Source: Guillardia theta CCMP2712 (lineage: Eukaryota; Protista; Cryptophyta). From it: a DNA stretch of 64,000 bases. Below, piece after piece: positions 1 to 64,000 of the stretch; the first letter of the stretch is position 1; every line of letters begins with the position of its first letter. The stretch spans positions 95,901 through 159,900 of the forward strand of contig NW_005434632.1 of assembly GCF_000315625.1 (NCBI RefSeq), written 5' to 3'. The notes under the pieces are model-generated. The model was not told where the DNA came from. It searched no databases and saw nothing but the letters and a program-made list of their open reading frames with translations. The translations under genes and the position numbers were made by a program.

Positions 1-578
1 GGTGGGCCTTTCGTGGATGGAGTTGCCGACGAGACGCTGACGAGTGCAGCAGCATAGACGCTAGCAGCTGCCTGCCAGCGTTCAACCTCCTTGACGACGA
101 GCCCAGTTACGGCTCCATCCTTATCAGACAAGGCGTCAAGATCCCTGCTCGCTCGCAGAGGTAGTAGAGGACGAGATTTGTCTGTCTGTCTGTCTGTCTG
201 TCTGACTGACTGTATGTATGTATGTATGTTGTCAATTGTGAGGCTGATGTTGCCAAGAAGTCAACATTTTTCTGGTGGTGAATGGTGGTGTAGGACGATA
301 TTCGTTGGATCGAGCTCCGGTTGTTTTGCTGTTCGTGGGAACAAGAAACCATGGGAGGTGGTGGACAGAGACGCGAAGGGATTTGTCGACATTCTCCCGG
401 GCAAGGCAATAGATGTCGATGAATCGAAGGCGATCAAGGTATACCGAGTTACTTGACATCATATTCGCTCACGTGCGCTTGCATTGTGCCTTTCTTTCTT
501 CTCCTGCAGCTGGGTATGAGAGAGAAAGTCGTATGTTTCTGCGGGGAGCTTGTCTTCAAGTTCGACGTGTCGTCATGA
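1..578 (+). CDS. 3' part of a spliced hypothetical protein gene (5' end outside the window)
   Basis: Open exon WWCRTIFVGSSSGCFAVRGNKKPWEVVDRDAKGFVDILPGK, a GT..AG intron, then a last exon LGMREKVVCFCGELVFKFDVSS* (TGA 576-578). No family recognised. Confidence 0.45.
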
Positions 579-595
579 GTGTTGTACATTGCCTC

Positions 596-2739
596 TTAAA
601 GGTTCAGACTTCTCCTCTCGAACCCCTTCCAGCATTCCTTCTCATCATCGTCCACGGCCTTCCTTCACAGAGGCAACATCTCTCACCTTGTACTGGGTGT
701 CGCGGAAGGGGCAGGACATGGCTTGAGGGGTTGGCTTGAGGATCTGCGACATCAAGTCATCGTCTCATCGTTGCGCGTCTCCTCAAACTCACCGCAGACG
801 TCTCGAACATGAACGCAAGGCCATCCTCGAACTTGACCGGCGACATCTCGGCCTCTGCGTCATGCGGGGGTTCAGAGCTCGCTGACACGCCTGCAAGCGC
901 GACCTTCCGCCCTCTCCGTCGTCTCTCTGTCCGGTCCATGGGCTGACATGCAGCAGTGCAGGGAGGCTCCTCCCGCGCTGAAGCCAACCTTCGCGTCATA
1001 CTTGCCCGAAATCTGATGCAATCAGGGCAATCAAAGGACGGGAACTGAACCACAACATTCGAGTCACCATGCCCATGAACTCTGACATGTAGTTCCTGTG
1101 GAAGTACGGAGGTCGGAACGTATCCTCTGCCACCATCCACCTTGGGGGGAAAATCACAAAGTCCACAGCAGACTCTCCCGCTGTCTCCGATGGGCAAGAC
1201 AAGACCGTGAAGATGGAAGGGTCTGCGGACTTGTCAGTTGATGCCGATGTCTCTGCACTCCGGTTCCGTTGCCTGGATGATCGTAGGAGACAGTGTTCAT
1301 CGTGCAGAAGGTTGTGAGGTTGTACCTGCAAGAGATCTGGTGAGACGAAGGGGACGCAGCGTTCAGGCTTCTCTAGACAAGATCTCACTTGAACGGGAGG
1401 TAGTTGCCGTGCCATGCAACGACGTTGAATGGGCTGTGGTGACTGATCTTCTTAACTTCAAGCAGACGCTCGTGTCATCATTTCAATGATGCGCATTCGA
1501 CAGATCTTACAGAGCTTCCCGCAGAACTTGTTGTATATCTTCACGTCTCCTTGCACTTCCTCGAAGCTGGCCGTTGGGTACTGCAGGAAGCAAATCACTT
1601 GGGGATAGCAACAGTCAATTCTGACTTGCCTCGAAGTCTCTGGCGTTTGCCAGCCCGTTGGATCCGATGGGTCCAAGGTCAGGAAGGCAGAAGTGACCTT
1701 GAAAACTCTCCAGCATGTATCCCCTGGCACTGTCCTGCTGCTCCACTCGGAAGACGATCCCCCGAGGGATGACGCAGATCTCATCTGAAAAGGAGGAAGG
1801 GACAGGGCAGGGAGGGAGGGAGAGAGAAACGAGGGAGGCAGGGAGGCAGGGAGGCAGGGAGGCAGGGAGGCAGGGAGGCAGGGAGGCAGGGAGGCAGGGA
1901 GGCAGGGAGGCAAGGAGGCAGGGAGGAAAGCAGCAAGTCACAAGAGCAGAAGACACGAAAAAGAAGGAACTTGCTTTGCTCGACATCAAGCTGTCCAAAC
2001 TCAGTTCGGATGCTCAAGGATCCAGTTTGTGGCACGATCAGCAAATCTCCTGTTTCAACGACAACACACGAAAGATGTCAATCAGGAATATCAGCAAACA
2101 ACCCCTTCTTTCAAGAGACTTCACCATCAGAGTTATAGAAAGCATCTTTCATCGACGTGTTGCAAGCGTACATGTAGATCGCCACGCCTCTGCACAAACA
2201 TCTTCACATCAACAACCAGCAGTGACCTCCTCTTACTTCTTTGCTGATGGATCCCCTGCCCCAGCAATGCTCCACAGCCCTTGCAGAAAAGTCACGGGAG
2301 TGCCGTCGGGTGCAAGAGGAGCAGGTTTCCATCGGAGCTGTAAAATATCAGTCAAGCAAGGAACAAGGAACAAGGGTGCAACACAGCATACCTGGTTTGG
2401 ATTTCCATCAAGGTGGTCGTACTTGGTCGCCACGTGCTTGAACACGTCCTCGTCGTCTTGCACAAACTCTTCCTCATCCACAGTGGGCATGGTTCTGTAC
2501 AGCCATGACCTCAGGTTCTTGGATCTTGTCATCGTGAAGGATGAGCCGGAAAGCTGTTCTGCATACAGCCCCCTGGGGCATCGCTGAGGATTGTTCTGAC
2601 CTCTTGGAAGGGAACCTGGCAAGGCCTCTGACTTCATTTTCGTGTCAGTTCGTCGTCACAAGTCGGCACGAGTGCCTTTTACCTCGAACTCGTTGCCGAA
2701 GCCCCGCAGGTAGGTTCTGTTGTGCTTGTTGTCGCTCAT
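596..2739 (-). CDS. HGD: Homogentisate 1,2-dioxygenase (multi-exon)
   Basis: [19 protein letters not shown]|[29 protein letters not shown]...NLRSWLYR; [11 protein letters not shown]; [32 protein letters not shown]; LAFMFET; C-terminus [13 protein letters not shown]. Confidence 0.95.
1831..1925 (+). repeat. (GGGAGGCA)n octamer repeat inside an HGD intron
   Basis: About 11 tandem units seen directly. Confidence 0.95.
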
Positions 2740-3199
2740 GCTGATGGATATCACCTGCAGGAGCACAGGTTCTCATCAACATGAAGCAGTGCACCGTGTT
2801 GTTCAATGAATGGTTATCCAAACCATCTGGGCCACAATGGTTGTGACATGGTGGCCTCATCAACCTACTCCTACATGCCTTCACGTCTAGAGACGATTGG
2901 TCATACCAAGAGATTCGACCAGGAATGTATCCATCCTTCAGCAAGTATCCTTCACCTTTCACGTATGCATCTTCCTCCCTCCTCCCCGCCACCCTTCTCT
3001 GCTCTCCTTCCCTCCTTGGTCCCCATTCCTTGTTTCCCTTCCTGCTTTCCCACAAACTGCAGCCCGCAACAACTCTATCCGGCTCCAAATCGCAAGGGTA
3101 CCACAGGGGTAGTAGGGTAGTGGACCCCACCAACCGCAGCTGAATAATTCCTGGGGTAATGTACGGGTGGGTAGCCGAAACTCAGGGGTAGAAGGGTTC

Positions 3200-4380
3200 A
3201 ATCCGATCATGCCGCAGACGGTGCGGAAGCGGCTGAGGCCGCCCGGGGTGCAACTTGCAACTCGTCAACTTGGCAAGGGGCCGACCGTACGGTTCCGAGT
3301 GACTGAGACTCGCCCCGGCGGGGACCGCCCGCGGCCCGCCGTACTGACCCTCCGGGCGGCCAACTTCTTGATTTGCGTGGGGAAGCCTCAGGCCTACTAC
3401 GGAGTACTCCGAGGCAAGCCTTTCACTGGCGGGGTCACTGGCAATGATTCGAGCCCGCCGCCGCCGTCACGCCGGCGGAACCATCGGAGCAGGCTTGGAA
3501 CCCTCCGAGCCCCGGCGGCCGGCGGCTCGGCGCGCGGCGGGGGGCCGGGCACTGCGGCATGCCCCGCGAGCCTCGGAGCGCATCATTCGCGGCCAAGTTG
3601 CCTACAGACGTACGGTCACAGACGGTTTGGTACAGTACGGTTTTCGGAACTCGGAACCGTCGCGGGCGCCCGGCCGCGCGCGGCGCACCATGACAGTTGA
3701 GTCACTAAGACGCCCGGCCTGTGACTCGGAGGCTCGGTGACCGTACGTCGGACTGTTTGATCACCCGGCCGAAGTTCGCTGGCACAACTTAGCGGCGGGA
3801 CTCCTGAGTGGGAACGCCGGCGGCCGGTTCCGCGGCGCGGCCGCGCGCATCATGGCCCGGCCCCACCGGCCCGCCGCCCCGCCGCGCCCCGCCGCCGATC
3901 AGTCCGATCGGCCGCCACTAACGGCGGGGTTGAACTCTGGCCTCAGTGCCGCGCCCCCGAGCCGGCGCCCCCCGCAGTGACTCGGCCAAGGGCCGTCCCA
4001 GTTGAACGGCGGTCCGAACGCGCGTCAGTCGGACCGTCCGACGGTCGGTCCTTTACTCAAAGTTAAGTCGGTCACTGTGCGGCACCCGGTGACCGTGACC
4101 GCCGGAGAGTTCCGTTTTCCGAACCGTAAACGGCGGATCCCTGTCGGACAACTCCGATAGTAAACTCGACATGACTGAACTCGGATCACTGAGACGCCGC
4201 GGCTTCAACGGTTCACAGCGTGAAACGATAGGGGTTGAGAGGTTGAATTTAGGCAGATCATGCGCGAAGAGACGGATCTTGGTGTCAGGCTTATCTTTAC
4301 GTGGTCGGTGAGCCGCAGGGGGCCGCGGCGGCTCAGACCCCCTCCTCCTCAGCAGATTCTCCGGTTGACGGGCACATACC
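3200..4380. promoter_or_regulatory. GC/CpG-rich non-coding island between divergent genes
   Basis: Very GC-rich; built from short recurring words (GTGACTCGG, CCGTAC, CCGGCCCG, TCGGA) and local duplications. Lies between the HGD start (-) and ORF 5091 (+). Confidence 0.6.
4051..4066 (+). mobile_element. 16-nt micro-insertion CTTTACTCAAAGTTAA with 7-bp flanking direct repeat
   Basis: GTCGGTC at 4044-4050 and again at 4067-4073. Confidence 0.65.
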
Positions 4381-5090
4381 AAGAGTAGGGGTGAGTCCGG
4401 GCCCTGTTTTACACGGGTGGGTTGATGCGAAGTGAGATGATTGGGGTCATGTAACTGGTACGTTGTGCGAAAAGGTTACACGAAAAGACTTGATTTCGCT
4501 TCCATCCGGTTTAACACAGTGGGTGAAAAACTAGGATTTCACGTCAACATGTGTCTCAAGGTGTCGCAGCTGACCTGAACCTCAATGTCCTGTTACGGTA
4601 CATGGCTGGCAGCTGCCTGGGTTCTCTTCCTTGTGACCTTGTCCATTTAACTTAGAGCTCCAATCGAGAAAAACCACCACATACCCCATATGTGTTGGAC
4701 CCCCTACATGGCTGCTTCGTGAGAACCTGGCAGGCGGTTGGGAAGAGGCTCGAGTGGGTAGTACGTACGGAGTTTTTTCTCCTGAGGGTGGGTCCGATCA
4801 CGGGAGGGGGTAGGGGTGGTGGGTGTGAGTATTCGGATGGACGCATCGAAGAGTCCTAAGGCCCTTTTGAGCCAGAGATGGGGACAAGCACCGGTGTGGG
4901 TTCAGGGATCTCCGAGGAGGGTGGGTGGTCTCGAAGGTCATCGTAATCCTATGAGGGGTATAGGGGTGAGAAGCTCATAGTTCAAGGGGTGGGAGGTCTG
5001 GAGGAAGGGGGGGAGGGGGTGGTGTGGGGGAAACAGTAAAGGAGGCTACAAAAGAGGAAGAAGGCGAGAGCGCGGCAGAACGCAAGGAGC

Positions 5091-5648
5091 ATGTGCAGAG
5101 CATTCGAACTTCCTTCCAGGACCCCTCCTGCATCCTCCTGTGTTGCCCTCCCTCTCCAGTCCCTCGGGACTGACTCGACCAGCATGGTCAAGGACGGAGT
5201 CTGCTCTGCTCTCCCTTCCGAGAACATGAGCAAGGCTTCCTTCAAGGAGGTGATTCAAGAATCCACGGTCAAGAAGCAATGCCCCTTTAGCGCCGAGGGA
5301 TTCGATCTCCTTGAATGGATGCATCAGATGGAAGATGCTCTGACTGAGGTGCATTCAAGTGACGACGAGGTCGAAGAGGAAGAAGTTCTCTCCCAGGCGA
5401 AGGAGTCCTTTCCCGAGCCTGTCGAGCAAGACGACTTCCGCAAGACCGCCAGTGCTCCTCAAAGCCGCGGCTACGAGTTGCTCGAGGTCGACGACTTCCC
5501 CCTCTTCAAGACTCTCAGTGCTCCCATGTCTGTGACCAAGCTTCAATCAACGATTGCCGGCGGAGAGTTTGAGTTTGCGACGTTCAGTCGACCAGATCGC
5601 ACGCGAGCAGAGTACAACAGAGCTGTGGGACACTTTGCAAAGCAGTGA
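5091..5648 (+). CDS. Intronless small acidic protein, 'YNRA' family member 1
   Basis: 185-aa ORF followed by AATAAA. C-terminus LQSTIAGGEFEFATFSRPDRTRAEYNRAVG resembles ORFs 24033 and 55857. Confidence 0.75.
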   Translation: MCRAFELPSRTPPASSCVALPLQSLGTDSTSMVKDGVCSALPSENMSKASFKEVIQESTVKKQCPFSAEGFDLLEWMHQMEDALTEVHSSDDEVEEEEVLSQAKESFPEPVEQDDFRKTASAPQSRGYELLEVDDFPLFKTLSAPMSVTKLQSTIAGGEFEFATFSRPDRTRAEYNRAVGHFAKQ

Positions 5649-5968
5649 CGGCCAATAAACGCATGTTAACACGTATGATGAGAACACGGATTATAAGCTG
5701 TTTAGGAATGTAACAATAAATTTATTCATTTACTACCATCCACAGCGTTCGCCATGATCTTGCAAGAGCTTTATCTTTTCTTCATGTGTTTCATTAAAGC
5801 TTCATACGAATATGCGCAAGATCACTTTGATAATTGATCACCATTTGTGATGAAGCATACATTCGACAACATTTCTTCATTCAGCAAGTATGAAGTTGAA
5901 CATCGTTGACAAATGTCACGACCCCAACAACGTTCTGTGCCTGATCACGTGCGCTGAAGCTTTTGAAA

Positions 5969-7924
5969 TCAAAGAATCTGAAATGAATATCAGCATCTTT
6001 CTTAGATCAAGATGACCTCTCACAGGATCAGATCCGTTCCAGTCGACAACAGCTTGAGGCCACTTGGTCCTTATGCAGTGTTCAAGGGGAGGAGTGAGGT
6101 CAATGCTGGGATCCATCGGCCCCTTGCCGCAGTGAGAGTTTGAATTCTTCCAGGAAACAGAGAGTCGAATAGTCTCGTCTTGCTTGGCTAGCTCATCGTA
6201 GTAGTATAAATCAATCTCCTTGGATCCTTCGGAATTCTGCCAAATCGACAGTAAAGATGCCGTGATTGTATCATACACAATCACCTCGAGAGCATCTAGA
6301 TTGGCGGAGAAGAAAACAGAAAAATGAGACTCAGAGCAAACTACCCATACTGGGTACTTCGGATTTTTCAAGAGGGATCCAACTTCAATGCTTCTGTAAT
6401 GCTCAAAAAGGGAGAAAAAGCCAATCTGAAAACAGACATGAGAAACATCTGGCTTGAACAAAGCCTTTACTTCTTGGTCTCACCTCAGTCGAGCAGGATA
6501 TTCCGTTCAGCGTCAAGCCATCAAGCTCCTTGGTACCATCGAACACGTGGGGAACAGCCTTGCCCACCAGAAGGAGGTTAACCATCTCTTGGCTAAACAA
6601 AAGTTGTCATTCTGTGATTTCTGTGGCCATGTTGCTCAAACCTGCAATAGTTGTGTTGCCCCATAAGCTTCACGTTCGCGTCGAATGACTCCATGTCCTT
6701 GTGAACGTTGCTGGGTCCTCGAGAGAGGATGGCCGAGTAGAGGAAGCATGCAAGGCCTTGAGTGTCGTCCCCGAGCAAAGAAGCCTGCAAAGATATTCAG
6801 TGGCTTTCTTGCAACACATTAGCAGAGATCGACAGTACCTGGTGATCCTGTATCAATCTCCTCATATCAGCCCTGGAACTGACTTCGCAGACCATCAGGC
6901 ACTCTGTCAATCCATCGTCCTTGTAGTTCAAACGCATCTTCTCTTCGTCATCGCCATGAGAGGATCGCCGGCTTCCAGGTATCGCCAGAGTAGCCTTGCT
7001 TCCACCAGCTTGCCAAAGGATATCGCATACGGCATCCATCAGAGCTTCTCGGGCCTCACTCTCTCGAACCATTTCAGGATCAAACCTCCTCTTCTTCAAC
7101 AGCATGTTCTTGATCAGGCAAGCTTGCACACATGCCAGAATACCGCACGGCCCTCCCTCCTTCTGAACAAGCCCGTACTTTAGGTGCGCTGCCGCATTGA
7201 AGAAAAAACCTTGCTTCCATGAACCAGGGAACGAAATCTTTGCATTCCCAAACACTATCGACCTCAGTTCAAACGCTTCCTTAATGGAGATCCTGTTGAA
7301 CTTGAAGCTCTTCTTCTCTTTGGTCAGATCGGACGATTGATTTCGCAGGCTCATCGAAGCAAGATCGTCTCCAACGTCGTCAAGATCCTCCACAACACAC
7401 TCGTTGTGGTCCATCTGACTCTTGCTCACTCCATGCCCCCTCCTTCTGAACACGTTTGCCGCAGAATAATCGTTCCCTACAGAAATGCTAGCAACATTAT
7501 CGTCGTGATGACGATGATCCACGTGGAATTTCTCTATCCTTTCACTGTCAGCGTGCTTGTCGACTGGTTTCGGCTTGTGGTGCCCATCCACCTTGTCTTT
7601 GTCTTCCTTGTCCAAGACTTTTCCTGGTTTCTCAGACTTCTCAACCTCATCTGACTTCTTTTCTTTGAGAGTGACGGCCTTGTTGTGCAAGTACTCCACC
7701 AGAACCTCCAAACACGACGCAAGAGCCTCCTCCCCTCTCTCCTTGTTCCTCTTCACCATCTTCTCGATCCCCAGAGACCTCGAAAGCTCCGATCTCTTGG
7801 TAGTCCTCCCTTCCTTGGGCGGCGCCTCCTTGTTCAGGGCCTCCAGTGCTCCCTTGAGCCCCTTGCTGTTCAGGTACTCTCGCACTAGTGCCTCCCCGAG
7901 CGCTTCTACCTCCTCCCGCCCCAT
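5969..7924 (-). CDS. MINDY-3/4 (FAM188)-type deubiquitinase, MINDY4-like
   Basis: GLVQKEGGPCGILACVQA (catalytic Cys), LKNPKYPVWVVCSESHFSV (catalytic His), DLYYYDELAKQ, PPLEHCIRTKW...VDWNGSDP|IL*. N-terminus LisH-like (LVREYLNSKGL). Confidence 0.88.
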
Positions 7925-8548
7925 TGCAGCCCGGTTGTCGTTGAATGATGTCGTGGCCCGCATCCCCCCCAGGTTCGATTTATCTGAGGCGGGCCGATGA
8001 ATGGATCTGCAGGGTCCTTAGTGAGGAAAATGGGGGGGTAGTAGCCCATCCACCTTTTGGCGGGAAAACTTTCATTGTTTGGCAGGGCAGTGACCAACAT
8101 ACTTTGATATTTCAAATGTAAGACAAATATTTGAAGAAAAATTTCGAAAATTCGAAGGGAGTCTTTGAATTCATGGAGGGGATACCTTTCCAAACGGAGG
8201 GTAGTATTGAGAGACACGGGTATATTTGAGGACAAAATTAGGGGTCTAGGGGTGGATGCTGCTGCTGAGGGACCGGTGCGATAATGCACAAGTTTGGGTT
8301 GTCCCTGAGCCCGAGTTCACCTGGTGGGGGTTGATATACACAGGGTAGGGGTACTTCATTATATTCCTTAAGTAGCAGAGCTTGAATTATATTTAATAAA
8401 CAACTTAAGGAAAAACACTAAAGTCTATTTGATGCACTTGGCAATGAGCCAAAGTGAAATTATGGTGGGTGGGGTATTCAAAGTACCGGTGCAGAGGTCC
8501 ATCAGTATCATCAGGGGTAGGGGGTGGTAGAGCGCGCGGGAGGCAGTC

Positions 8549-10739
8549 ATGAGCCTTGTGTTCGACGAGTATGGCAGGCCCTTCATCATCATCAAGGAGC
8601 AATCTTCCAAGACCAGACTTAAGGGACTTGCTGCTCTCAAGGTAGTCTCTCCTCCCTCCCTCCCTCCCTCCTCCTTGCATGCCTCCTGTCTCTCTCCTGC
8701 TCTCTGCCCCTTGCGCTCCCTCCATTGGAACCCGTCGTGCTGTTTGCATATTCTGCACATCCTTTCACCAGCGTCTCCACCTGCGCCTCTCTGTCATCTA
8801 TATTTCCTCCGCATTGTTTGAAACTTGTCACACTCACCTCGCAACACGACCATTGCTGGTTTGTGAGGGCTGTTTGTTGACAAGAAACAAGAAATTAGAT
8901 GGTGTATGATTCATGGCATGACTACAATTGAATGTTGATCATTCGTTTCAACGGTGTCATGGTTTGTTTGCCTATATACTTTGATGAATGGACCCGCTTC
9001 AGGAAAATTTTACATCATTCTTCTCAATCATGCTGTTGTTTGTCGCTGCATTTCTCCTGTTGCCCAAACATTGGATTGAAGAAAGCAGAAAGCGGTTGTG
9101 ACTGGTTTACTTTCTTGCAGTCCAACATCATTGCTGCTCGATCAGTAGCTAGCACGCTGAGATCCTCCCTGGGACCGAAGGGTAAAAGCACGAGCTGCAA
9201 TCACCGTGTGTAACTAATGAAATGCAGGGATGGACAAAATTCTTGTGAGTGGCGATGGCGACGTCTGTGTTTCCAATGACGGAGCCACGATACTTGAGAG
9301 GATGGAGGTTGAGAATCAAATCGCAAAGCTCATGGTGGAGCTGTCCAAGTCTCAGGATCAGGAGATCGGGGATGGGACCACAGGAGTGGTGGTCCTAGCC
9401 GGAGCGCTGCTGGAGCAGGCAGAGCTTTTGTTAGACAGGGGCCTACACCCTCGCAGAATATCCGAGGGGTTCGAAGTAGCATGCAAGGTAGCATGCGACC
9501 ACCTGGACAAGATCTGCGACAAGATCCACTTCACCCCCCACGAGACCTCCGAGCTCCTTACTGTAGCGAAGACCACCTTGTCCTCCAAGATGTGAGACGC
9601 TCTTGCCCGCGCATGCTCAAAGTTGTAACGCTGATCCCCTGTGCAGTGTGACGAGGGCCTTGGATCAGATGGCGAACCTTGCTGTCAGCGCCATCATGGC
9701 TGTTGCTGACTTCGAGAGGAAAGATGTCAACCTGGACTTGATCAAGATGGAGGGCAAGGTAGGAGGGCAGATGGAAGACTCTATGCTGGTTTCCGGTATC
9801 GTGCTGGATAAGGACATCAGCCATCCTGGAATGGCCAAGACCATCAAGGACGCCAAGATCTGTATCCTGACATGTCCGTTTGAGCCGCCCAAACCTAAGA
9901 CCAAGCACAACATTCAGATCGACACTGTTGAGAAGTATCAGACGCTCTACAAGCAAGAGCAGGAATACTTCGTTGACATGGTGAAGAAGATCAAGGATTC
10001 TGGCGCAACTCTGGCCATCTGCCAATGGGGATTTGATGACGAGGCCAACCATCTCTTGTATCAAAATGAGCTGCCCGCTGTTCGCTGGGTTGGAGGAGTG
10101 GAGATCGAGCTGCTGGCTATCGCTACTGGAGCACGGATCGTTCCGAGATTCTCGGAGTTGACTCCTGAGAAGCTGGGCAAGGCCGGGGTCGTGAGGGAGG
10201 TCTCGTTCGGAACAACCAAGGACAAGATGTTGTTCATTGAGAATTGTGAGAACAGCAAGGCAGTTACCATCTTCGTGCGCGGAGCAAACAAGATGATCAT
10301 CGATGAGATCAAGCGCTCAATTCATGATGCTCTTTGCATGGTGCGCAACCTTGTTCGGGACAACCGGATCGTGTACGGCGGCGGATCTTCTGAGATCGCC
10401 TGCTCTCTCGCCGTGAGCGACGCAGCCAGCAAGGTCACGGGGGTCGACCAGTACGCCATGCGAGCCTTCTCGGATGCGCTGGAAGCGATTCCCATGGCCT
10501 TGTCGGAGAATAGCGGCCTCCCCGGGATCGAGAGCCTCGCGGCGTTGAAGCAGCGGCAGGTGCAAGAGAAGAATCCCTGGTTGGGGGTTGACTGCAAGAT
10601 GGTGGGAACCAACGACATGAAGAGCCAGAAAGTTCTGGAGACTCTCCACGGGAAGAAGCAGCAGTTCATGCTTGCGACGCAGGTTGTGAAGATGATCCTC
10701 AAGATCGACGATGTCATCTCACCCTCTGAGTACGAGTGA
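8549..10739 (+). CDS. CCT5: T-complex protein 1 subunit epsilon (4 exons)
   Basis: [24 protein letters not shown]|[65 protein letters not shown]. Confidence 0.98.
8824..8890 (+). ncRNA. Candidate intronic H/ACA snoRNA 5' hairpin with H box
   Basis: Lower stem CTTGTCA/TGACAAG, internal pocket, upper stem CCTCGCAA/TTGTGAGG, then AAACAA (ANANNA), in the unusually long CCT5 intron 1. Confidence 0.35.
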
Positions 10740-10755
10740 TGCTTATAAATGTACT

Positions 10756-11332
10756 TCACGCTATCCTCCACTTGTTCATCATCTCCTCCATCTCCTCGAT
10801 GCCTTCGGTGCTGGTTGTCACCTTGTACTCGTTTGCTCGTTTTGACAGCTCCCCAAGCTCCTTCCTCTCAGCCCCGTCTTTCCTCGACCCTTGCAGGACA
10901 CTGCATCCTCGTCAACTACAAGGAGGAAGGCAACAGCATCCGAACCTGCAGAATCCAACAACCCTGCCCGTCCTCAATCCCTGCAGGAACGATTCCTTGA
11001 ACCCTTCCTCAAACCCAGCCTGCAGGAATTTCTCTCGGGCCGCTCCGATGGCTTCTTTGTACCCTTCCTGCTCGTACCATCAGGAAAGCCGGCGGACGGA
11101 GGATCGAAGTCATACCTTGTACAACCTCTTCCTCACGCTCTCCTCCTCCCTGACTGACAGCGTCTCTCTCTTGCCGGCGCTGGCTGCCTGGTCCTCCTCC
11201 TCCTCCCAGACGTCGTCATCTACCTTGCTGCAGCAGCAGTCAGCACGGCACTTGCTTTATCCGTCCTCACTTGATGGAGCTCGGAGCAGCTCCGTCCGAC
11301 TCATCGCCGGAAGATGCCCAGACGTCGTCCAT
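10756..11332 (-). CDS. YAE1: Yae1-like protein (Yae1_N domain), spliced
   Basis: MDDVWASSGDE...RKRLYK|EGYKEAIGAAREKFLQAGFEEGFKESFLQGLRTGRVVG matches the repeated GxxxG Yae1 pattern. Ends EMMNKWRIA*. Confidence 0.75.
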
Positions 11333-11564
11333 CTGACAGAGCAGGGGAGGAGAGAAACGTGAGCTGTCAGTCGGAGGAGAAACCTTGAGGGAGACAAAGG
11401 AGAAGGAGAAAAAGGGGGAAGGGGAGGAGGAGGGGGAAGGGGAAGGTAAGAACAAGTAACTCAGCTTAGATCAAAGAACAAAGACAATAATCAACAAACA
11501 TTTCAAGCAAGCTGAAGCAAAAAACAAGATTAAACGTTCACACCATGCCTCCTTGCTCGCTTCC

Positions 11565-11942
11565 CTCCCCCTAGCCCCTCCCTCCCCCTAGCCCCCTCCC
11601 CCTTCCTATCCCCCTTCCCAGCCTCTCCCCCTCCCCCTCCCTCCCTCCCTCCCTCCCCCCCCTTCCCTTCCGTCTTTCCCCCTTCCCCTCCTCCCTCCCC
11701 TTTCCCCCATTAAAGCCACGAGGCCGACCGACCGGGTATTTCTCCTGCCTCGTGTTTTCCCGACCTGGTGGGATCCTGTGGAGGCAGGCAGGAGGACAGG
11801 GGGAGAGAGTAAGGGCGGAGGAGGAGGAGGAGGAGGAGGAGGAGGAGAAGGAGGAGGAGAAGGAGGAGATAAGAAGCGTGGGAGGACGCAGAGGAGGGAG
11901 GGAGGGAGGGAGGGAGGGAGGGAGGGAGGGAGGGAGGGAGGG
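11565..11942. repeat. C-rich and (GGA)n/(GGGA)n simple repeats in a divergent intergenic region
   Basis: Seen directly. Confidence 0.9.
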
Positions 11943-12090
11943 GACACAAAGAGGGTTTTGATAAGAATGAAAGATCCTTGAGATCTGCTAGCGTGATCAG
12001 GCACCCGAGGCAGGAAGGGAGAGAAGAGGGGTGGGTCGATTTTGATCCCCCACCAGCGACACCAAGTCTCCTGCTCCTGACGACCTTGCG

Positions 12091-13767
12091 ATGGTTGAGA
12101 CGAGGAGGAGCAGGTTGAGGACGGATGATGTGGGATCAGGGCATATGACATGGTCGGCGAGGCTCAACGTGGCGAACCTTCACCAGTCGTTCCGATGCTT
12201 CATGGTGTTCTTTGCATGCTACCTGCTAGTCTCGGTCGTCTTGACATCGATGGTGTTCTTCAAGAACTTCGACAACTTGGGCCAGCAGCTCATGTTTGCC
12301 TCGGACCACTGCCCTCGTCTGCTCCCCAGCAAGAGGATTCTTCTATGCTCCATCCTTCGCAACGCTAACCTCGTCCTTCCTGCATGGCGCAAGTCAGTCG
12401 TGGGCCTGGCGGAGTGCGTGAAGAAGAGAGGAGGGGAGCTCCTGGTGAGCGTGTGGAGCGACAAGAACACTGATGACGTCACGTCGCCGGAGCTTCAGAA
12501 GCTCTCGGAGCAGCTCAAGACCATTGGGGTCAAGCATGTCGTAGAGCACAACGGGAAAATGCCCGAGGAGAAGCAGAAGGCCAACAGGATCGTTCGGCTC
12601 TCCTGGGCCCGCAACCAGGCGCTTGAGCAGCTGGGCCTCGAAGTCCTTGACCATGTCGACGCCATTCTCTTCATCAACGACGTGCTGTGGACGGTGAAGG
12701 ACGCGATGAAGTTGCTGCACGAGCAGAGGAAGGAGGGTTACGACGCTCTTTGCGGGTTGGACTACATGTACAACTTCTACGATACCTGGGTGAGTCGGTC
12801 AGACAGCCTGGGCCCGTTCTCAGGTTTCTACCCGTGGGTACACAAGTCGGATGCGAGCCTGACCTCGCTGTCTGCTGCTGTCAACTCCAGGACCTTCCGT
12901 GTCGGCAGCTGCTGGAACGGAATGTTTGTCGCCAACGCCGTTCCCTTCGGTAGCAAGCACAAAGTTCGCTTCAGGACGGGGCAGCAATTCTACAGCGCCG
13001 TCCTGCTCCTGCGCTCTCCCCCCTCGGATCCTTCTGATGTCACCGGGGAGCTCCTGCACTTTCATGCTGGCCGCTCGTCTCCTGTCGACGGGCCGAGGAT
13101 GTACGAGCTCGCAGCGGGAGGGAAGGACGAGGTCGGTGTGCTCTGGGCGGGGAACCTGACGCAGGTGCTGGTCGTGTCCAACGGCAGCCGATACCTCTAC
13201 TCTGAGGCAGACGGGCAGGGGCAGGTCGTGCGCCCTCGAGCTGGGGCTCCAGCTGAGTTCAGCGGTCGCCTCCTCCACCTTCGTCCGATCAGTTACAAGG
13301 AGATCCGATGGCCCGAGTGTGAGCCGAGCAGCGAGTCGCTGCTGTATGCCGTTGACTTCCACAGGCTGGGCTACTCGAAGATGGCCGTCGACCCCAGCGT
13401 CCGCGTCTTCTACTCGTCGATCCACGTGGTTTTCTCCTTCTTCCTCGTGTATCCAGCTGAGGCGATGCTGAGCTTGTACTGGCGCCTGGTTGAGCTCCTC
13501 GGGTTGACACGGCGGGTTGAACGATGGGAGCTCCCATACGACAATAAGACGCTGGGCAGCACAACTTGCATCAGGCCCGAGCCTGACTTTCCTTTCTTTC
13601 TTCTCCCTCTGCTCCCCCTGGTCCTGGTCCTCCTTCTCTTCGCCATCGTGATTACTCGCTGGCACTTTGGCCGCAAGGCGCAGGAGGGAAAACGTACCAA
13701 CTTGGCCTACCGGAGACTAGGGTCAGCCTCTGAGCGGCATGAAAGGGACCTCGAGATGGCGATCTGA
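12091..13767 (+). CDS. CAP59/CMT1-like alpha-1,3-mannosyltransferase (GT69), intronless
   Basis: N-terminal TM; RIVRLSWARNQAL, ILFINDV, CGLDY, FYDTWVSR, VGSCWNG, SESLLYAVD; extra C-terminal TM. Confidence 0.85.
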   Translation: MVETRRSRLRTDDVGSGHMTWSARLNVANLHQSFRCFMVFFACYLLVSVVLTSMVFFKNFDNLGQQLMFASDHCPRLLPSKRILLCSILRNANLVLPAWRKSVVGLAECVKKRGGELLVSVWSDKNTDDVTSPELQKLSEQLKTIGVKHVVEHNGKMPEEKQKANRIVRLSWARNQALEQLGLEVLDHVDAILFINDVLWTVKDAMKLLHEQRKEGYDALCGLDYMYNFYDTWVSRSDSLGPFSGFYPWVHKSDASLTSLSAAVNSRTFRVGSCWNGMFVANAVPFGSKHKVRFRTGQQFYSAVLLLRSPPSDPSDVTGELLHFHAGRSSPVDGPRMYELAAGGKDEVGVLWAGNLTQVLVVSNGSRYLYSEADGQGQVVRPRAGAPAEFSGRLLHLRPISYKEIRWPECEPSSESLLYAVDFHRLGYSKMAVDPSVRVFYSSIHVVFSFFLVYPAEAMLSLYWRLVELLGLTRRVERWELPYDNKTLGSTTCIRPEPDFPFFLLPLLPLVLVLLLFAIVITRWHFGRKAQEGKRTNLAYRRLGSASERHERDLEMAI

Positions 13768-14181
13768 TCAGCCAAGAAACGAGATCCGATCCCTGCCCGT
13801 CTCAGCCGGCTCCTTCTTGCCCTTCCTGTAAGTTACCAGAGTTGCCCTTACACAGTGTCGGTCAAGCTCGGGGGGCTCAGCCGAGTCCAGCTGTTGCCCT
13901 GCTGCTGGCTACATCAGCTGGGGCAGTGTGACCGTACATGGGCTGCTATGAGGCAGGGCCGCTACGAGGCTCAGGCCCACCGCCGGCCATCGGCTGCCGC
14001 TGCTCAACATGGAAGAGCCTGTGACCACTCTGACGGGGCGTTGCCCTCAGGCTGTAGTACGGTACGACAAGTCCGACGACCACCGCAGGAATAGAGCATG
14101 ATCCTAGTGCCGTCATGAGTGAAGTGTCCGGTCACGTCAGACTGAACATCCAGAAAGACGATGTGATAGGAAGGCTGGTTG

Positions 14182-16680
14182 TTACAAACATTCGAACTCA
14201 TGTAATTCTACTGTATTTAGCTCCTCTGCTCCTATCCGAGGCTCCGATGGGTGTTGCGCACTGACCGTCATCTTTAGCAAGCGGAACTTTTTCCCGCCTT
14301 CCTCCACGCTCGTCGCCTCCCTGATGCACTGCAAGCTTGTCCTCCACTCCTCAAACCCAGCAGGCGACACAAGTCTTCCAGTGAACACATGCAAGTCTGC
14401 CTGCCCGTCCTGCCTCTCCTGTGTCGTTTGCACACCCAAGATCTGCACACGCTGCGCCTCCCCTTTCTCCAGGCCCGCGGGAAAATCCGCGAGCATGCGA
14501 TCGACGCACATGGTTCCGGAGGAAGGCAGCACGCCAGCAGCAGCCTCTTGGTTCAAGATGACGTCGAGAAGAAGCTCTCCGCTCGTCTCGAAGAAGGCGC
14601 GGATGATGGAAACTACCAGCTGTAATTTTGTCTCTTCTCTAGTCATGATGATCCCAAACCAAGCCTGTGCCAGTGCCGGCAGCACGTCGTTGCGATTCGA
14701 CGCGCTTAGCTTCCTGGCGTTGGCGAGGTAGTCTTCAGCTCCAATCTTTGACACCCTCAGCTGGACGTCTCCAGGGAAGTTGCTGGAGGTGTGGTCCCAA
14801 TCGAGCAGGATCTTCAGCGCCTTGCCCTCCTCCCGCTCGTCCACGACTTGGCTGGAGCGGATGCGCTCGGTCAATCTGAACCAGAGCTGGTTGAACCTCT
14901 TGCGTTTCATCGAGATCTCCTCCTCGCGCCCTCCCCCTCCTCGGTTGCTGATGTCTTGGATGACGATGCTCTCTGGAAACGAGTACTCCTGCACACACCA
15001 CAAGCGCCTCTCATACCAATCTTGCTCCAAGATCCTTGAGTCCCCTGTGTTGTTGAACGCCACGACGATGCCCCCGGAAGAAAAGAGGCCAATCATGCGC
15101 GGGATCAGCGCGTTCCTGTGCGCCTCCTTCACCCTCTCGTGCTCTTGGCTTCCAGCAGGGTTTACCTGAGGTATCGAGAACTGGTCCATCCAGACATATT
15201 CTTGGCTCCTGCCATCCAGTGCCTGCACCATCCCCTCGAGCATCGGCTCCACCATCGTCACGGTCCAGTCGAAGCCCTCGTTGTCCAGGAGGCGAATCTT
15301 GTAGCAACGTGGCGCTTGGGCATCCGGAGACATCTTCTTATACATAGTCTCATCACTCCATCGGTAGCTGATCACCGCCGACAGGTCTATCCTGTCTTGG
15401 CTGGCAAGGTAGGTAGGGATGCGCACCCCGTGCTCTACAACTGGAGGCCCATCCTTGCTCTCCTCCAAGATGCGCGAGAACTCAGCGACCAGGCGCGTCT
15501 TGGACAGGATCAGTCCGAAGTGGTCCACAGTCTCGCGCTTCAGAACCTCCTCCACGGACATCTCCCGATCTCTGACCAGGAACAAGAAAACTGTCAAGAT
15601 CACGCAGATGACGAGCAGGGCAGCCGCAAAGTGGTTGATACCCCCGAGGGCTCCCAGGTCAGCCAGCTGGCAGCCGCCGATCCATGGCACTGACAAGAAC
15701 CAGAGGAACGAGGCCACGACCTTGCGCCTTGGCCTGGAGATCATGGACACAACGTCCCGTGAGATAAAGGGCTCCCCGGAGGCGAACAGGGAGGAGAAGA
15801 TCCGCACAGGAAGGTACAAGATTCCTCCATCAATCAGCAGGATGACCCCGGTCAGGGCCAGCACGATGGGAGCTAAGACGGGTTGCAGGTCAGCCGGCAC
15901 CACCTCGAACACTCCTGCTACCAGAGCAAGGGCAGGCAGGAAGAGCAAGCCTGCCAGGCATGACGAGTAGAGCTGCCGCAGCTCACTGCAGGAGACCCAG
16001 GCCCAGAACACGTTGTTGACGCTTGACTTGTTGAGAAGGATGTTCTCTAATACTCGTGACTGTAGCGTGAAATCTCCCTTAGAAGCAAGGACGACGGTCT
16101 TTAAGATGATTCCCACCGACACCCCTAGGAAGCAAGCGTATGCTCCTATTAAAGGCTGCAAGCTGCAGATGACACAACTAGTCACACCGTCGTATCCACT
16201 GCCGTAATCCTGCCGGTATTGACAGTTGGTTGCCGCCTGACTGTTCTGAATCTCGAAGTAGATTCCCACCACTACTAACAGCCATAGCAGGATACCGAGA
16301 TCAGTCAGAGTGTTCAGTTCCCTGATGCGCTTCTTCTGCGCCATGCAGAGTTGCGGAGTACACAGAGCGAGCAGGTTGCGGTTCGCGTCTAGTTGGCTCT
16401 GAACGAACATGCGGGTGAACATCCTCCTGGCGAGGGAGTACATCCAAAAGAGCACCTCCACCCCGAACAGCAACAAGCAGAAGATCAGAGGAGCGAGCAC
16501 AACTACCCCTACAGTGCCAGTGAGGTGACGGAAGCATCTACCACTGCTGTAGGACCAGAACACGAAGTACGCCAGGGAGAGCACCTTGAAGCAAGCGAGA
16601 GTCCGGGCGATGAAGATGAAGGTTGCCCTCCTGAGTGTCACGACGTTGAGGAAGTCCACGATGATGTTTGAGCATTGCAT
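14182..16680 (-). CDS. Multi-pass membrane protein with cytoplasmic HET (heterokaryon incompatibility)-like domain; 5' end uncertain
   Basis: Roughly 8-9 hydrophobic segments, then AVISYRW, YVWMDQFSIPQ, RMIGLFS, WYERRLWCVQE, which follow the HET motif order. Confidence 0.75.
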   Translation of the reverse strand: MQCSNIIVDFLNVVTLRRATFIFIARTLACFKVLSLAYFVFWSYSSGRCFRHLTGTVGVVVLAPLIFCLLLFGVEVLFWMYSLARRMFTRMFVQSQLDANRNLLALCTPQLCMAQKKRIRELNTLTDLGILLWLLVVVGIYFEIQNSQAATNCQYRQDYGSGYDGVTSCVICSLQPLIGAYACFLGVSVGIILKTVVLASKGDFTLQSRVLENILLNKSSVNNVFWAWVSCSELRQLYSSCLAGLLFLPALALVAGVFEVVPADLQPVLAPIVLALTGVILLIDGGILYLPVRIFSSLFASGEPFISRDVVSMISRPRRKVVASFLWFLSVPWIGGCQLADLGALGGINHFAAALLVICVILTVFLFLVRDREMSVEEVLKRETVDHFGLILSKTRLVAEFSRILEESKDGPPVVEHGVRIPTYLASQDRIDLSAVISYRWSDETMYKKMSPDAQAPRCYKIRLLDNEGFDWTVTMVEPMLEGMVQALDGRSQEYVWMDQFSIPQVNPAGSQEHERVKEAHRNALIPRMIGLFSSGGIVVAFNNTGDSRILEQDWYERRLWCVQEYSFPESIVIQDISNRGGGGREEEISMKRKRFNQLWFRLTERIRSSQVVDEREEGKALKILLDWDHTSSNFPGDVQLRVSKIGAEDYLANARKLSASNRNDVLPALAQAWFGIIMTREETKLQLVVSIIRAFFETSGELLLDVILNQEAAAGVLPSSGTMCVDRMLADFPAGLEKGEAQRVQILGVQTTQERQDGQADLHVFTGRLVSPAGFEEWRTSLQCIREATSVEEGGKKFRLLKMTVSAQHPSEPRIGAEELNTVELHEFECL

Positions 16681-16994
16681 GCTGGTCAATGATATCAAAA
16701 GCTGACCTTCTATCCCTTTTCTTCTTCTCACTCTGCCCAACTACCCATGCAGCAATGGTGTCCTCTCCTCAAGAGTTTCGACCTCCCAGTCAGATCTCAC
16801 AAGTCATGTTCATCTCCACCATATCTCTCTTTGACTTCCTTGTCCTTTCACAACCATGTCCTCTCTTCTTCTCTCCTCTCCCCTCATAACGCTCGCGCCT
16901 ATCCAAACTGCATTTTTTTCCCCGACAAAACTGACCTTTTGGGTCGCCCGACCTGGTCCGACCGGATTGGAATCTGAGGCGAGCGCGGTTCATC

Positions 16995-17094
16995 NNNNNN
17001 NNNNNNNNNNNNNNNNNNNNNNNNNNNNNNNNNNNNNNNNNNNNNNNNNNNNNNNNNNNNNNNNNNNNNNNNNNNNNNNNNNNNNNNNNNNNNN
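16995..17094. other. Assembly gap (100 N)
   Basis: Run of n characters. Confidence 1.
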
Positions 17095-17171
17095 TCCTGT
17101 CCTGTCCTGTCCTGTCCTGTCTGTCCTGTCCTGTCCTGTCCTGTCCTGTCCTGTCCTGTCCCTGTCCCTGT

Positions 17172-17237
<66 letters not shown>

Positions 17238-17395
17238 TGTCCCTGTCCCTGTCCTGTCCTGTCCTGTCCTGTCCTGTCCTGTCCTGTCCTGTCCTGTCCT
17301 GTCCTGTCCTGTCCTGTCCTGTCCTGTCCTGTCCTGTCCTGTCCTGTCCTGTCCTGTCCTGTCCTGTCCTGTCCTGTCCTGTCATGTCATGTCAT
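17095..17395 (+). repeat. (CCTGT)n/(CCCTGT)n microsatellite, probably intronic
   Basis: Seen directly, adjacent to the gap. Confidence 0.95.
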
Positions 17396-17429
17396 ATCAT
17401 GTCCTTTTCTTCATTGCAATCAGATTTCA

Positions 17430-18820
17430 CCTGTCTTGGCTTACATGCACATCAGGACGCGTTGATGATGGCTGATCTATACTCTCTCTATCCCGAGAGC
17501 GTTCTTTCCATCTCCACAAACGTTCTATGGTGGCCCAGTCTCTTCAGGAACCCTCGCTTGGCGCACAGGGTCGAGCAGTGGGGGTTGGCAGATCCGGATG
17601 CTTTCTTTGGTTGTGCAATGAAGTACTTGTTCCATCCGAGCAAAGAGCTGCAACAAGCTCTCGAACCTCTTCTTGTACAGTCTTGCTGTTCCACAGCGAC
17701 GTTGCTAATGTGTTTGCAGGAGCAGATACGAGGAAAGTACACGGTCGGCATGCACTTGCGGCTAAACCCGATGAACGGGCAGGTGATATCATGCCAAGAT
17801 GTTGTCTTGTGCGAGTGACGGAGCTGCTGAGACAGGCTAGGGTAGAAGATATGAACTCCTACGTGGAATGTGGAAGAGACATCCTTGCGATGAACGGAAG
17901 AGAATGGAACGATACGGGTGAAATCTCTCTCCTCCCCTACCCTCCCTCCCTCCCTCCCTCCCTCCCTCCCTCCCTCCCCTCCCCTCCCCTCCCCTCCCTC
18001 CTCCTGACGGCCCTCTTAAAGATGTCAGATGGATCGTTGCAACAGATCTGCCTGATATCATTCCTGATCTTCAACAGGCCTTGGGGACACGGCAGCTAGT
18101 CTGGTATGCACTTGATCCTTTGCTCTTGTTGGCTGATCTAGAGGAGGGCAGGTACGACGCACCACAGGACGATGGTACTGGAGTATCAGACGTCGCAGTG
18201 AGTTAACATGTTCCGCGCATGGTGGTGCTCAAAGATGCGATAGACGCAGGAAGAGAGGGAGGAGGAGGATGCCTTTGCGCTCAAGCGAGCTGTTGATCAC
18301 TACCTGCTCTCGATGAGCAACGAGACCATCATTACCTTTGCAAGCACATACGGGCTTGCTGCTGCTCACTTTCAACCAGGTGGTTCTTGTTTTCTTCCCT
18401 GTCGCTCTGTGACGGGATGGGCACAGAAAAGCGGCATCACTACAATTACGGCCGCCATTATCATCAGCCGAACATGTCTCCTGCCTGTGAGCTCCGAACA
18501 TGCTCTCTATCGCAACCATGCTTTAACAAGGCGTTCGGCTACTTCGGGTACTGGAGGAGGAGATGAGAGGGACAGAATTGGAACACAGTCAGACTAGAAC
18601 TGATCGAGTGAGTGAAGGAAGCTGGAAGTTTAGGAGATTTATCCATGACACCTGTACTGGGAAAGACAACAAGCTGATGATGTTTCTTTCAACAGGTTGT
18701 GTGACTCGGATATCATCTACAGCCATGGGGTGGACTTCCTTGACTCCATGGATCAGATGTACGACTTTTCGTCCAAGCCCCTCCGCCTACCGAGTCAATG
18801 CTCCAAAACGGACATGTAGG
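17430..18820 (+). CDS. Fucosyltransferase-superfamily (GT37/GT23-like) protein, 3' part; 5' end in the gap
   Basis: FGCAMKYLFHPS, YTVGMHLR (motif I), WIVATD (motif II), DHYLLSMSNETIITFASTYGLAAA (motif III), across short introns. Confidence 0.7.
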
Positions 18821-18899
18821 CTGTGACGTGGAGAAATAGTGTGAATAGAGATTGCCTTCACCGATGTCTCTGTGCTCTTTCCGTACATGTTTGTTCATC

Positions 18900-21076
18900 T
18901 CAAAGCTCTTTCGGATCATTACTATCGGCTATTCCTTCAGCTTTCACTTGATTTTCCTCCTCAAGTTCTTCTGATTCTTGTTCTGTACATGTCTCATCCA
19001 AGATCTGACAAACGTGAGCGGATTTCAGAGCGCTAATCAGCGTCACCTCAAGAGATCTTGTCGCTTCTCGTTTCTCGAGATCGCAGGAGCTTTGCTGAAA
19101 CATGTGTCACCTCTTAGACTCACTATTCGAAGTGTAAAGCTCACCTGAATCTTGCAGAGAAGTTGTTTAAATCCGACAGAGAGAATTGGCTGGTGTGCAA
19201 CAATCAGCACAGCGGTAAACCCATCACCATGTAGCTGGCGCAATACAGTCAGGCATGATCGCAGACCTGCTGATTCTCCTCGCTTATCGCCAGCGATCCT
19301 ACAGCCCCAACCTGATCCTTTCGTCATCCCTCATGCGCGCAAATCTTGCTACAAGGAACCGCCGCCCAGGCACAGACGCGCTGAGACAAGTCTTGGTTGA
19401 CCTCCTGCAGGAGTAAAGCTTCAGATGCTCTGCTCGCTCACCAGCACGGATACCTCCGACGGACGTTGAAGTTGCTGGCATGCAATCTCACTCTGATTCT
19501 GATTGTTTCCGTCACAAGGGGTGAAGCTTGTCATGGCTATGAGTATGATTGAAGGGAGTCTCTTACCAGACTCCCTTCAATCATGCTATGAAGCTCAAGA
19601 AGAAAAACTCTCGTCTGCACAAGATCTCTCCGCATCTATCAAACATTCAATGACTGCTCCGCAAGAGATAGAGATCCTGGCATTGACACCTTGGCGTTAT
19701 CTTGTACTTTGCGTGCGCTTGAGGTATATGAACCATCGAACGAGTTGTAGACATCAAGAACAAGCTGAAAAATGATGTAAGCTGACAGATCAAGATTATT
19801 TCCCACCTCACTTTTTGCAGGCAAGCAGCAGACCACATCTTCAGGAGAGGTGTACATGTACCCATTAACACATATGATATTGTTTTCACTGCGTTATGGT
19901 GATGCGCCGACTCCTGTCAGAGGATTACAGCAGGCATACAATACTTCACCGAGCACACGTACAAGGTTATCCCTGCTGTTTGTGATTAAAGTCCACACAG
20001 TCTTCGCAGCTTGTTCACCCGCAGCCAACTCGTCCTGTGACGCATTTGCGGCAGAGGATCGTGAAATCATGTCGAGGAGCTGTCGACAGATTCAGCATCG
20101 CTCGACATCAACTCGATTCGAAGACATGACTTCTTTCATGCCGCATCCCTCGGGCGCCCATGATTGCAAGCCGATCATCTCACTTATTGCTGGGTTGTCC
20201 AGAGAGAGCAAATGAATTGCCTTACATGCTCAGTGAGTAGTGAGCTGTGGGAGCATCCCGTCGATCTCACCTCGGCAGCGCTTCTCCGTACTTGTACGTC
20301 TGAGTGTTTGAGCAGAGAAGTGATTGATTGTATCAGAGAGGTTCCTTTTCTGACAAACATGTGCTGCTTGCCCCTCGCCTATTCCATCGTTCGCGTCAAA
20401 GATATCTGATCCTATTCGAGCAAAAGAATTTTCTCCTCTCACCGCTCGCGTCAACCTTGTTTTGATGATCCTTTCATCTCCGTTCTTCAGAAACTTAATC
20501 ATGTTCTTCAAACCCAACGGAGGATCATTCTCAATGTCAAGAGATATCTTCTCTGTGTAGTCCAGACCAGTGGAGCTGCAAGCGAAAAGTTAAAGCAAGA
20601 CACTGTGAGGGGTTAAGTCGCCCGGAGAGTAGCAAGTACATCATCTATGAGATACTTGCAACCAGATTAGCCATGAAGCACGTACTGCTGATTCTTCACT
20701 ATGACATCACCTCTGGTGCTCTCAGGTAGCATCTTGACAGTGCAAAGCTGTCCTATCTGACCTTCCCTCGTTTGAGAAGCATCACGTATCGCACAACACA
20801 ACAACATAGTACAGCATGGCGATGATCACAAACTTTATGCCACCGTCCGACAAAACTCAACCTGCTGTATTTTAGAATGTCGTCTTGTTGATCCATCGGC
20901 TCCACATTCACCAAGAGTTTCTGCTGATCTTCCGATTGAGCTTTCAAGGAACCCGTTGGTACCAGAATGGCGTGCAGCAGCAACAGAGCAGCCACGAGCC
21001 GCAGCTGAAGGCGAGCAGGCGGAGAAGCAGGAGACGCCGAGGAGCCTCTCGGACAAGTCGAGCTTCTTGTCGCCAT
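18900..21076 (-). CDS. Hypothetical secreted/membrane protein (multi-exon)
   Basis: N-terminal hydrophobic segment RLVAALLLLHAILVPTG, several open exons bounded by GT/AG. Family not recognised; 3' end approximate. Confidence 0.5.
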
Positions 21077-21170
21077 CTCGTACCAGTCCCTCAGCGACTA
21101 CCGCACATCACGCTACCGTTAGTATCGTTTTGCGCATTGGTACCTGCAATACAAACGTACTACCTGAAAC

Positions 21171-21193
21171 GTTTACTCATCGAAAGTTAAGTT
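21171..21193 (+). mobile_element. Variant micro-element GTTTACTCATCGAAAGTTAAGTT
   Basis: Same motif with 4 extra nt; AAAC on both sides (21167-21170 and 21194-21197). Confidence 0.4.
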
Positions 21194-21567
21194 AAACTCG
21201 ATGTGGGGATGTGGGCTAGTGACGAACAGTCAGCTTCATGGCTATATCGCCCCCATGAGACAGCGAGAGAGAGAGGCGGGGGAGGCAGAGAGGGAATGGT
21301 GAAGCCAGTTGACAAGTGATGATGTTGAAGTGCTAGAAGGAAGCGTGAACTAATGAAAGAGTGATACTTGCAATGGTTAACGAGCGAAGAGAAGAAGGAT
21401 TTGGTGGACCCTTTTGTTGAACCACTGCAATTTTAATTTGACTTAGAGTTGTCGAGCATACACATGGATCGTGAAGGGCTTACATGTATTGTCGATATGG
21501 AGAGCTCAGACGAGCATGCCCATATAGTTCTACACTCGTAATGCGAAACCCATGTTATGCTGCCCGT

Positions 21568-22362
21568 TCATTTGGATGTCGAGCTGTTTTTTGCTGAGAT
21601 TTTATTCCTTTTCAGAATGATCGCTTCCAAGCTCGTGCTCGATGCGGGCAATGGTGTGGACTCCCAAGGCTTGGGGGTTCCCTCCTTTTCCCACTTCCTG
21701 AAACTAGGTCAGCGATTGCACTGTCTCGTTCTTATGAAGTTTTTGTACATTGTTTGACCTAGGATGGTGAGAAAAGATCTTGTACTGACAATTGTGATTT
21801 ATAAGGGATGAAGCGCACTCCCGAGCTCTCGCAAACCTTGAAGAGACAAAAGTCTGTGCAGTTGTCGTCTGGCCGACTTGCTAAGGTAACACGTGAAACT
21901 TGCCCATTCCACTGCCCTGCAGACTGACGAGACAACAGGTTACCATTTAAGACACTTCAGCCATGCACACATAAGGAATGGCGAATATCTTGCCTGAGCT
22001 TCCGTGAACTGCTCAAGTAGATGATAGCCAGGAGGGTGAAATTTATTGAAGGCAACCGATGTTTTTCAAAGACTCTAGTCTGGCGTTTGAGTTAGTCATA
22101 GTCCAGCATCACTTCTCTGGTGCTAGCGTTGAGATGATTCGAATTCACCGATTTGCCGCATTGGTGTACTATACAGGTCCACCGTGTCATATGATCAGTT
22201 CAACATGATATCAACTCACCGAGACGGGATGAGAGACAGCACTTGTGACAGAGAGAACCAACCCTCTTCCGAAAAGTTCCGGAATTTCGGAACTTCCTGA
22301 ACAGTTGCACTGCTAGCAGCCAATGATTGGCGGCCGCCGGTGGCAGAAGCAGTGAGACGCAT
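21568..22362 (-). CDS. Small hypothetical spliced protein
   Basis: MRLTASATGGRQ...FRNFSEE followed by a GT donor; last exon FRKWEKEGTPKPWES...STSK*. Confidence 0.4.
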
Positions 22363-23008
22363 AACGAACTGGAACTTGAGGCTTCGGAACGCACCCGCTG
22401 ATGAATGATGAGAGTCCAAACTGTGACAAAGGACTGAGTGACAGGCTCTGACGCCGCCCTGAGCAGGCTCCGAGGCAGAAAGTTGGCCACCTCGGCCCGC
22501 GGACGGCCGCGGACTCGGATACTTGAAGTGAAACGGGCCGTAAGGCTTCCGGTGTCGGACCGTCAGATGTTAAGTTACTGTACGGGAAGCACGGTCGGGG
22601 TGGCAACCGTACTACGGTAGGGCCTGGCTGCCGCGCGGCCGGAGTCCGACCGCTGCCGCGCCGCCTGACTCTGTGAGTGGCCGTGCCCGGGCAAGTTCCG
22701 CCGGACTCCCGGAGTCCGGCGGGGACCGTACCTTCAGTTCGGAAGTTCCGATTCCCGCCGGGAGTCCAACGGACTCGCCGGGACTCACTTGCAGTTCACT
22801 GTCACTGGCAAGCAATCATTAAATCATCGCCGACGCCGGGTGTACAGGTACGGTCACTGTACACTACCGTACTAAACCCTACTTCGAGTCCGGCGAGAAA
22901 CTTGAAAGGCTCTCCGCCGGGCGGCCGGGGCCCGGCCCGGGCCGCCGGGCGGCCCGATGGTTTCAAGTAAGTTGACCCGCCGTGCGGTCGGGCCCAGCGA
23001 TCACCGGC

Positions 23009-23021
23009 TTTCTTTACTCAA
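23009..23021 (+). mobile_element. 13-nt micro-insertion TTTCTTTACTCAA with 6-bp flanking direct repeat
   Basis: ACCGGC at 23003-23008 and 23022-23027. Confidence 0.55.
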
Positions 23022-23170
23022 ACCGGCGGGTCGCTCAACCGTCACGTTGTGACCGTCCGACGGCCCGGCCCTTCGGAACCATCCGATCCGGGTGCCGGGC
23101 CGGGCCGGTCCGGTCCGATCAGGGTCAGTATTGGCGGTCACGGCAAAAAAATAAGAGTTGTACAGCCATG

Positions 23171-23200
23171 ACTTTACTCAAAGTTAAGTTAAGTTAAAAC
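23171..23200 (+). mobile_element. 30-nt micro-insertion ACTTTACTCAAA(GTTAA)3AAC with 9-bp flanking direct repeat
   Basis: ACAGCCATG at 23162-23170 and 23201-23209. Confidence 0.7.
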
Positions 23201-24032
23201 ACAGCCATGCATTTGCCATGCCAATTCCGTGATCAGTCTTTAGGAAAGACAGACTTCCCCAATTATCTTTACTACCTGTGTGAGACGGTCCCGGATCTCC
23301 GATCCTCAGACACCCCCTACCCTGTTTTTCGATAGAGATGATTGGGGTACTCGATTCAGATACGAGCAAATTGAGAGCTGAAGTCAGCTAAAAGTATAAA
23401 ACATATCTACTGACACCAGATCCCAACGCTTCATCGCTTCTCCGCATTACTAGATTTCAAAAGTTGTATTTTTCTGTTAGAGAAGTTTCGAAACAGTTGC
23501 TTTAGGATCAATGCTGCCTGCTGTCATGTAGTAAAAGAAGTCATCGCTCAAGTACCCACCCCCATTTGGCTCCGACCTTTTGCTAGGTCACGGCTTTGTT
23601 TTATGTATCCTTTGACCCTATGGTCTTCTTTTTCCTTTGATGTACAAGAGTAAAATTAGGGAACATCTTCACCTCCTCTTTTCGGCAACATCCTAGACTA
23701 CCCCCACCCGCTGTTGTAGAGTCTCCTTCCAGGTTTCTATGTATTCTATGTACCACTACCCCCGATTCATGCTGACCAATCTGAACACTTACCCCATGTA
23801 CCACCAACGGTCATATCTGTCTCTATGAACTCATACGTCTGTGCTTACCTGAGTTTTACTAGCATCTCAATTGATGAAATTTCTACCTTACCCTTGTCAA
23901 GTGTATACCTTAAAAAATCTTTACGACCACCCCTACAAAAAATTGGTGTACCCCTACCTACATTATTCCCGCGCGACCTCTCGCCGGCAGGCAATATAAA
24001 ATAGGCTGCACACGACCTCCGTGTAACTCGCG

Positions 24033-24545
24033 ATGCTCGCAACCATGCAACGTGTACCTTCGGCGCCCTCCTCCTCCTCCTCCTCCTCCTCCTCCCCCTT
24101 CCTCCTTTCGTCGTCTTCCTGCATTCCGCCTCTCCGTGTGCGCTCCAGCGGTGGTTCCTCGGTTTCTTATCATGTCGAGCAATCTGTCTCACTGCTGGTG
24201 AAAAGTATGAGGCTAGACGCTGGAGACGACAACAAGGGTTGCTCGAGGAAGAGGTGTAACAAGGGGCATGAGTCGTCCTCATATCCGTTTATGTCATGTG
24301 GGCTGGATTCTTTTGCGGACTCTGAAATCATCAGCGGTGGTCTTAAAGAATGCATGAACGAGAAGCGATCGAGGGAAATCTGCGACTTTCCCCGTATCTC
24401 TTTGACTTCCAAGGAAAGCACCAATCGAAGAATTCAATCTTCCTTGGGATCTGATGGAGAATGGGAATATGTGGAGACTACTCCACCGAAAAGATATCGT
24501 AGGTCGGATTACAACCGCGCACTTTCTATGGACATTTTTTCATGA
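24033..24545 (+). CDS. Intronless small protein, 'YNRA' family member 2 (start may be ATG 24207)
   Basis: C-terminus DFP...IQSSLGSDGEWEYVETTPPKRYRRSDYNRALS. Confidence 0.7.
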   Translation: MLATMQRVPSAPSSSSSSSSSPFLLSSSSCIPPLRVRSSGGSSVSYHVEQSVSLLVKSMRLDAGDDNKGCSRKRCNKGHESSSYPFMSCGLDSFADSEIISGGLKECMNEKRSREICDFPRISLTSKESTNRRIQSSLGSDGEWEYVETTPPKRYRRSDYNRALSMDIFS

Positions 24546-24675
24546 GCGGTAGTTCCAAAATCTCCTCATTGAATGTAGTATAGAATAGATAACTGTCGAC
24601 AAGACAGAAGCATGCTTTCGAACAGTCTTATTTTTTTCTTGTGAATAAATTCATAACTTTGAAGTAACTTTGATT

Positions 24676-26026
24676 TCAACTTTCGCTCCCTTCTCCCGAT
24701 GGTTCGCAAGCTTTCGACAAGGACTCCAACGACATGGCGCTACGTCTGAAAGGAATAATGGTTTGATGATGTTTCTCCTGTTTGCTGAGTACATTGACAG
24801 CCTCTCCAACAACGATAACTGCAATCAGGTTATGTCGATGCCACGACTCTTTCTTTTGTACCAGAAGGTGGCCTGATCTTCTCTTCTGATGCTAAGATGA
24901 CAATGTCTGAATCAGTACAATCAGTGAGGCCGTCCAACCAGAGGACAACTATGAATCAGGAGCGATTGATACCTTCGATAGTCCCTCGGATGGTGCGCTC
25001 ATGCGGAGTTGTCGCCCTTTCGATGATTCCAACGGGCTGCTGGCAATCAGCGCAAGAATTTGTTCGCATCATTTCAATCACCGTTGTCGAAGGATATCCT
25101 CCTTTTGTCAAGTCATCAGTGAGAGCTTTCAGTCTACCGACAGCCATCAAGAAAACGCACGTCTGGCCATCACGTCAGATACAATCCTTTGTATATCCTG
25201 CCCATATTCTTACTTGTTCAGGATGGTATGCTGGTATATCTGGAATGCTCTCTTCCTTTCCCATACCAGTGCAAAATACGACACGGTTAGCAACACCTCT
25301 GTGAGTGACTGGTATTCCAGCTGCGAGAGGTCCTGCAAGAGCCGAGGAAATTCCTGGGATAACTTTGGCTTCAACACCAAACTTCCTGAGCTCCAAAACT
25401 TCTTCACCTCCTGGATTGAAGTCAGTAAAATCAAAAGCAGTAAAGAATTTTGGCTTACCACGTCCAAATACAAAAGGATCACCTATCTTTAATCTAACAA
25501 TCTTCTTGCCCTCTACCAAACCCTCTGCACACCAGCGATAAATCTCATTCTGTGCGTCATGTGCACATCCTGGATACTTCTGGGCAATCTTCAACTCAGA
25601 CTTGATCAGCGCTAGAATTTCTTTTGAGACAAGTCTATCTGCAATCACAAGGTCTGCCGCGTGTATCGCTTTCAACGCTCCAAGAGTAAGCAAGTCAGGA
25701 TCACCCGGTCCTGCGCCCACAAGCGTGATTGATCCAAGTTTGCCGGAGCTCGCTGCATGGTTGGAGATGACTCCAAGCATATGTTCATAAACAAGAAAAT
25801 CCTTCTTAGCATTGTCGCACCCCACTTCTACCAACGAGTTGTTCAGTGAAGGCACTAAACGAGTCCCGTCCGACATTCCTATCCGCGGTCTGGTACGGCG
25901 GTAACAGAGAGGTGTTGAAGGTGTGCCTAGTTTAAGTCGCTGAATATTTGAGCCCATCACATTTGGAGGGCAAAATGCATACGCAGAACGGTACAGTGAT
26001 AAAACGAAGATCACTTTAGGAATCAT
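24676..26026 (-). CDS. UPM1: Uroporphyrinogen-III C-methyltransferase (SUMT; CobA/UPM1 family), plastid-targeted
   Basis: ITLVGAGPGDPDLLT, VIADRLVS, IVRLKIGDPFVFGRG, VIPGISSA, GIPVTHRGVA, IIERATTPHER, VIVVGEAV. Presequence MIPKVIFVLSLYRSAYA-F plus a transit-peptide-like stretch. Confidence 0.93.
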
Positions 26027-27114
26027 CTGTACAATGTTCTTGCAACGTCGACAGAGTTGTATTTGAATAAAACAATCAGTTCCCCATTACCCCTGAAAAC
26101 AAATAGATCATTTAAATCAAAAGATAAAACAGAGAAACTAGATGTGGACGAAGTCAAGCTCCATGTAAATCATTTTTAGCCCTGGGCACAAAACAGCAAG
26201 CAGGGAATCCTTAAGTCCATGATGCTCAAATATGTTTAGAGCCCTGATTGTACACCGCTTTCTCATGTAGAAAACCACTGAATATCTATATTTGCTCAAA
26301 AACTTAATTTTGCTCACAAGATTCAAATCAATCAATATCCACGAACACATCTCAAGGTATCTTGAGTATCATACACCCATACTTCAACATCAGGGGTGAT
26401 GAAACAAGAAGAGTTTGGAAATGAAATCGATGATATGGGGAGGAAACAGAACATGCGGCTGATCAATTCCAGACTGAAGGGACTCTGTGTGCAGGGAGCG
26501 GAATGAGAGCGAGCGGAATGAGGAGAGAGCCTCAAGTGCGAAACGCCTGATGCTGCATTGGGGGGGGGGACGCAAGGATCTGAGGGAGGGTAGGGGGTGC
26601 GGGCCACTGCAGGATGTAGAATGATCAAGTGGTTGTGGGTGGGTACTTGTTTGTGGGTGGAGCCTATGTGGGGTGGGTTGTCAGTGCACCCCTTACTTTA
26701 TCTCTGTTCGTCAATGGTTTTAGGTGGGGGAGTACAATCAAACTGAGCGAGTAGGTGGGGTGGATATTTTACCTGGGTACTGTTGATTTCATGGGGGTTG
26801 GGGTTGCCCCTGTGCCCTCGTGTGGTACCAGCCGATCCATTCCTTTTAAAATATATGTAAAATCATACAATTAATTTAACTTCATGAATTTAGTATCTTT
26901 TTGAAGAATTCAACTACAAATATTCATCTATAAGTCGTTATAAGATAGATTGCCTGGTACAAACATTGTTGGACAGTACTATAGTTTCATGCGGTTCCAT
27001 GATACCAACTGACTCGGCGGGCCCAAGGTAACTGGCCGGTGAACTGCAGCAGCTGGGTGAACTGACCGGGTATGGTGTGCGGTATGAGGGGTTGTGTCGG
27101 GCAAATCCCCCAAG

Positions 27115-28734
27115 ATGCAGGCGAGTAAGGTGGTGTGGTTGCTTGCCGCGCTTGCCGCGGGAGGAGCAGGAGGAGCAGAAAAAGCAGGAGAAGCAGGGCA
27201 AGTATCAGAGGGGACAGGAAGATTTATTGCGGTCGATGGCGGTGGAGAACAGATATGGGAAATTAACCAGCAGCGATGGAATCAATGGTTCTGGGCAGGA
27301 CTGGCAGCATCCGTGCGGGAAAGTTGCAGGTTGAACCACCTCGATGGAGGAAGATTCGACGTATGTTTGAACGAGTTCAGGAGGGACAACATCACCTATG
27401 CTCTGCCCGAGTTTCGATTCCCTGTGTTTGTGATCAACATACCAGCGAGACAAGACAGAAGGATGCACACAGAAGCTCTCCTGTCCTCCTTGGGATTCGA
27501 GAGGGTGGAATTTTTCAATTTGACACTAGCAGAGGACATTTCTTTGAGCGATGAGGTTGCGAACGGGCGTCTGAGTGGAGAACTGTTGAAGGTTGCGATG
27601 AGTGGGGAGGAGGTAGCCAGGTATAGAATAGCGGGAGTTCGAGATCACTGTAGAATCTTACAGAGGATGCGAGGAAAAGGTACCATGATTGGGATTTTTG
27701 AAGACGATTTGATACTTCCAGGATCTATAGAACATGCTTCATCTCGAATCAAAGAAGCTCTGCTTGCATTGCCCGAAGATGCTGATCTTTTGTACCTTGA
27801 GTTCTGCGGAGAGACTTGTTCGCTGCTGCGATACTGGACCGAGAGGCAGAGGCTGGCTCGCGGATTCAGTCCCAAATGTTCGGGATCAATCATCTTCACT
27901 GAGACTGGGATCGTCCGAGCAGAGCGTCTTATCTGCTCCTCAGCTTCTGACGCGATAGACATCATGTACGGGGTGAGAGTCTGCTGCATTGCTGTGAGCA
28001 TGCTAAAGTGACGCTCTCGTCGCGATTCAGGATCTGATCTTGCGATCTGAACTGCGGGCATACCTTACCATTCCCCCCGTGTTCTACCAAGATCAGCATT
28101 GGGGCTCAAATTCCTGGACAAGACCGCGCGAAGTTCATCGTTCAGCATGCTCTGCTGTAGAGGATCATGTTGACCCTGACGCACACAGACGGAAGACTGT
28201 CACGCGACCTCACAATGCTAACTTGATCGCCTGCGACCTCTCAGTCGAAGATTTGCGCGGTTTGGAAATCGCATGGACAGCAAGGATAGAAGCATCTAAA
28301 GTTCATTCTTACATGGCCTGGGAGGCTATCTTGCCGCTGGCGGTGATACAACGGTGGACTGACATAAAAGGAGCCAGTGAGGTGCTGCTGAATACAAGAT
28401 CTTCTCCTGACTTCTTTCCGGATTCCAATTTTGCTCTCTCGTACATGATCGAGATTGGAAGGTAAGAGCGGGATGTAACAGAAAATATTCTGACCTTTGG
28501 CCGGAGAGCAGATGGCAGCCCGATCAGGGAGAGGTGAAATTGCAGATAAGCCAAGCTAGCGAATGTCATCTAATGCGAAACTTTGTTATCGACATTCTGC
28601 CGTCCGATCAGCAGAAACTTTGGAGCCTTGGGAGCAAGCGCGATCATTTCTGCCAGGTAGAAGTCACCACAATTTCCGAGCTTGGAGACGAGCTAGACAG
28701 AGTAGTCAAGCTCCTTTCTTTCTCTTACTTGTAG
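27115..28734 (+). CDS. Glycosyltransferase family 25-like protein (spliced)
   Basis: Signal peptide MQASKVVWLLAALAA; VFVINIPARQDRR, IGIFEDD, DLLYLEFC, AIDIMY, PPVFYQ. Confidence 0.75.
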
Positions 28735-29021
28735 ACCCCCTTACTTGCATCCTGTGCCCTAAAACTACAATGAATATCCTCAGTCTATATTCAACGAATA
28801 TATCTTGTCCTGTCGATATTGGCACGCTAACGGTTCACGCGGAAGCCGCTAAGAGTATGATGCAGTTGGCTGAACATAAGGTGACACCGTAACAGTGGCC
28901 CTGTACGCGCGGCTGCTCAGCGTGAGCGCTCTCGGGTCAAGTTGAAGCCTCAGCGACCTTGTGCAGGACCAGCACGCGCAGCTCAACCATAAGATCTTGA
29001 GAGCTGAGTCGCAGGGCCTGG

Positions 29022-29773
29022 CAGTGCAGATCATCATCGTATGGGCTGCCTGAGAAGTCGCCAGCCACTCGAAGCGTCGCCTTGGGAACGATTTTCAAGT
29101 TTGAGGCCATCCAGGCAGGACTCTGGAGCAGTACGAGCATCATGCAAGGGGCGGTTGCTTGTTTTAGGTTCAACAGAAGCTTCACTACAAACTCGACTTG
29201 GAGATTGATCAGAGGAACCCTGAGGCCTCGCTTTTACTGCTTCACCTCCCAGATGGAGCTGGTCATCGATGTGCTGGAGAGCATTCATGCAACATGGTCA
29301 AAGGAGTTTCCCACCATCTTGATGCGATTTGGGCTTCCATGTCAGAGGTGTCGTCAGTCACGCCAAAGTAGCCAAAGATGTTATGGTCGGCCCCGTATCT
29401 GCTGCCGCCTCCTCTGAACTCCCTTTCTAAGTACTTCGAAGAGCCGTAGTTCCCAAAAGAGCCTTGCCTTCTGCTGAGCCAGCGTCCATGATGGTGGTCG
29501 CTGGCCACTCGGAGCTGAAAAGATTTTGAAGGTGGAGGATATCCGAGGAGCAAGGCATATTCAACACACACACCCGGAAGGAAGGAGAAGGAATCAGCAT
29601 CTCTGAGGTCAGTTGGTACTGCCAGTGAGTACAAATCATCGAATCTACCTCACAACACATCGCAGGGTGGGGTCGTGTCAATGCCCGAGAAGCAACGGGG
29701 CCATGACTACAGTGACAGTCACTCGCTCCCAAGGCGACTTCTCAGGCAGCCCATACGATGATGGTCTGCACTG
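29022..29773. repeat. 41-bp inverted repeat pair (29022-29062 / 29733-29773, 1 mismatch) enclosing ~670 bp
   Basis: CAGTGCAGA[T/C]CATCATCGTATGGGCTGCCTGAGAAGTCGCC is present on opposite strands. Confidence 0.9.
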
Positions 29774-29850
29774 TCATCCTTGAGCCTGACTCCGAAACTG
29801 AGTTGAACCCCGTCACCCATATTATCATTCTTTTATTCGCTGGCAAAACT

Positions 29851-32800
29851 CTAGCGACGGTCTGCCGCCACAGCATCTCCCATGGTATGGTCGAAGATCT
29901 TTGACCGCAGGTACTCCAGCTGCTCGCGTGTGAAGCCTCCACCCCCTGCTCCTCCTCCTCGCTCGTCCCACTCCCTGCAGTCTCCTTCTCAGCTCCCACT
30001 GGTCACGCTGCCCCCAGGAGCTCCCTACTCACCAGTAAGGAATTGTAACTGGCTTGTATCTGAGCAGCTCCAGGATCCTCCGCTTTAGCACTGTGGGACC
30101 TGAAAGTGTATCTTAACAGAAGGGGAGGAGAAAATTTCCTCGTACTCACCCAACGGCCTTCTGGTCTCGAAAGCAAAATGGCGAGGGCCATCGACCTCAA
30201 CGACCTGCTTAACGTAATGGGTGGGAGGAGGATCGGCGGGAAGGGCAAGTAGGCTCAGACAGGGCAGAGGATACAGAACAAGCAGGGAATGAAGGAGAGG
30301 AAAGAATGAGAGGTAAGAGTGTGAGAATGAAACCTTTTGTTGTGCGGGAAGGAAGATGTCCAGTCTGTATCCTGCAACAGAGAGTCTGAGAGGTGTATAG
30401 GATGAACGGAGTTTACGAGAGAGAGGAGAGGGGAAGAGGAAGAAGAGTTGAGCAGGAGATAAGCGAGAGCAAGGACGAGAGAAAACGAGACGTGCAGATG
30501 AAACTGAGGTTGAGGAGGCAGCCAGGCAACGACAAGGGCAGTGAGGTTGAGAGAAGTAAAGTTGTTCCTTGTTGCACCTGAGACGGTGTCTTTCATTTCT
30601 TCGATCATCTCCAGATCAAGTGCAGCGATAGCGAGCGCAACAGAATTCTACGGAAGTTGTTAATGTTGTGAATGAGAGAGAAAGCAAGCGAGGACTGAGA
30701 AAAGACACAGAGGGGACCAGGGGGGACACAGAGAAGGCAGACGAGCGAGAAGGGAAGGAAATCAGGGAGAAAGACGGCTAGGATACCTGAAGGTTCGAGC
30801 TAGAAGTGGATGGGTTGTCTCTTAACACTCGTCTCTTCACAAACTGCTTCCAATCACTGTCCTCACTTCCGTCCCACCGAACGGCCGCCGATCGTTCACT
30901 CGTCAAAGCTCGCGCCTCATCACTCGCCCATCTGGGAAGCTGCAGAGCCTTCCAAGTGATGAATTGATGAACCTGCTGGAGCAGTCAGACTACAGCTCCT
31001 CCCTCCTCGATCTTCCTGTCGCAGGTGCAAGAGCTCCATGTCATTCACGGTGTTCGCCAGGGCTGCGAGGAGAATTCAGGAGGGTGAAGCCACTCCTGCG
31101 GTATGAGCGCTACCTTCCTCTACCCAAAGCAAGAGAGCCTCGTCAGTGCAGTTCAAGATCGCCATGCTCCACGCGATGTTCGCTAGAGCCTGAGGAGAAG
31201 GTGAGGAGCAACCCAAGGACGGGGCTGAGCGAGACCTGGGGAGCAAATCTTCTCGGCGGCTGTTGAGAAATCCAGGAGAACAAGACATCTTGCACCAGCT
31301 GCATCTGAGACATGAAAGCGCTTAGAAGACAAGAAGATTGAAAGCGCTTAGAAGCCAAGAAGATTGAAAGCGCTTAGAAGCCAAGACGATTGAGGAACAG
31401 GGAAGAGGCAGACGTGTCGTACAAGTGCTAGAAGCAGCAACATACCATGATGATGATGATGATGATGATGATGATGGTGGTAGTGGTGGTGGTGATGATG
31501 ATGATCATGGTGATGATGGAGATAAAAGTAATGATGGAGACGATGATGGATGAGAAGGAGGATGAGGAGAAGCCTATGATGATGGTGATGGCGATCATGA
31601 AAGAAGACCTTGATGTCCAAAGTGGCAAGGGAGTGGATAAAGTTGGAGACGGCTTGCTCGTCGGCATCGTCGATGTTGATGATCATCGCATGCGCCATAT
31701 GCCGGATCTGCACGATCGTTAGAGGAAGTTTGAGAGAAGAAAGAAATCAACCAGGGCAAAGTCCAAGAGAGCAAAGTTTGCGTTAGCATTTACAATGATC
31801 CCCACGTTCTGTCTCTTGTTGTCAGAAACACATCAAGAAAAACTGGAAGACATCTGATATGGAGACGAGCAAGATGTTTGAGATACAATCAGTGGACGAG
31901 CTCGGAAGATAACAAGGGGAAAAGCAGGAAAGAGGAGGAAAAGTCGGAGGAGATCGAGAAGAAAGGGAAGTGTCAGAGAGGAAGGTTGACTTGTAGGGAG
32001 AACTCAGCGCAAGAAGATCACCTGAGGGGCGAAAGATGAGGGATGGATGAGCAGGGCGGCTAGAGAGAGATGGGAGCAGAGCTTTTGATTGAACACGTTT
32101 AGTCGAGCAAATGCGTTGTAGATGTTCGAGATGGCCTGCGATAAACGTCGTAAGCCTAGTGAGCCCACCAGGTCGACTACTCCACAACACGCAATTGATT
32201 TGCAAGGGAAAGCAGTTTAAGGCTGATTGAAGAATGAACATGATTCTCATCTGGTTTGCTGATCGAAATGGCTGTGACACCGCACCTGAGTTGAGAAGAC
32301 GGAAGGATCTTTTATAACAGCAGCTTGAGCCAGGAAGCTCATTAATTTCACATCTCTCATCCTGTGATCAGCAACAGCAATCCCATGAAGACGATGTCAA
32401 CATACAGGCAAACACAATCAATTCAGACCTCAACTTAGCCATCGCATTGGCAATGTTGGAGATGCTGATCATATCAAGCTGATCTGCGCATCCCACCTTC
32501 AGCTAAGGTTGCCGCAAAAGTGAGACAGGAGACCTGGTGAGTGAAGTAGGCAGACATCTTTCATGTAAGCTGCTGCTCTTGACACCTGTCAAACCATCAG
32601 GGCCTCGCATCCCGACCCATCGTGTCTCTCACATCCCCTACTGTGCTCTCACACCGTGCCAGCCCGTTTAGCACCATTGCCGTCTCCTTCGCCATCCGTC
32701 AGCTCCTCTGCTTCTCTCCCTCTCGTGGACTACCTGCGGCTCCCACATGTTCTTTTCCTTGCTAGGAGCCATGGTGATGAGAAAGCGGAGGAGATCGGCG

Positions 32801-35800
32801 GCACTCGCCCCCCTCCTCTCATGCATTTCCCTGCTCACCATCCCCTCGTAGCTGAAGGCGTTGAGCACAAGAGCGAGGGACTGAGTCGACCACTCTTGTG
32901 TTGACGTGAGAGACAAGGCAGTGAAGGAGAGGTGCTCCCACACACTCCTGGGTATCCTGATGCTCCCTGCTGACGCCTCTCCTCCTCCCTCCCACTTGGA
33001 CAGCGCGTTAGTGACCATGGCGATGCCTTGTGGCTTGAAGGAGCTGCCTTCTAGGCTGCAGACGACGCGGCCGATCTGTTCGATGACAGTCTCGTTGTAG
33101 TACCCGCAGCGAACCATGGCGTTGGCAAGCATCGAGATCTCCTGCAAGGTCGTCAGTCAATCAGTCCGAGGGAAGAGGGATGAAGAACGAGAGGCAGGAG
33201 GCAGGAGAGCAGATGAGGAGTGGGAGGTAACATGGGCTGTCAGGAAGGGGAGGAGAAAGACCTGAGAGTTCCACATGCTAGTCGGAAGCATCTCAACGGC
33301 AGCAGCTAGTGTCTCGAAGACTCTGAGTGACATCCTCGTCAGCGATGTCCAAACACATCCTCACATCTTCTAACACATCCTCACATCTTCTCCTCTAACT
33401 ATCTTCCTAGCTTGGTCTGTCCTACTCTTTCTCTGTGTTTGTCTTACCTTGGGTATTGCAGCCTCCCCCGGGCACAGGCGTTGGAGATGCTTGCAATCGC
33501 CTGCCATGATACAAAGGGAGAGAAGAAAGTTGAAAGGTGTTGATAATGGAACAGAGGAGAGGGGAGTGCGAGGGAGGAGGAGGGAGAGAGACACGAAAGG
33601 AGGAAAGGAGAGGCAGGGAGGTTGGAGGGAGAAGAGAGGGGTATCAGAAATAAGGGGGAAGATCAACTCAAAGGTCCGTTGGCCTACCTTGGAGTTGAAG
33701 GTAGAAGGCGGAAGGTACGCTGCTTTCCTCGCTAAGAAGAGAAGAATATCGGATAAAGTGAATCCAATAACTTCAACTGCCCCATCATCCTCCACTTCAT
33801 CGTCATCCTTTTTCCTCCCTGTACCCTCGCCTTCCTCTCCCTCATTATCCCCTGCTTCAACCCTCGCTGTCGTGATGGTGTGGTAGAGCTTCGAGATCGC
33901 GTTCATCGCTATCCCGAGGTTCTGCGCTGACCATCCATGCCCGTTGGCGCTCTGGGTCCTGGCAGGGGTCTGGAGGGGAGTGAAGACCTCGAACGAGCTC
34001 CTCTGCCCCATGCTTCCGATGCGACCGCCGCCGGAGGAGCGAGGCGACCCTGACGAACCTAGTCTGCGGGGCCTTGAGGAGGAGGAAGAGGAGGAAGAGG
34101 AGGCAGAGTTTTGCTTCCACTTGTCGTTCCTCTTGCGGCCATTCATGATGACGGTGATAAGGCATTGGATGGCTCGTCTGTGGAGGTCAGACCGTCGAGC
34201 TCTGTCGGGGGTTGAGAGATGTGAACTAGCATCGTCAAGAACCTTGTGAATGCGTTGAGGATCATGGCGATGCTCTGCTCGGTGAAAACAAAATTTCTAT
34301 ACAAGGAAGTGAGAGGAATCGACAGAGGAGGAAGGAGAAAGAGAGAAGAAGTCGAGGGAGGAGAAGATATCAGACATGCGTAGGAGGAGAAGGGGAAGAG
34401 AGGGGAGCAGGCTTGAAGCAAAAAGGGACAAGAGAGGCACCTGACGGGATCGTCGTGCATCTTCACAACTCGACCCGAAGCCGCTCGAAACAGCTGCTTG
34501 CTCGGCTTGCATCCAATCTGAATTGATCAAACGATCACAAGCACTCCCTCCCACTCTCCCTGTCACTCGCTCTCATCACCGCAGCATTCAACACGATAGC
34601 AACTTGCTTCGGAGAGAGGTCATCAATCTTCAGCGTTACATACTGGAGGAAACGAATCAGGAGAGCGGCCGGAAGTCGAAAGTGATCTGGTTGTTGGACC
34701 TCAAACAGCAAGTCCATCATTTCCTCGTAGCGCTCCCTCACCTGCTCCACAGGGTCAGCAGTCAAGATACGAGAGGGCTCGAGCAACCGTCGTGCTCACG
34801 ATCGAGTTCTTAACCCTCTTCAACTGGTTGAGGACTGTCACTACATCTCCTGTTGCCAACTCCGCAGCAGGTCCATTTGTTTTCTTTTCTTCCGTCCTCC
34901 CTCTTTCAATGCGGACTCTACCAATGTTTTTGCTGTAGAAGCGAATTCATCCTGTATCAAATTGTCAACTATTTCCCCTTCTCATTATCCTCCTTGATCT
35001 TCTCCCCTCGACGCCTTCCCCATAATTTCTATAGTTTTAGGCAATGCTCAAAGTGTCTTACAAGGACATCTATCAGCTTCTCTGCATCGTTGTATTGCAA
35101 CAGGTTTCCTGGAATGGAGATGATTCTTGGCGTTGATTTAGAATCCTTCATGTCAGGCAATCCAAACTGTGAAAATCAATCAGATGGTTTTTGTTTGTTT
35201 GCATATATTATGATATCTCTGTGATTAACTCCATCATCATCTCTAACATCATCGTCTTCGTCACAGTCATTGTCATGGTCATCGTCACCATTATCTCCTC
35301 CTCCTCCTCCTCCTCCTCCTCCTCCTCCTCCTCCTCCTCCTCCTCCTCCTCCTCCTCCTCCTCCTATTCCAATGCAACCACAAGCTCATCATCGTGATCA
35401 TTATCTCAGTATAGTCATGAATGGTCGCGACTAGAAGAGGAATGGACATAGAGTACCGAAGGACGGAACTTCGCGAGTGTGTTGAGCAGAATCTCGCTGC
35501 CAAGGGCGCTTCCTCCTGCTTTCTTCATCATCTCCTCGTTGGACTTGAGCAGGTCGACAATGTTCAACGACTTCTGACTAGTCTTGTACCGCATCAAAGG
35601 GACCTGTTGAAGTTCGAGATGAGTTTGAGCACAACAGACTAGGGGGTTTCTTGCCGACGATGTTCTGTTCTCCGATGGATACGTCGACTCCTTCAATTCG
35701 TTCCAACTCTCGAGAAAGGCCATGGATTCAAGGTCTTGCGTTGAATCAAAATGTCACAGCCCTGATGCAAGAGACAGTCTGATTGACCTTCATCGAATGC

Positions 35801-36724
35801 GCTGGCGTCGTCGAAATTCTCCATAGCCTGAGAAACTTGTCGGTTGAAACAGCATCGCCACATCTACTTTTGCTCACCATCTCTGCATTAAGGACACCAA
35901 GGAAGTCTATCTTCTTGATCACATCACTATCAAGCTTCGGTATAATGCTTGTTTCCTGTGATTTGTTTCCGGCTGAGCGGAAAGAGCCGAGATCAGAAGG
36001 TCCATGAAAAAAACAAACGTCAACTACCCCCGGAGATATTTCCAGCCGCTTCTACAGCATCAGCGTTGATCTTCTTGAAGCTCTCAGAGAAAACACCCAG
36101 AAAGTCGATTGTTTCTGAAGGAAAACAAACATCACAGCTAAACCTTTCACTTTGATGTGAACCTATCAATCGTTCTCCTCCCATCGCTCGCCCTGGGTCT
36201 TGCGAGCCCATCAGAGTCGTTGCATCTGTCTTCAACTTCCTCACGTCCCTCTTCTGATACCAAAAGTGCCGTACATCACACATCAAAAAGTCAATCAAAC
36301 TGGTCAGAATGATATTGAAGGATGAAAGCCTTGCCTGTTTCCCAGAGCTTCCTCGCCTGTTTCTCGGGCTTTCGTCTCCCGTGGCAAAATTGGCTCTTGA
36401 GGGCTTTTCCTTTAGCAAGGGGATGTGTTGGCTGTCTTCCACGTAAGACGGAGAGCTCAGAGACGAGTTGCTCTCCTCGAGTGCACTTCTAGTTGTTCTG
36501 CATCGTATCGTCCCGTCACTGACCGTCCACGATCTGCACGGATGTCTTCCTGCCTTGACTAGTCCTGCTCTTGGATTGAAGCTGCACAAGAAAGTGTATT
36601 CATCATGAAGGTTGCCCTTCGGTAAACACTGAGGATACACGCAAATGAATCCACTATGCTCGCCGATCAATGCATGGAAGACGACATAGCTCAACACCGC
36701 TGCGCCGTTGGTAGTTCGCTTCAT
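29851..36724 (-). CDS. Large RAP-domain helical-repeat (FAST/OPR-like) organellar RNA-binding protein, many exons
   Basis: Repeats QSIAMILNAF, QEISMLANAM, PQGIAMVTNALSK, TQSLALVLNAF, QAVSNFIHSLATL. RAP domain VVEVDGPRHF...PYWEW...QLEYLRSKI. Signal-like N-terminus. Could be more than one gene. Confidence 0.78.
31313..31393 (+). repeat. 26-bp minisatellite x3 (TGAAAGCGCTTAGAAG[A/C]CAAGAAGAT), intronic
   Basis: Seen directly. Confidence 0.9.
31447..31600 (+). repeat. (GAT/GGT)n degenerate trinucleotide repeat, intronic
   Basis: Seen directly. Confidence 0.85.
35295..35366 (+). repeat. (TCC)n microsatellite, intronic
   Basis: Seen directly. Confidence 0.9.
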
Positions 36725-37049
36725 TTGTACGCCACAGCTGCTAAAGATTGAGAATCAGGTTCGTCTTGTCACGAAATGGCTCTGATATGCAATTCCTCTC
36801 GTCCCGTTGTCGCAGCTATTGCTCCTGGCGCAAGTTTCTTCCATACCTACAATGGCAGGACATGTAGCAGACGCTTCCATGCTGCGAGCAGGATCTGGAA
36901 GATCACTGAGAACAGGGACAAGTCAAAGGCATCGATGGGGAGGGACAGGAGCCCGCTATCTGCATGCTTTTGCGCTACAAGGAGACGCCACCTGCATCGG
37001 CCAGACGCAACGTCCAGTCGTGTATTACATCCAGAGGCGGGCCTGTCAT

Positions 37050-37860
37050 GGCCGAGGCACTGAGAGAGACTCAGTCTGCAGACTAAGAGACTCCGAGTCT
37101 CCGGGCCCGGCGGGCCGGGGTCACGGGGGCCGGGTCCCGGGACTCCCGGATCACTGCGTCGGCGGCTGCGTCCCCGGGCCGGGTAGTACCGTACCCGTGA
37201 TCCGTGTGAGTGCCACGGTCTGATCATGCCACAGTGGAGTCTTCAGATACGGCAGTACAGTGTGTCGGACCGTACAGATCAGGCTTTGCCAGGGTCCGCC
37301 GCCGGTTGGACTCCGGGATTCGGCGGACGCCTGGGCCGGCGCTACTTAAAACGGCGCCCCCGGGAGGCGGGGCCGGGCGGCGCGGCGGTTGAGCCGGGCG
37401 GCGACAGCGGGGCCCGGGGGCGGGGGGGCTGTTTACCATCGCGAGGGCCCTAGAGGGCCAAGCTTGCGTCACCCGGCCGCGGTCTCCAGCGGCCTCCGGG
37501 GTGCGTGCGGCAAACTCGCCCCCGGGTTTGACCATGGTCCGATCTTGTTCCATCTGAGGTCGAGATGATGTCTGCATTGCTTTGGCATAGTACAAGTCTA
37601 ACAAACTTGTCACTCTGTTAAACCGGAGTCCGTCCGCCGAGTCCGGCCGCGACTCGTGACTCGTGACTGGAGACCCGCAGTCCGAGCGGCAGCCCGGCCC
37701 GGGGGCGGCCCGCCCGGCCGCGACGGTTCGGAGTTCCGAACTGAAAGCCTGGGCCAGTGGGAAGTCCGATCATTCTGACAACGGTATCGCTCATAAGTCA
37801 AGCGAACTGTACCAAGACTTAACTTTGAGTAAAGTGTACCAAGACAGTCCTACCCTACCG
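37050..37860. promoter_or_regulatory. GC/CpG-rich non-coding island between divergent genes
   Basis: Same word usage (GACTCGTGACTCGTGAC, CCGGGCCCGG, GTACCGTAC); between the RAP gene (-) and the K+ channel (+). Confidence 0.6.
37819..37834 (-). mobile_element. 16-nt micro-insertion CTTTACTCAAAGTTAA (minus strand) with 11-bp flanking direct repeat
   Basis: TGTACCAAGAC at 37808-37818 and 37835-37845. The insert is identical to 4051-4066. Confidence 0.75.
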
Positions 37861-38365
37861 TGACTGACCCAATAAGTTTTATTCCGTCAGCCATTTTATA
37901 GACAATAATATATTTTAATTTCACAACGGTAGTAATGTAGTGCTATGATACGATCAAGAGGGCCTGGTCAAATACCTATGTCATTTTGTACCAGCACTTA
38001 TTATTTCGTACTGAATTGAAGCTTTTATATATCTAGTAACCGAACCAAAAGGCTTTTTATAAGCTCTAACAGGCAGGGGTGGGGGTGGTGGTAAGGTGAG
38101 CTAGTGATGGGTGGTGTGCCCATCGAAGAAGGGGAATGAGGGGGTAGGGGTACACGGGCATGGACAGATGGGGAAACACACAAGACAGCCTCGGACACAT
38201 CAATAGGGGTGGGGGTAGGGGGTAGTGCCGTTGCCGGGGAGTGCGGGAGAAGTCGTCCGTCGCTATGCAGATTCTTGGCTCGGGCAGCGATGGGTGCAAA
38301 GAAGAGGCAGAGGAGGAGATGAGAGAGTGAGAAGGAGGAGTCAGAACTCTGTGAACATGCGTTCA

Positions 38366-41284
38366 TGGACATCTCTCGTCATCGCAAGGAGTTGAGATCC
38401 CCTCGACACCCTCCTTGGGCTGATATCATTTCTTCGAACCCCTGACCTAGGTCCCGGTCTCTGCTATCCTCCCCAATGATTTCTGGGGTTTGATGCAGGA
38501 TTGCAATTTGCTAAGCTGTCAGCTGTGAATATTGTCTATCTCATTTCTCTAGAATGCTTGTCAACTCAGCTCGCAATGGGTTATCAAGAGCGAAAGACAT
38601 CAACAACAGAAGGAGAAGTGTCAGAGTCAACCGGAATGAATCGACACGTAAGAGCGTTGCTGCTTCTTTTTGTGTCATGAAGATATTGACAACATGACCT
38701 TCTAGACGACGTGAAGCGAACGTCAGATTCAAAACATGGTCGACCGAAGAGACGTAATGTCCTCTCATTTTTGCAGAGCCGATCTTTCACGGAGACGGTC
38801 GAGAAGAAGGTAACATAGTTTGTGTCCATGCATTCTTGTGCCGAGGTGACTCATAACATTTACAGCGGACTAAATGGGAAAATTTCCTTCTCTTTTGGCG
38901 CTTGTTGGTCAGCAGACAAGGACCCTCAGATGACATGTATCATCTGCACCTGCCACGAACAGGAAAACCCGATTGGCTCTACATCTCTTGTGTTGGAAGA
39001 TATCGTCATTGTTGGGACTTCATCTCTCTCCTAGCTGTCCTCTATTGCACGTTTTCTGTCCCTTATGACATGTGCTTCAATCCTCCTTCAACCAATGTCT
39101 TCAGCTGCATCGACATGGCGATCGAAGCGTTTTTCGTGACAGACGTTGTGTCTAACTTTTTCACATCGTATCAGGACCATTGTGGTGAAGTGACCTCGAA
39201 ATTTATGATTGCTTTGAATTACTGCAGAAGTTGGCTGGTTATTGACTCAGTCTCATCAATTCCCTCTGAGATAATTTCACGCATTGCCAGCTCCTTATCT
39301 ACATCCCAGCAAAGCTCAAATATCTCAGTCCTGAATCATCTCAGAATAATCCGAATTTTGCGTCTGACCAAACTCCTGCGGCTCTTAAAATTGAACTACA
39401 TCATTGAAGCGATACAACTTCGATTCCCTATGTTGGAACCTGTCCTGGGACTCTTTCGACTAATCTTTATGATGATGCTGGTTGCTCACGTACAAGCATG
39501 TGTCTTCTATTATGTTGCTACTTTAAACATCCAGAACTCGTGGATCTCAAAGTTTCATTTCAATTGTTGCAACGAAGAAAGAGTTCCATCTCAATATCAG
39601 GGGTCTCAGGTTTGTTTCGACCCTGCATTGCAACCTTCCTTGATGGTTTTGTATATCAATTCTTTGTACTGGGCTTTTACGACGCTAACTTCTGTCGGAT
39701 ATGGAGATATTACTCCCTGTAATTATTTAGAATTCATTTACACTACTTGCAGTATGGTCATTGGAAGTGGTATCTTTGCGTATGTTGTCGGCAATATAGC
39801 TGCTGTCGTGAGTACGCAGAAAGGGAGTGAGATACGATACAAGACCAAGTTGAAAGATCTACAGGAATATCTGAATATCAGAACAGTTCCCAAGTCTGTA
39901 GCATTTCCAATCCTACAGCAGTGTATGAATCAATGGTCCAGAAGTGTCTACGATGAAGAGTTTCTGTTGCGAGAAGTCAATGGGCAACTGAGAAGGGAAA
40001 TGATCCTCGCAGTTCACGGCAGTACCCTCTTTAACATCTCACTGTTCAGAGAGATTTCCCGGGAGAACGAAGACTTCATGGTGGAGTTGTCTCTGAAGAT
40101 GGGATCCACAATCTTCTTGAAGAATGAAGAGCTTGACTTGTCGGATTTTGAGGGGACAGGAGCGAGCATGTATTCGATCAAGTCGGGGACGGTAATATTC
40201 GTTCATACTCAGATATGGCTGGGAAGGAGCTGACGAGCATCGGCAGGTTTCAGTGACTTGTAATGAGCTGGGAGAGAACAAAGTCGAGAACATTCACGCT
40301 GGAGGCATCTTGAACTTCAAGCCCATGATACACTCGGTTCGCATGCAATCCTGTCTCTCTATCTCGCTGTTAATTTGTTCCATCAGGTTGTTCAGCGATT
40401 GTTACACGAACAATATTTTTCAAAGACGGAAAGCGGGGTCATCGCAAGGGCTGTGAACTTTGTCGAGACCTTTCAATTGAGGGCTCAAGATGTCGAGGCT
40501 TGCATTCTGAAATGCGACACGCATCACGATATCTTCGACAAGATCAAACAATTCTGCGCAGGTTGATGCTCATCATTGCTGTAAAGGCTGCTTGTGCCCT
40601 GACTCTGGTTGTCAGACGATTACAAGGAATGTCAGGGCGAGGAGCAGGTGTTCATGGGATACGTAGATCTGGTCTGTCGTCATGTATGTTTGAACATGTC
40701 ATGATCTCATTCATTGTTTCCTTCCTGACCAGGAACGAGCTCAGTCACTGCACGAGAGCAATCAAGACGGTTCACGAGGCTCGAGGATTGAGGACTATCA
40801 GAGTCAGCACAATAATGATTTCATAGCCAAGGTAAGACACCCTGGTGTGGGGGAAAAGCTCAGCACAGCATTTGTTGCAGAGCGCGGACTACAAGGTAGA
40901 GGAGCATGAAGAGGAAATGCCCAACGGCAAAGACAACCACGTTTTTGAGATCCACAAGCAAGAGATTTTACCTGATTTGAACCTGGATGTTGAACTTTCC
41001 AACGATGTCTCTTCCTGTACAAACCACACAATACCGTGAGTGCAGCCCTGGCATCTTCTATGACTGATTGGGAGATTGATTATGATCTGTACAGTCTGCA
41101 GTGCATTGATAATGAGGATCAAGTAACAATGTCGCGAAAAGAATTCGACATGTTGAACAGGTTGTCTTCGTACCTTTTTCCTATTGAAGGACTGACATGT
41201 ATTGTTAGTATGCTTCATCAAAGCGCGGAGAAAATTGGCAAGTTCCTGAAAGAAAGAAAAAACAATCTCCGGAGCCAGGGTTAG
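38366..41284 (+). CDS. Voltage-gated K+ channel with cyclic-nucleotide-binding domain (EAG/KCNH/HCN-like); ends approximate
   Basis: S1-S6 segments, S4 LRIIRILRLTKLLRLLKL, pore SLYWAFTTLTSVGYGDITP, C-linker and CNBD (MYSIKSGTV). Confidence 0.9.
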
Positions 41285-41602
41285 ATGCCGTTGAGGATTG
41301 CATCATGGAGAACACTCTGGAAATTGTACTTGAAGATGTATTTTTTGGCCTTTCAAGTTTGAAGGCCTGTAACATGATAGATTAAGATGTGAAAGAATTT
41401 GTTTTTGTGTCCAATTCTTGCCCCTTGGCTATTCGTTCCGACTCTACTATCACACAAACAACAGGATTTCATGCAGAAAACAAGGTAACGCGGTCACAAC
41501 AACATTCAATATCGCAATAAAGAGCATCGTTGGATGGGTTTACTCTCAAAAGAAGGACATGCAATTTGTTTACAGCGGATTCTTGTCTCTCAATCGTCTC
41601 AA

Positions 41603-43281
41603 TCATCTTGCTCCTTTGGGTGTTTTGGTTAGAATAGACCGCGTTTGGAGGAACATGGCTCAAACCTCGCTTCTTGGATTTCTTGTTTCCTGGGAGCCTC
41701 CCAACGTCTTCGAAAGATCGTTTTTTGAGAATCTGTTGTTTCATTCGTCATCATATGTCTACTTACAGCACTTCCCCTTGCCTTGGATTCTTGCTCGCTT
41801 AAATCTTGATGATTGGCGACATTGTCGAATGTCAAGTTGTCATACTCCTCAAATCCGTCGATCGAAGCTCCCTTCCGCTTCATCTGTTTGGTGCCGTGCA
41901 GACAGTCAGATCAACGGCCCTCAGTCTCCTAGTCATCCCCGCTGAACAGGCTGCGGGCACAGCAAACCATGAAAAGCTTTTACCTGCTTCAGACGATGAC
42001 GTTCTTTCTTGCTCACTTGAAGGCGGAGGAAATTGTCTTCTTCAAACTTGGTTCTAGCCATGACTGTCAGCCTCTCCTCTCCGCTGTTTCCCAGCTTTTA
42101 CCTGTGTGCAAGCTCTTCGTCCTTGTACTGCGAGGAAGCTCCAATGGATTCCCTGGACTAACATCAGACTCGAGTTTGCAGAGCTAGTCATGTAACATTT
42201 CAACAGGAGCGTCGTCAAACTGCTCCCGAAGTGCCATGACAATCTCACTCTGTTACAGTCTGACGTCAGTAGTGGGTCAAGAAAACTCCTGCTCCCCACC
42301 TTGGCTGCCTTCTTAGCTTTTCTTTCATGCGCTCTCCTTTTCTTGGCCTCCTCCCTTCAAATTGCCATGAGCTTGTACAAGTCATCATCAGTGGGCTCAC
42401 TTGTCTTCGAAGTGCATGGCAGAAATCTTTGGGGGTCGGTAAACCCCTTGTTTGTCAGCTGCATCTCTATCTCCCTCTTCTCCATCTTTCACAACCAATC
42501 AGCAAACAGCTTCCCACGTCTCCCATGCACCTTCTTCATCTCCCTCCTCTCGCGCCCCTGCTGTCTCTCCGGGTGCAAGCAGAGCCTCGGGGTTCGGCTT
42601 GAATCGAAGCTGAAGAGGAGTCACCCCGACTTGGCAATGCTTGCCTTCTCCTTACCGCGTTCTCCTGCTCCGCCGTGGACGACTCCGTGTTAGTGTTGAT
42701 CTTGAGCAGCTTGTCCATCTGGTATTTCAGCTGCAAGACTGCTCAGTGCCGAGGAGTCTCGTCAGGGGTCAGACCTTAGTGTCCATCGGTCTCATCTTCT
42801 CCATGAAGATCCTCAGCTCGATGAGCTTCTTGATGACAGGATGGTTCATGATCGACATCCCGTTGAGCTTCAGGAACAGGTAGAAGGACAGGTTCGTGCA
42901 GTAGCTGAGCAGCAGCTGCAGCTTCAGCTCCAGGTACGAGACTCCGTTGCTAGTCGGCAGCGCCCCTTCCTTGACCCTCTCAGTGTCTGCAGACAGTTGC
43001 GTCCGTACTTCTGCTATCTGGCTCTTAAAGTCTCTGAGCATGGCGATCAGGTCCGGCGCTTCAGCTGTCAGCACCTCCTCCCGCAGTTGTTGGGAGACGT
43101 CGGCAAAGGCGTCAACAGCCTGATCTGTCTCTTTCACATGCTCTTTGTCGTGATCGACAATCTTCTTCGCCGACTTCTTCTTCTGCGCTGAATTCACTGC
43201 TCCTTTTGCCTTGGGTGTGGAGCTCGGAGTATTTTGATTTGCTGCTTTGTTTCTCACCTTCTCTCTGCTAGTTTCAACCAT
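41603..43281 (-). CDS. NGDN: Neuroguidin/Lcp5 (Sas10/Utp3/C1D family)
   Basis: GVSYLELKLQLLLSYCTNL, HPVIKKLIELRIFMEKMRPMD, LKYQMDKLLK, GVYRPPKISAMHF. Confidence 0.88.
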
Positions 43282-43739
43282 TTTGTCTTCCTGGCCCCTG
43301 AAATCAGATCGCCATGTTCACCCTTGCCCTGCCATAAAATTCTCTAGTAAGATTATTGAAACTTCGTTTCTTGACCTGCCCCCTCTGTAATAAGTTTCCC
43401 CCTTCTTCTGCAGCAACGGCAGAGATCAAAATGTATTCCATTCCCTCGTCTCTCTTTCATTAGATGGATGATTTCTCCTTTCTCTCCACCTCTCCTTCGA
43501 GTTACGCGCAAATATTTCCCCTGGTCCCCCGCATTAAACCTCCTTCCCCCTCCACTATCCCGCAATCTTCTTCCTCATCTTTCCGTGTCTTCGATCCAAG
43601 GCCAGCTTTCGTGACCACATCCCTCCCTTCGCTCTTCCTCCACTCCTCACTCCTCCTCCTCTCCTCCCTCCCTGAACCACGACCGCACGTGCATTTCTGC
43701 AGCAGTAACAAACAACAAGTCCGCCCCGGCAGGTCAAAC

Positions 43740-43915
43740 TCTCTAGTGAAATGTCTCCGACGGCCGCCGGAGGCACTGGCCCGGCCCCGGACCCCCGGCC
43801 TCCGGCCCACCGGGCCTGCGTTTCACCGGGCGCGACATGCCTTTCTTGACCCTCACATCACGATTGTTTACTCAAAGTTAAGTTAAATTATTAATAGAAA
43901 AGTTTACTCATCCAA
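43740..43915. promoter_or_regulatory. Short GC-rich island plus micro-element copy (GTTTACTCAAAGTTAAGTTAA, 43866-43886) and a partial copy (43902)
   Basis: Between NGDN (-) and ZIP (+). No convincing flanking direct repeat for these copies. Confidence 0.55.
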
Positions 43916-44666
43916 CAAAGCCGAGCAGCGGTTGATCTGGCTACCCACCCCTCCTTCAGATGCCCTCCCATAGGAGAACCACCAAGGTTATTCTTTTCTG
44001 CACGGAACAAACAATTTTACCACCCTAGATTTAATCCACCCACCCCTCCTGTTCTCCCACCCCCATGCCGGTAAACCCAAATCAACCATGGACCATTATA
44101 TCACACCCCTACCCTCGAAATATCAGTTAAAGTACCTCCTAGTCTCTAACCTCGGACACCACCCCTGCTCTGTTCTATCCTTCCTCGACTTGCAATCCCC
44201 AAGCAGACCCCTACGAAACGAAGATATTCACCCACCCCACCTATGCATGCAATCGTACCTTCATACCCAGCTTTCTTTGCAGTTACCCCATCAATACCAG
44301 CTCAAAGTAGGGGTACTGTATGTGGTAGTCATTCAAGGAGGGGTCATAGGGGAAACGGTAGGGAGGGGTGGTGCTGGGTAAGGTCGATGGGCATGCAGAC
44401 GCTTCTGGGGACGTGTTGAGGACAAACCCGTAGACCCCTTGCTCCTCTCTGGTTTTGTTCCGCTCCTGTTGAACATCTACTCACCTTGTAGCATCTCGTT
44501 GGACCAAATCATCGCTGCCCTCTGTATCGTCTCGTAGGTGAGGGGGTTCACCCCTGCTCCTACTGGCGTCCAGGGACACTCGTGCTCGCTTTTTGCACAT
44601 TTCTGCGGAAAATTAGGTCTTGATTGCATCGGATATCAGCTTTATTACCCACAAAAGTTTCAAATC

Positions 44667-46013
44667 ATGCCAGAAAAGCTTGTTAGCCTCAAGATTGGAG
44701 CGCTCTTTGCGGTCCTCGTTGCGTCGGTCATAGGAATAATGATCCCTATACTTCGATGGCGGAATCAAAGCCCCAAAGAGTCGCGAGCAGGGGCGTTCTG
44801 GTATTTCATTCTTAGATCCTATGCAGCTGGCGTCATGCTTGCTTTAGCATTTGTTCATATTATCGCCGATGCGCTAGCTACCATGGATGGTCTGACTGGA
44901 AATTTTCCGATAGGTTCAGTTTTTGTAATGCTGGGTGTTATGACCATGATGATTGTTGAGAGACTCTCCTTGGATTTTGGATCCTTCTTCAGCAAAAAAT
45001 CTGAAGATGGGGTGTCTGTCGTTAGCCAAGAGTCTTCACAAAATCCAACACCCTCTGATTGCGCTAAGCCTCCATACTCTCCTGCAGATTTTCCCCAGGC
45101 ACATCCGTACGGCATTGCGCCAGCTTCACTAGGGTTGAATTATCCAGCGGATACGATCATCTCACCTCATGCAATACAAATGCAGCATCGTGTACTGCCG
45201 CTGGGACCAGTCCAAGACGTCGAGAGCTCCACTGACCTGTCACAGGACGATGCCAAGCCGAAGGTGATGCTGGGCATGCTAGAGCTGGGGATCGTCGTTC
45301 ACTCGGTCATCATTGGAATGGATCTTGGCGTAAAGACAGACAGACCTAGTGCGATTGTTGGACTCGTGATAGCTCTTTGCTTCCATCAGTTCTTCGAAGG
45401 CCTTGGGCTGGGATCTTGTATCGCCAACGTGATGCATGATAAGGATTCTCAAGTGAACTGGTGCAAGGTGCGTGGCGGACTTGACTTGTCAACTACCTTC
45501 ATGTAGTTGCCTTGCTCACACGTGACCCTCCAGGTCGTCATGATGGTCGCCGTCTTCTCCTTGACATTCCCACTGGGAGGCGCCTTGGGTATGATCAGCA
45601 TCGCAGCAGAGTCCTTTCATGCCGACAACCTGTTCCAACCATGGCTTCAAGGTGAGCCCCCATGCTGACTTCGATTTTGGTCTTACCCACTCGTGGTCGC
45701 GTTTCCTGTTGTGTTCTTGTATTATTGTTGTTGTGTTGTTGTTGCTCTTGATTCGGTAGGAAATGATGGCTCTTCACTGCAGGAACCTTGGATGCGATAA
45801 GTGGGGGCGTGCTTGTATATTTAGCTTTTATTCATTTCATTGCTGGTATTGCAGTGCTACTCCATGCTCCAGGTTTCACTTACTTTATTTCTCTCAGAGG
45901 ATTTCAACAGAGCAGACATCAACTCGCGGGAGAACTTGGCCCTGCGATGGCTAATGCTGCTCAGCGTCGTCCTCGGAGCCACTTGTATGTCTTTGTTAGC
46001 ACTTCAAGCTTGA
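44667..46013 (+). CDS. ZIP-family (ZRT/IRT-like) Zn/Fe transporter
   Basis: AAGVMLALAFVHII, LELGIVVHSVIIG, ALCFHQFFEGLGLG, DAISGGVLVYLAF, ending MSLLALQA*. Confidence 0.93.
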
Positions 46014-46635
46014 GTTGTACAGCTATTCATGTAAAAACAAGGATCTATAATGCTCTCCTACCACTCGTCATCCCAGGATGCCATCTTACACGTCCGTTTC
46101 CTGGCAGGTTCTATCGTACAACTATACATGTTTATGCCGCTTGCCCCTTCCCCTTTCCTTCCTCCTCTTCTCTTCTCGTACCTTGTCCTACCCATTCCGC
46201 CTCCTCCTTTCGCTGAGTCAACGGTTGTCCGAGTCTACCACTGCATCAGCATTTTCGCTGTTCGGTGATATTGCGAAGTTGAGTAAAAAAAACCTTTGGG
46301 AACCTTTGAAATGGCGGGGAAGCAAAGACACCGGAGGAGGGGGGAATACGAGGTGGAGTGGGAGAGCACTGGGAGGAGAGGAAGAGAGGAGGATACAAAT
46401 GACCGGGATGTAATGGTGAAACAGAGCAAGTGTCCTCTTCGTAGGTGTACACTCACTCTCGCTCCTTCTCTCCTCTCCTTCTCTCCCCATTCCTCCCCTT
46501 TGCTGTCACTTGTGAGGTTTGCACATTTTTTGTTGTGAGGCAGACTAGACAGTGCCTTGTCATCAGCTGAATTTCTTCACCCTCATGTTTGGTGTCATCA
46601 GAAGCCATTGCGGAGCTTGACGAGGAATATCGCAG

Positions 46636-49600
46636 ATGGAGTCCAGTGCCCACCTCGAAGTGTTAGCATTGAAGCGACAGGTTGACGACCTTGTCTTTGA
46701 TCGACCCTCCTCTCATCTTGTTGGTTTGCAGGAGATTTCCAACAGGCGAAAGATGTTTGAAGCAACCATCAGGCGCAAGGAAGAAGCGCTCTCTCAGTCA
46801 CGACGATCCTCAGGTGCAGGGCTGGTGCGTGCACGAACAACATCCGGCAATGTTGACTGATGTCGCAGCTTCGCATTGGCAAAAGAGACTCCGAGAGTTC
46901 GAACATTCGCGGGAAGAAGCGAAGAAGAGGAATGAAGATGTGCGACGTTGAGTGAGAGGGAGATTTTGGCGATGATATCGTTCCCTTATTCAGCTCTTGC
47001 TGGCGCTCAAAGACATTCAAAGCAATATGACGCAAACGGGGTAATTTGCGCTGTTATTGGCTTGGAGACGTTGACTGCCACTGTCAGAGCCATCTTCTCC
47101 CAAGAGTTTGCAACTCTGGAGGTAGTGAGAGGCTCATGTCCTCCATCTTTGCTGATCGTGTGTCAGAGTGAGAAAGATCGAGTCAGACGATACGTTGACA
47201 ACAACATGCATCGATGGTTCGCGCAACGGGCACTACCTCGTTGCCGCCTGACGCCTGTGGGCGCATGCAGGGTGGACGAGTACAGGGAGAAGAAGAAGCA
47301 GAAAGAAGAGCAGGCAGCAAAGGCAAAGGAGAAACATGTACACCGTACTGTCTCATGCGTTGTCGATCTGATTCCTATGGATCTGAAGGAGAGGATGAAG
47401 ATGCTGGAGGAGAAGTCAAGACGCTCTCAAGGGCATTCCGATCAAAATCTGCAGGAGCGGAAAGCAGGTTGGAACATGCTGCTCAACTCCGTGGGGTGTT
47501 GACATGTTGTAAGCTCGCGATTCTCAATACCAAGACCCAGAGACTTCAAATGGTGCCCGTTGCTCCTCCAGCCTCACCTGCTCACTCTTCTCTCCACTCA
47601 CTGCCATGACGCTACTCGATGCTGTCATGTTGACTGCGTCATGTTTGGCAGATGTGCATGCATCGGTGCAAGGGCGTGGAGTGAAAGTTGTTGGGGCCAA
47701 TGAGGCCAGGAGGGTGAGTTTGATCCCAGAAGACAAGGACAAGCAAGAGATGGAGGGAGCGACGACTGTGCAAGAGGAGATGCGATCACCAAATCGAGAT
47801 GTTGTTGTCAAGGTTGAGCACCGAACCTCCGAGAAGTTCAACAGGAGCACGGACGACGAGGATCGTTCGCTTTCGGATGGGCATGGCGAGAGAAGGAAGG
47901 AAGGAAGCGACAAGGCCGAGCAGAGAGGGAAAGAAGAAGGATCAAATCAAAACATCGACAAGGACAGAGAAACCAAGAGGGAGGAGGTTAAAGGCTTCAA
48001 GCAAAGTCCAGAAGGGAAGCAAATGAAAGTGACCAGCGGGTCAGACTATAGCCTGCAAGGGCAGGCGATCCACGAGTTGAGCGCAAGAGGAGAAGACAGT
48101 GAAGACGGTGACACGACGAGAGTGAAGAAGGCGGGGGAACGGGGAGGACACGAGGAGAGAGAAGAGGACACGATGGGAAGGATCGAGAAAACCATGGAAG
48201 TTGAGAAGCAGGAGGAAGAAAGGAGGGCTTTAGATCAAAGACGGAGGGAGGAGGAGGAGAGGCAAGCAGCAAGGAGAGAGGAAGGAGGGAGGGATGAGGC
48301 AAGACGAGAAGCCGAGAGAAAGGCTGAAGCACAGCGCCGAGAGGAGGAGAGGAGGCGAGACGAAGAGCGGCGCAGGGACGAACAGGAGGAAGAGAGACGA
48401 GCACAAAAGGGGCGTGAGGAGGAGAAGAGGCGGGAGGAGGAGAAGAGGAGGGAGGAAGAAAAGAGGAGGAGGAAGAGAAGAGGAGGGAGGAAGAGCAGAA
48501 GGAGGCTGAAAGGAGGGAAGAGGAGAGGAGGCTGAAAGAGTCGATGGAGCATGAAGGGAGGCAGAAAGCAGAGGAAACCAAAGTACGGGAAGCAGCAGCA
48601 CGAACGAGCAAAGCGCAAACAGAGCAGACAAGAAAGTCACTGGATCAAGAGCAAGAGGTGATCGGCTACTTTCTTTCTTCTCTCTCCCTTACTCCCCCTC
48701 CTTTGTTCCTGCATACTATCCTTTCCGCTTCCCTGTTCGCTTCTCTTTTTCCACCCCCCCTCCCTCGTCTCCCCCTCTCCATGCCATCTCACTTACGCCT
48801 CCTCACTTTTTCAGGATCACATCATGATGTCCATGGTCTGCTTGCTCAGAGCTTCTGCAGTCCTGCTGACAAACTTGCAGACTGACGAACAAGTTCAGTC
48901 GTACCTGAGCCAAACCCTCCCTGACTTGCGGACACACCTCAAGGTGATCGAGCTTGCGTTCAAAGGAAGAGGAGGAGAGATTGGCGGAGCGAGCGGGCTA
49001 GGGAGGGAGGGAGGGAGGAAAAGAAGGGCATGCAGGACGGGGAGGAGAAAGAAGGTGAGAAGGAAGTTCTGAACTACCTGAAGGTCGTGAAACATCTGGT
49101 TGTGCAATTGGACGCAGCGACTAAGGAGCACGTGGCAAGCCAAGAGCCTTTCCCCTCCAACATCTACAACAACAACTTCTACCAGATCTCGCTTCAGAAA
49201 CTTGTCTGCGAGCATCCCCTGCTGGCCGATTGCTGTGCACTGATGTAGGCTGACAGGCCTTGATCGTGAAAGACATCACCTCCAACACGAATGCTGTCTC
49301 AAAGGTCTGGCAAGAGTGAGATTTACATCTGTCGAGGTGAAAATTTGTACGCCAACCCAGAACGGTCTGGAGAACAGTGCGGCCTCCTTTGCTGAGCTCA
49401 TCAAGAGGTCTCCTCCTCCTCTTGTGCTGTGCTCTGCTCTGCTCTGCTCTAGCTTTTGTCCTTCATTCCTCTCGTTTCTTACCCTTCATCTCCCTTTGTT
49501 CCTTGGTACATCACGATGTTTTTTCTGTCTGCCCTCTCACCTCCTCTCTTCTTCTCCCCTCCTCTCTTCCTGCCTCCTTCTTGTCTCTGCTCCTCCCGCT

Positions 49601-51130
49601 CACTCAAGATCAGGGTGCCCGGAGGAATCATTTCCAGGTCCTTCGTGCAGGTTGATTCCTCCTGTCTCCTCCTGCCTCCTCCTCCTCCTCCTCCTCCTCC
49701 TCCTCCTCCTCCTCCTCCTCCTCCTCCTCCTCCTCCTGCCTCCTCCTCCTCCTCCTCCTCCTCCTCCTCCTCCTCCTCCTCCTCCTCCTCCTGCCTCCTC
49801 CTGCCTCCTCCTCCTCCTCCTCCTCCTCCTCCTCCTCCTCCTGCCTCCTCCTCTCGTTTTCGCCTTCTCCTGCTTCTGCTCCTCATGATCCTCACAAACT
49901 CAGGACTACCTGTGGGACTGCAATCCAGCAGACTACGAGGAGGCAAGGCTCTTTGCGACAATCGAAGAGGTAGAGGAGCTGTCCTGCCGATCCTGCTGCG
50001 CGGGTTGTAGAGAGCAAGAGCCTTACCGCCTACGAGCAGGAGAAGCAGGAGATTTGGCGGCAAGTCAAACGGCACATGAGTAGCATCAAGGATCACGTGG
50101 CTCCTTCCTCATTCGCAGAGGCCATGTCGCATGTAACCCCCGACCTCTGACGCCTCCTGTGATGGTTTGAGGGACCACGTCAGGTGCTCATGGGAGCTCA
50201 GAAACCGACGCCTGCGACCAAGGTCAAGATTGACTCCCTTCCCTCTCGCTCCTTGTGACGTCATAGAGCAGAAGAAGATCGAGGCTTTCCTCCTCCACGT
50301 TGCTGGCTATGCTGTACAACCTGCCGCCTCTGCTGGTACCTCTCGTTTGTCTCCTCAGAGCTGGTCGGCTGAACCTGTCGCAGGGCCAGGTCAGGTAGGG
50401 AGTCAGCCATCGAAGCAAGGTGCTCGCAGCACCTCTCGTTTCCTTTTCTTCTCCTCTTCCTCCTCTTCCTCCTCTTCCTCCTCTTCCTTCTCTTTCTCTT
50501 CTTCCTCCTCCTTCTTCGCCTCTTTCTCTTCCTCCTCCTCCGCCTCACCTTCCTACAGATGAGGACCGACCTCAAACAGCTCCTGTCAAGTCCAGCACGA
50601 GCCAGCTGCACAAGATCGCCAAGTTTGCGGGATCTTTCCTGGGAAAGAAGAGTTCGACCCCCTCTTCTCTGTCGCGCATGTTGGCGACGCCGTCGTTGGA
50701 GCAGTATGACTCGAGGGAGGAGGAGGCTGGAAGGTTTGACCATGTTGGTTGATCCTGCAGGCATGGAAAGGAAGCGTCTGATGAGGAGGAGGAGGTTGTT
50801 GTGAACATCAAGAAGCCTCCGTTTGCTGTTCGTCTCTTCTGATTTCTCAGCCACGTGCTGATTTCTTGACAGTATGCCAAGGCCGTCGCTTCTCATGGCG
50901 GAGGCTCCAGTACGATGCGGCCGTCGACTGCCCCGCAATCTCTCGGTCCCGGACTTGCTGAGAGGGAGCTCAGACTGATCGACTGCTCTTGTCTTAGGCT
51001 CGTTGCTCAAAGGAAGCATGTGGTCTACCAAGACGCCGGTGAAACTTTCTTTCTATCACCTTCTGCTGCTAGAGCTTGTTCGATGTGCTTGTTTATGTTT
51101 GTTGCAGGTGGAGGATGGTCAGCAGGATGA
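46636..51130 (+). CDS. Large hypothetical coiled-coil, E/R-rich protein (many exons); ends approximate
   Basis: Consecutive + strand exons with GT-AG introns and a long charged E/R/K segment (47650-48657). Family not recognised. Confidence 0.55.
49660..49852 (+). repeat. (CCT)n microsatellite, intronic
   Basis: Seen directly. Confidence 0.95.
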
Positions 51131-51199
51131 TTTTGATTTCTGAGTAAAGGTTCTGCCCCTGCTCTGAGACTCCTGCCGTCCCCCTTCTCCTCCTCTTCC

Positions 51200-51776
51200 T
51201 CCTCCTTCCCTCCCCGGCTCAGATAGCAGCCGATCGCTACGATTCTCCGCCTGGTCAGATTTCTTTCCTTTCTCGGGGACCTTGACGAGCTGAAGTGGAA
51301 GCAGGGTACGGCACATTTGATTTCATTTCCTTTGTCTTACATTTTCAACTCTCCTGCTCTTTTTGTCGCCTCTTGCTCCTCCTCTCTTTCCTCGCCCTCT
51401 CGCCCCTCCCTCCAGCTCTCCCTCCCTTAGCGCCCGCTAGCTTGCGGTTCTATTTCTCTTCCTTGCCCGTGTGCGAAGGGCTGGAGAATCTGCAAGGGAT
51501 TAGACGCAGAGTTTGATTGTTGCTCTGTGCTGACCTGCCGACTTGAACCAATCATGTTTCTTCGCTTCCTGCCACCACATTAGGTCAATGGCGCGGGTGA
51601 GGAGATGATTCGATAGTTAGATCATCATCATCATCTTCATTTTCATCTCCGTCGTCGTCGCCGCCATCTTTCTTCACCCCCCTGCCCCTCCCCCCCCATC
51701 CTGCTCCTCCCGCTGCTCCTCCTTCTCCAATCCTCCTCCTCCTCCTCCTCCTCCTCCTCCTCCTCCTCCTCCTCAT

Positions 51777-51807
<31 letters not shown>

Positions 51808-54800
51808 AGCAGGTGGTCGACGAGGATGACTTGCTGACCTTGGCTGAGATCCGTTCTCGAGGGTCGGGTTTGACGAGAGAGGAGATGAGATCCTTGACTA
51901 AGAAGCTGAGGCACTTCCATCTCTACAAGAGAGTAAAACAAGGGCAGGAAGCACAACAAGTGACCTCTCCAGGGAATTCCTCATCATCGCTCTCCCTATC
52001 AGAAGCAGCAGCAGCAGCGGCAAACCCAGTTGGCAGATCTGATTGAAGTATGAGACTATTGTTCGGTTGCTAATGTTTTCTTTACTTCCCAGCGCCTTGA
52101 TGTCCAACCCGCTCAGCATCTGATACAGTGTGAAACCCAACGACCAGGAATCGACCTTGAAGTCATAGGGTTTCGCTGAAGTCTATGTCAGCAGCAGCCA
52201 GCTCCAGCAAGGAGGGAGGACAGGTGAGCAAAAAGAGATACAAGACAGCACAGGGCAGGGCAGGGCAGAGCAGGGCAGGGCAGGGCAGGGCAGGGCAGGG
52301 CAGGGCAGGGCAAGGGGACAAGGCAGGGCAGGGCAGGGCAGGGCAGGGCAGGGCAGGGCAGGGCAAGGGGACAAGGCAGGACAGGGCAGGGGTACAAGGC
52401 AGGGCAGGGCAGGGCAGGGCAGGGCAAGGGGACAAGGCAGGGCAGGGCAGGGGGACAAGGCAGGGCAGGGCCACAGAAAGGACGAAAGAGACAGGCAGGC
52501 AAGCAAGGGACTTGAGCGCTTGACTTCACCTCCCCCTTCAGACACCTCAGGTGCGATGTAGCCAGGAGTTCCAATGTAGCTCGAGCAGCGTCTGCAAGGT
52601 TTCAAGTCACTTGCTGATGCTGATGCTGATGCTGAAATCACCCATCGGGAATCAACTTCGACACGCCGAAATCGCAGAGCTGGGAGGAATGAGGCAGAGC
52701 AAAGCAGGAGAAAGGAACGGCACCTTAGTATCTCCTGAAGGGTCCAGTCTTGTGAGGAGAATGTTCTCTGGCTTCAAGTCACGATGAATGATCTGTTTGC
52801 AAAGAAGATTGAGCCACTTCATATCAGCACAACAAGAAGCCTTCACACATCAAGAAACATGTACACATCAAGAAACGTATACACAACAAGAATCTTATCG
52901 CTTTGACCTGTCTGTCATGGAGATAATCCAGGGCATCGAAGATCTGAGCAAACCACTTTGCAGCCTGCGATCAATCACGACATAGAGTATCAGAGGAAGA
53001 AAGAATGGCGGGAAGCCAAACCAAGACACCAATGTAGAAGAGGAGGGGGAGGAGGCAGGAGGGAGGAGGGAGGAAGGAAGAGGTGGAAAGAGGAGGGAGA
53101 AGGGAAGAGGGAGGCACTGCAGGCTAAGGATGAAGGGAAGCGGAGAAGCAGCAGAGGGCAGCGAGGAGGAGAGAGCAAGTCAAACCAGCGACTCTTCAAT
53201 GCCATCCGAATTCTCAGGATCCTGCAGGACTTGACTCAAGTAGTCAAAGAAATCTCCCGCGAGCTGTGAAGGCGACCTCAGCTCTATCGACAAAGATCCT
53301 CCTGACCTGCTCCATGACGATGCAGAGTGAAGATCGATCAATGCAGACGTCTTCGAGCTTGACGATCTGACCTTCACTTAGCTGCCGTTCCGATCATGCA
53401 GAAGAGAACAAAGAGAACAAGCTTATACATGGGGGTGCTTGACCATCATCATTAGATCCAACTCTTTGTTGCGTTGCTCGTCCGATTGTGTATTTCTCCT
53501 CTGAATGGATTTGAACTTCTTACACACAAAGACTTGCTTATCCGCCTTTCGTACCACACGACGCATCTGCAAAACTGGTCGAATCTGAACGTTCTTGTTT
53601 CTCATCTCACCTCTATGCCAACAGATTTGTTTTCATGAAATTTCTCCAGGATGTTGTATTTCTTCGTCAAACCTTCACTCTAGATCATACAAGCACAATC
53701 TGGCCACCCTACCTGCATACTCCGCGTTGATAGCTGCCTGGTCTTCTGTCGGCCGAGGAACCACACTTGCTGCTGTGATCGGAGTGTTTTCACTGGATTG
53801 ATGGACCTGTTCTAATTTGTATGAAACAAATGTCTTGCACGCCAGTCAAGCAACATCGAAAAACTCTCAGAAGGGTACATCACCTGTTTCTTCTTGTCGA
53901 TGAACAAGAAAGAGTTCGAGTGCTTTCGAGAAAGATCGATGACGTCAAGGTGGCGCAACTCTACCGATCCCTCAACAGTCATATGGTTGGCGTAAGTGCG
54001 ATTGGTAGTTGACAAATGCTCAAGTTTGATCTCATACTCCGTCTCATCCTCCATACTGCCGAACACGTGCTCTGAACCGCTCCTCAGCATGAAAGTGATG
54101 CGGCAATGCTGCTTGCTAACATCCTTGACCGGCACTAGAACATCGCATCCTTCTTGTCTCCCGACCATCACCATCTTCTTGTCAAGAGCAAAGAACTTGT
54201 CGCTGCCCATCCTGATCAAAAATCGCTTCCCGGGATGCGCCTCCATCCCCCCATGCCATGCCCAGTAGTCGAGAAAGAGGCCGTTCTCCAGGGCTCTTGG
54301 AGGTCTGCCCATGGAGATACAGTCGCCCACCTGCACCAGGCCAGCAAGTCACGTGTGCACACAGCAAAGGAGGAGCAAACCTTGACCACAGCCGTTCTTC
54401 CTCGCCCGATCTTGTCCTGGTTGACATACGCGCCGTTGGTGCTCAGGTCGTGCAAGGTCACCGTGAACTGTTGGGAGGAGATTCATGTGGAGGACACAAT
54501 ATCCCGGCTACCATCACCTCCTCCTCCTCTTTGTGCGTGACGAGTCGAGCATGAAGGCTCGACGCAAATTTGTCGTACAGGACAACCTGGCATTATTTGT
54601 CACTCAGGGTTGGAAGTGCAGAGCAGAGGTCGTACTTGGCATCGGTCGTGTCTACCAAACAGGATGCACTTGCTGGCAAGACAGGTCAGAGATGGATACA
54701 GCATGCACCTGGCATGTTGCTACCTCTCGGTCAAGGCAAGGTCGCAACCTTTCTGTGTGTTGAGGGACCTTAGGATCAACATTCCCTGTCGAGCAGTTAT

Positions 54801-54821
54801 ACCCGCACAAGGATCAAACAT
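51200..54821 (-). CDS. Ser/Thr kinase (CAMK group, Chk2/Rad53-like) with two N-terminal FHA domains; 3' end approximate
   Basis: FHA1 FGRHDRC..SSLHA..DLSTNGAYV; FHA2 VGRQEGCD..SKQHC..STTNRTY; kinase FVCKKF, KHPH, HRDLKPENIL, CDFGVSK, GTPGYIAPE, VDSWSLG. Confidence 0.85.
52250..52470 (+). repeat. (CAGGG)n microsatellite in a kinase intron
   Basis: Seen directly. Confidence 0.95.
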
Positions 54822-55009
54822 GTATCCTTCTCCTCATCCTCCTCGTCCTCCTAACACTCCTTATCCTGCCTCCTCCTGCCTCCTTACTTCTGATTCCGCC
54901 TCTTCCTCCTCCTCTCCTCTACCACCTTCCGTCTTCTCCCTCCTCCCTCTCTTCTTCGAGCTGGGCAAGACTTTGGGAATTTTGTCGGGCAGCAGAACAA
55001 ATTCAGTTC

Positions 55010-55200
55010 CGAGTCTGTCGGATCACTAGACTCCCGCGGCCCCGGCCCGGCCCGCCGGCCGCCGGGGGCCGGCCGGGCCCGGGGGCCTACTACGTGGCAC
55101 TGCGGCACTGTGCCTCCTAGTCGTACTGAGTCACACGGACCGTGACCGACCTTTTCGCGCTGTAAACATCTTGTGACTCAACCTGACTCCTTCGCAGTCA
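55010..55200. promoter_or_regulatory. Short GC-rich island between divergent genes
   Basis: CCCGGCCCGGCCCGCCGGCC, TGAGTCA, CGTGACCG; between the kinase (-) and ORF 55857 (+). Confidence 0.55.
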
Positions 55201-55856
55201 AATGGAACAGTGGCTCTTAGGCTGGAGGCCGGCTTCGATGTCCGTTCGAAATCCAGTCAGTTTTCCAAATGCTATGTTGAATTTCAAAATTGCAGGCTGG
55301 ATTTTTAGACCGCGGCGTGTGTAGATCGGGAAATCACGAGCCTTCAGTCCCCCGTGACTGTTGTAGAGGTCTCGATCGACCGGTACAGAGTACGTGACAG
55401 TGATGGTCTTGAGGTGGGTCATGGGAACAATGTGCTGTTGTATGACCCCTACCTTCCTCGTGAGATTTCAGGGTGTGGTGGGGGGTCGTAAACCGTACGT
55501 CCGACATCGAGGTCACATGGCATGTTACGTGTCAGGGAAACAGAAAATTCCAGAGAATCGAAAACATTTCTTTTCGATTAATTTTTCTTGGAGTGAATTG
55601 CCCAACGAGTGTATTTTGAAGACGAGGTACATAATGTACCGGTATAATGGAGATTCTTTCAGGGGTGGGGGTAGTCCAGGGTTGCAGCCCCGATCCAACG
55701 CCCGAGATGCCTTTTTAGAACATGGGGAGAAATGGCAGGTAAGTCAATTTCGGGTGGGTCATTTCAGGGGTGAATGACGGGGTGGGGGTGCCAGGGGTAA
55801 CTGCGTGGAGTGATTTATCTTCACTCGGAGGAGGTACGAGGGGAATAGACGCGACA

Positions 55857-56183
55857 ATGGCCACGACGATAGGTCATGCACGTCCGGACCAGATAGAGGG
55901 GAAGCAGATCGTCGGCAACAAGCGGACGATCTCAGTGGACAGGCTCCAGACCCTCATTGACTCGGTCTACCTGGAACCAGAAGCTCCCTTCGAAGACCGG
56001 TTGTTGTCTTCCATGAACGAGGTTCAGGTTTCTTCAGATTCGCAGGGCCGATCTGCTGGGAGCTACAGGATCAAATACCAGTCCAGCATCAAGAAGAACG
56101 AGAAATTCACCGGAGTAAAGTTCTCATTGTTTCAGAAACGCCGTGCGTACAATCGTGCCCTTGGCCTGACTGCAAGCCAGTGA
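55857..56183 (+). CDS. Intronless small protein, 'YNRA' family member 3
   Basis: MATTIGHARP...YQSSIKKNEKFTGVKFSLFQKRRAYNRALG, followed by AATAAA. Confidence 0.7.
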   Translation: MATTIGHARPDQIEGKQIVGNKRTISVDRLQTLIDSVYLEPEAPFEDRLLSSMNEVQVSSDSQGRSAGSYRIKYQSSIKKNEKFTGVKFSLFQKRRAYNRALGLTASQ

Positions 56184-56827
56184 TGTCGTTTCAATGGAGA
56201 TCCTGAAGCGCAGCGACTCATTTTAACAATAAATTTTGAGCAACTCAAGAACAATCATCGTATTGATAGAGTATCGAATACTAGTTTCTGTCGGATATTT
56301 GTACTGTAGGTCAAGCCCTCAATCAAAGAGACTTGTTTTGGTTTATTTTGTTTCAGTTTTAAAGCAAACCTCACTTTGCTCGATGCCAGTTGTCTGAAGC
56401 CTTTCCCATGACAACAGATCCGGGTCTTGATTGCAACCTCTCCTTGTACATCCGAATCAAAACCTGAGACAGCGTAGAAGTTCATGTGTTTGTCAACTTG
56501 ATGTGCATTGTGCATTTTAGTTTTGCATCATCTTCGTACATGATCCTCATGGCATGCCTGCAGACTGATCCCTTAGATGAATCGTGCACTGTTGGAGCAA
56601 CAGTCACAGCCCTCACACAAAAGTAAAACTTGACATGTCCTTGTGCAGTGAAAGGGCTGTTTCTGGTTCAACCAACAATTGGTCAGTTGCCTTCCGGTCT
56701 TGCTCTTTCCTTTTGCCAAATACTGTTTTCTTGTGATCAGATTCACAGCTGAGCTCATCCCTTTAACTTTCCCAAAAATTCCAAAGCTCCAACCGTGGCA
56801 GTCAGTTGTGAAAAGTTGCCATGCCAT

Positions 56828-58578
56828 GATCGAATATCGGCCAATGAGCGGCTTCCGCCGCTCTGAAGTTTCAAGATTGTGCGAGTATACTAGTGACGAG
56901 TCGGTGGCAAACTGCCGCGTCAATGTGGAGGGAAAGTTCTAGAGAGCGTTTCTATCGCTGTGACGGCCGGGCAGTGTTGTGGCACAGGATTGCCAGGACT
57001 GTTCAGAGGACGGTTGAGATCCGTCACTATCGTCAGATCTCAGTCTGATCAGGGATTAGACTCGGAAACAAAGTCTGCTGGCCGCCTCAGAATTGGAATT
57101 GTCCACCTCGCAGCTTGAGCAAGCCCACCTTGGAGAAGACCTCCTTCTCCCTAGTCTTCCAACGCATCGCTTGCCACTCCACAGAGGATAATGAAGTTCT
57201 GCCATTGTGAGTGTATTTGCAAGTCGAACCGCCTGGACGTTCATGCTCAGGAACCTTCTCTTCCACCAGGGTGAGATCTGTCTTTGTTTCTGCGTGTCAG
57301 AGGAGTTACTAACCGCCTTTTCCCAGTTTCTTTCTGAGCGTGAGGAAGTCTTTGGGGAGATGGGTGTTCAGCTGGCTGGTACCGGGCTGCCTCGATCCTG
57401 TTGAAGAGGGCAAGATAGGAAGCTGGCTCGCCACTTTCTACTCTTCTTCGAGCCCCATTGAAGAGATGACTGACATTTTCCTGCAACACAAACTGAATGT
57501 CAAATCTTTCGTGTCCTCGATTGAGCTTCATCTGGCAAGGAAAGCTAGAATGTTGAGACAGCCTGCCTGCCTTCCCCCGGCGAAGCGGAGCAAGCAGACA
57601 TATGACTTGAAGCTTACAGAGGAAGACTTCGCCGATGATCAGAAGCAGGAAGTTGGATCTCCTGATGAACAAGAAGTTTGGTCGCCTTCGTCGCCAGAGA
57701 CTGATTGCCGATACTCCCCGATTCCTTCTGAGGAGGACCAGCTGAAAACAGTCCTTGCGAATCGGAATGTAGAGCCTAACACAGGCATTTCTCTTCCCCA
57801 TGATGAGACAAACAGGTATCTTGAATCGATCCTTGTTCGCACATCACTGACGCTTGGCTCGAAACGCAGAAAACCAACCAACCGCTCGGTTCCCGAAATG
57901 TCATTCTCGAGTGTGATATCATCCCTTTGCCCATCTAGAGCGAATGAGTTTGAAGGGGAGATGGTCCCTTCATGCATGCATGAAGAGTTTCCCATCGCAA
58001 ATAACTCGGCCGCGCAAAGTTTCAACGGGAGTTCACTCGGCTCGGACAGCACTGACGATACTGAGAGCGCAAAGGTATGGGCCCCTGTGTGATGTTTGAC
58101 TGCAACTGATGACCTCCTTCAGGCGCACTCCATAAATTCAAGGAGGACCGTATGCTCCTGCAGCTCCTCCGAGCCTGCTGAGTCACCGAGGAATCAAAGA
58201 AAGGCGCCGAACCTTAACGCGTCGGACTTCAGTGTCAGTCATCCCGAGGGCATGTCGTTCGATAGCATTTTTGGCACCGGCACTGAGGAAACCGAAGACA
58301 TCTGGAAAAGCAAGGACGCAAACGATAAAGAGAAATGCTCTCCAAATGACAATGCTCAGGATTCTGGCGTGGCAGCCAATGGTGAGTCCACTTCCTCCAA
58401 GCGCTCCAGGAACAGAGATATAGACAACGTGACATGGCGCCGGCGGATTGCGCAGCTGATGGTGTTCAAGCAGAAACATGGACATGTGATGGTATCGCAG
58501 AGTCAGAAATCTCCTTTCTTCGACGGCTCGCTCGGTTCTTGGGTCAGCAATCAAAGGGCTCTCCTGCACAAGCCCTAA
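56828..58578 (+). CDS. Protein with C-terminal helicase-associated (HA) domain, apparently truncated; start uncertain
   Basis: TWRRRIAQLMVFKQKHGHVMVS...LGSWVSNQR matches the HA pattern W...L..FK..HGH..V....LG.WV..QR. Confidence 0.7.
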
Positions 58579-59232
58579 AGCGTTTTTTGGGGGGGCTCGT
58601 AAGAGGATTTTGCTGCCCTTTCATTTTCCGATTCATGAATTTGAGGCAGGCTTGCTGTAGATGTGAGGGGCCGTTCGTGGACTCTGGACATGGGGGTGGG
58701 GGTCCGGCCGAGTCAAAAGTTCAACCGGTTTCTTTGTCAAGACACTTGACCAGCTATGGGGTAGGTAGTATGACCGGTGATTCTCCATACACTTAAAGAG
58801 GATGAAGGGGGGGTCATTGAACAGTGAAGTTGCCGGGCATGACCTTGAGAGGGTGGGTAGCGGAATGGATAGGGGTGGTCGCATTTGGGGTGCTGTAGGA
58901 TATTTGTCGGGCAGGCGCAGCGAGATGGCGCAAGAGCAGGGGCGACAATGGAGAAGGAGGAAGCGATGAGGACGAGCCTAGCGGCGCCTCCCCTGTCTGA
59001 ACGATGGTTGATATGACCCATGTTGCCAAAGGCTTCTTCCATCAAGAACAGTTCGATCGTCCCTTCTGACCCTTGCCCGAATCTGCTTTTGGTTACACAC
59101 TGAACCGGCGTTGTGCAGAACAAAGGGACAAGACGAATTGCAGGAAGCATACAACTCATGACTTTTTCATTTACTGTGAGTGGTTTAACGAATTCCTGAT
59201 CAAGAAGTGGACGGGTGGACTTGTTTTGCAGC

Positions 59233-62200
59233 ATGAGCGCAGCTCAGGTCATTCTTGTACATTCATTTGTTTCGATACTATTCGTCAGCGGGAGCGCATT
59301 GGCAGCAGAGAGATCTATCACTTCTGGCATCAAAACTGGATGGAACTCACTCTACAATTCAGACCATCTTTCAACACACCAGTCAGCCACCTACCAGCAT
59401 GACGTGCAACCGGCTGGGGCAAGATTCAGCGAAGTTCGACATAGGGTCGAAAAGTTATCTGGTGGAAGGAAATCAAAACAAAGAGGCCAATCGAGCAACA
59501 CCGATGTCCTCATGCGTGTATCTCCCTCCTCCACGTTCACAGTGAGCAGAACTGACGCAAAAGATGATGTCCTAATGGCAAGCGCCCTTTCAATGAATCT
59601 CATAGCAGGCAAAAACTCCGTGCTCATGGTAGTCGGACAGCAAACAACCACCATGATCAGCTTTCGTTCGGGATCTCCTCCTTTCATGCGCGTACAGGCA
59701 GGAGGAGCTTCTAAGATCGAGCAAGGAACAACATACCAGACAGTTGCGTACTGCGACGTCACCGACTACCCCACAGACGACCAGGTGCATCTGCTTATTG
59801 TAGAAGTGAGGGTGAAGCCAGGGAGGGTCAGGGTGTGGATAGATGGGAAGCAGGTGGGGTCGGGGGATGCTCCGTTTGGAGATCCGCTGAGAGACGACGA
59901 GTGGTGTGATGAGCAGGTTGGGAGGTTTGCAGTCAACACATCATTCGTAAGCTATGCCGGGGAGAGCTTCGATCCATGGCCGAACGCTGCTGCAACAGTC
60001 TCCTCGGATCTCTACTTTTTCGATTCCAAGGTGAAGTTGCAAGACATACCGGGGTTGATGACGTTTACACGGGCGTTGAGTACGACGAGCATTGGAAACT
60101 CCTCTGGATCTCAGAATGGGACCAGCGCAGGGGACGTGGTAGGTTCAAACAAGACAGCAGGCTGCACGAATGAGACCAGCAACATTTCAGCTTGTAACGA
60201 AACGACTGGTGTTTCGACTCCTCCGAAAATGTACTCAGTCACGCCATCCGTCTGTCAATTCTTCGGAGGGAACATCCTCAGGGTTTTCCTCAACAACGAC
60301 ACCTTCCGGAATCTTTCGATGTCCGCCAACTTTGTGCCACTCAAGTACACGAATTTGACTCTGAGTAGTGTCTTGGTACGATGTCCCTCCTTCTCGCAGA
60401 TTGGGTTGAAGGGAAACATAACAGTCAACCTGTTTGAGTCCGACGTCGTCATTGGCTGCTTCTTGTTTGTCTTTGCTCCGCGTCCCACCTCAATATCTCC
60501 CAACATCTTCTTCCAAGGAGGCGAGCTGGTCACCATATCGTCCGATTTCTCCCTCTTTGCCAACCTTACATGTTTCTTCCTCTTCGGCTCAACTCAAGCC
60601 ATCAACTTCTCCATCACAGACAGCCAGTTGACTCGAGCTGAAGCAATTGTGCCAGACTTGCTAGTCCCATCGCGATCAGAGCTCGTAGCGAATTGCTCCG
60701 GAGACGTCAAACACCTTAACGCTTACATTCGGCTAGTTGATCGACCGTCGATGGGCACCGTTACTGTGCAGGGAGAAGCATGCTACTGGTACTTAGGGTG
60801 CAAGTTGCAGGTCGTGATGAACAGTTTCTTTGGAGACATCAAATCTGCAAAACTTGACGTGTACAAGGTAGACAATCAGTCGACGAGGATCTCAGCTTCA
60901 TTCAAGGTCGACTATCTGGCATGGTGCTAGGGAAGCAGAAACCTGACATGAATTTTTGCACCAGGTTGTTTCGACGAACTCCAAGCAGACAGTCATTGAT
61001 GTGTATCTCCCAGCGCTTGAATCCGACGGCAAGTGGGAAGGCATCATCATCCCCAGCAACATCCCCAGCAACATCTTGAGGAGTGAGGTGCAGTTGGCGT
61101 TTCCCATCCCCCTCTCTCGCCCACCTCCCTCCATCTTCCGCATCCTCCCGTCTGCCGTGCAGCAGAACTCACCAACGGCGATGAAAGTTTGGCTGAGAGG
61201 CTTCGACGCGTTTCTCTCCGTTGCCGACGCGAACGTCTCTATCGCTGGTCAGGACGCCATCGAGCACGTCAGCATCGCCTTCTCTGACGAGTACGGTGAG
61301 GGTTCTTGTGCTTGACTCTCGGGCTTCTGATGATGCACACAGGGACCGAGATAGAGGTAGCAGTTGGCCCCCTTCCTCCCGGCCTCTTCCTCCTCACCGT
61401 CAGTAGGATCTCTCAGGACGTGTCCGCGTCTGCTCCTCTCATCTCCTACGACCCGACCATGGCGGCCGTCTCCCTCTCCTCCTCCGTCGTCCCCGCTGAC
61501 CAGCAGGTGAACCGAACATGGCGGCTGGTAGGAGCGACACGCCTGCTTCGCTCGTCCTTGTCTGTGCAGCTCGACGGCCGCCCGGTCGCCTTCGACTTCG
61601 TCGCAGAGCTCGAAGTGCGGGTGACGATCCCGAAGCCAGCGAGGGGAGACGCAAACGAAACGTCCCTCGTCTCCTACCTGACCTTCAACGACTTTTCCTC
61701 CTTCTTCGCGGCCTCCCCCATCACCTTCGTGTGGCCTCCCCGCATCCTCTCGTCCTCCTTCGAATCGCTGGGCACGACGATTCTCTTCCTCTTTGACCAG
61801 GACACCGACGCTCTCCTCGTCTCCTCCCCCTGCAGCGACTTCTTCCTCCTCCCCGACTCCATTGGCAACAGCACCCAGTGCCTGTGGTCGGACCCTTCCC
61901 GGCTGCTGCTCCTCCTCCCCAGCAACTCGGCGTTGAGGCCTGGAGACATGATACAGGCCCGCGGAGGGCTGAAGAACAGAGGAGGGGAGAGTTCCCCTTC
62001 CTCCCCCCAGCTTGTGACCCTGCTCAGTCCAGCTGAGCTCATCATCCCACAGCTGGACATCGCAGGACCCAACGTGATCAGCAGCTGCGACGAGGCGACT
62101 CTGCGCGTCTCCTCTTCCTTCCCCCGCATGTCTTCCTACTCCTGGGGCTGCAGCAATGACGCAGATCTGAACCAGCGGCTCAGCAGGGAGCAGGGAGACG

Positions 62201-64000
62201 CCTTGGTGCTCAGAGGAACAGAACTCAAACCAGCACTGACGTACGAGATCGTGGTCGGGGGGACGAGCATGTTTGGCGTTCAGGCAGCGTCTTCCTCCCA
62301 CTTGCTGGAGCAGGCCGACACTTCTCTCCTTCTTTCCATTCAACAGATCTCTCCAGTCATCAGCAGAGGGGAGAGCTTCTACGCAGCTGCCCTCCTGCAG
62401 CAGTCGAGCTGCCAGCCCCCACCTACCAGCTTCTTCCTCCTGTGGAGGATCGTGGAGCTATCGAGCATGGACGAAATCTTCCTCTATAACTCCTCGGAAG
62501 TGGAACTCTACTTCCCAGCTGATGTGCCATGGAGAGATGGGCAGACGTCCTACGTCCTCAGGGTCTCCTTGTACGCGGTGGGTCAGGGAGGAGCGAACGT
62601 GTTTGCAGAGAAAAGCTTCGAGCTGCGACCGGCTCCCCTGACCGCAGGAATAGCTGGAGGCAACAGGACGATCTGGAGGGAGCAGTCAGCATTGCAGCTG
62701 GACGCCTCCTCCTCCTTCAGCAAGGCCCTCTGCCAGCAGCAGTCGAGCTGCTCGGTCGACATCTTGTCGTTCAAGTGGAGCTGTTACCTGGCAGATCAAG
62801 TCTGCCGCAGGAAGGGCGATGGCGGTGTGATGACGTTTGCAAACTCCGCAGTGATCGATGTTGGTGAGAAAACTCTCCTTGCGATGATATGATGCAGATT
62901 GTTGTAACGACTGACCTTGTGATTGCTGATTGTTATGGACATCTGCTGATGCTACTGATGTCTTCACGTCCTTGTCATCCTGACTGACTTGCTGTCTCCT
63001 CCGCAGACCTCACTCAGATCGACATCAACGACGAAGAACAGATCAACTTCGCCGTCATAGTCGAGTTTGGTGGCCAGCTCTCCTCCTTTGCTGTCGCCTA
63101 CAACCTCTCCTCCGCTCCTCCCATCAACACAGCAATCAGCGTCGTTAGCCGGGACTCTTTCTGGGACAAGCTCGCGGTCGAACAGGAGGGAACAACCTGG
63201 ACTTACAGCTGGTCTGTACAAGACTTGACTGGAAGGGTCCTCGAGCTGCATCCCAGCCTCTTCCCAGCTGGCTACTCCTCGCCAGAGTTCATCATCCTCA
63301 GGGACAACCCGGATGTCAAACTCGCCGCCTACGTTGTGACCCTCAGGGTGCTGGACGCCAGCTCGGGGCAAGAGGGAGCGGCGAGCATGTGGTTTGTACG
63401 CAGCCTCCCCCCAGCTCCAGGCAGCTGCTCGTGTCAGGTTCGAGGAGCAGGAGCAGGAGGAGAGCCGGGGGTGACGTGCGAGTGCCGGCAATGGTCTTCT
63501 ACTAACCTCCCCATCATGTACTCCTTCGGCCTCAGCTCTTCTTCCATCCTCGACGTTTCTTGGTCTCCCCCCTCCCTCTCCTCCTCAACCCAGCTGTTCC
63601 TCAGCAGCGGCAACTTCTCCATCCTTGTGTCTGTCACCGACAGCGTAGGGTTGCAGAGTCTCTCCGATGCCCAGCACGTCGAGATCCCCCAGCAGGTTGT
63701 CAATCAGTCGCAGACAGAGGACAGTAGCGTCAAGAGCATGGAGACAGCGCTCGCCAAGCTCTCAGCTCTCCGCCAGCTCTCCCAGACCCTGCTGTATATC
63801 AACTCGGTGATGCTAAGTCTGTTGCCCCAGCTCAGCCTCTACAGGAGGGGAGCAAGAAGTCTCCTCGCGTCTTCCCAGGCGTACAGGATGCGTGTAAGAA
63901 CGACGCTGCTCCGGAGCTTCGCGGGCGGCAGCGCCACGAGCGTGTCCCGGCGAAGCGCCTCGAGCAGCCTGCAGACGACCCTCCTCCTGCTCAACACGCC
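59233..64000 (+). CDS. Large secreted/surface PKD-REJ-like protein with IPT/TIG-like repeats (runs off the window)
   Basis: Signal peptide, many NxS/T sites, IPT-like segments (YSVTPS..GG, PTSISPN..GGELVTI), REJ-like LTAGIAGGNRTI...LQLDASSS...FKWSC. Confidence 0.75.

What the first reader, a model, noticed from the sequence alone, without database searches (positions are those of the whole stretch)
4044..43915. Micro-element CTTTACTCAAA(GTTAA)n inserted with variable-length target-site duplications: a minimal retroposon?
Seen: the same short sequence occurs at 4051-4066, 23009-23021, 23171-23200 and 37819-37834 (minus strand). Each copy is flanked by a different perfect direct repeat: GTCGGTC (7 bp), ACCGGC (6), ACAGCCATG (9) and TGTACCAAGAC (11). 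Weaker copies lie at 21171, 43866 and 43902. The inserts at 4051 and 37819 are the identical 16-mer. The 5' boundary is almost fixed, while the 3' end carries 0-3 GTTAA units. The core can fold as a hairpin (CTTT-ACTC-AAAG), and in two copies the duplication begins with GT, continuing the tail. Established: variable-length TSDs, a 3' stem-loop and a short tandem-repeat tail are hallmarks of target-primed reverse transcription by L2/CR1/RTE-type LINEs and their SINEs. Inference: these are 13-30 nt retroposed units made only of a recognition hairpin and tail. The fixed 5' end does not fit random 5' truncation and suggests a dedicated tiny RNA template or a strong RT stop. About 6 copies in 64 kb would imply very many genome-wide.
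Basis: partly seen in the sequence, partly recalled or inferred. Interest (0 to 1): 0.9.

Follow-up and report, generated by a model that had tools for sequence, protein, structure and literature searches.

The report
Ultra-short tips of an R2-like LINE
The repeated 16-letter "micro-element" is not a tiny retroposon of its own: it is the last few bases of an ordinary 3.6-kb reverse-transcriptase-encoding jumping gene of the alga Guillardia theta, whose copying usually breaks off after 10-60 bases and has left over a thousand stubs in the genome.

Summary
CTTTACTCAAAGTTAA sits at window 4051, 23172 and 37819(-) with perfect 7-, 9- and 11-nt flanking duplications. The genome (Guillardia theta, 87 Mb) holds 934 exact copies of the 16-mer and 1,268 of the 12-mer, against 0 and 10 for reversed controls.

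The "fixed 5' end" is the reverse complement of the fixed 3' end (...TTAACTTAACTTTGAGTAAAG-3') of a 3,645-bp non-LTR retrotransposon. That element has one ORF with a reverse transcriptase whose closest solved relatives are all R2 proteins, followed by a Cys/His motif and a probable restriction-like endonuclease.

Copies form one collinear series from about 10 nt to full length: median about 40 nt, 72% under 100 nt, 7% at 1.5 kb or more. Raw DNA reads show the same 3'-anchored gradient. The "(GTTAA)n tail" is internal sequence: two units in 500 copies, three in only 2. The hairpin is not supported.

Flank repeats of 7 nt or more occur in 34% of copies against 6-7% in controls. Extra T-rich bases at the 3' junction and 1-5 nt of microhomology at the 5' junction fit target-primed reverse transcription that aborts early.

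Verdict: a new member of a known kind, with modest interest. The scan noted similar 3'-tip micro-insertions elsewhere in this genome (s1-430506, s1-430520).

The parts
4051..4066 (-). Micro-copy: the last 16 (up to 18, counting 2 nt shared with the TSD) nt of the LINE. The element's sense strand is the minus strand.
   Evidence: Exact 16-mer; 100% match to the last 18 nt of the reference copy L043.
4044..4050 (.). Target-site duplication GTCGGTC, the copy next to the element's 3' end (primer side).
   Evidence: It abuts the element end with no extra bases.
4067..4073 (.). Target-site duplication GTCGGTC, the copy at the truncated (5') junction. Its first two bases, GT, also match the element (microhomology).
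23012..23022 (-). 11-nt micro-copy (CTTTACTCAAA), preceded by three extra T (23009-23011) and flanked by CCGGC/ACCGGC (23003-23008 and 23022-23027).
   Evidence: The pattern of extra T at the 3' junction recurs in other copies. A similar 9-11-nt copy with a 7-nt TSD lies at L043:4659-4683. Individually weak.
23171..23200 (-). 30-nt insert: one extra A, then the terminal 28 nt in the rare three-GTTAA form, then one extra C. Element sense is on the minus strand.
   Evidence: The three-unit form occurs only twice in the genome.
23162..23170 (.). TSD ACAGCCATG (left copy).
23201..23209 (.). TSD ACAGCCATG (right copy).
37819..37834 (+). Micro-copy: the last 16-18 nt of the LINE, with element sense on the plus strand (reads TTAACTTTGAGTAAAG).
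37808..37818 (.). TSD TGTACCAAGAC at the truncated (5') junction.
37835..37845 (.). TSD TGTACCAAGAC next to the element's 3' end.
43867..43887 (-). 21-nt micro-copy lacking the terminal base (reference positions 22..2 from the 3' end). No clear TSD.
   Evidence: About 15% of sampled copies likewise start 1-4 nt inside the terminus.
21172..21196 (-). Diverged micro-copy (TTTACTCA, 3-nt insertion, AAAGTTAAGTTAAA), probably older.
   Evidence: Read by eye; not recovered by blastn-short.
43902..43910 (-). A 9-mer, GTTTACTCA. Not distinguishable from chance on its own.

Best explanation
The motif is the 3' terminus of an autonomous, non-site-specific, R2-like non-LTR retrotransposon of Guillardia theta. 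The reference copy is L043:1001-4645 on the minus strand: 3,645 bp with one long ORF carrying RT, then a Cys/His motif, then a probable restriction-like endonuclease.

Proposed mechanism (shown and inferred steps are marked below):
1. The element's protein nicks chromosomal DNA at loosely specified sites.
2. The freed 3'-OH primes reverse transcription at, or 1-4 nt inside, the RNA's 3' end (...UUAACUUAACUUUGAGUAAAG), sometimes after a few extra, mostly T, bases.
3. Synthesis usually aborts within the first 10-60 nt.
4. The short cDNA is joined to the upstream target end through 1-5 nt of microhomology.
5. A second-strand break 7-11 bp away gives a TSD in a quarter to a third of events. The rest have shorter TSDs, none, or probably small deletions.

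The window's 11-30-nt inserts are such extreme 5'-truncated copies.

Shown: the collinear length series, the ORF orientation, the RT domain, TSD enrichment, junction features, copy numbers and the read-depth gradient.
Inferred: the nicking enzyme, why synthesis stops early, and the end-joining step.
For: - The 16-mer is always the fixed end of a repeat that extends collinearly by 16 to more than 3,000 nt.
- At least 7 copies at 98-100% identity share the same far (5') boundary, giving a 3,645-bp unit. An independent ENA contig starts its homology at the same base.
- A 1,138-codon ORF on the opposite strand ends 162 nt before the terminus and carries RVT_1. A family profile hits only R2 proteins in the PDB at E = 5e-8. 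The top four Foldseek hits of the C-terminal model are R2 proteins, followed by PD-(D/E)xK nucleases.
- Length survival in 80 copies: 56% reach 40 nt, 28% reach 100 nt, 10% reach 600 nt and 7% reach 1,500 nt.
- Raw 38-nt DNA reads give a depth of about 8 on the unique flank, about 2,600-3,600 on the last 40 nt and about 200-530 on the ORF.
- Flank direct repeats of 7 nt or more occur in 34% of copies against 6-7% in shifted and permuted controls. At 6 nt or more the figures are 50% against 16-20%.
- In the clean set (17 of 74), TSDs are 7-11 nt, with 0-4 extra bases at the 3' junction and 1-5 nt of overlap at the 5' junction in 10 of 17.
- The base before the element is T in 44 of 80 copies against a 21% background.
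- Both strands are hit about equally, 661 and 607.
- 5' truncation and a second-strand break position that varies between truncated copies are established for R2 (PMC7650587).
Against: - Most copies (about two thirds) show no TSD of 7 nt or more, so for them insertion by TPRT is inferred by analogy.
- No empty site was available. The three window sites are single-copy, and no related genome or second strain could be compared.
- The endonuclease assignment rests on a weak collinear alignment, conserved acidic motifs and a low-confidence model (pLDDT 53, best E 0.037). A C-terminal-only profile gave only spurious PDB hits.
- No RNA reads covered the ORF in the 6% of one RNA-seq run that was read, so current expression of the parent is not shown.
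- Copies are strongly clustered: 11 of 99 adjacent intervals are 500 bp or less, against about 0.8 expected. Simple random insertion does not explain this.
Confidence: 0.9

Rival explanations
1. One reading: a minimal 13-30-nt retroposon with its own dedicated tiny RNA template. It would consist of a recognition hairpin plus a (GTTAA)n tail, have a fixed 5' end, and be mobilised in trans by an L2/CR1/RTE-type LINE.
For: - Lengths pile up at 16-55 nt.
- Contigs of run X1 show micro-copies in tandem with 3-nt fillers, e.g. 1031->1001 'CGG' and 1036->1002 'TCT'. This would fit an RT reaching the 5' end of a short template and jumping to another.
Against: - There is no discrete unit length. Lengths run continuously from about 10 nt to 3,645 nt, collinear with the RT element.
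- The fixed end is the 3' end with respect to the ORF.
- The tail is fixed at two units, with three units only twice in the genome.
- The hairpin is not supported.
- No separate source locus was found.
Confidence: 0.04
2. Endonuclease-independent capture. Short cDNA or RNA-templated fragments of the element's 3' end are used as filler when the host repairs random double-strand breaks by microhomology-mediated end joining, rather than arising from element-directed nicking.
For: - About two thirds of copies lack a clear TSD.
- There is microhomology at the junctions.
- Copies cluster, and inverted or tandem pairs lie close together, e.g. L022 with 3' ends facing across 10 nt and L017 with 3' ends outward.
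Against: - Random fragment capture would not put the exact RNA 3' terminus at the junction in nearly every copy. Most sampled copies start at the last base and about 15% start 1-4 nt inside it, and the terminal 12-mer occurs 1,268 times against 10 for the control.
- TSDs of 7-11 nt are five-fold enriched over controls, which indicates staggered nicks.
- The T bias before the junction suggests a preferred priming context.
Confidence: 0.05
3. The end of a DNA transposon or MITE, or an excision footprint. The 16-mer would be a terminal inverted repeat left behind after excision or internal deletion.
For: Some inverted pairs of the motif exist: L022, L015, L007.
Against: - TSD length varies from 5 to 11 nt instead of being fixed.
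- Solitary copies have only one end and no partner TIR.
- The long form encodes a reverse transcriptase and has no inverted terminus at its other end.
Confidence: 0.01

Closest known systems
R2 and non-site-specific R2-like retrotransposons (restriction-like-endonuclease LINEs)
   Same: - A single ORF with a central RT whose only solved relatives are R2 proteins.
- A Cys/His motif and a probable PD-(D/E)xK nuclease C-terminal to the RT.
- No AP-endonuclease domain detected and no poly(A) tail.
- 5'-truncated copies, a variable second-strand break, and extra bases at the 3' junction. 5' truncation and the variable break are described for R2 in PMC7650587. Non-templated additions and template jumping by R2 RT are from my own knowledge.
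   Different: - Not targeted to 28S rDNA or to any single site. Flanks differ between copies and the window sites are unique DNA.
- No recognisable N-terminal zinc-finger or Myb motifs were detected.
- No HDV-like ribozyme or other Rfam family in the element.
- The copy population is dominated by stubs of 10-60 nt, which I have not seen reported for R2.
5'-truncated L1 copies and short processed pseudogenes in human (Terai et al. 2010, PMC2831318)
   Same: A fixed 3' end, a variable 5' end and TSDs. An excess of very short retrocopies is attributed there to a truncated or degraded template during reverse transcription (abstract). Microhomology at the 5' junctions of truncated L1 is from my own knowledge.
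   Different: - Those copies are made by an APE-type LINE primed on poly(A), and 'short' there means 300 bp or less.
- Here the tail is a unique, non-poly(A) sequence, so stubs as short as 10-20 nt can be recognised.
- Here the stubs derive from the element's own RNA rather than from mRNAs.
CR1/L2/RTE-type LINEs and their SINEs
   Same: Variable TSDs, no poly(A), and heavy 5' truncation (own knowledge).
   Different: - Those clades carry an N-terminal AP endonuclease and often a 3' microsatellite tail.
- Here no APE domain is found, the relatives are R2-type, and the apparent GTTAA repeat is a fixed internal dimer.

Membership tests
Non-LTR (LINE) retrotransposon inserting by target-primed reverse transcription | Encodes a reverse transcriptase | tested here: met
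   Pfam RVT_1 at 33.4 bits against a cut-off of 29.6. The family profile hits R2 RTs at E = 5e-8.
Non-LTR (LINE) retrotransposon inserting by target-primed reverse transcription | Fixed 3' end with variable 5' truncation; no LTRs or TIRs | tested here: met
   A collinear series from 10 nt to 3,645 nt anchored at the 3' terminus, and a read-depth gradient. The two ends are unrelated.
Non-LTR (LINE) retrotransposon inserting by target-primed reverse transcription | Target-site duplications of variable length at the two junctions | tested here: met
   Repeats of 7 nt or more occur in 34% of copies against 6-7% in controls. The clean set has 7-11 nt. Not every copy has one.
Non-LTR (LINE) retrotransposon inserting by target-primed reverse transcription | Empty (pre-insertion) sites carrying one TSD copy | not testable with these tools
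   The window sites are single-copy.
R2 superfamily / restriction-like-endonuclease (RLE) LINEs | Cys/His motif and a PD-(D/E)xK endonuclease C-terminal to the RT | tested here: inconclusive
   - A C-x2-C...H-x3-C motif, then conserved GD and (L/I)xDxS(x)SH motifs. Relative P0004 reads KPDL...DLVISH.
- A weak collinear alignment to the R2 RLE region.
- The model has pLDDT 53 with the motifs on adjacent strands.
- The top four Foldseek hits are R2 proteins, but the best E is 0.037.
- A C-terminal-only profile gives only spurious hits.
R2 superfamily / restriction-like-endonuclease (RLE) LINEs | No N-terminal AP (APE-type) endonuclease | tested here: met
   No Exo_endo_phos or other domain besides RVT_1 at E <= 0.01. 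This is absence of a hit, not proof.
R2 sensu stricto | Site-specific insertion into 28S rDNA | tested here: not met
   Copies have unrelated flanks and lie in unique DNA.
   The length distribution is continuous, and the only fixed far end is that of the 3,645-bp element.
MITE / DNA transposon | Terminal inverted repeats and a TSD of fixed length | tested here: not met
   One-ended copies with TSDs of 5-11 nt.

The most novel reading that the evidence does not exclude
The stubs may be more than passive by-products of poor processivity. They could be a natural record of a distinct abortive-initiation phase of target-primed reverse transcription by an R2-like enzyme.

The loss rate is roughly 3% per nt over the first 50 nt, against less than 0.2% per nt beyond 100 nt. 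On that basis more than 70% of genomic nicking events end as scars of 100 nt or less.

Alternatively, the enzyme may preferentially use short, protein-protected 3'-tip fragments of its RNA as templates. The tandem stubs with 3-nt fillers would then come from end-to-end template jumping.

Either way this would be a LINE whose main genomic footprint is more than 1,000 micro-scars that standard repeat annotation would miss. The clustering of copies would hint at re-nicking near earlier insertions.
Probability: 0.2. Interest if true: 0.5.

Novelty: new member of a known kind. Interest (0 to 1): 0.3.

Why it matters
It removes a candidate for a 'new class of minimal retroposon': the thing is an ordinary LINE seen from the wrong strand.

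What remains of interest is quantitative.
- An R2-like but non-site-specific element in a cryptophyte has a copy population that is about 70% stubs under 100 nt (median about 40 nt).
- Because its 3' end is a unique sequence rather than poly(A), even 10-20-nt products of aborted retrotransposition can be recognised and counted. That is impossible for L1.
- This gives a natural data set of more than 1,200 events on where TPRT initiates, how often it adds extra bases, where it aborts and how the 5' end is joined.
- It shows that repeat annotation with the usual length cut-offs would miss most insertion events of such a family.
- I found no description of it in the searchable literature.

Tried and rejected
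1. A naive search for the left-flank word anywhere within 1.4 kb downstream was no better than the control (6 against 5 copies with 8 nt or more). I replaced it with a search confined to each copy's truncation point.
2. I looked for paralogous empty sites for the three window insertions. All three regions are single-copy.
3. Rfam, with permissive thresholds, on the whole element gave no hit. In particular there is no HDV-like ribozyme.
4. The RNA fold of the 162-nt 3' UTR is not more stable than shuffles (z = -0.98), and the proposed 4-bp hairpin is absent from the MFE structure.
5. A C-terminal-only profile against the PDB gave only spurious weak hits, such as PqqC.
6. The structure prediction of the C-terminal domain was poor (pLDDT 53). 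The fold search points to R2 but is below significance.
7. A TSD for the full-length copy L043 is inconclusive. There is only a 6-mer, ACTGTG, set back 9 nt from the 3' junction.
8. I tried to test whether the second abundant R2-like family (P0003) leaves the same stubs.
9. The ENA contig carrying P0001 is the same element at 98.9% identity but lacks the 3' terminus, so it says nothing about the RNA end.
10. RNA reads lay only on the terminal 120-200 nt, and 117 of the 120 laid reads lay only partly on the stretch. They come from stubs embedded in other transcripts, not from the parent. That is no evidence either way on whether the parent is expressed, since only about 6% of the run was read.
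11. Literature searches for Guillardia non-LTR elements and for abortive or extremely short LINE copies found nothing specific.

Full report
**1. The observation.**
- CTTTACTCAAAGTTAA lies at 4051-4066 between two copies of GTCGGTC.
- The same 16-mer lies on the other strand at 37819-37834 between two copies of TGTACCAAGAC.
- A 30-nt version lies at 23171-23200 between two copies of ACAGCCATG.
- An 11-nt version lies at 23012-23022, preceded by TTT, between CCGGC repeats.

TTTACTCAAA with up to one mismatch occurs 9 times in the window against 2.7 expected. The 16-mer with up to three mismatches occurs 4 times against 0.29 expected. Of the weaker sites, 43867-43887 is a real 21-nt copy lacking the terminal base, 21172-21196 is a diverged copy with a 3-nt insertion, and 43902 is only a 9-mer.

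The assembly gap at 16995-17094 abuts a (TCCTG)n microsatellite and is more than 4 kb from any copy. Continuity across it cannot be established and is irrelevant to the finding.

**2. Genome-wide.**
The assembly is 87.1 Mb in 669 contigs. It holds 934 exact copies of the 16-mer (reversed control 0) and 1,268 of the 12-mer CTTTACTCAAAG (control 10; 661 forward and 607 reverse).

The organism is Guillardia theta CCMP2712.
- The protein a source names GUITHDRAFT_122725 matches this genome at 100% identity.
- A window ORF has the cryptophyte Hanusia phi as its best non-self hit, at 70%.

**3. What the motif belongs to.**
In the first 30 loci the sequence to the right of the 16-mer is shared between copies but breaks off at a different point in each. 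All-against-all comparison gave shared lengths from 19 to more than 240 nt.

Using a long copy as query, many copies at 98-100% identity ran on for 641 nt and beyond. A 10-kb fetch showed 3 kb shared between copies. A search with the far part showed that at least seven copies end at one and the same base.

The unit is therefore L043:1001-4645, 3,645 bp. An independent ENA metagenome contig carries the same element at 98.9% identity, with homology starting at that same first base.

It carries Pfam RVT_1. So the motif, read as ...TTAACTTAACTTTGAGTAAAG-3', is the 3' end of a reverse-transcriptase-encoding element. The end that varies is the 5' end.

This is the signature of a non-LTR retrotransposon copied from the 3' end of its RNA.

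**4. Which kind of LINE.**
- The single-sequence search against solved structures hit only Bombyx R2.
- A profile of six family members hit only R2 proteins, over the RT (9nl3, 9dou, 8gh6; E from 5e-8). It also gave a weak second stretch that lines up the C-terminus with the R2 endonuclease region.
- Downstream of the RT there is a C-x2-C...H-x3-C motif, followed by conserved GD and LxDxSxSH motifs. The relative P0004 has the classical KPDL...DLVISH.
- Pfam sees no AP endonuclease.
- A C-terminal-only profile gave nothing meaningful.
- An AlphaFold model of the last 288 residues is poor (pLDDT 53), although its core places the two acidic motifs on adjacent strands.
- Foldseek ranks four R2 proteins first (best E 0.037, probability 0.97), followed by MspJI, viral cap-snatching endonucleases and RecE, all of them PD-(D/E)xK enzymes.

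I take the element to be R2-like with a restriction-like endonuclease, but that last point is not proven. It is not R2 proper, because copies have unrelated flanks and sit in unique DNA. No Rfam family, including HDV-like ribozymes, matches the element.

**5. The copy population.**
With the natural copy L043 as reference, 80 sampled copies anchored at the terminus have these lengths: 100% reach 12 nt, 72% reach 30, 56% reach 40, 40% reach 50, 28% reach 100, 15% reach 200, 10% reach 600 and 7% reach 1,500. The median is about 40 nt.

The loss rate is therefore about 3% per nt over the first 50 nt and below 0.2% per nt beyond 100 nt. That arithmetic is mine.

Raw 38-nt ChIP-seq DNA reads give the same picture without relying on the assembly. 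Depth is about 8-11 on the unique flank, 2,600-3,800 on the last 40 nt, about 1,000 at 100-120 nt and 200-530 in the ORF.

Most short copies are alone in their 3-kb locus and 94-100% identical to the parent. About 15% start 1-4 nt inside the terminus, which explains the 'G-first' copies in the window.

**6. The supposed tail and hairpin.**
The 23-mer with two units occurs 500 times. The three-unit form occurs twice in the whole genome: the window copy at 23172 and locus L028. 'Zero or one unit' is simply earlier truncation.

The 162-nt 3' UTR folds no better than shuffles (z = -0.98), and the CTTT/AAAG stem is not in the MFE structure.

**7. Junctions.**
A first, unrestricted TSD scan was uninformative. 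When the search was confined to the truncation point, TSDs of 7 nt or more appeared in 11 of 87 copies and in none of the shifted or swapped controls.

The offset-free test used the longest common word between the 30 nt before the fixed end and the 42 nt around the truncation point. It gave 7 nt or more in 34% of copies against 6.8% (shifted flank) and 6.1% (permuted flanks), and 6 nt or more in 50% against 16-20%.

In the 17 clean cases TSDs are 7-11 nt.
- Six abut the element end exactly.
- Others carry T, TT, TTT, TC, A or CGCG between the TSD and the element.
- Ten show 1-5 nt that could belong either to the element or to the TSD at the truncated junction.

Over all copies, the base preceding the element is T in 44 of 80 against a 21% background, and TT in 26% against 5%. 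This fits either a few A residues at the RNA end or a priming preference. I cannot tell which.

The window's three textbook TSDs are thus the clean end of a broader distribution in which many events have short TSDs, none, or perhaps small deletions. Variation of that kind is reported for truncated R2 copies (PMC7650587).

**8. Mechanism.**
The simplest account is target-primed reverse transcription that starts precisely at the RNA 3' end and usually aborts within 10-60 nt. The short cDNA is then joined to the other side of the break through microhomology.

Two refinements remain open.
- Contigs of run X1 show stubs in tandem separated by 3 nt, e.g. 1031 back to 1001 with CGG, and 1036 back to 1002 with TCT. 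I recall that end-to-end template jumping with added bases is a property of R2 RT. If these are jumps, the templates themselves may have been short RNA fragments, as was proposed for short human pseudogenes (PMC2831318).
- Copies are clustered. In the first 100 listed 12-mer places, 11 of 99 adjacent intervals are 500 bp or less, where about 0.8 is expected (my arithmetic).

Part of the clustering is later duplication: a 69-nt tandem unit in L069, copies about 1.8-2 kb apart in L065, and a palindrome in L015. Part looks independent, for example L022 with two 3' ends facing across 10 nt, plus L017 and L007. I have no tested explanation for this. Earlier scan notes propose self-targeting, but in my sample most stubs are solitary in unrelated DNA.

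**9. Expression.**
In about 6% of one RNA-seq run, 120 reads lay on the stretch, confined to its terminal 200 nt or so. Of these, 117 lay only partly on it, in both directions and with diverse loose ends. None lay on the ORF beyond position 1200. They derive from stubs embedded in other transcripts. Expression of the parent is neither shown nor excluded.

The window stubs lie outside any long ORF.

**10. Rivals.**
- A dedicated tiny template is contradicted by the continuous length series and by the orientation.
- A DNA-transposon end is contradicted by one-ended copies, variable TSD length and the RT ORF.
- Break-repair capture of cDNA fragments could account for the TSD-less copies and the clusters. 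It does not explain why the exact RNA terminus lies at the junction in nearly every copy, nor the five-fold TSD enrichment.
- A conserved protein-binding site is unsupported, but could not be tested across species.

**11. Novelty and verdict.**
Fixed 3' ends, 5' truncation, variable TSDs, extra bases and microhomology are textbook LINE features, and non-site-specific R2-like elements are known (PMC7650587). I found no paper describing this family, or stub-dominated LINE populations, in cryptophytes.

I rate it as a new member of a known kind. It has an unusually extreme truncation profile, which can be measured only because the terminus is a unique sequence. Interest is modest (0.3).

Earlier notes of this scan (s1-430506, s1-430520) describe 3'-tip micro-insertions with TSDs on other pieces of this genome. 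I did not verify that they concern the same family.

Noticed in passing
window 17095-17210: A long (TCCTG)n/(TCCCTG)n microsatellite directly after the assembly gap (16995-17094). It is probably the reason for the gap.
   Followed up: no
L043:4659-4683 (G000:C4, just beyond the 5' end of a full-length element): GGCCTAC|TTTTTACTCAA|GGCCTAC: a 9-11-nt fragment of the same terminus with a perfect 7-nt TSD. It shows that stubs below the 12-mer detection limit exist.
   Followed up: partly
G000, many contigs (e.g. C12:882751-884880, C63:399667-408394): A second R2-like family (GUITHDRAFT_122725 type, 29% identical to the element studied) is abundant, with more than 100 matches at 95-100% identity and several per locus.
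   Followed up: partly
L022:1499-1694 (G000:C2:404514-404555): Two copies in opposite orientation, with their 3' termini facing each other across a 10-nt spacer (AAACCCATCT). Both strands of the same 10 bp appear to have served as primer, or the site was hit twice.
   Followed up: partly
L015:1440-1740 (G000:C2:123628-123836): Two 22-nt stubs about 190 bp apart in inverted orientation. Their outer flanks are themselves inverted repeats about 86% identical over about 240 nt, so a palindromic duplication formed after, or along with, the insertion.
   Followed up: no
L069:1400-1620 (G000:C7:902196 region) and L065 (G000:C4:352597-358123): Stubs amplified secondarily: a 69-nt tandem repeat unit carrying a 20-22-nt stub (3-4 units), and 18-nt stubs recurring about every 1.8-2.0 kb. 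Some of the genomic copy number is therefore not independent insertion.
   Followed up: no
genome-wide (list): Stubs are strongly clustered: 11 of 99 adjacent intervals are 500 bp or less, against about 0.8 expected. The window itself holds 5-7 copies where about 1 is expected. The cause is unknown.
   Followed up: partly
L085 (ENA ERZ930064, contig k127_69022): A public metagenome assembly holds the same element at 98.9% identity. Upstream of it lies a 79-nt internal fragment of another copy's 3' UTR. So the organism, or a very close relative, is present in that sample.
   Followed up: partly
window 12091-13767 (+): An intron-less 558-aa ORF with Pfam PF11735. Its closest non-self relative is in Hanusia phi (70% identity).
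   Followed up: no
L035:2284 and L038:2891 (G000:C39, C22): Long copies with internal rearrangements. L035 joins position 783 from the 3' end directly to position 2677 (a deletion of about 1.9 kb). L038 has a breakpoint with about 64 nt missing.
   Followed up: no

Follow-up and report, generated by a model that had tools for sequence, protein, structure and literature searches.

A family of small cryptophyte proteins with a conserved C-terminal tail: three members on a Guillardia theta contig and their relatives

In the cryptophyte Guillardia theta, three open reading frames (ORF1, ORF2 and ORF3) end in a common tail of ~38 residues that also terminates other small proteins of the same genome and of further cryptophytes. 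The explanation that we favour, while putting it slightly below an even chance, is that the three ORFs are genuine coding members of an undescribed cryptophyte family in which the tail serves as a docking or assembly module on variable N-termini. Judging from this architecture, the tail would act as in adaptor families, linking N-terminal segments that vary to a single conserved partner in the cell; the docking function, the partner and the subcellular site are the parts of this explanation that we infer. Local tandem and inverted duplication would add copies, and gene conversion would keep the tail-coding segment uniform within clusters.

Three reading frames with one tail

The DNA analysed, referred to here as the window, is a stretch of 64,000 nucleotides of contig NW_005434632.1 of G. 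theta CCMP2712. All three ORFs are present where they were initially annotated, and all lie on the + strand:

5091-5648, + strand: ORF1 as read, 185 aa plus stop
5184 (Met32), + strand: start of the annotated ORF1 model P0012, and of the N-terminal motif common to C81 paralogues
5484-5501, + strand: 'EVDDFP' motif of ORF1, corresponding to 'SL.DSFN' in other members
5538-5645, + strand: conserved tail module of ORF1, for which a beta-hairpin and a C-terminal helix are predicted (pLDDT 83-91)
16995-17094: assembly gap of 100 N between ORF1 and ORF2, clear of all three ORFs
24033-24545, + strand: ORF2 as read, 170 aa
24033-24206, + strand: in-frame leader of ORF2, Ser-rich and CT-rich, probably 5' UTR
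24207-24545, + strand: probable coding sequence of ORF2, 112 aa plus stop, 71% identity to Hanusia phi P0010
24375-24392, + strand: 'EICDFP' motif of ORF2
24426-24542, + strand: conserved tail module of ORF2; AlphaFold2 (AF2) on the tail of the H. phi orthologue predicts hairpin plus helix, with blocks at pLDDT 80-88
55857-56183, + strand: ORF3, 108 aa from ATG plus stop, identical to annotated model P0008
56067-56180, + strand: conserved tail module of ORF3

Because of the assembly gap, the distance between ORF1 and ORF2 is an estimate only. The alignable C-termini that first drew attention to these ORFs are borne out, as the aligned tails have invariant Q-S, R and Y-N-R-A residues, the three pairwise BLASTP comparisons give E = 2e-6, 0.002 and 0.046, and the stop codon lies 7 residues after YNRA in each ORF. 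Likewise, the DFP reported upstream of QS in the first two ORFs lies exactly 14 residues N-terminal of it in both. Across all six translated frames of the window, the pattern QS[ST]-x15-30-YNRA-x5-9-stop, a strict form that was picked post hoc, occurs three times, vs 0 in 200 first-order Markov simulations. The family is nevertheless proven independently, since tail profiles match unseeded ORF ends elsewhere in the genome and in other cryptophytes; based on the simulations and on these unseeded members, chance similarity was rejected. The likeness is at the protein level and is no DNA repeat: synonymous sites in the window tails are saturated (pS 0.85-1.0) and the flanks of the three ORFs have no DNA similarity to one another, on which grounds a DNA-repeat origin of the tail was also rejected. 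Across the family, the tail has the consensus [KR][KR]LLQSS-phi-x2-[DE]G-x-[WFY]-[TE]-x-[VI] ... RR-x-YN-x-[SA]-[IVM]-[SG], followed by five residues and the stop, with a constant distance from YN to the stop among G. theta and H. phi members.

Ahead of the tail, the N-terminal parts are variable, fast-evolving, acidic and probably disordered for most of their length, as sequence comparison and structure models suggest. They had been described as unrelated and Ser-rich, and neither description holds in that form. From Met32, ORF1 has an M-x-K-D-G-x-C-x-x-L-P start that is also found in four C81 paralogues, and subsets of members have short motifs in common, namely the M-x-K-D-G-x-C start and the acidic-aromatic 'SL.DSFN / DDFP'. 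In ORF2, the Ser-rich first 58 codons precede the start of the H. phi orthologue, which falls at about codon 54, five codons before Met59 (24207), and are therefore probably a 5' leader or UTR rather than protein. The open frame of ORF3 extends upstream to a GTG at 55770. Two of the three ORFs, ORF1 and ORF3, are annotated G. theta gene models, and the family gene models that were looked up are named "hypothetical protein". Exact look-ups in the protein collection gave no match for ORF2 under two starts or for eight unannotated paralogues, and a literature search on seven GUITHDRAFT identifiers of the family found no paper.

Extent of the family, selection and transcription

The profile search that had been proposed for finding further members did find them. 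Iterated over the G. theta CCMP2712 genome, it went from 3 to ~20 ORF-terminal matches and then reached a plateau, with unseeded members matched at E = 1e-7 to 5e-4 prior to their inclusion in the profile. The member proteins are small (about 70-155 aa), and five of their genes lie on this contig, three inside the window and two just outside; at ~20 members, the family is modest rather than large, as had been proposed. When 1.84 billion proteins were searched exhaustively with the profile, 23 small proteins matched with the module at the C-terminus or close to it (E = 4e-17 to 9e-4); the named sources are H. phi, G. theta itself and three Rhodomonas species (Rhodomonas sp. CCMP768, R. abbreviata and R. 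salina), with two environmental contigs supplying others. Outside H. phi, the three Rhodomonas species and these two contigs, that search added no further small proteins, and a word-index search of proteins that used the family alignment gave four matches, all previously known members. The family has thus been found so far solely in cryptophytes and, on the sequences searched, appears lineage-specific. Long proteins matched over multiple stretches in the same 1.84-billion-protein search were set aside as false positives; P0022 and P0023 resemble the translation of short DNA repeats and carry 'FQSSLEENPEWN', and P0035 is a TPR protein whose profile match is confined to the NVRALYNRAISY helix segment.

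The tail is subject to purifying selection. Third codon positions are the most variable in tail comparisons, and tail dN/dS is 0.14-0.6 in most paralogue pairs, with a maximum of 0.75 among the 11 pairs for which the ratio could be calculated. In comparisons of G. theta with H. phi, dN is 0.18-0.24 in the tail and 0.38-0.47 in the remaining coding sequence, with synonymous sites saturated in both orthologue pairs measured. The contigs for P0012, P0010 and P0024 were looked up and had no nucleotide record, so that the window ORFs have no direct dN/dS.

The H. phi transcriptome contains orthologues of ORF1 (53% identity) and ORF2 (71%), both colinear with the genomic ORFs, which upholds the initial annotation of these genes as intronless; that state is less remarkable than was implied, because gene models without introns make up 21% of those in G. 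theta (PMC6260743). Among MMETSP transcripts, there are matches identical to C92 copies and another that clusters with a C81 copy at 90% identity. By comparison with its deeply covered neighbouring gene, ORF1 is almost silent in four RNA runs aligned with one 5-kb stretch, with 0 contigs in three assembled runs and ~2-3 raw reads in the fourth, of which ~6% was sampled. This near-absence of RNA could mean that the window copies, chiefly ORF1, are silent, decaying or not genes at all while other paralogues function, and the same might be read into the missing protein record for ORF2 and into one family copy (C92:70.0k) that lacks a start codon and has a degraded tail. We consider this improbable, however, since all three frames are intact with tails ending at the conserved position, the transcribed H. 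phi orthologues are intact despite the saturation of synonymous sites, and gene models have been annotated for ORF1 and ORF3.

Mode of expansion and the GC islands

The family expands locally, through tandem and inverted duplication of DNA. Of the ~20 members, 17-18 lie in four local clusters, and the clustered copies include 413-nt inverted arms (98% identity) as well as three direct copies of 241 nt. DNA identity of 95-98% covers no more than the final 129-241 nt of the coding sequence and stops at the stop codon; from these sequences, the tail-coding segment looks to have been homogenised by gene conversion within clusters.

The initial annotation had suggested that the family spread by retroposition, and had placed each member behind a GC island and a G/C-skewed tract. 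In the window, the features concerned are as follows:

3051-4200, no strand: CpG-rich GC island 5' of ORF1, GC 0.67, CpG o/e 1.16
4801-5090, + strand: G-rich skewed tract immediately before ORF1, GC skew +0.42 to +0.66
22401-23200, no strand: CpG-rich GC island 5' of ORF2, GC 0.62, CpG o/e 1.14
54851-55200, no strand: GC island 5' of ORF3, GC 0.61, CpG o/e 0.86

An island and a skewed tract do precede all three window ORFs, with the skew of the spacers reaching +0.66 and -0.42, i.e., opposite in sign. The association does not extend to the family, as only about 11 of 20 members have an island of GC>=0.62 within 1.2 kb upstream, and several have a downstream island. In the window, islands of GC>=0.62 turn up roughly every 8 kb, and the one at 3051-4200 also flanks an expressed minus-strand gene on its 5' side.

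That a large intronless family was scattered by retroposition, each copy landing behind a GC island, is therefore highly improbable. The uninterrupted coding sequences and the islands upstream of the three window copies would fit such an origin, but the clustering of most of the ~20 members amid tandem or inverted DNA repeats, the upstream regions without common sequence, the half or so of members that lack an upstream island, and the frequency of intron-free genes in G. theta regardless all speak against it. Retrogene hallmarks are lacking, with no poly(A) tract seen in 450 bases downstream of ORF1 and no intron-bearing parent gene found. A transposon-borne ORF was also rejected, the three upstream regions and islands having just short CT-rich matches in common.

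The tail as a predicted mini-domain and its possible role

Structure prediction, which had been proposed as a check, gave in two independent AF2 runs a beta-hairpin and terminal helix at pLDDT 80-91 and low-confidence N-terminal parts, from shallow alignments (24-25 rows) and with low pTM (0.27-0.37). The tail is accordingly modelled as a hairpin packed on a C-terminal helix, i.e., it is predicted to be a folded mini-domain and not a linear motif; it could also fold solely upon binding, or serve as a linear motif. The earlier picture of a lineage-specific disordered family with a conserved terminus holds, apart from the family's size, in its lineage restriction, small proteins, terminal module and probably disordered remainder, and the proposed role as regulators that dock through the terminus is hypothetical.

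The initial failure to recognise a described domain in these proteins was sustained at the level of both sequence and fold. In a Pfam-A hmmscan of 24 members, none had a match below E = 0.01 and no family was matched by more than one member; the best match was E = 1.4 in a PDB sequence-profile search and E = 0.56 in a Foldseek comparison of the AF2 model with the PDB. An ESM Atlas fold search returned TM <= 0.46, a wide fold search had a best Z of 2.7, with none of the fold searches rising over noise, and an ESM Atlas feature search with P0010 gave no usable match. Several candidate identities were rejected. The 'ALYNRA' helix resembles helix A of a TPR repeat, but it is a single helix after a hairpin and there was no TPR Pfam match. 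Likenesses to PP1 inhibitor-2 ('HYNE') and ENSA/ARPP19 ('FDSGDYN'), and to plant KRP / p27 CDK-inhibitor, D-box, PIP box, SPOP and B56 motifs, were dropped on motif order or spacing, and these families were absent from the Pfam scans.

A C2H2-type zinc finger was likewise rejected, as the alignment has no conserved Cys/His columns. The tail resembles the classical finger in its hairpin-then-helix order and similar size; it differs in having no Cys2His2 set and no Pfam zinc-finger or structural match, and in occurring just once, at the very C-terminus. We think it unlikely that the tail is an autonomous mini-domain for self-association through edge-to-edge hairpins, or for nucleic-acid binding as a metal-free zinc-finger-like beta-beta-alpha unit. 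The predicted beta-beta-alpha order, the basic start of the helix (RR-x-YN) and the basic residues ahead of strand 1 would suit such roles; however, conserved Cys/His ligands are lacking, the module has a net charge of just ~+1 to +2 as counted from the sequences, and neither the PDB nor the ESM Atlas offered a structural neighbour.

The tail might instead be an LIR/AIM motif that docks onto ATG8, in which case the proteins would be autophagy receptors or regulators. In most members an acidic stretch is followed by [DE]-G-x-[WFY]-x-x-[VIL], e.g., GEWEYV (ORF2), GSWTLV and GDFEFV, and an ATG8 gene is present in G. theta. Like LIR/AIM autophagy receptors, the family combines an acidic run followed by aromatic-x-x-aliphatic on a beta-strand with a small, otherwise disordered protein. 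The core [WFY]-x-x-[LIV] after acidic residues or S/T occurs in about two thirds of members, ORF2 and ORF3 included, but in the remaining third or so it is non-canonical, ORF1 having FEFA, C79 an E at the aromatic position and several C81 members a T at +3. Further, the conserved unit is ~38 residues long, an LIR would leave the invariant Q-S-S and R-x-x-Y-N and the fixed distance to the C-terminus unexplained, and AF2 places the aromatic strand within an intramolecular hairpin. A predicted complex of a cryptophyte ATG8 (P0056, complete, and 95% identical to the G. theta ATG8 exon) with the last 45 residues of ORF2 scored 0.22 vs a mark of 0.34, a result that counts neither for nor against docking. 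We regard the LIR/AIM role as very unlikely.

The favoured docking module has an architectural parallel in SOCS-box proteins, in which a variable part is followed by a short conserved C-terminal docking module of ~40 residues across paralogues. The SOCS box, a helical module that binds Elongin B/C, has no sequence or fold similarity to the tail, and the analogy would extend to architecture only. In a more specific form of the docking explanation, which is possible but to which we give appreciably less than an even chance, the tail would be an undescribed, metal-free, self-folding domain of ~38 residues that defines a cryptophyte adaptor family, with conversion confined to the tail keeping the docking surface uniform. 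Paralogues of such an adaptor would display different disordered N-termini to one conserved partner.

Lineage-restricted families of small proteins that grow by tandem duplication are common, and this one has no bearing as yet on any long-standing question. Cryptophytes form a major lineage of algae, and about half of their gene models are without an assigned function. One coherent orphan family is now defined among these, with a clear signature, a mini-fold prediction and an unusual pattern of evolution, in which a conserved and apparently converted tail is combined with replaceable N-termini. Annotators thereby gain a family to name, and the tail, as a short synthesisable peptide, may serve as bait for a lineage-specific partner.

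The conserved C-terminal tail and its carriers

The three small reading frames singled out by the initial annotation are all present at the positions it gave, on the plus strand of the window:

5091-5648, + strand: ORF1, 185 aa
24033-24545, + strand: ORF2, 170 aa
55857-56183, + strand: ORF3, 108 aa from the ATG, the frame being open back to a GTG at 55770

Their C-termini can indeed be aligned over about 40 residues, with Q-S, R and Y-N-R-A invariant; the stop codon follows 7 residues after YNRA in each, and ORF1 and ORF2 also have, as claimed, DFP 14 residues upstream of QS. BLASTP comparison of the three pairs gave E values of 2e-6, 0.002 and 0.046. A strict tail pattern is found three times when the window is translated in all six frames, versus never in 200 Markov simulations, a count given little weight because the pattern was picked post hoc. 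A profile built from the three tails and searched over the whole assembly (87,145,349 bases, 669 contigs) went, over three rounds of rebuilding, from 3 matches at ORF ends to approximately 20 and then reached a plateau. The real significance test of the family is the set of E values for members still outside the profile, which were matched at 1e-7 to 5e-4. Further members therefore exist, yet the family, which had been expected to be large, comprises only about 20 copies in the Guillardia theta assembly.

Members of the family in the G. theta assembly, by contig
C42 (the contig of the window): 5 members; three in the window, plus 168.9 kb (-) and 172.7 kb (+), these two lying 9-13 kb past the window end
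C79: 3 members; tandem
C92: 4 members; two inverted pairs, one copy without a start codon and with a broken tail
C81: 6 members; five inside 8 kb, in both orientations
C2: 1 member
C14: 1 member; divergent, with a C-terminal extension

The tail consensus reads [KR][KR]-L-L-Q-S-S-phi-x2-[DE]-G-x-[WFY]-[TE]-x-[VI], followed by 8-10 residues, R-R-x-Y-N-x-[SA]-[IVM]-[SG], five more residues and the stop; ORF1-3 represent the more divergent end of the tail spectrum, and one G. theta member is GUITHDRAFT_153059. The N-termini, described initially as unrelated, are not wholly so, because subsets of members have motifs in common: an acidic-aromatic SL.DSFN motif, of which DFP is the counterpart, and an N-terminal M-x-K-D-G-x-C-x-x-L-P found in ORF1 and four C81 copies. 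The ORF1 copy of the latter begins at Met32 (nt 5184), where the annotated model P0012 also starts; this start is missing in Hanusia phi. Directly upstream of the Met of one C81 member (L026, approximately 330.3-330.7k) lie, in frame, about 11 tandem EAKKRRSE units of 8 residues.

Constraint, expression and growth of the family

That the tails might be a DNA repeat is ruled out by synonymous sites that are saturated among ORF1-3, and the flanks and islands of these ORFs share no DNA beyond short CT-rich matches. An assembly gap (16995-17094) is distant from all three and alters only the spacing reported for ORF1 and ORF2. In the H. phi transcriptome, ORF2 and ORF1 each have a colinear orthologue, P0010 (71% identity over 119 aa) and P0024 (53% over 192 aa) respectively; MMETSP transcripts are identical to two C92 copies, and another clusters with a C81 copy at 90% identity. 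Over the 44-codon tail, dN/dS is 0.14-0.6 in most paralogue pairs (highest 0.75, among the 11 pairs giving a ratio) and most substitutions fall at third codon positions, codon statistics that show protein-level constraint. For two H. phi orthologues with nucleotide sequence (L060, L061), dN between G. theta and H. phi is 0.18-0.24 in the tail and 0.38-0.47 in the other coding sequence, and dS is saturated at 1-2. The family proteins are fast-evolving; an ATG8 exon compared between these two species is 100% identical. The short introns of the G. theta ATG8 gene (C68:79124-79534) keep the frame. A 'complete' MMETSP ATG8 protein (P0052) results from unspliced read-through, and P0053, its H. phi counterpart, keeps the last intron, so proteomes derived from transcriptomes of these algae call for caution.

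RNA evidence came from four runs over window positions 2500-7500. No assembled contig covered ORF1 in three of them, and the raw-read run, of which about 6% was read, gave approximately 2-3 plus-strand reads near the 3' end of ORF1. The convergent minus-strand neighbour (5733 onward) is deeply covered. Expression of ORF1 in these runs is therefore weak at best. The highly expressed neighbour (5733-7500) has five or six short introns, each 46-58 nt long (CT..AC on the plus strand), a 3' end about 85 nt from the ORF1 stop, and a T>C difference at 5916 in 3/11 reads of run X16. ORF2, sought under two starts, is absent from the protein collection. Its H. phi orthologue starts near codon 54 of the G. 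theta frame, which lies five codons upstream of Met59 (nt 24207). The 58 codons that precede Met59, Ser-rich and CT-rich, are thus probably leader and not protein, and the Ser-rich N-terminus ascribed to ORF2 would be lost with them. The CT-rich in-frame leader of ORF1 (5091-5183; codons 1-28) has 27/28 protein identity with the H. phi transcript versus 53% overall, and may represent either an element of the 5' leader under strong conservation or an extended N-terminus.

There is no sign of the suggested spread by retroposition: the copies are clustered, no poly(A) remnant occurs in the 450 bases downstream of ORF1, and no intron-bearing parent gene of the family turned up. The intronless state of the ORFs is inherited from a short ancestor, and is less remarkable than it was taken to be, as 21% of G. 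theta gene models have no intron (PMC6260743). The clusters carry local DNA repeats: on C92 these are inverted, with arms of 413 nt (98%) and of 222 nt (95%), and on C79 there are three direct copies of 241 nt. In several paralogue pairs, DNA identity of 95-98% is limited to the 3'-most 129-241 nt of the coding sequence, beginning within it and ending exactly at the stop codon (C81 331.6k/330.0k, C79 35.4k/30.3k), while upstream coding parts and 3' flanks differ. This tail-only pattern recurs in the C79, C81 and C92 clusters (L008/L016, L023/L026), and its simplest reading would be gene conversion restricted to the sole sufficiently similar segment, keeping the tail uniform within a cluster.

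CpG-rich islands and gene neighbourhood

A GC island and a skewed tract were proposed to precede every member. CpG-rich islands do lie 650-900 bp upstream of all three window ORFs, across spacers skewed with opposite signs, but the window holds about seven such islands in 64 kb, and family-wide only approximately 11/20 members have one within 1.2 kb upstream, several having one downstream. The ORF1 island (3051-4200) adjoins an expressed gene on the minus strand at the 5' end of that gene (window 2500-3275, 51-nt introns), and looks like a divergent promoter region because transcript contigs of that gene extend to approximately 3181-3275, inside the island. We read the islands as ordinary promoter regions, often bidirectional, and not as a family trait. 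Short CT-rich low-complexity tracts also occur near window gene starts (24033-24120, 54857-54950), and probably reflect common promoter or leader composition; by BLASTN, 24075-24120, 49660-49877 and the island 54851-55200 match one another weakly.

Distribution, predicted fold and possible role

An exhaustive profile search of 1.84 billion representative proteins gave 43 matches at E <= 1e-3; in 23 of them the protein is small (57-255 aa) and carries the module at its C-terminus or close to it. The remainder are long proteins touched in many short stretches; the two that were read resemble short DNA repeats in translation, and another (P0035) is a TPR protein. Where a source is named, the small proteins belong to G. 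theta, Hanusia phi, Rhodomonas sp. CCMP768, R. abbreviata and R. salina, and two derive from short environmental contigs. As far as one G. theta-based profile sees, the family appears confined to these cryptophyte genera. Every annotated G. theta member looked up is named 'hypothetical protein', and no paper mentioning the identifiers of seven annotated members was found. No Pfam match is common to any two of 24 members, in keeping with the lack of a described domain noted initially, and no signal peptide or hydrophobic segment is evident in the family sequences.

For a 65-residue C-terminal piece of the H. phi ORF2 orthologue (25-row alignment), AlphaFold2 predicts two strands and a terminal helix, with pLDDT 80-88 in 10-residue blocks. 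Full-length ORF1 (P0012, 24 rows) yields the same hairpin (116-122/129-135) and helix (139-153) at pLDDT 83-91; apart from a second confident helix (42-58), the rest of the model has low confidence. Neither a sequence profile nor Foldseek turned up anything similar in the PDB, a wide VIA fold search returned nothing similar (best Z 2.7), and the ESM Atlas held no similar structure. As a metal-free beta-beta-alpha unit, the module might instead, less probably, serve self-association or nucleic-acid binding. The sole concrete known motif that the tail resembles is the Atg8-binding LIR, an acidic run followed by aromatic-x-x-aliphatic; however, the LIR core is non-canonical in about one-third of members, ORF1 included, and a LIR leaves the invariant Q-S-S and Y-N unexplained.

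The initial interpretation stands in outline, in that the family is lineage-specific, shares a conserved terminal module and matches no known domain. Its claims about family size, retroposition and the island rule, and part of what it said of the N-termini, were wrong or lacked support. What emerges is an undescribed protein family and a predicted mini-fold, of an ordinary evolutionary kind: small proteins that are otherwise variable share a C-terminal module that is conserved, under selection and probably folded, and that, by analogy with adaptor families, may dock the variable parts onto one conserved partner.
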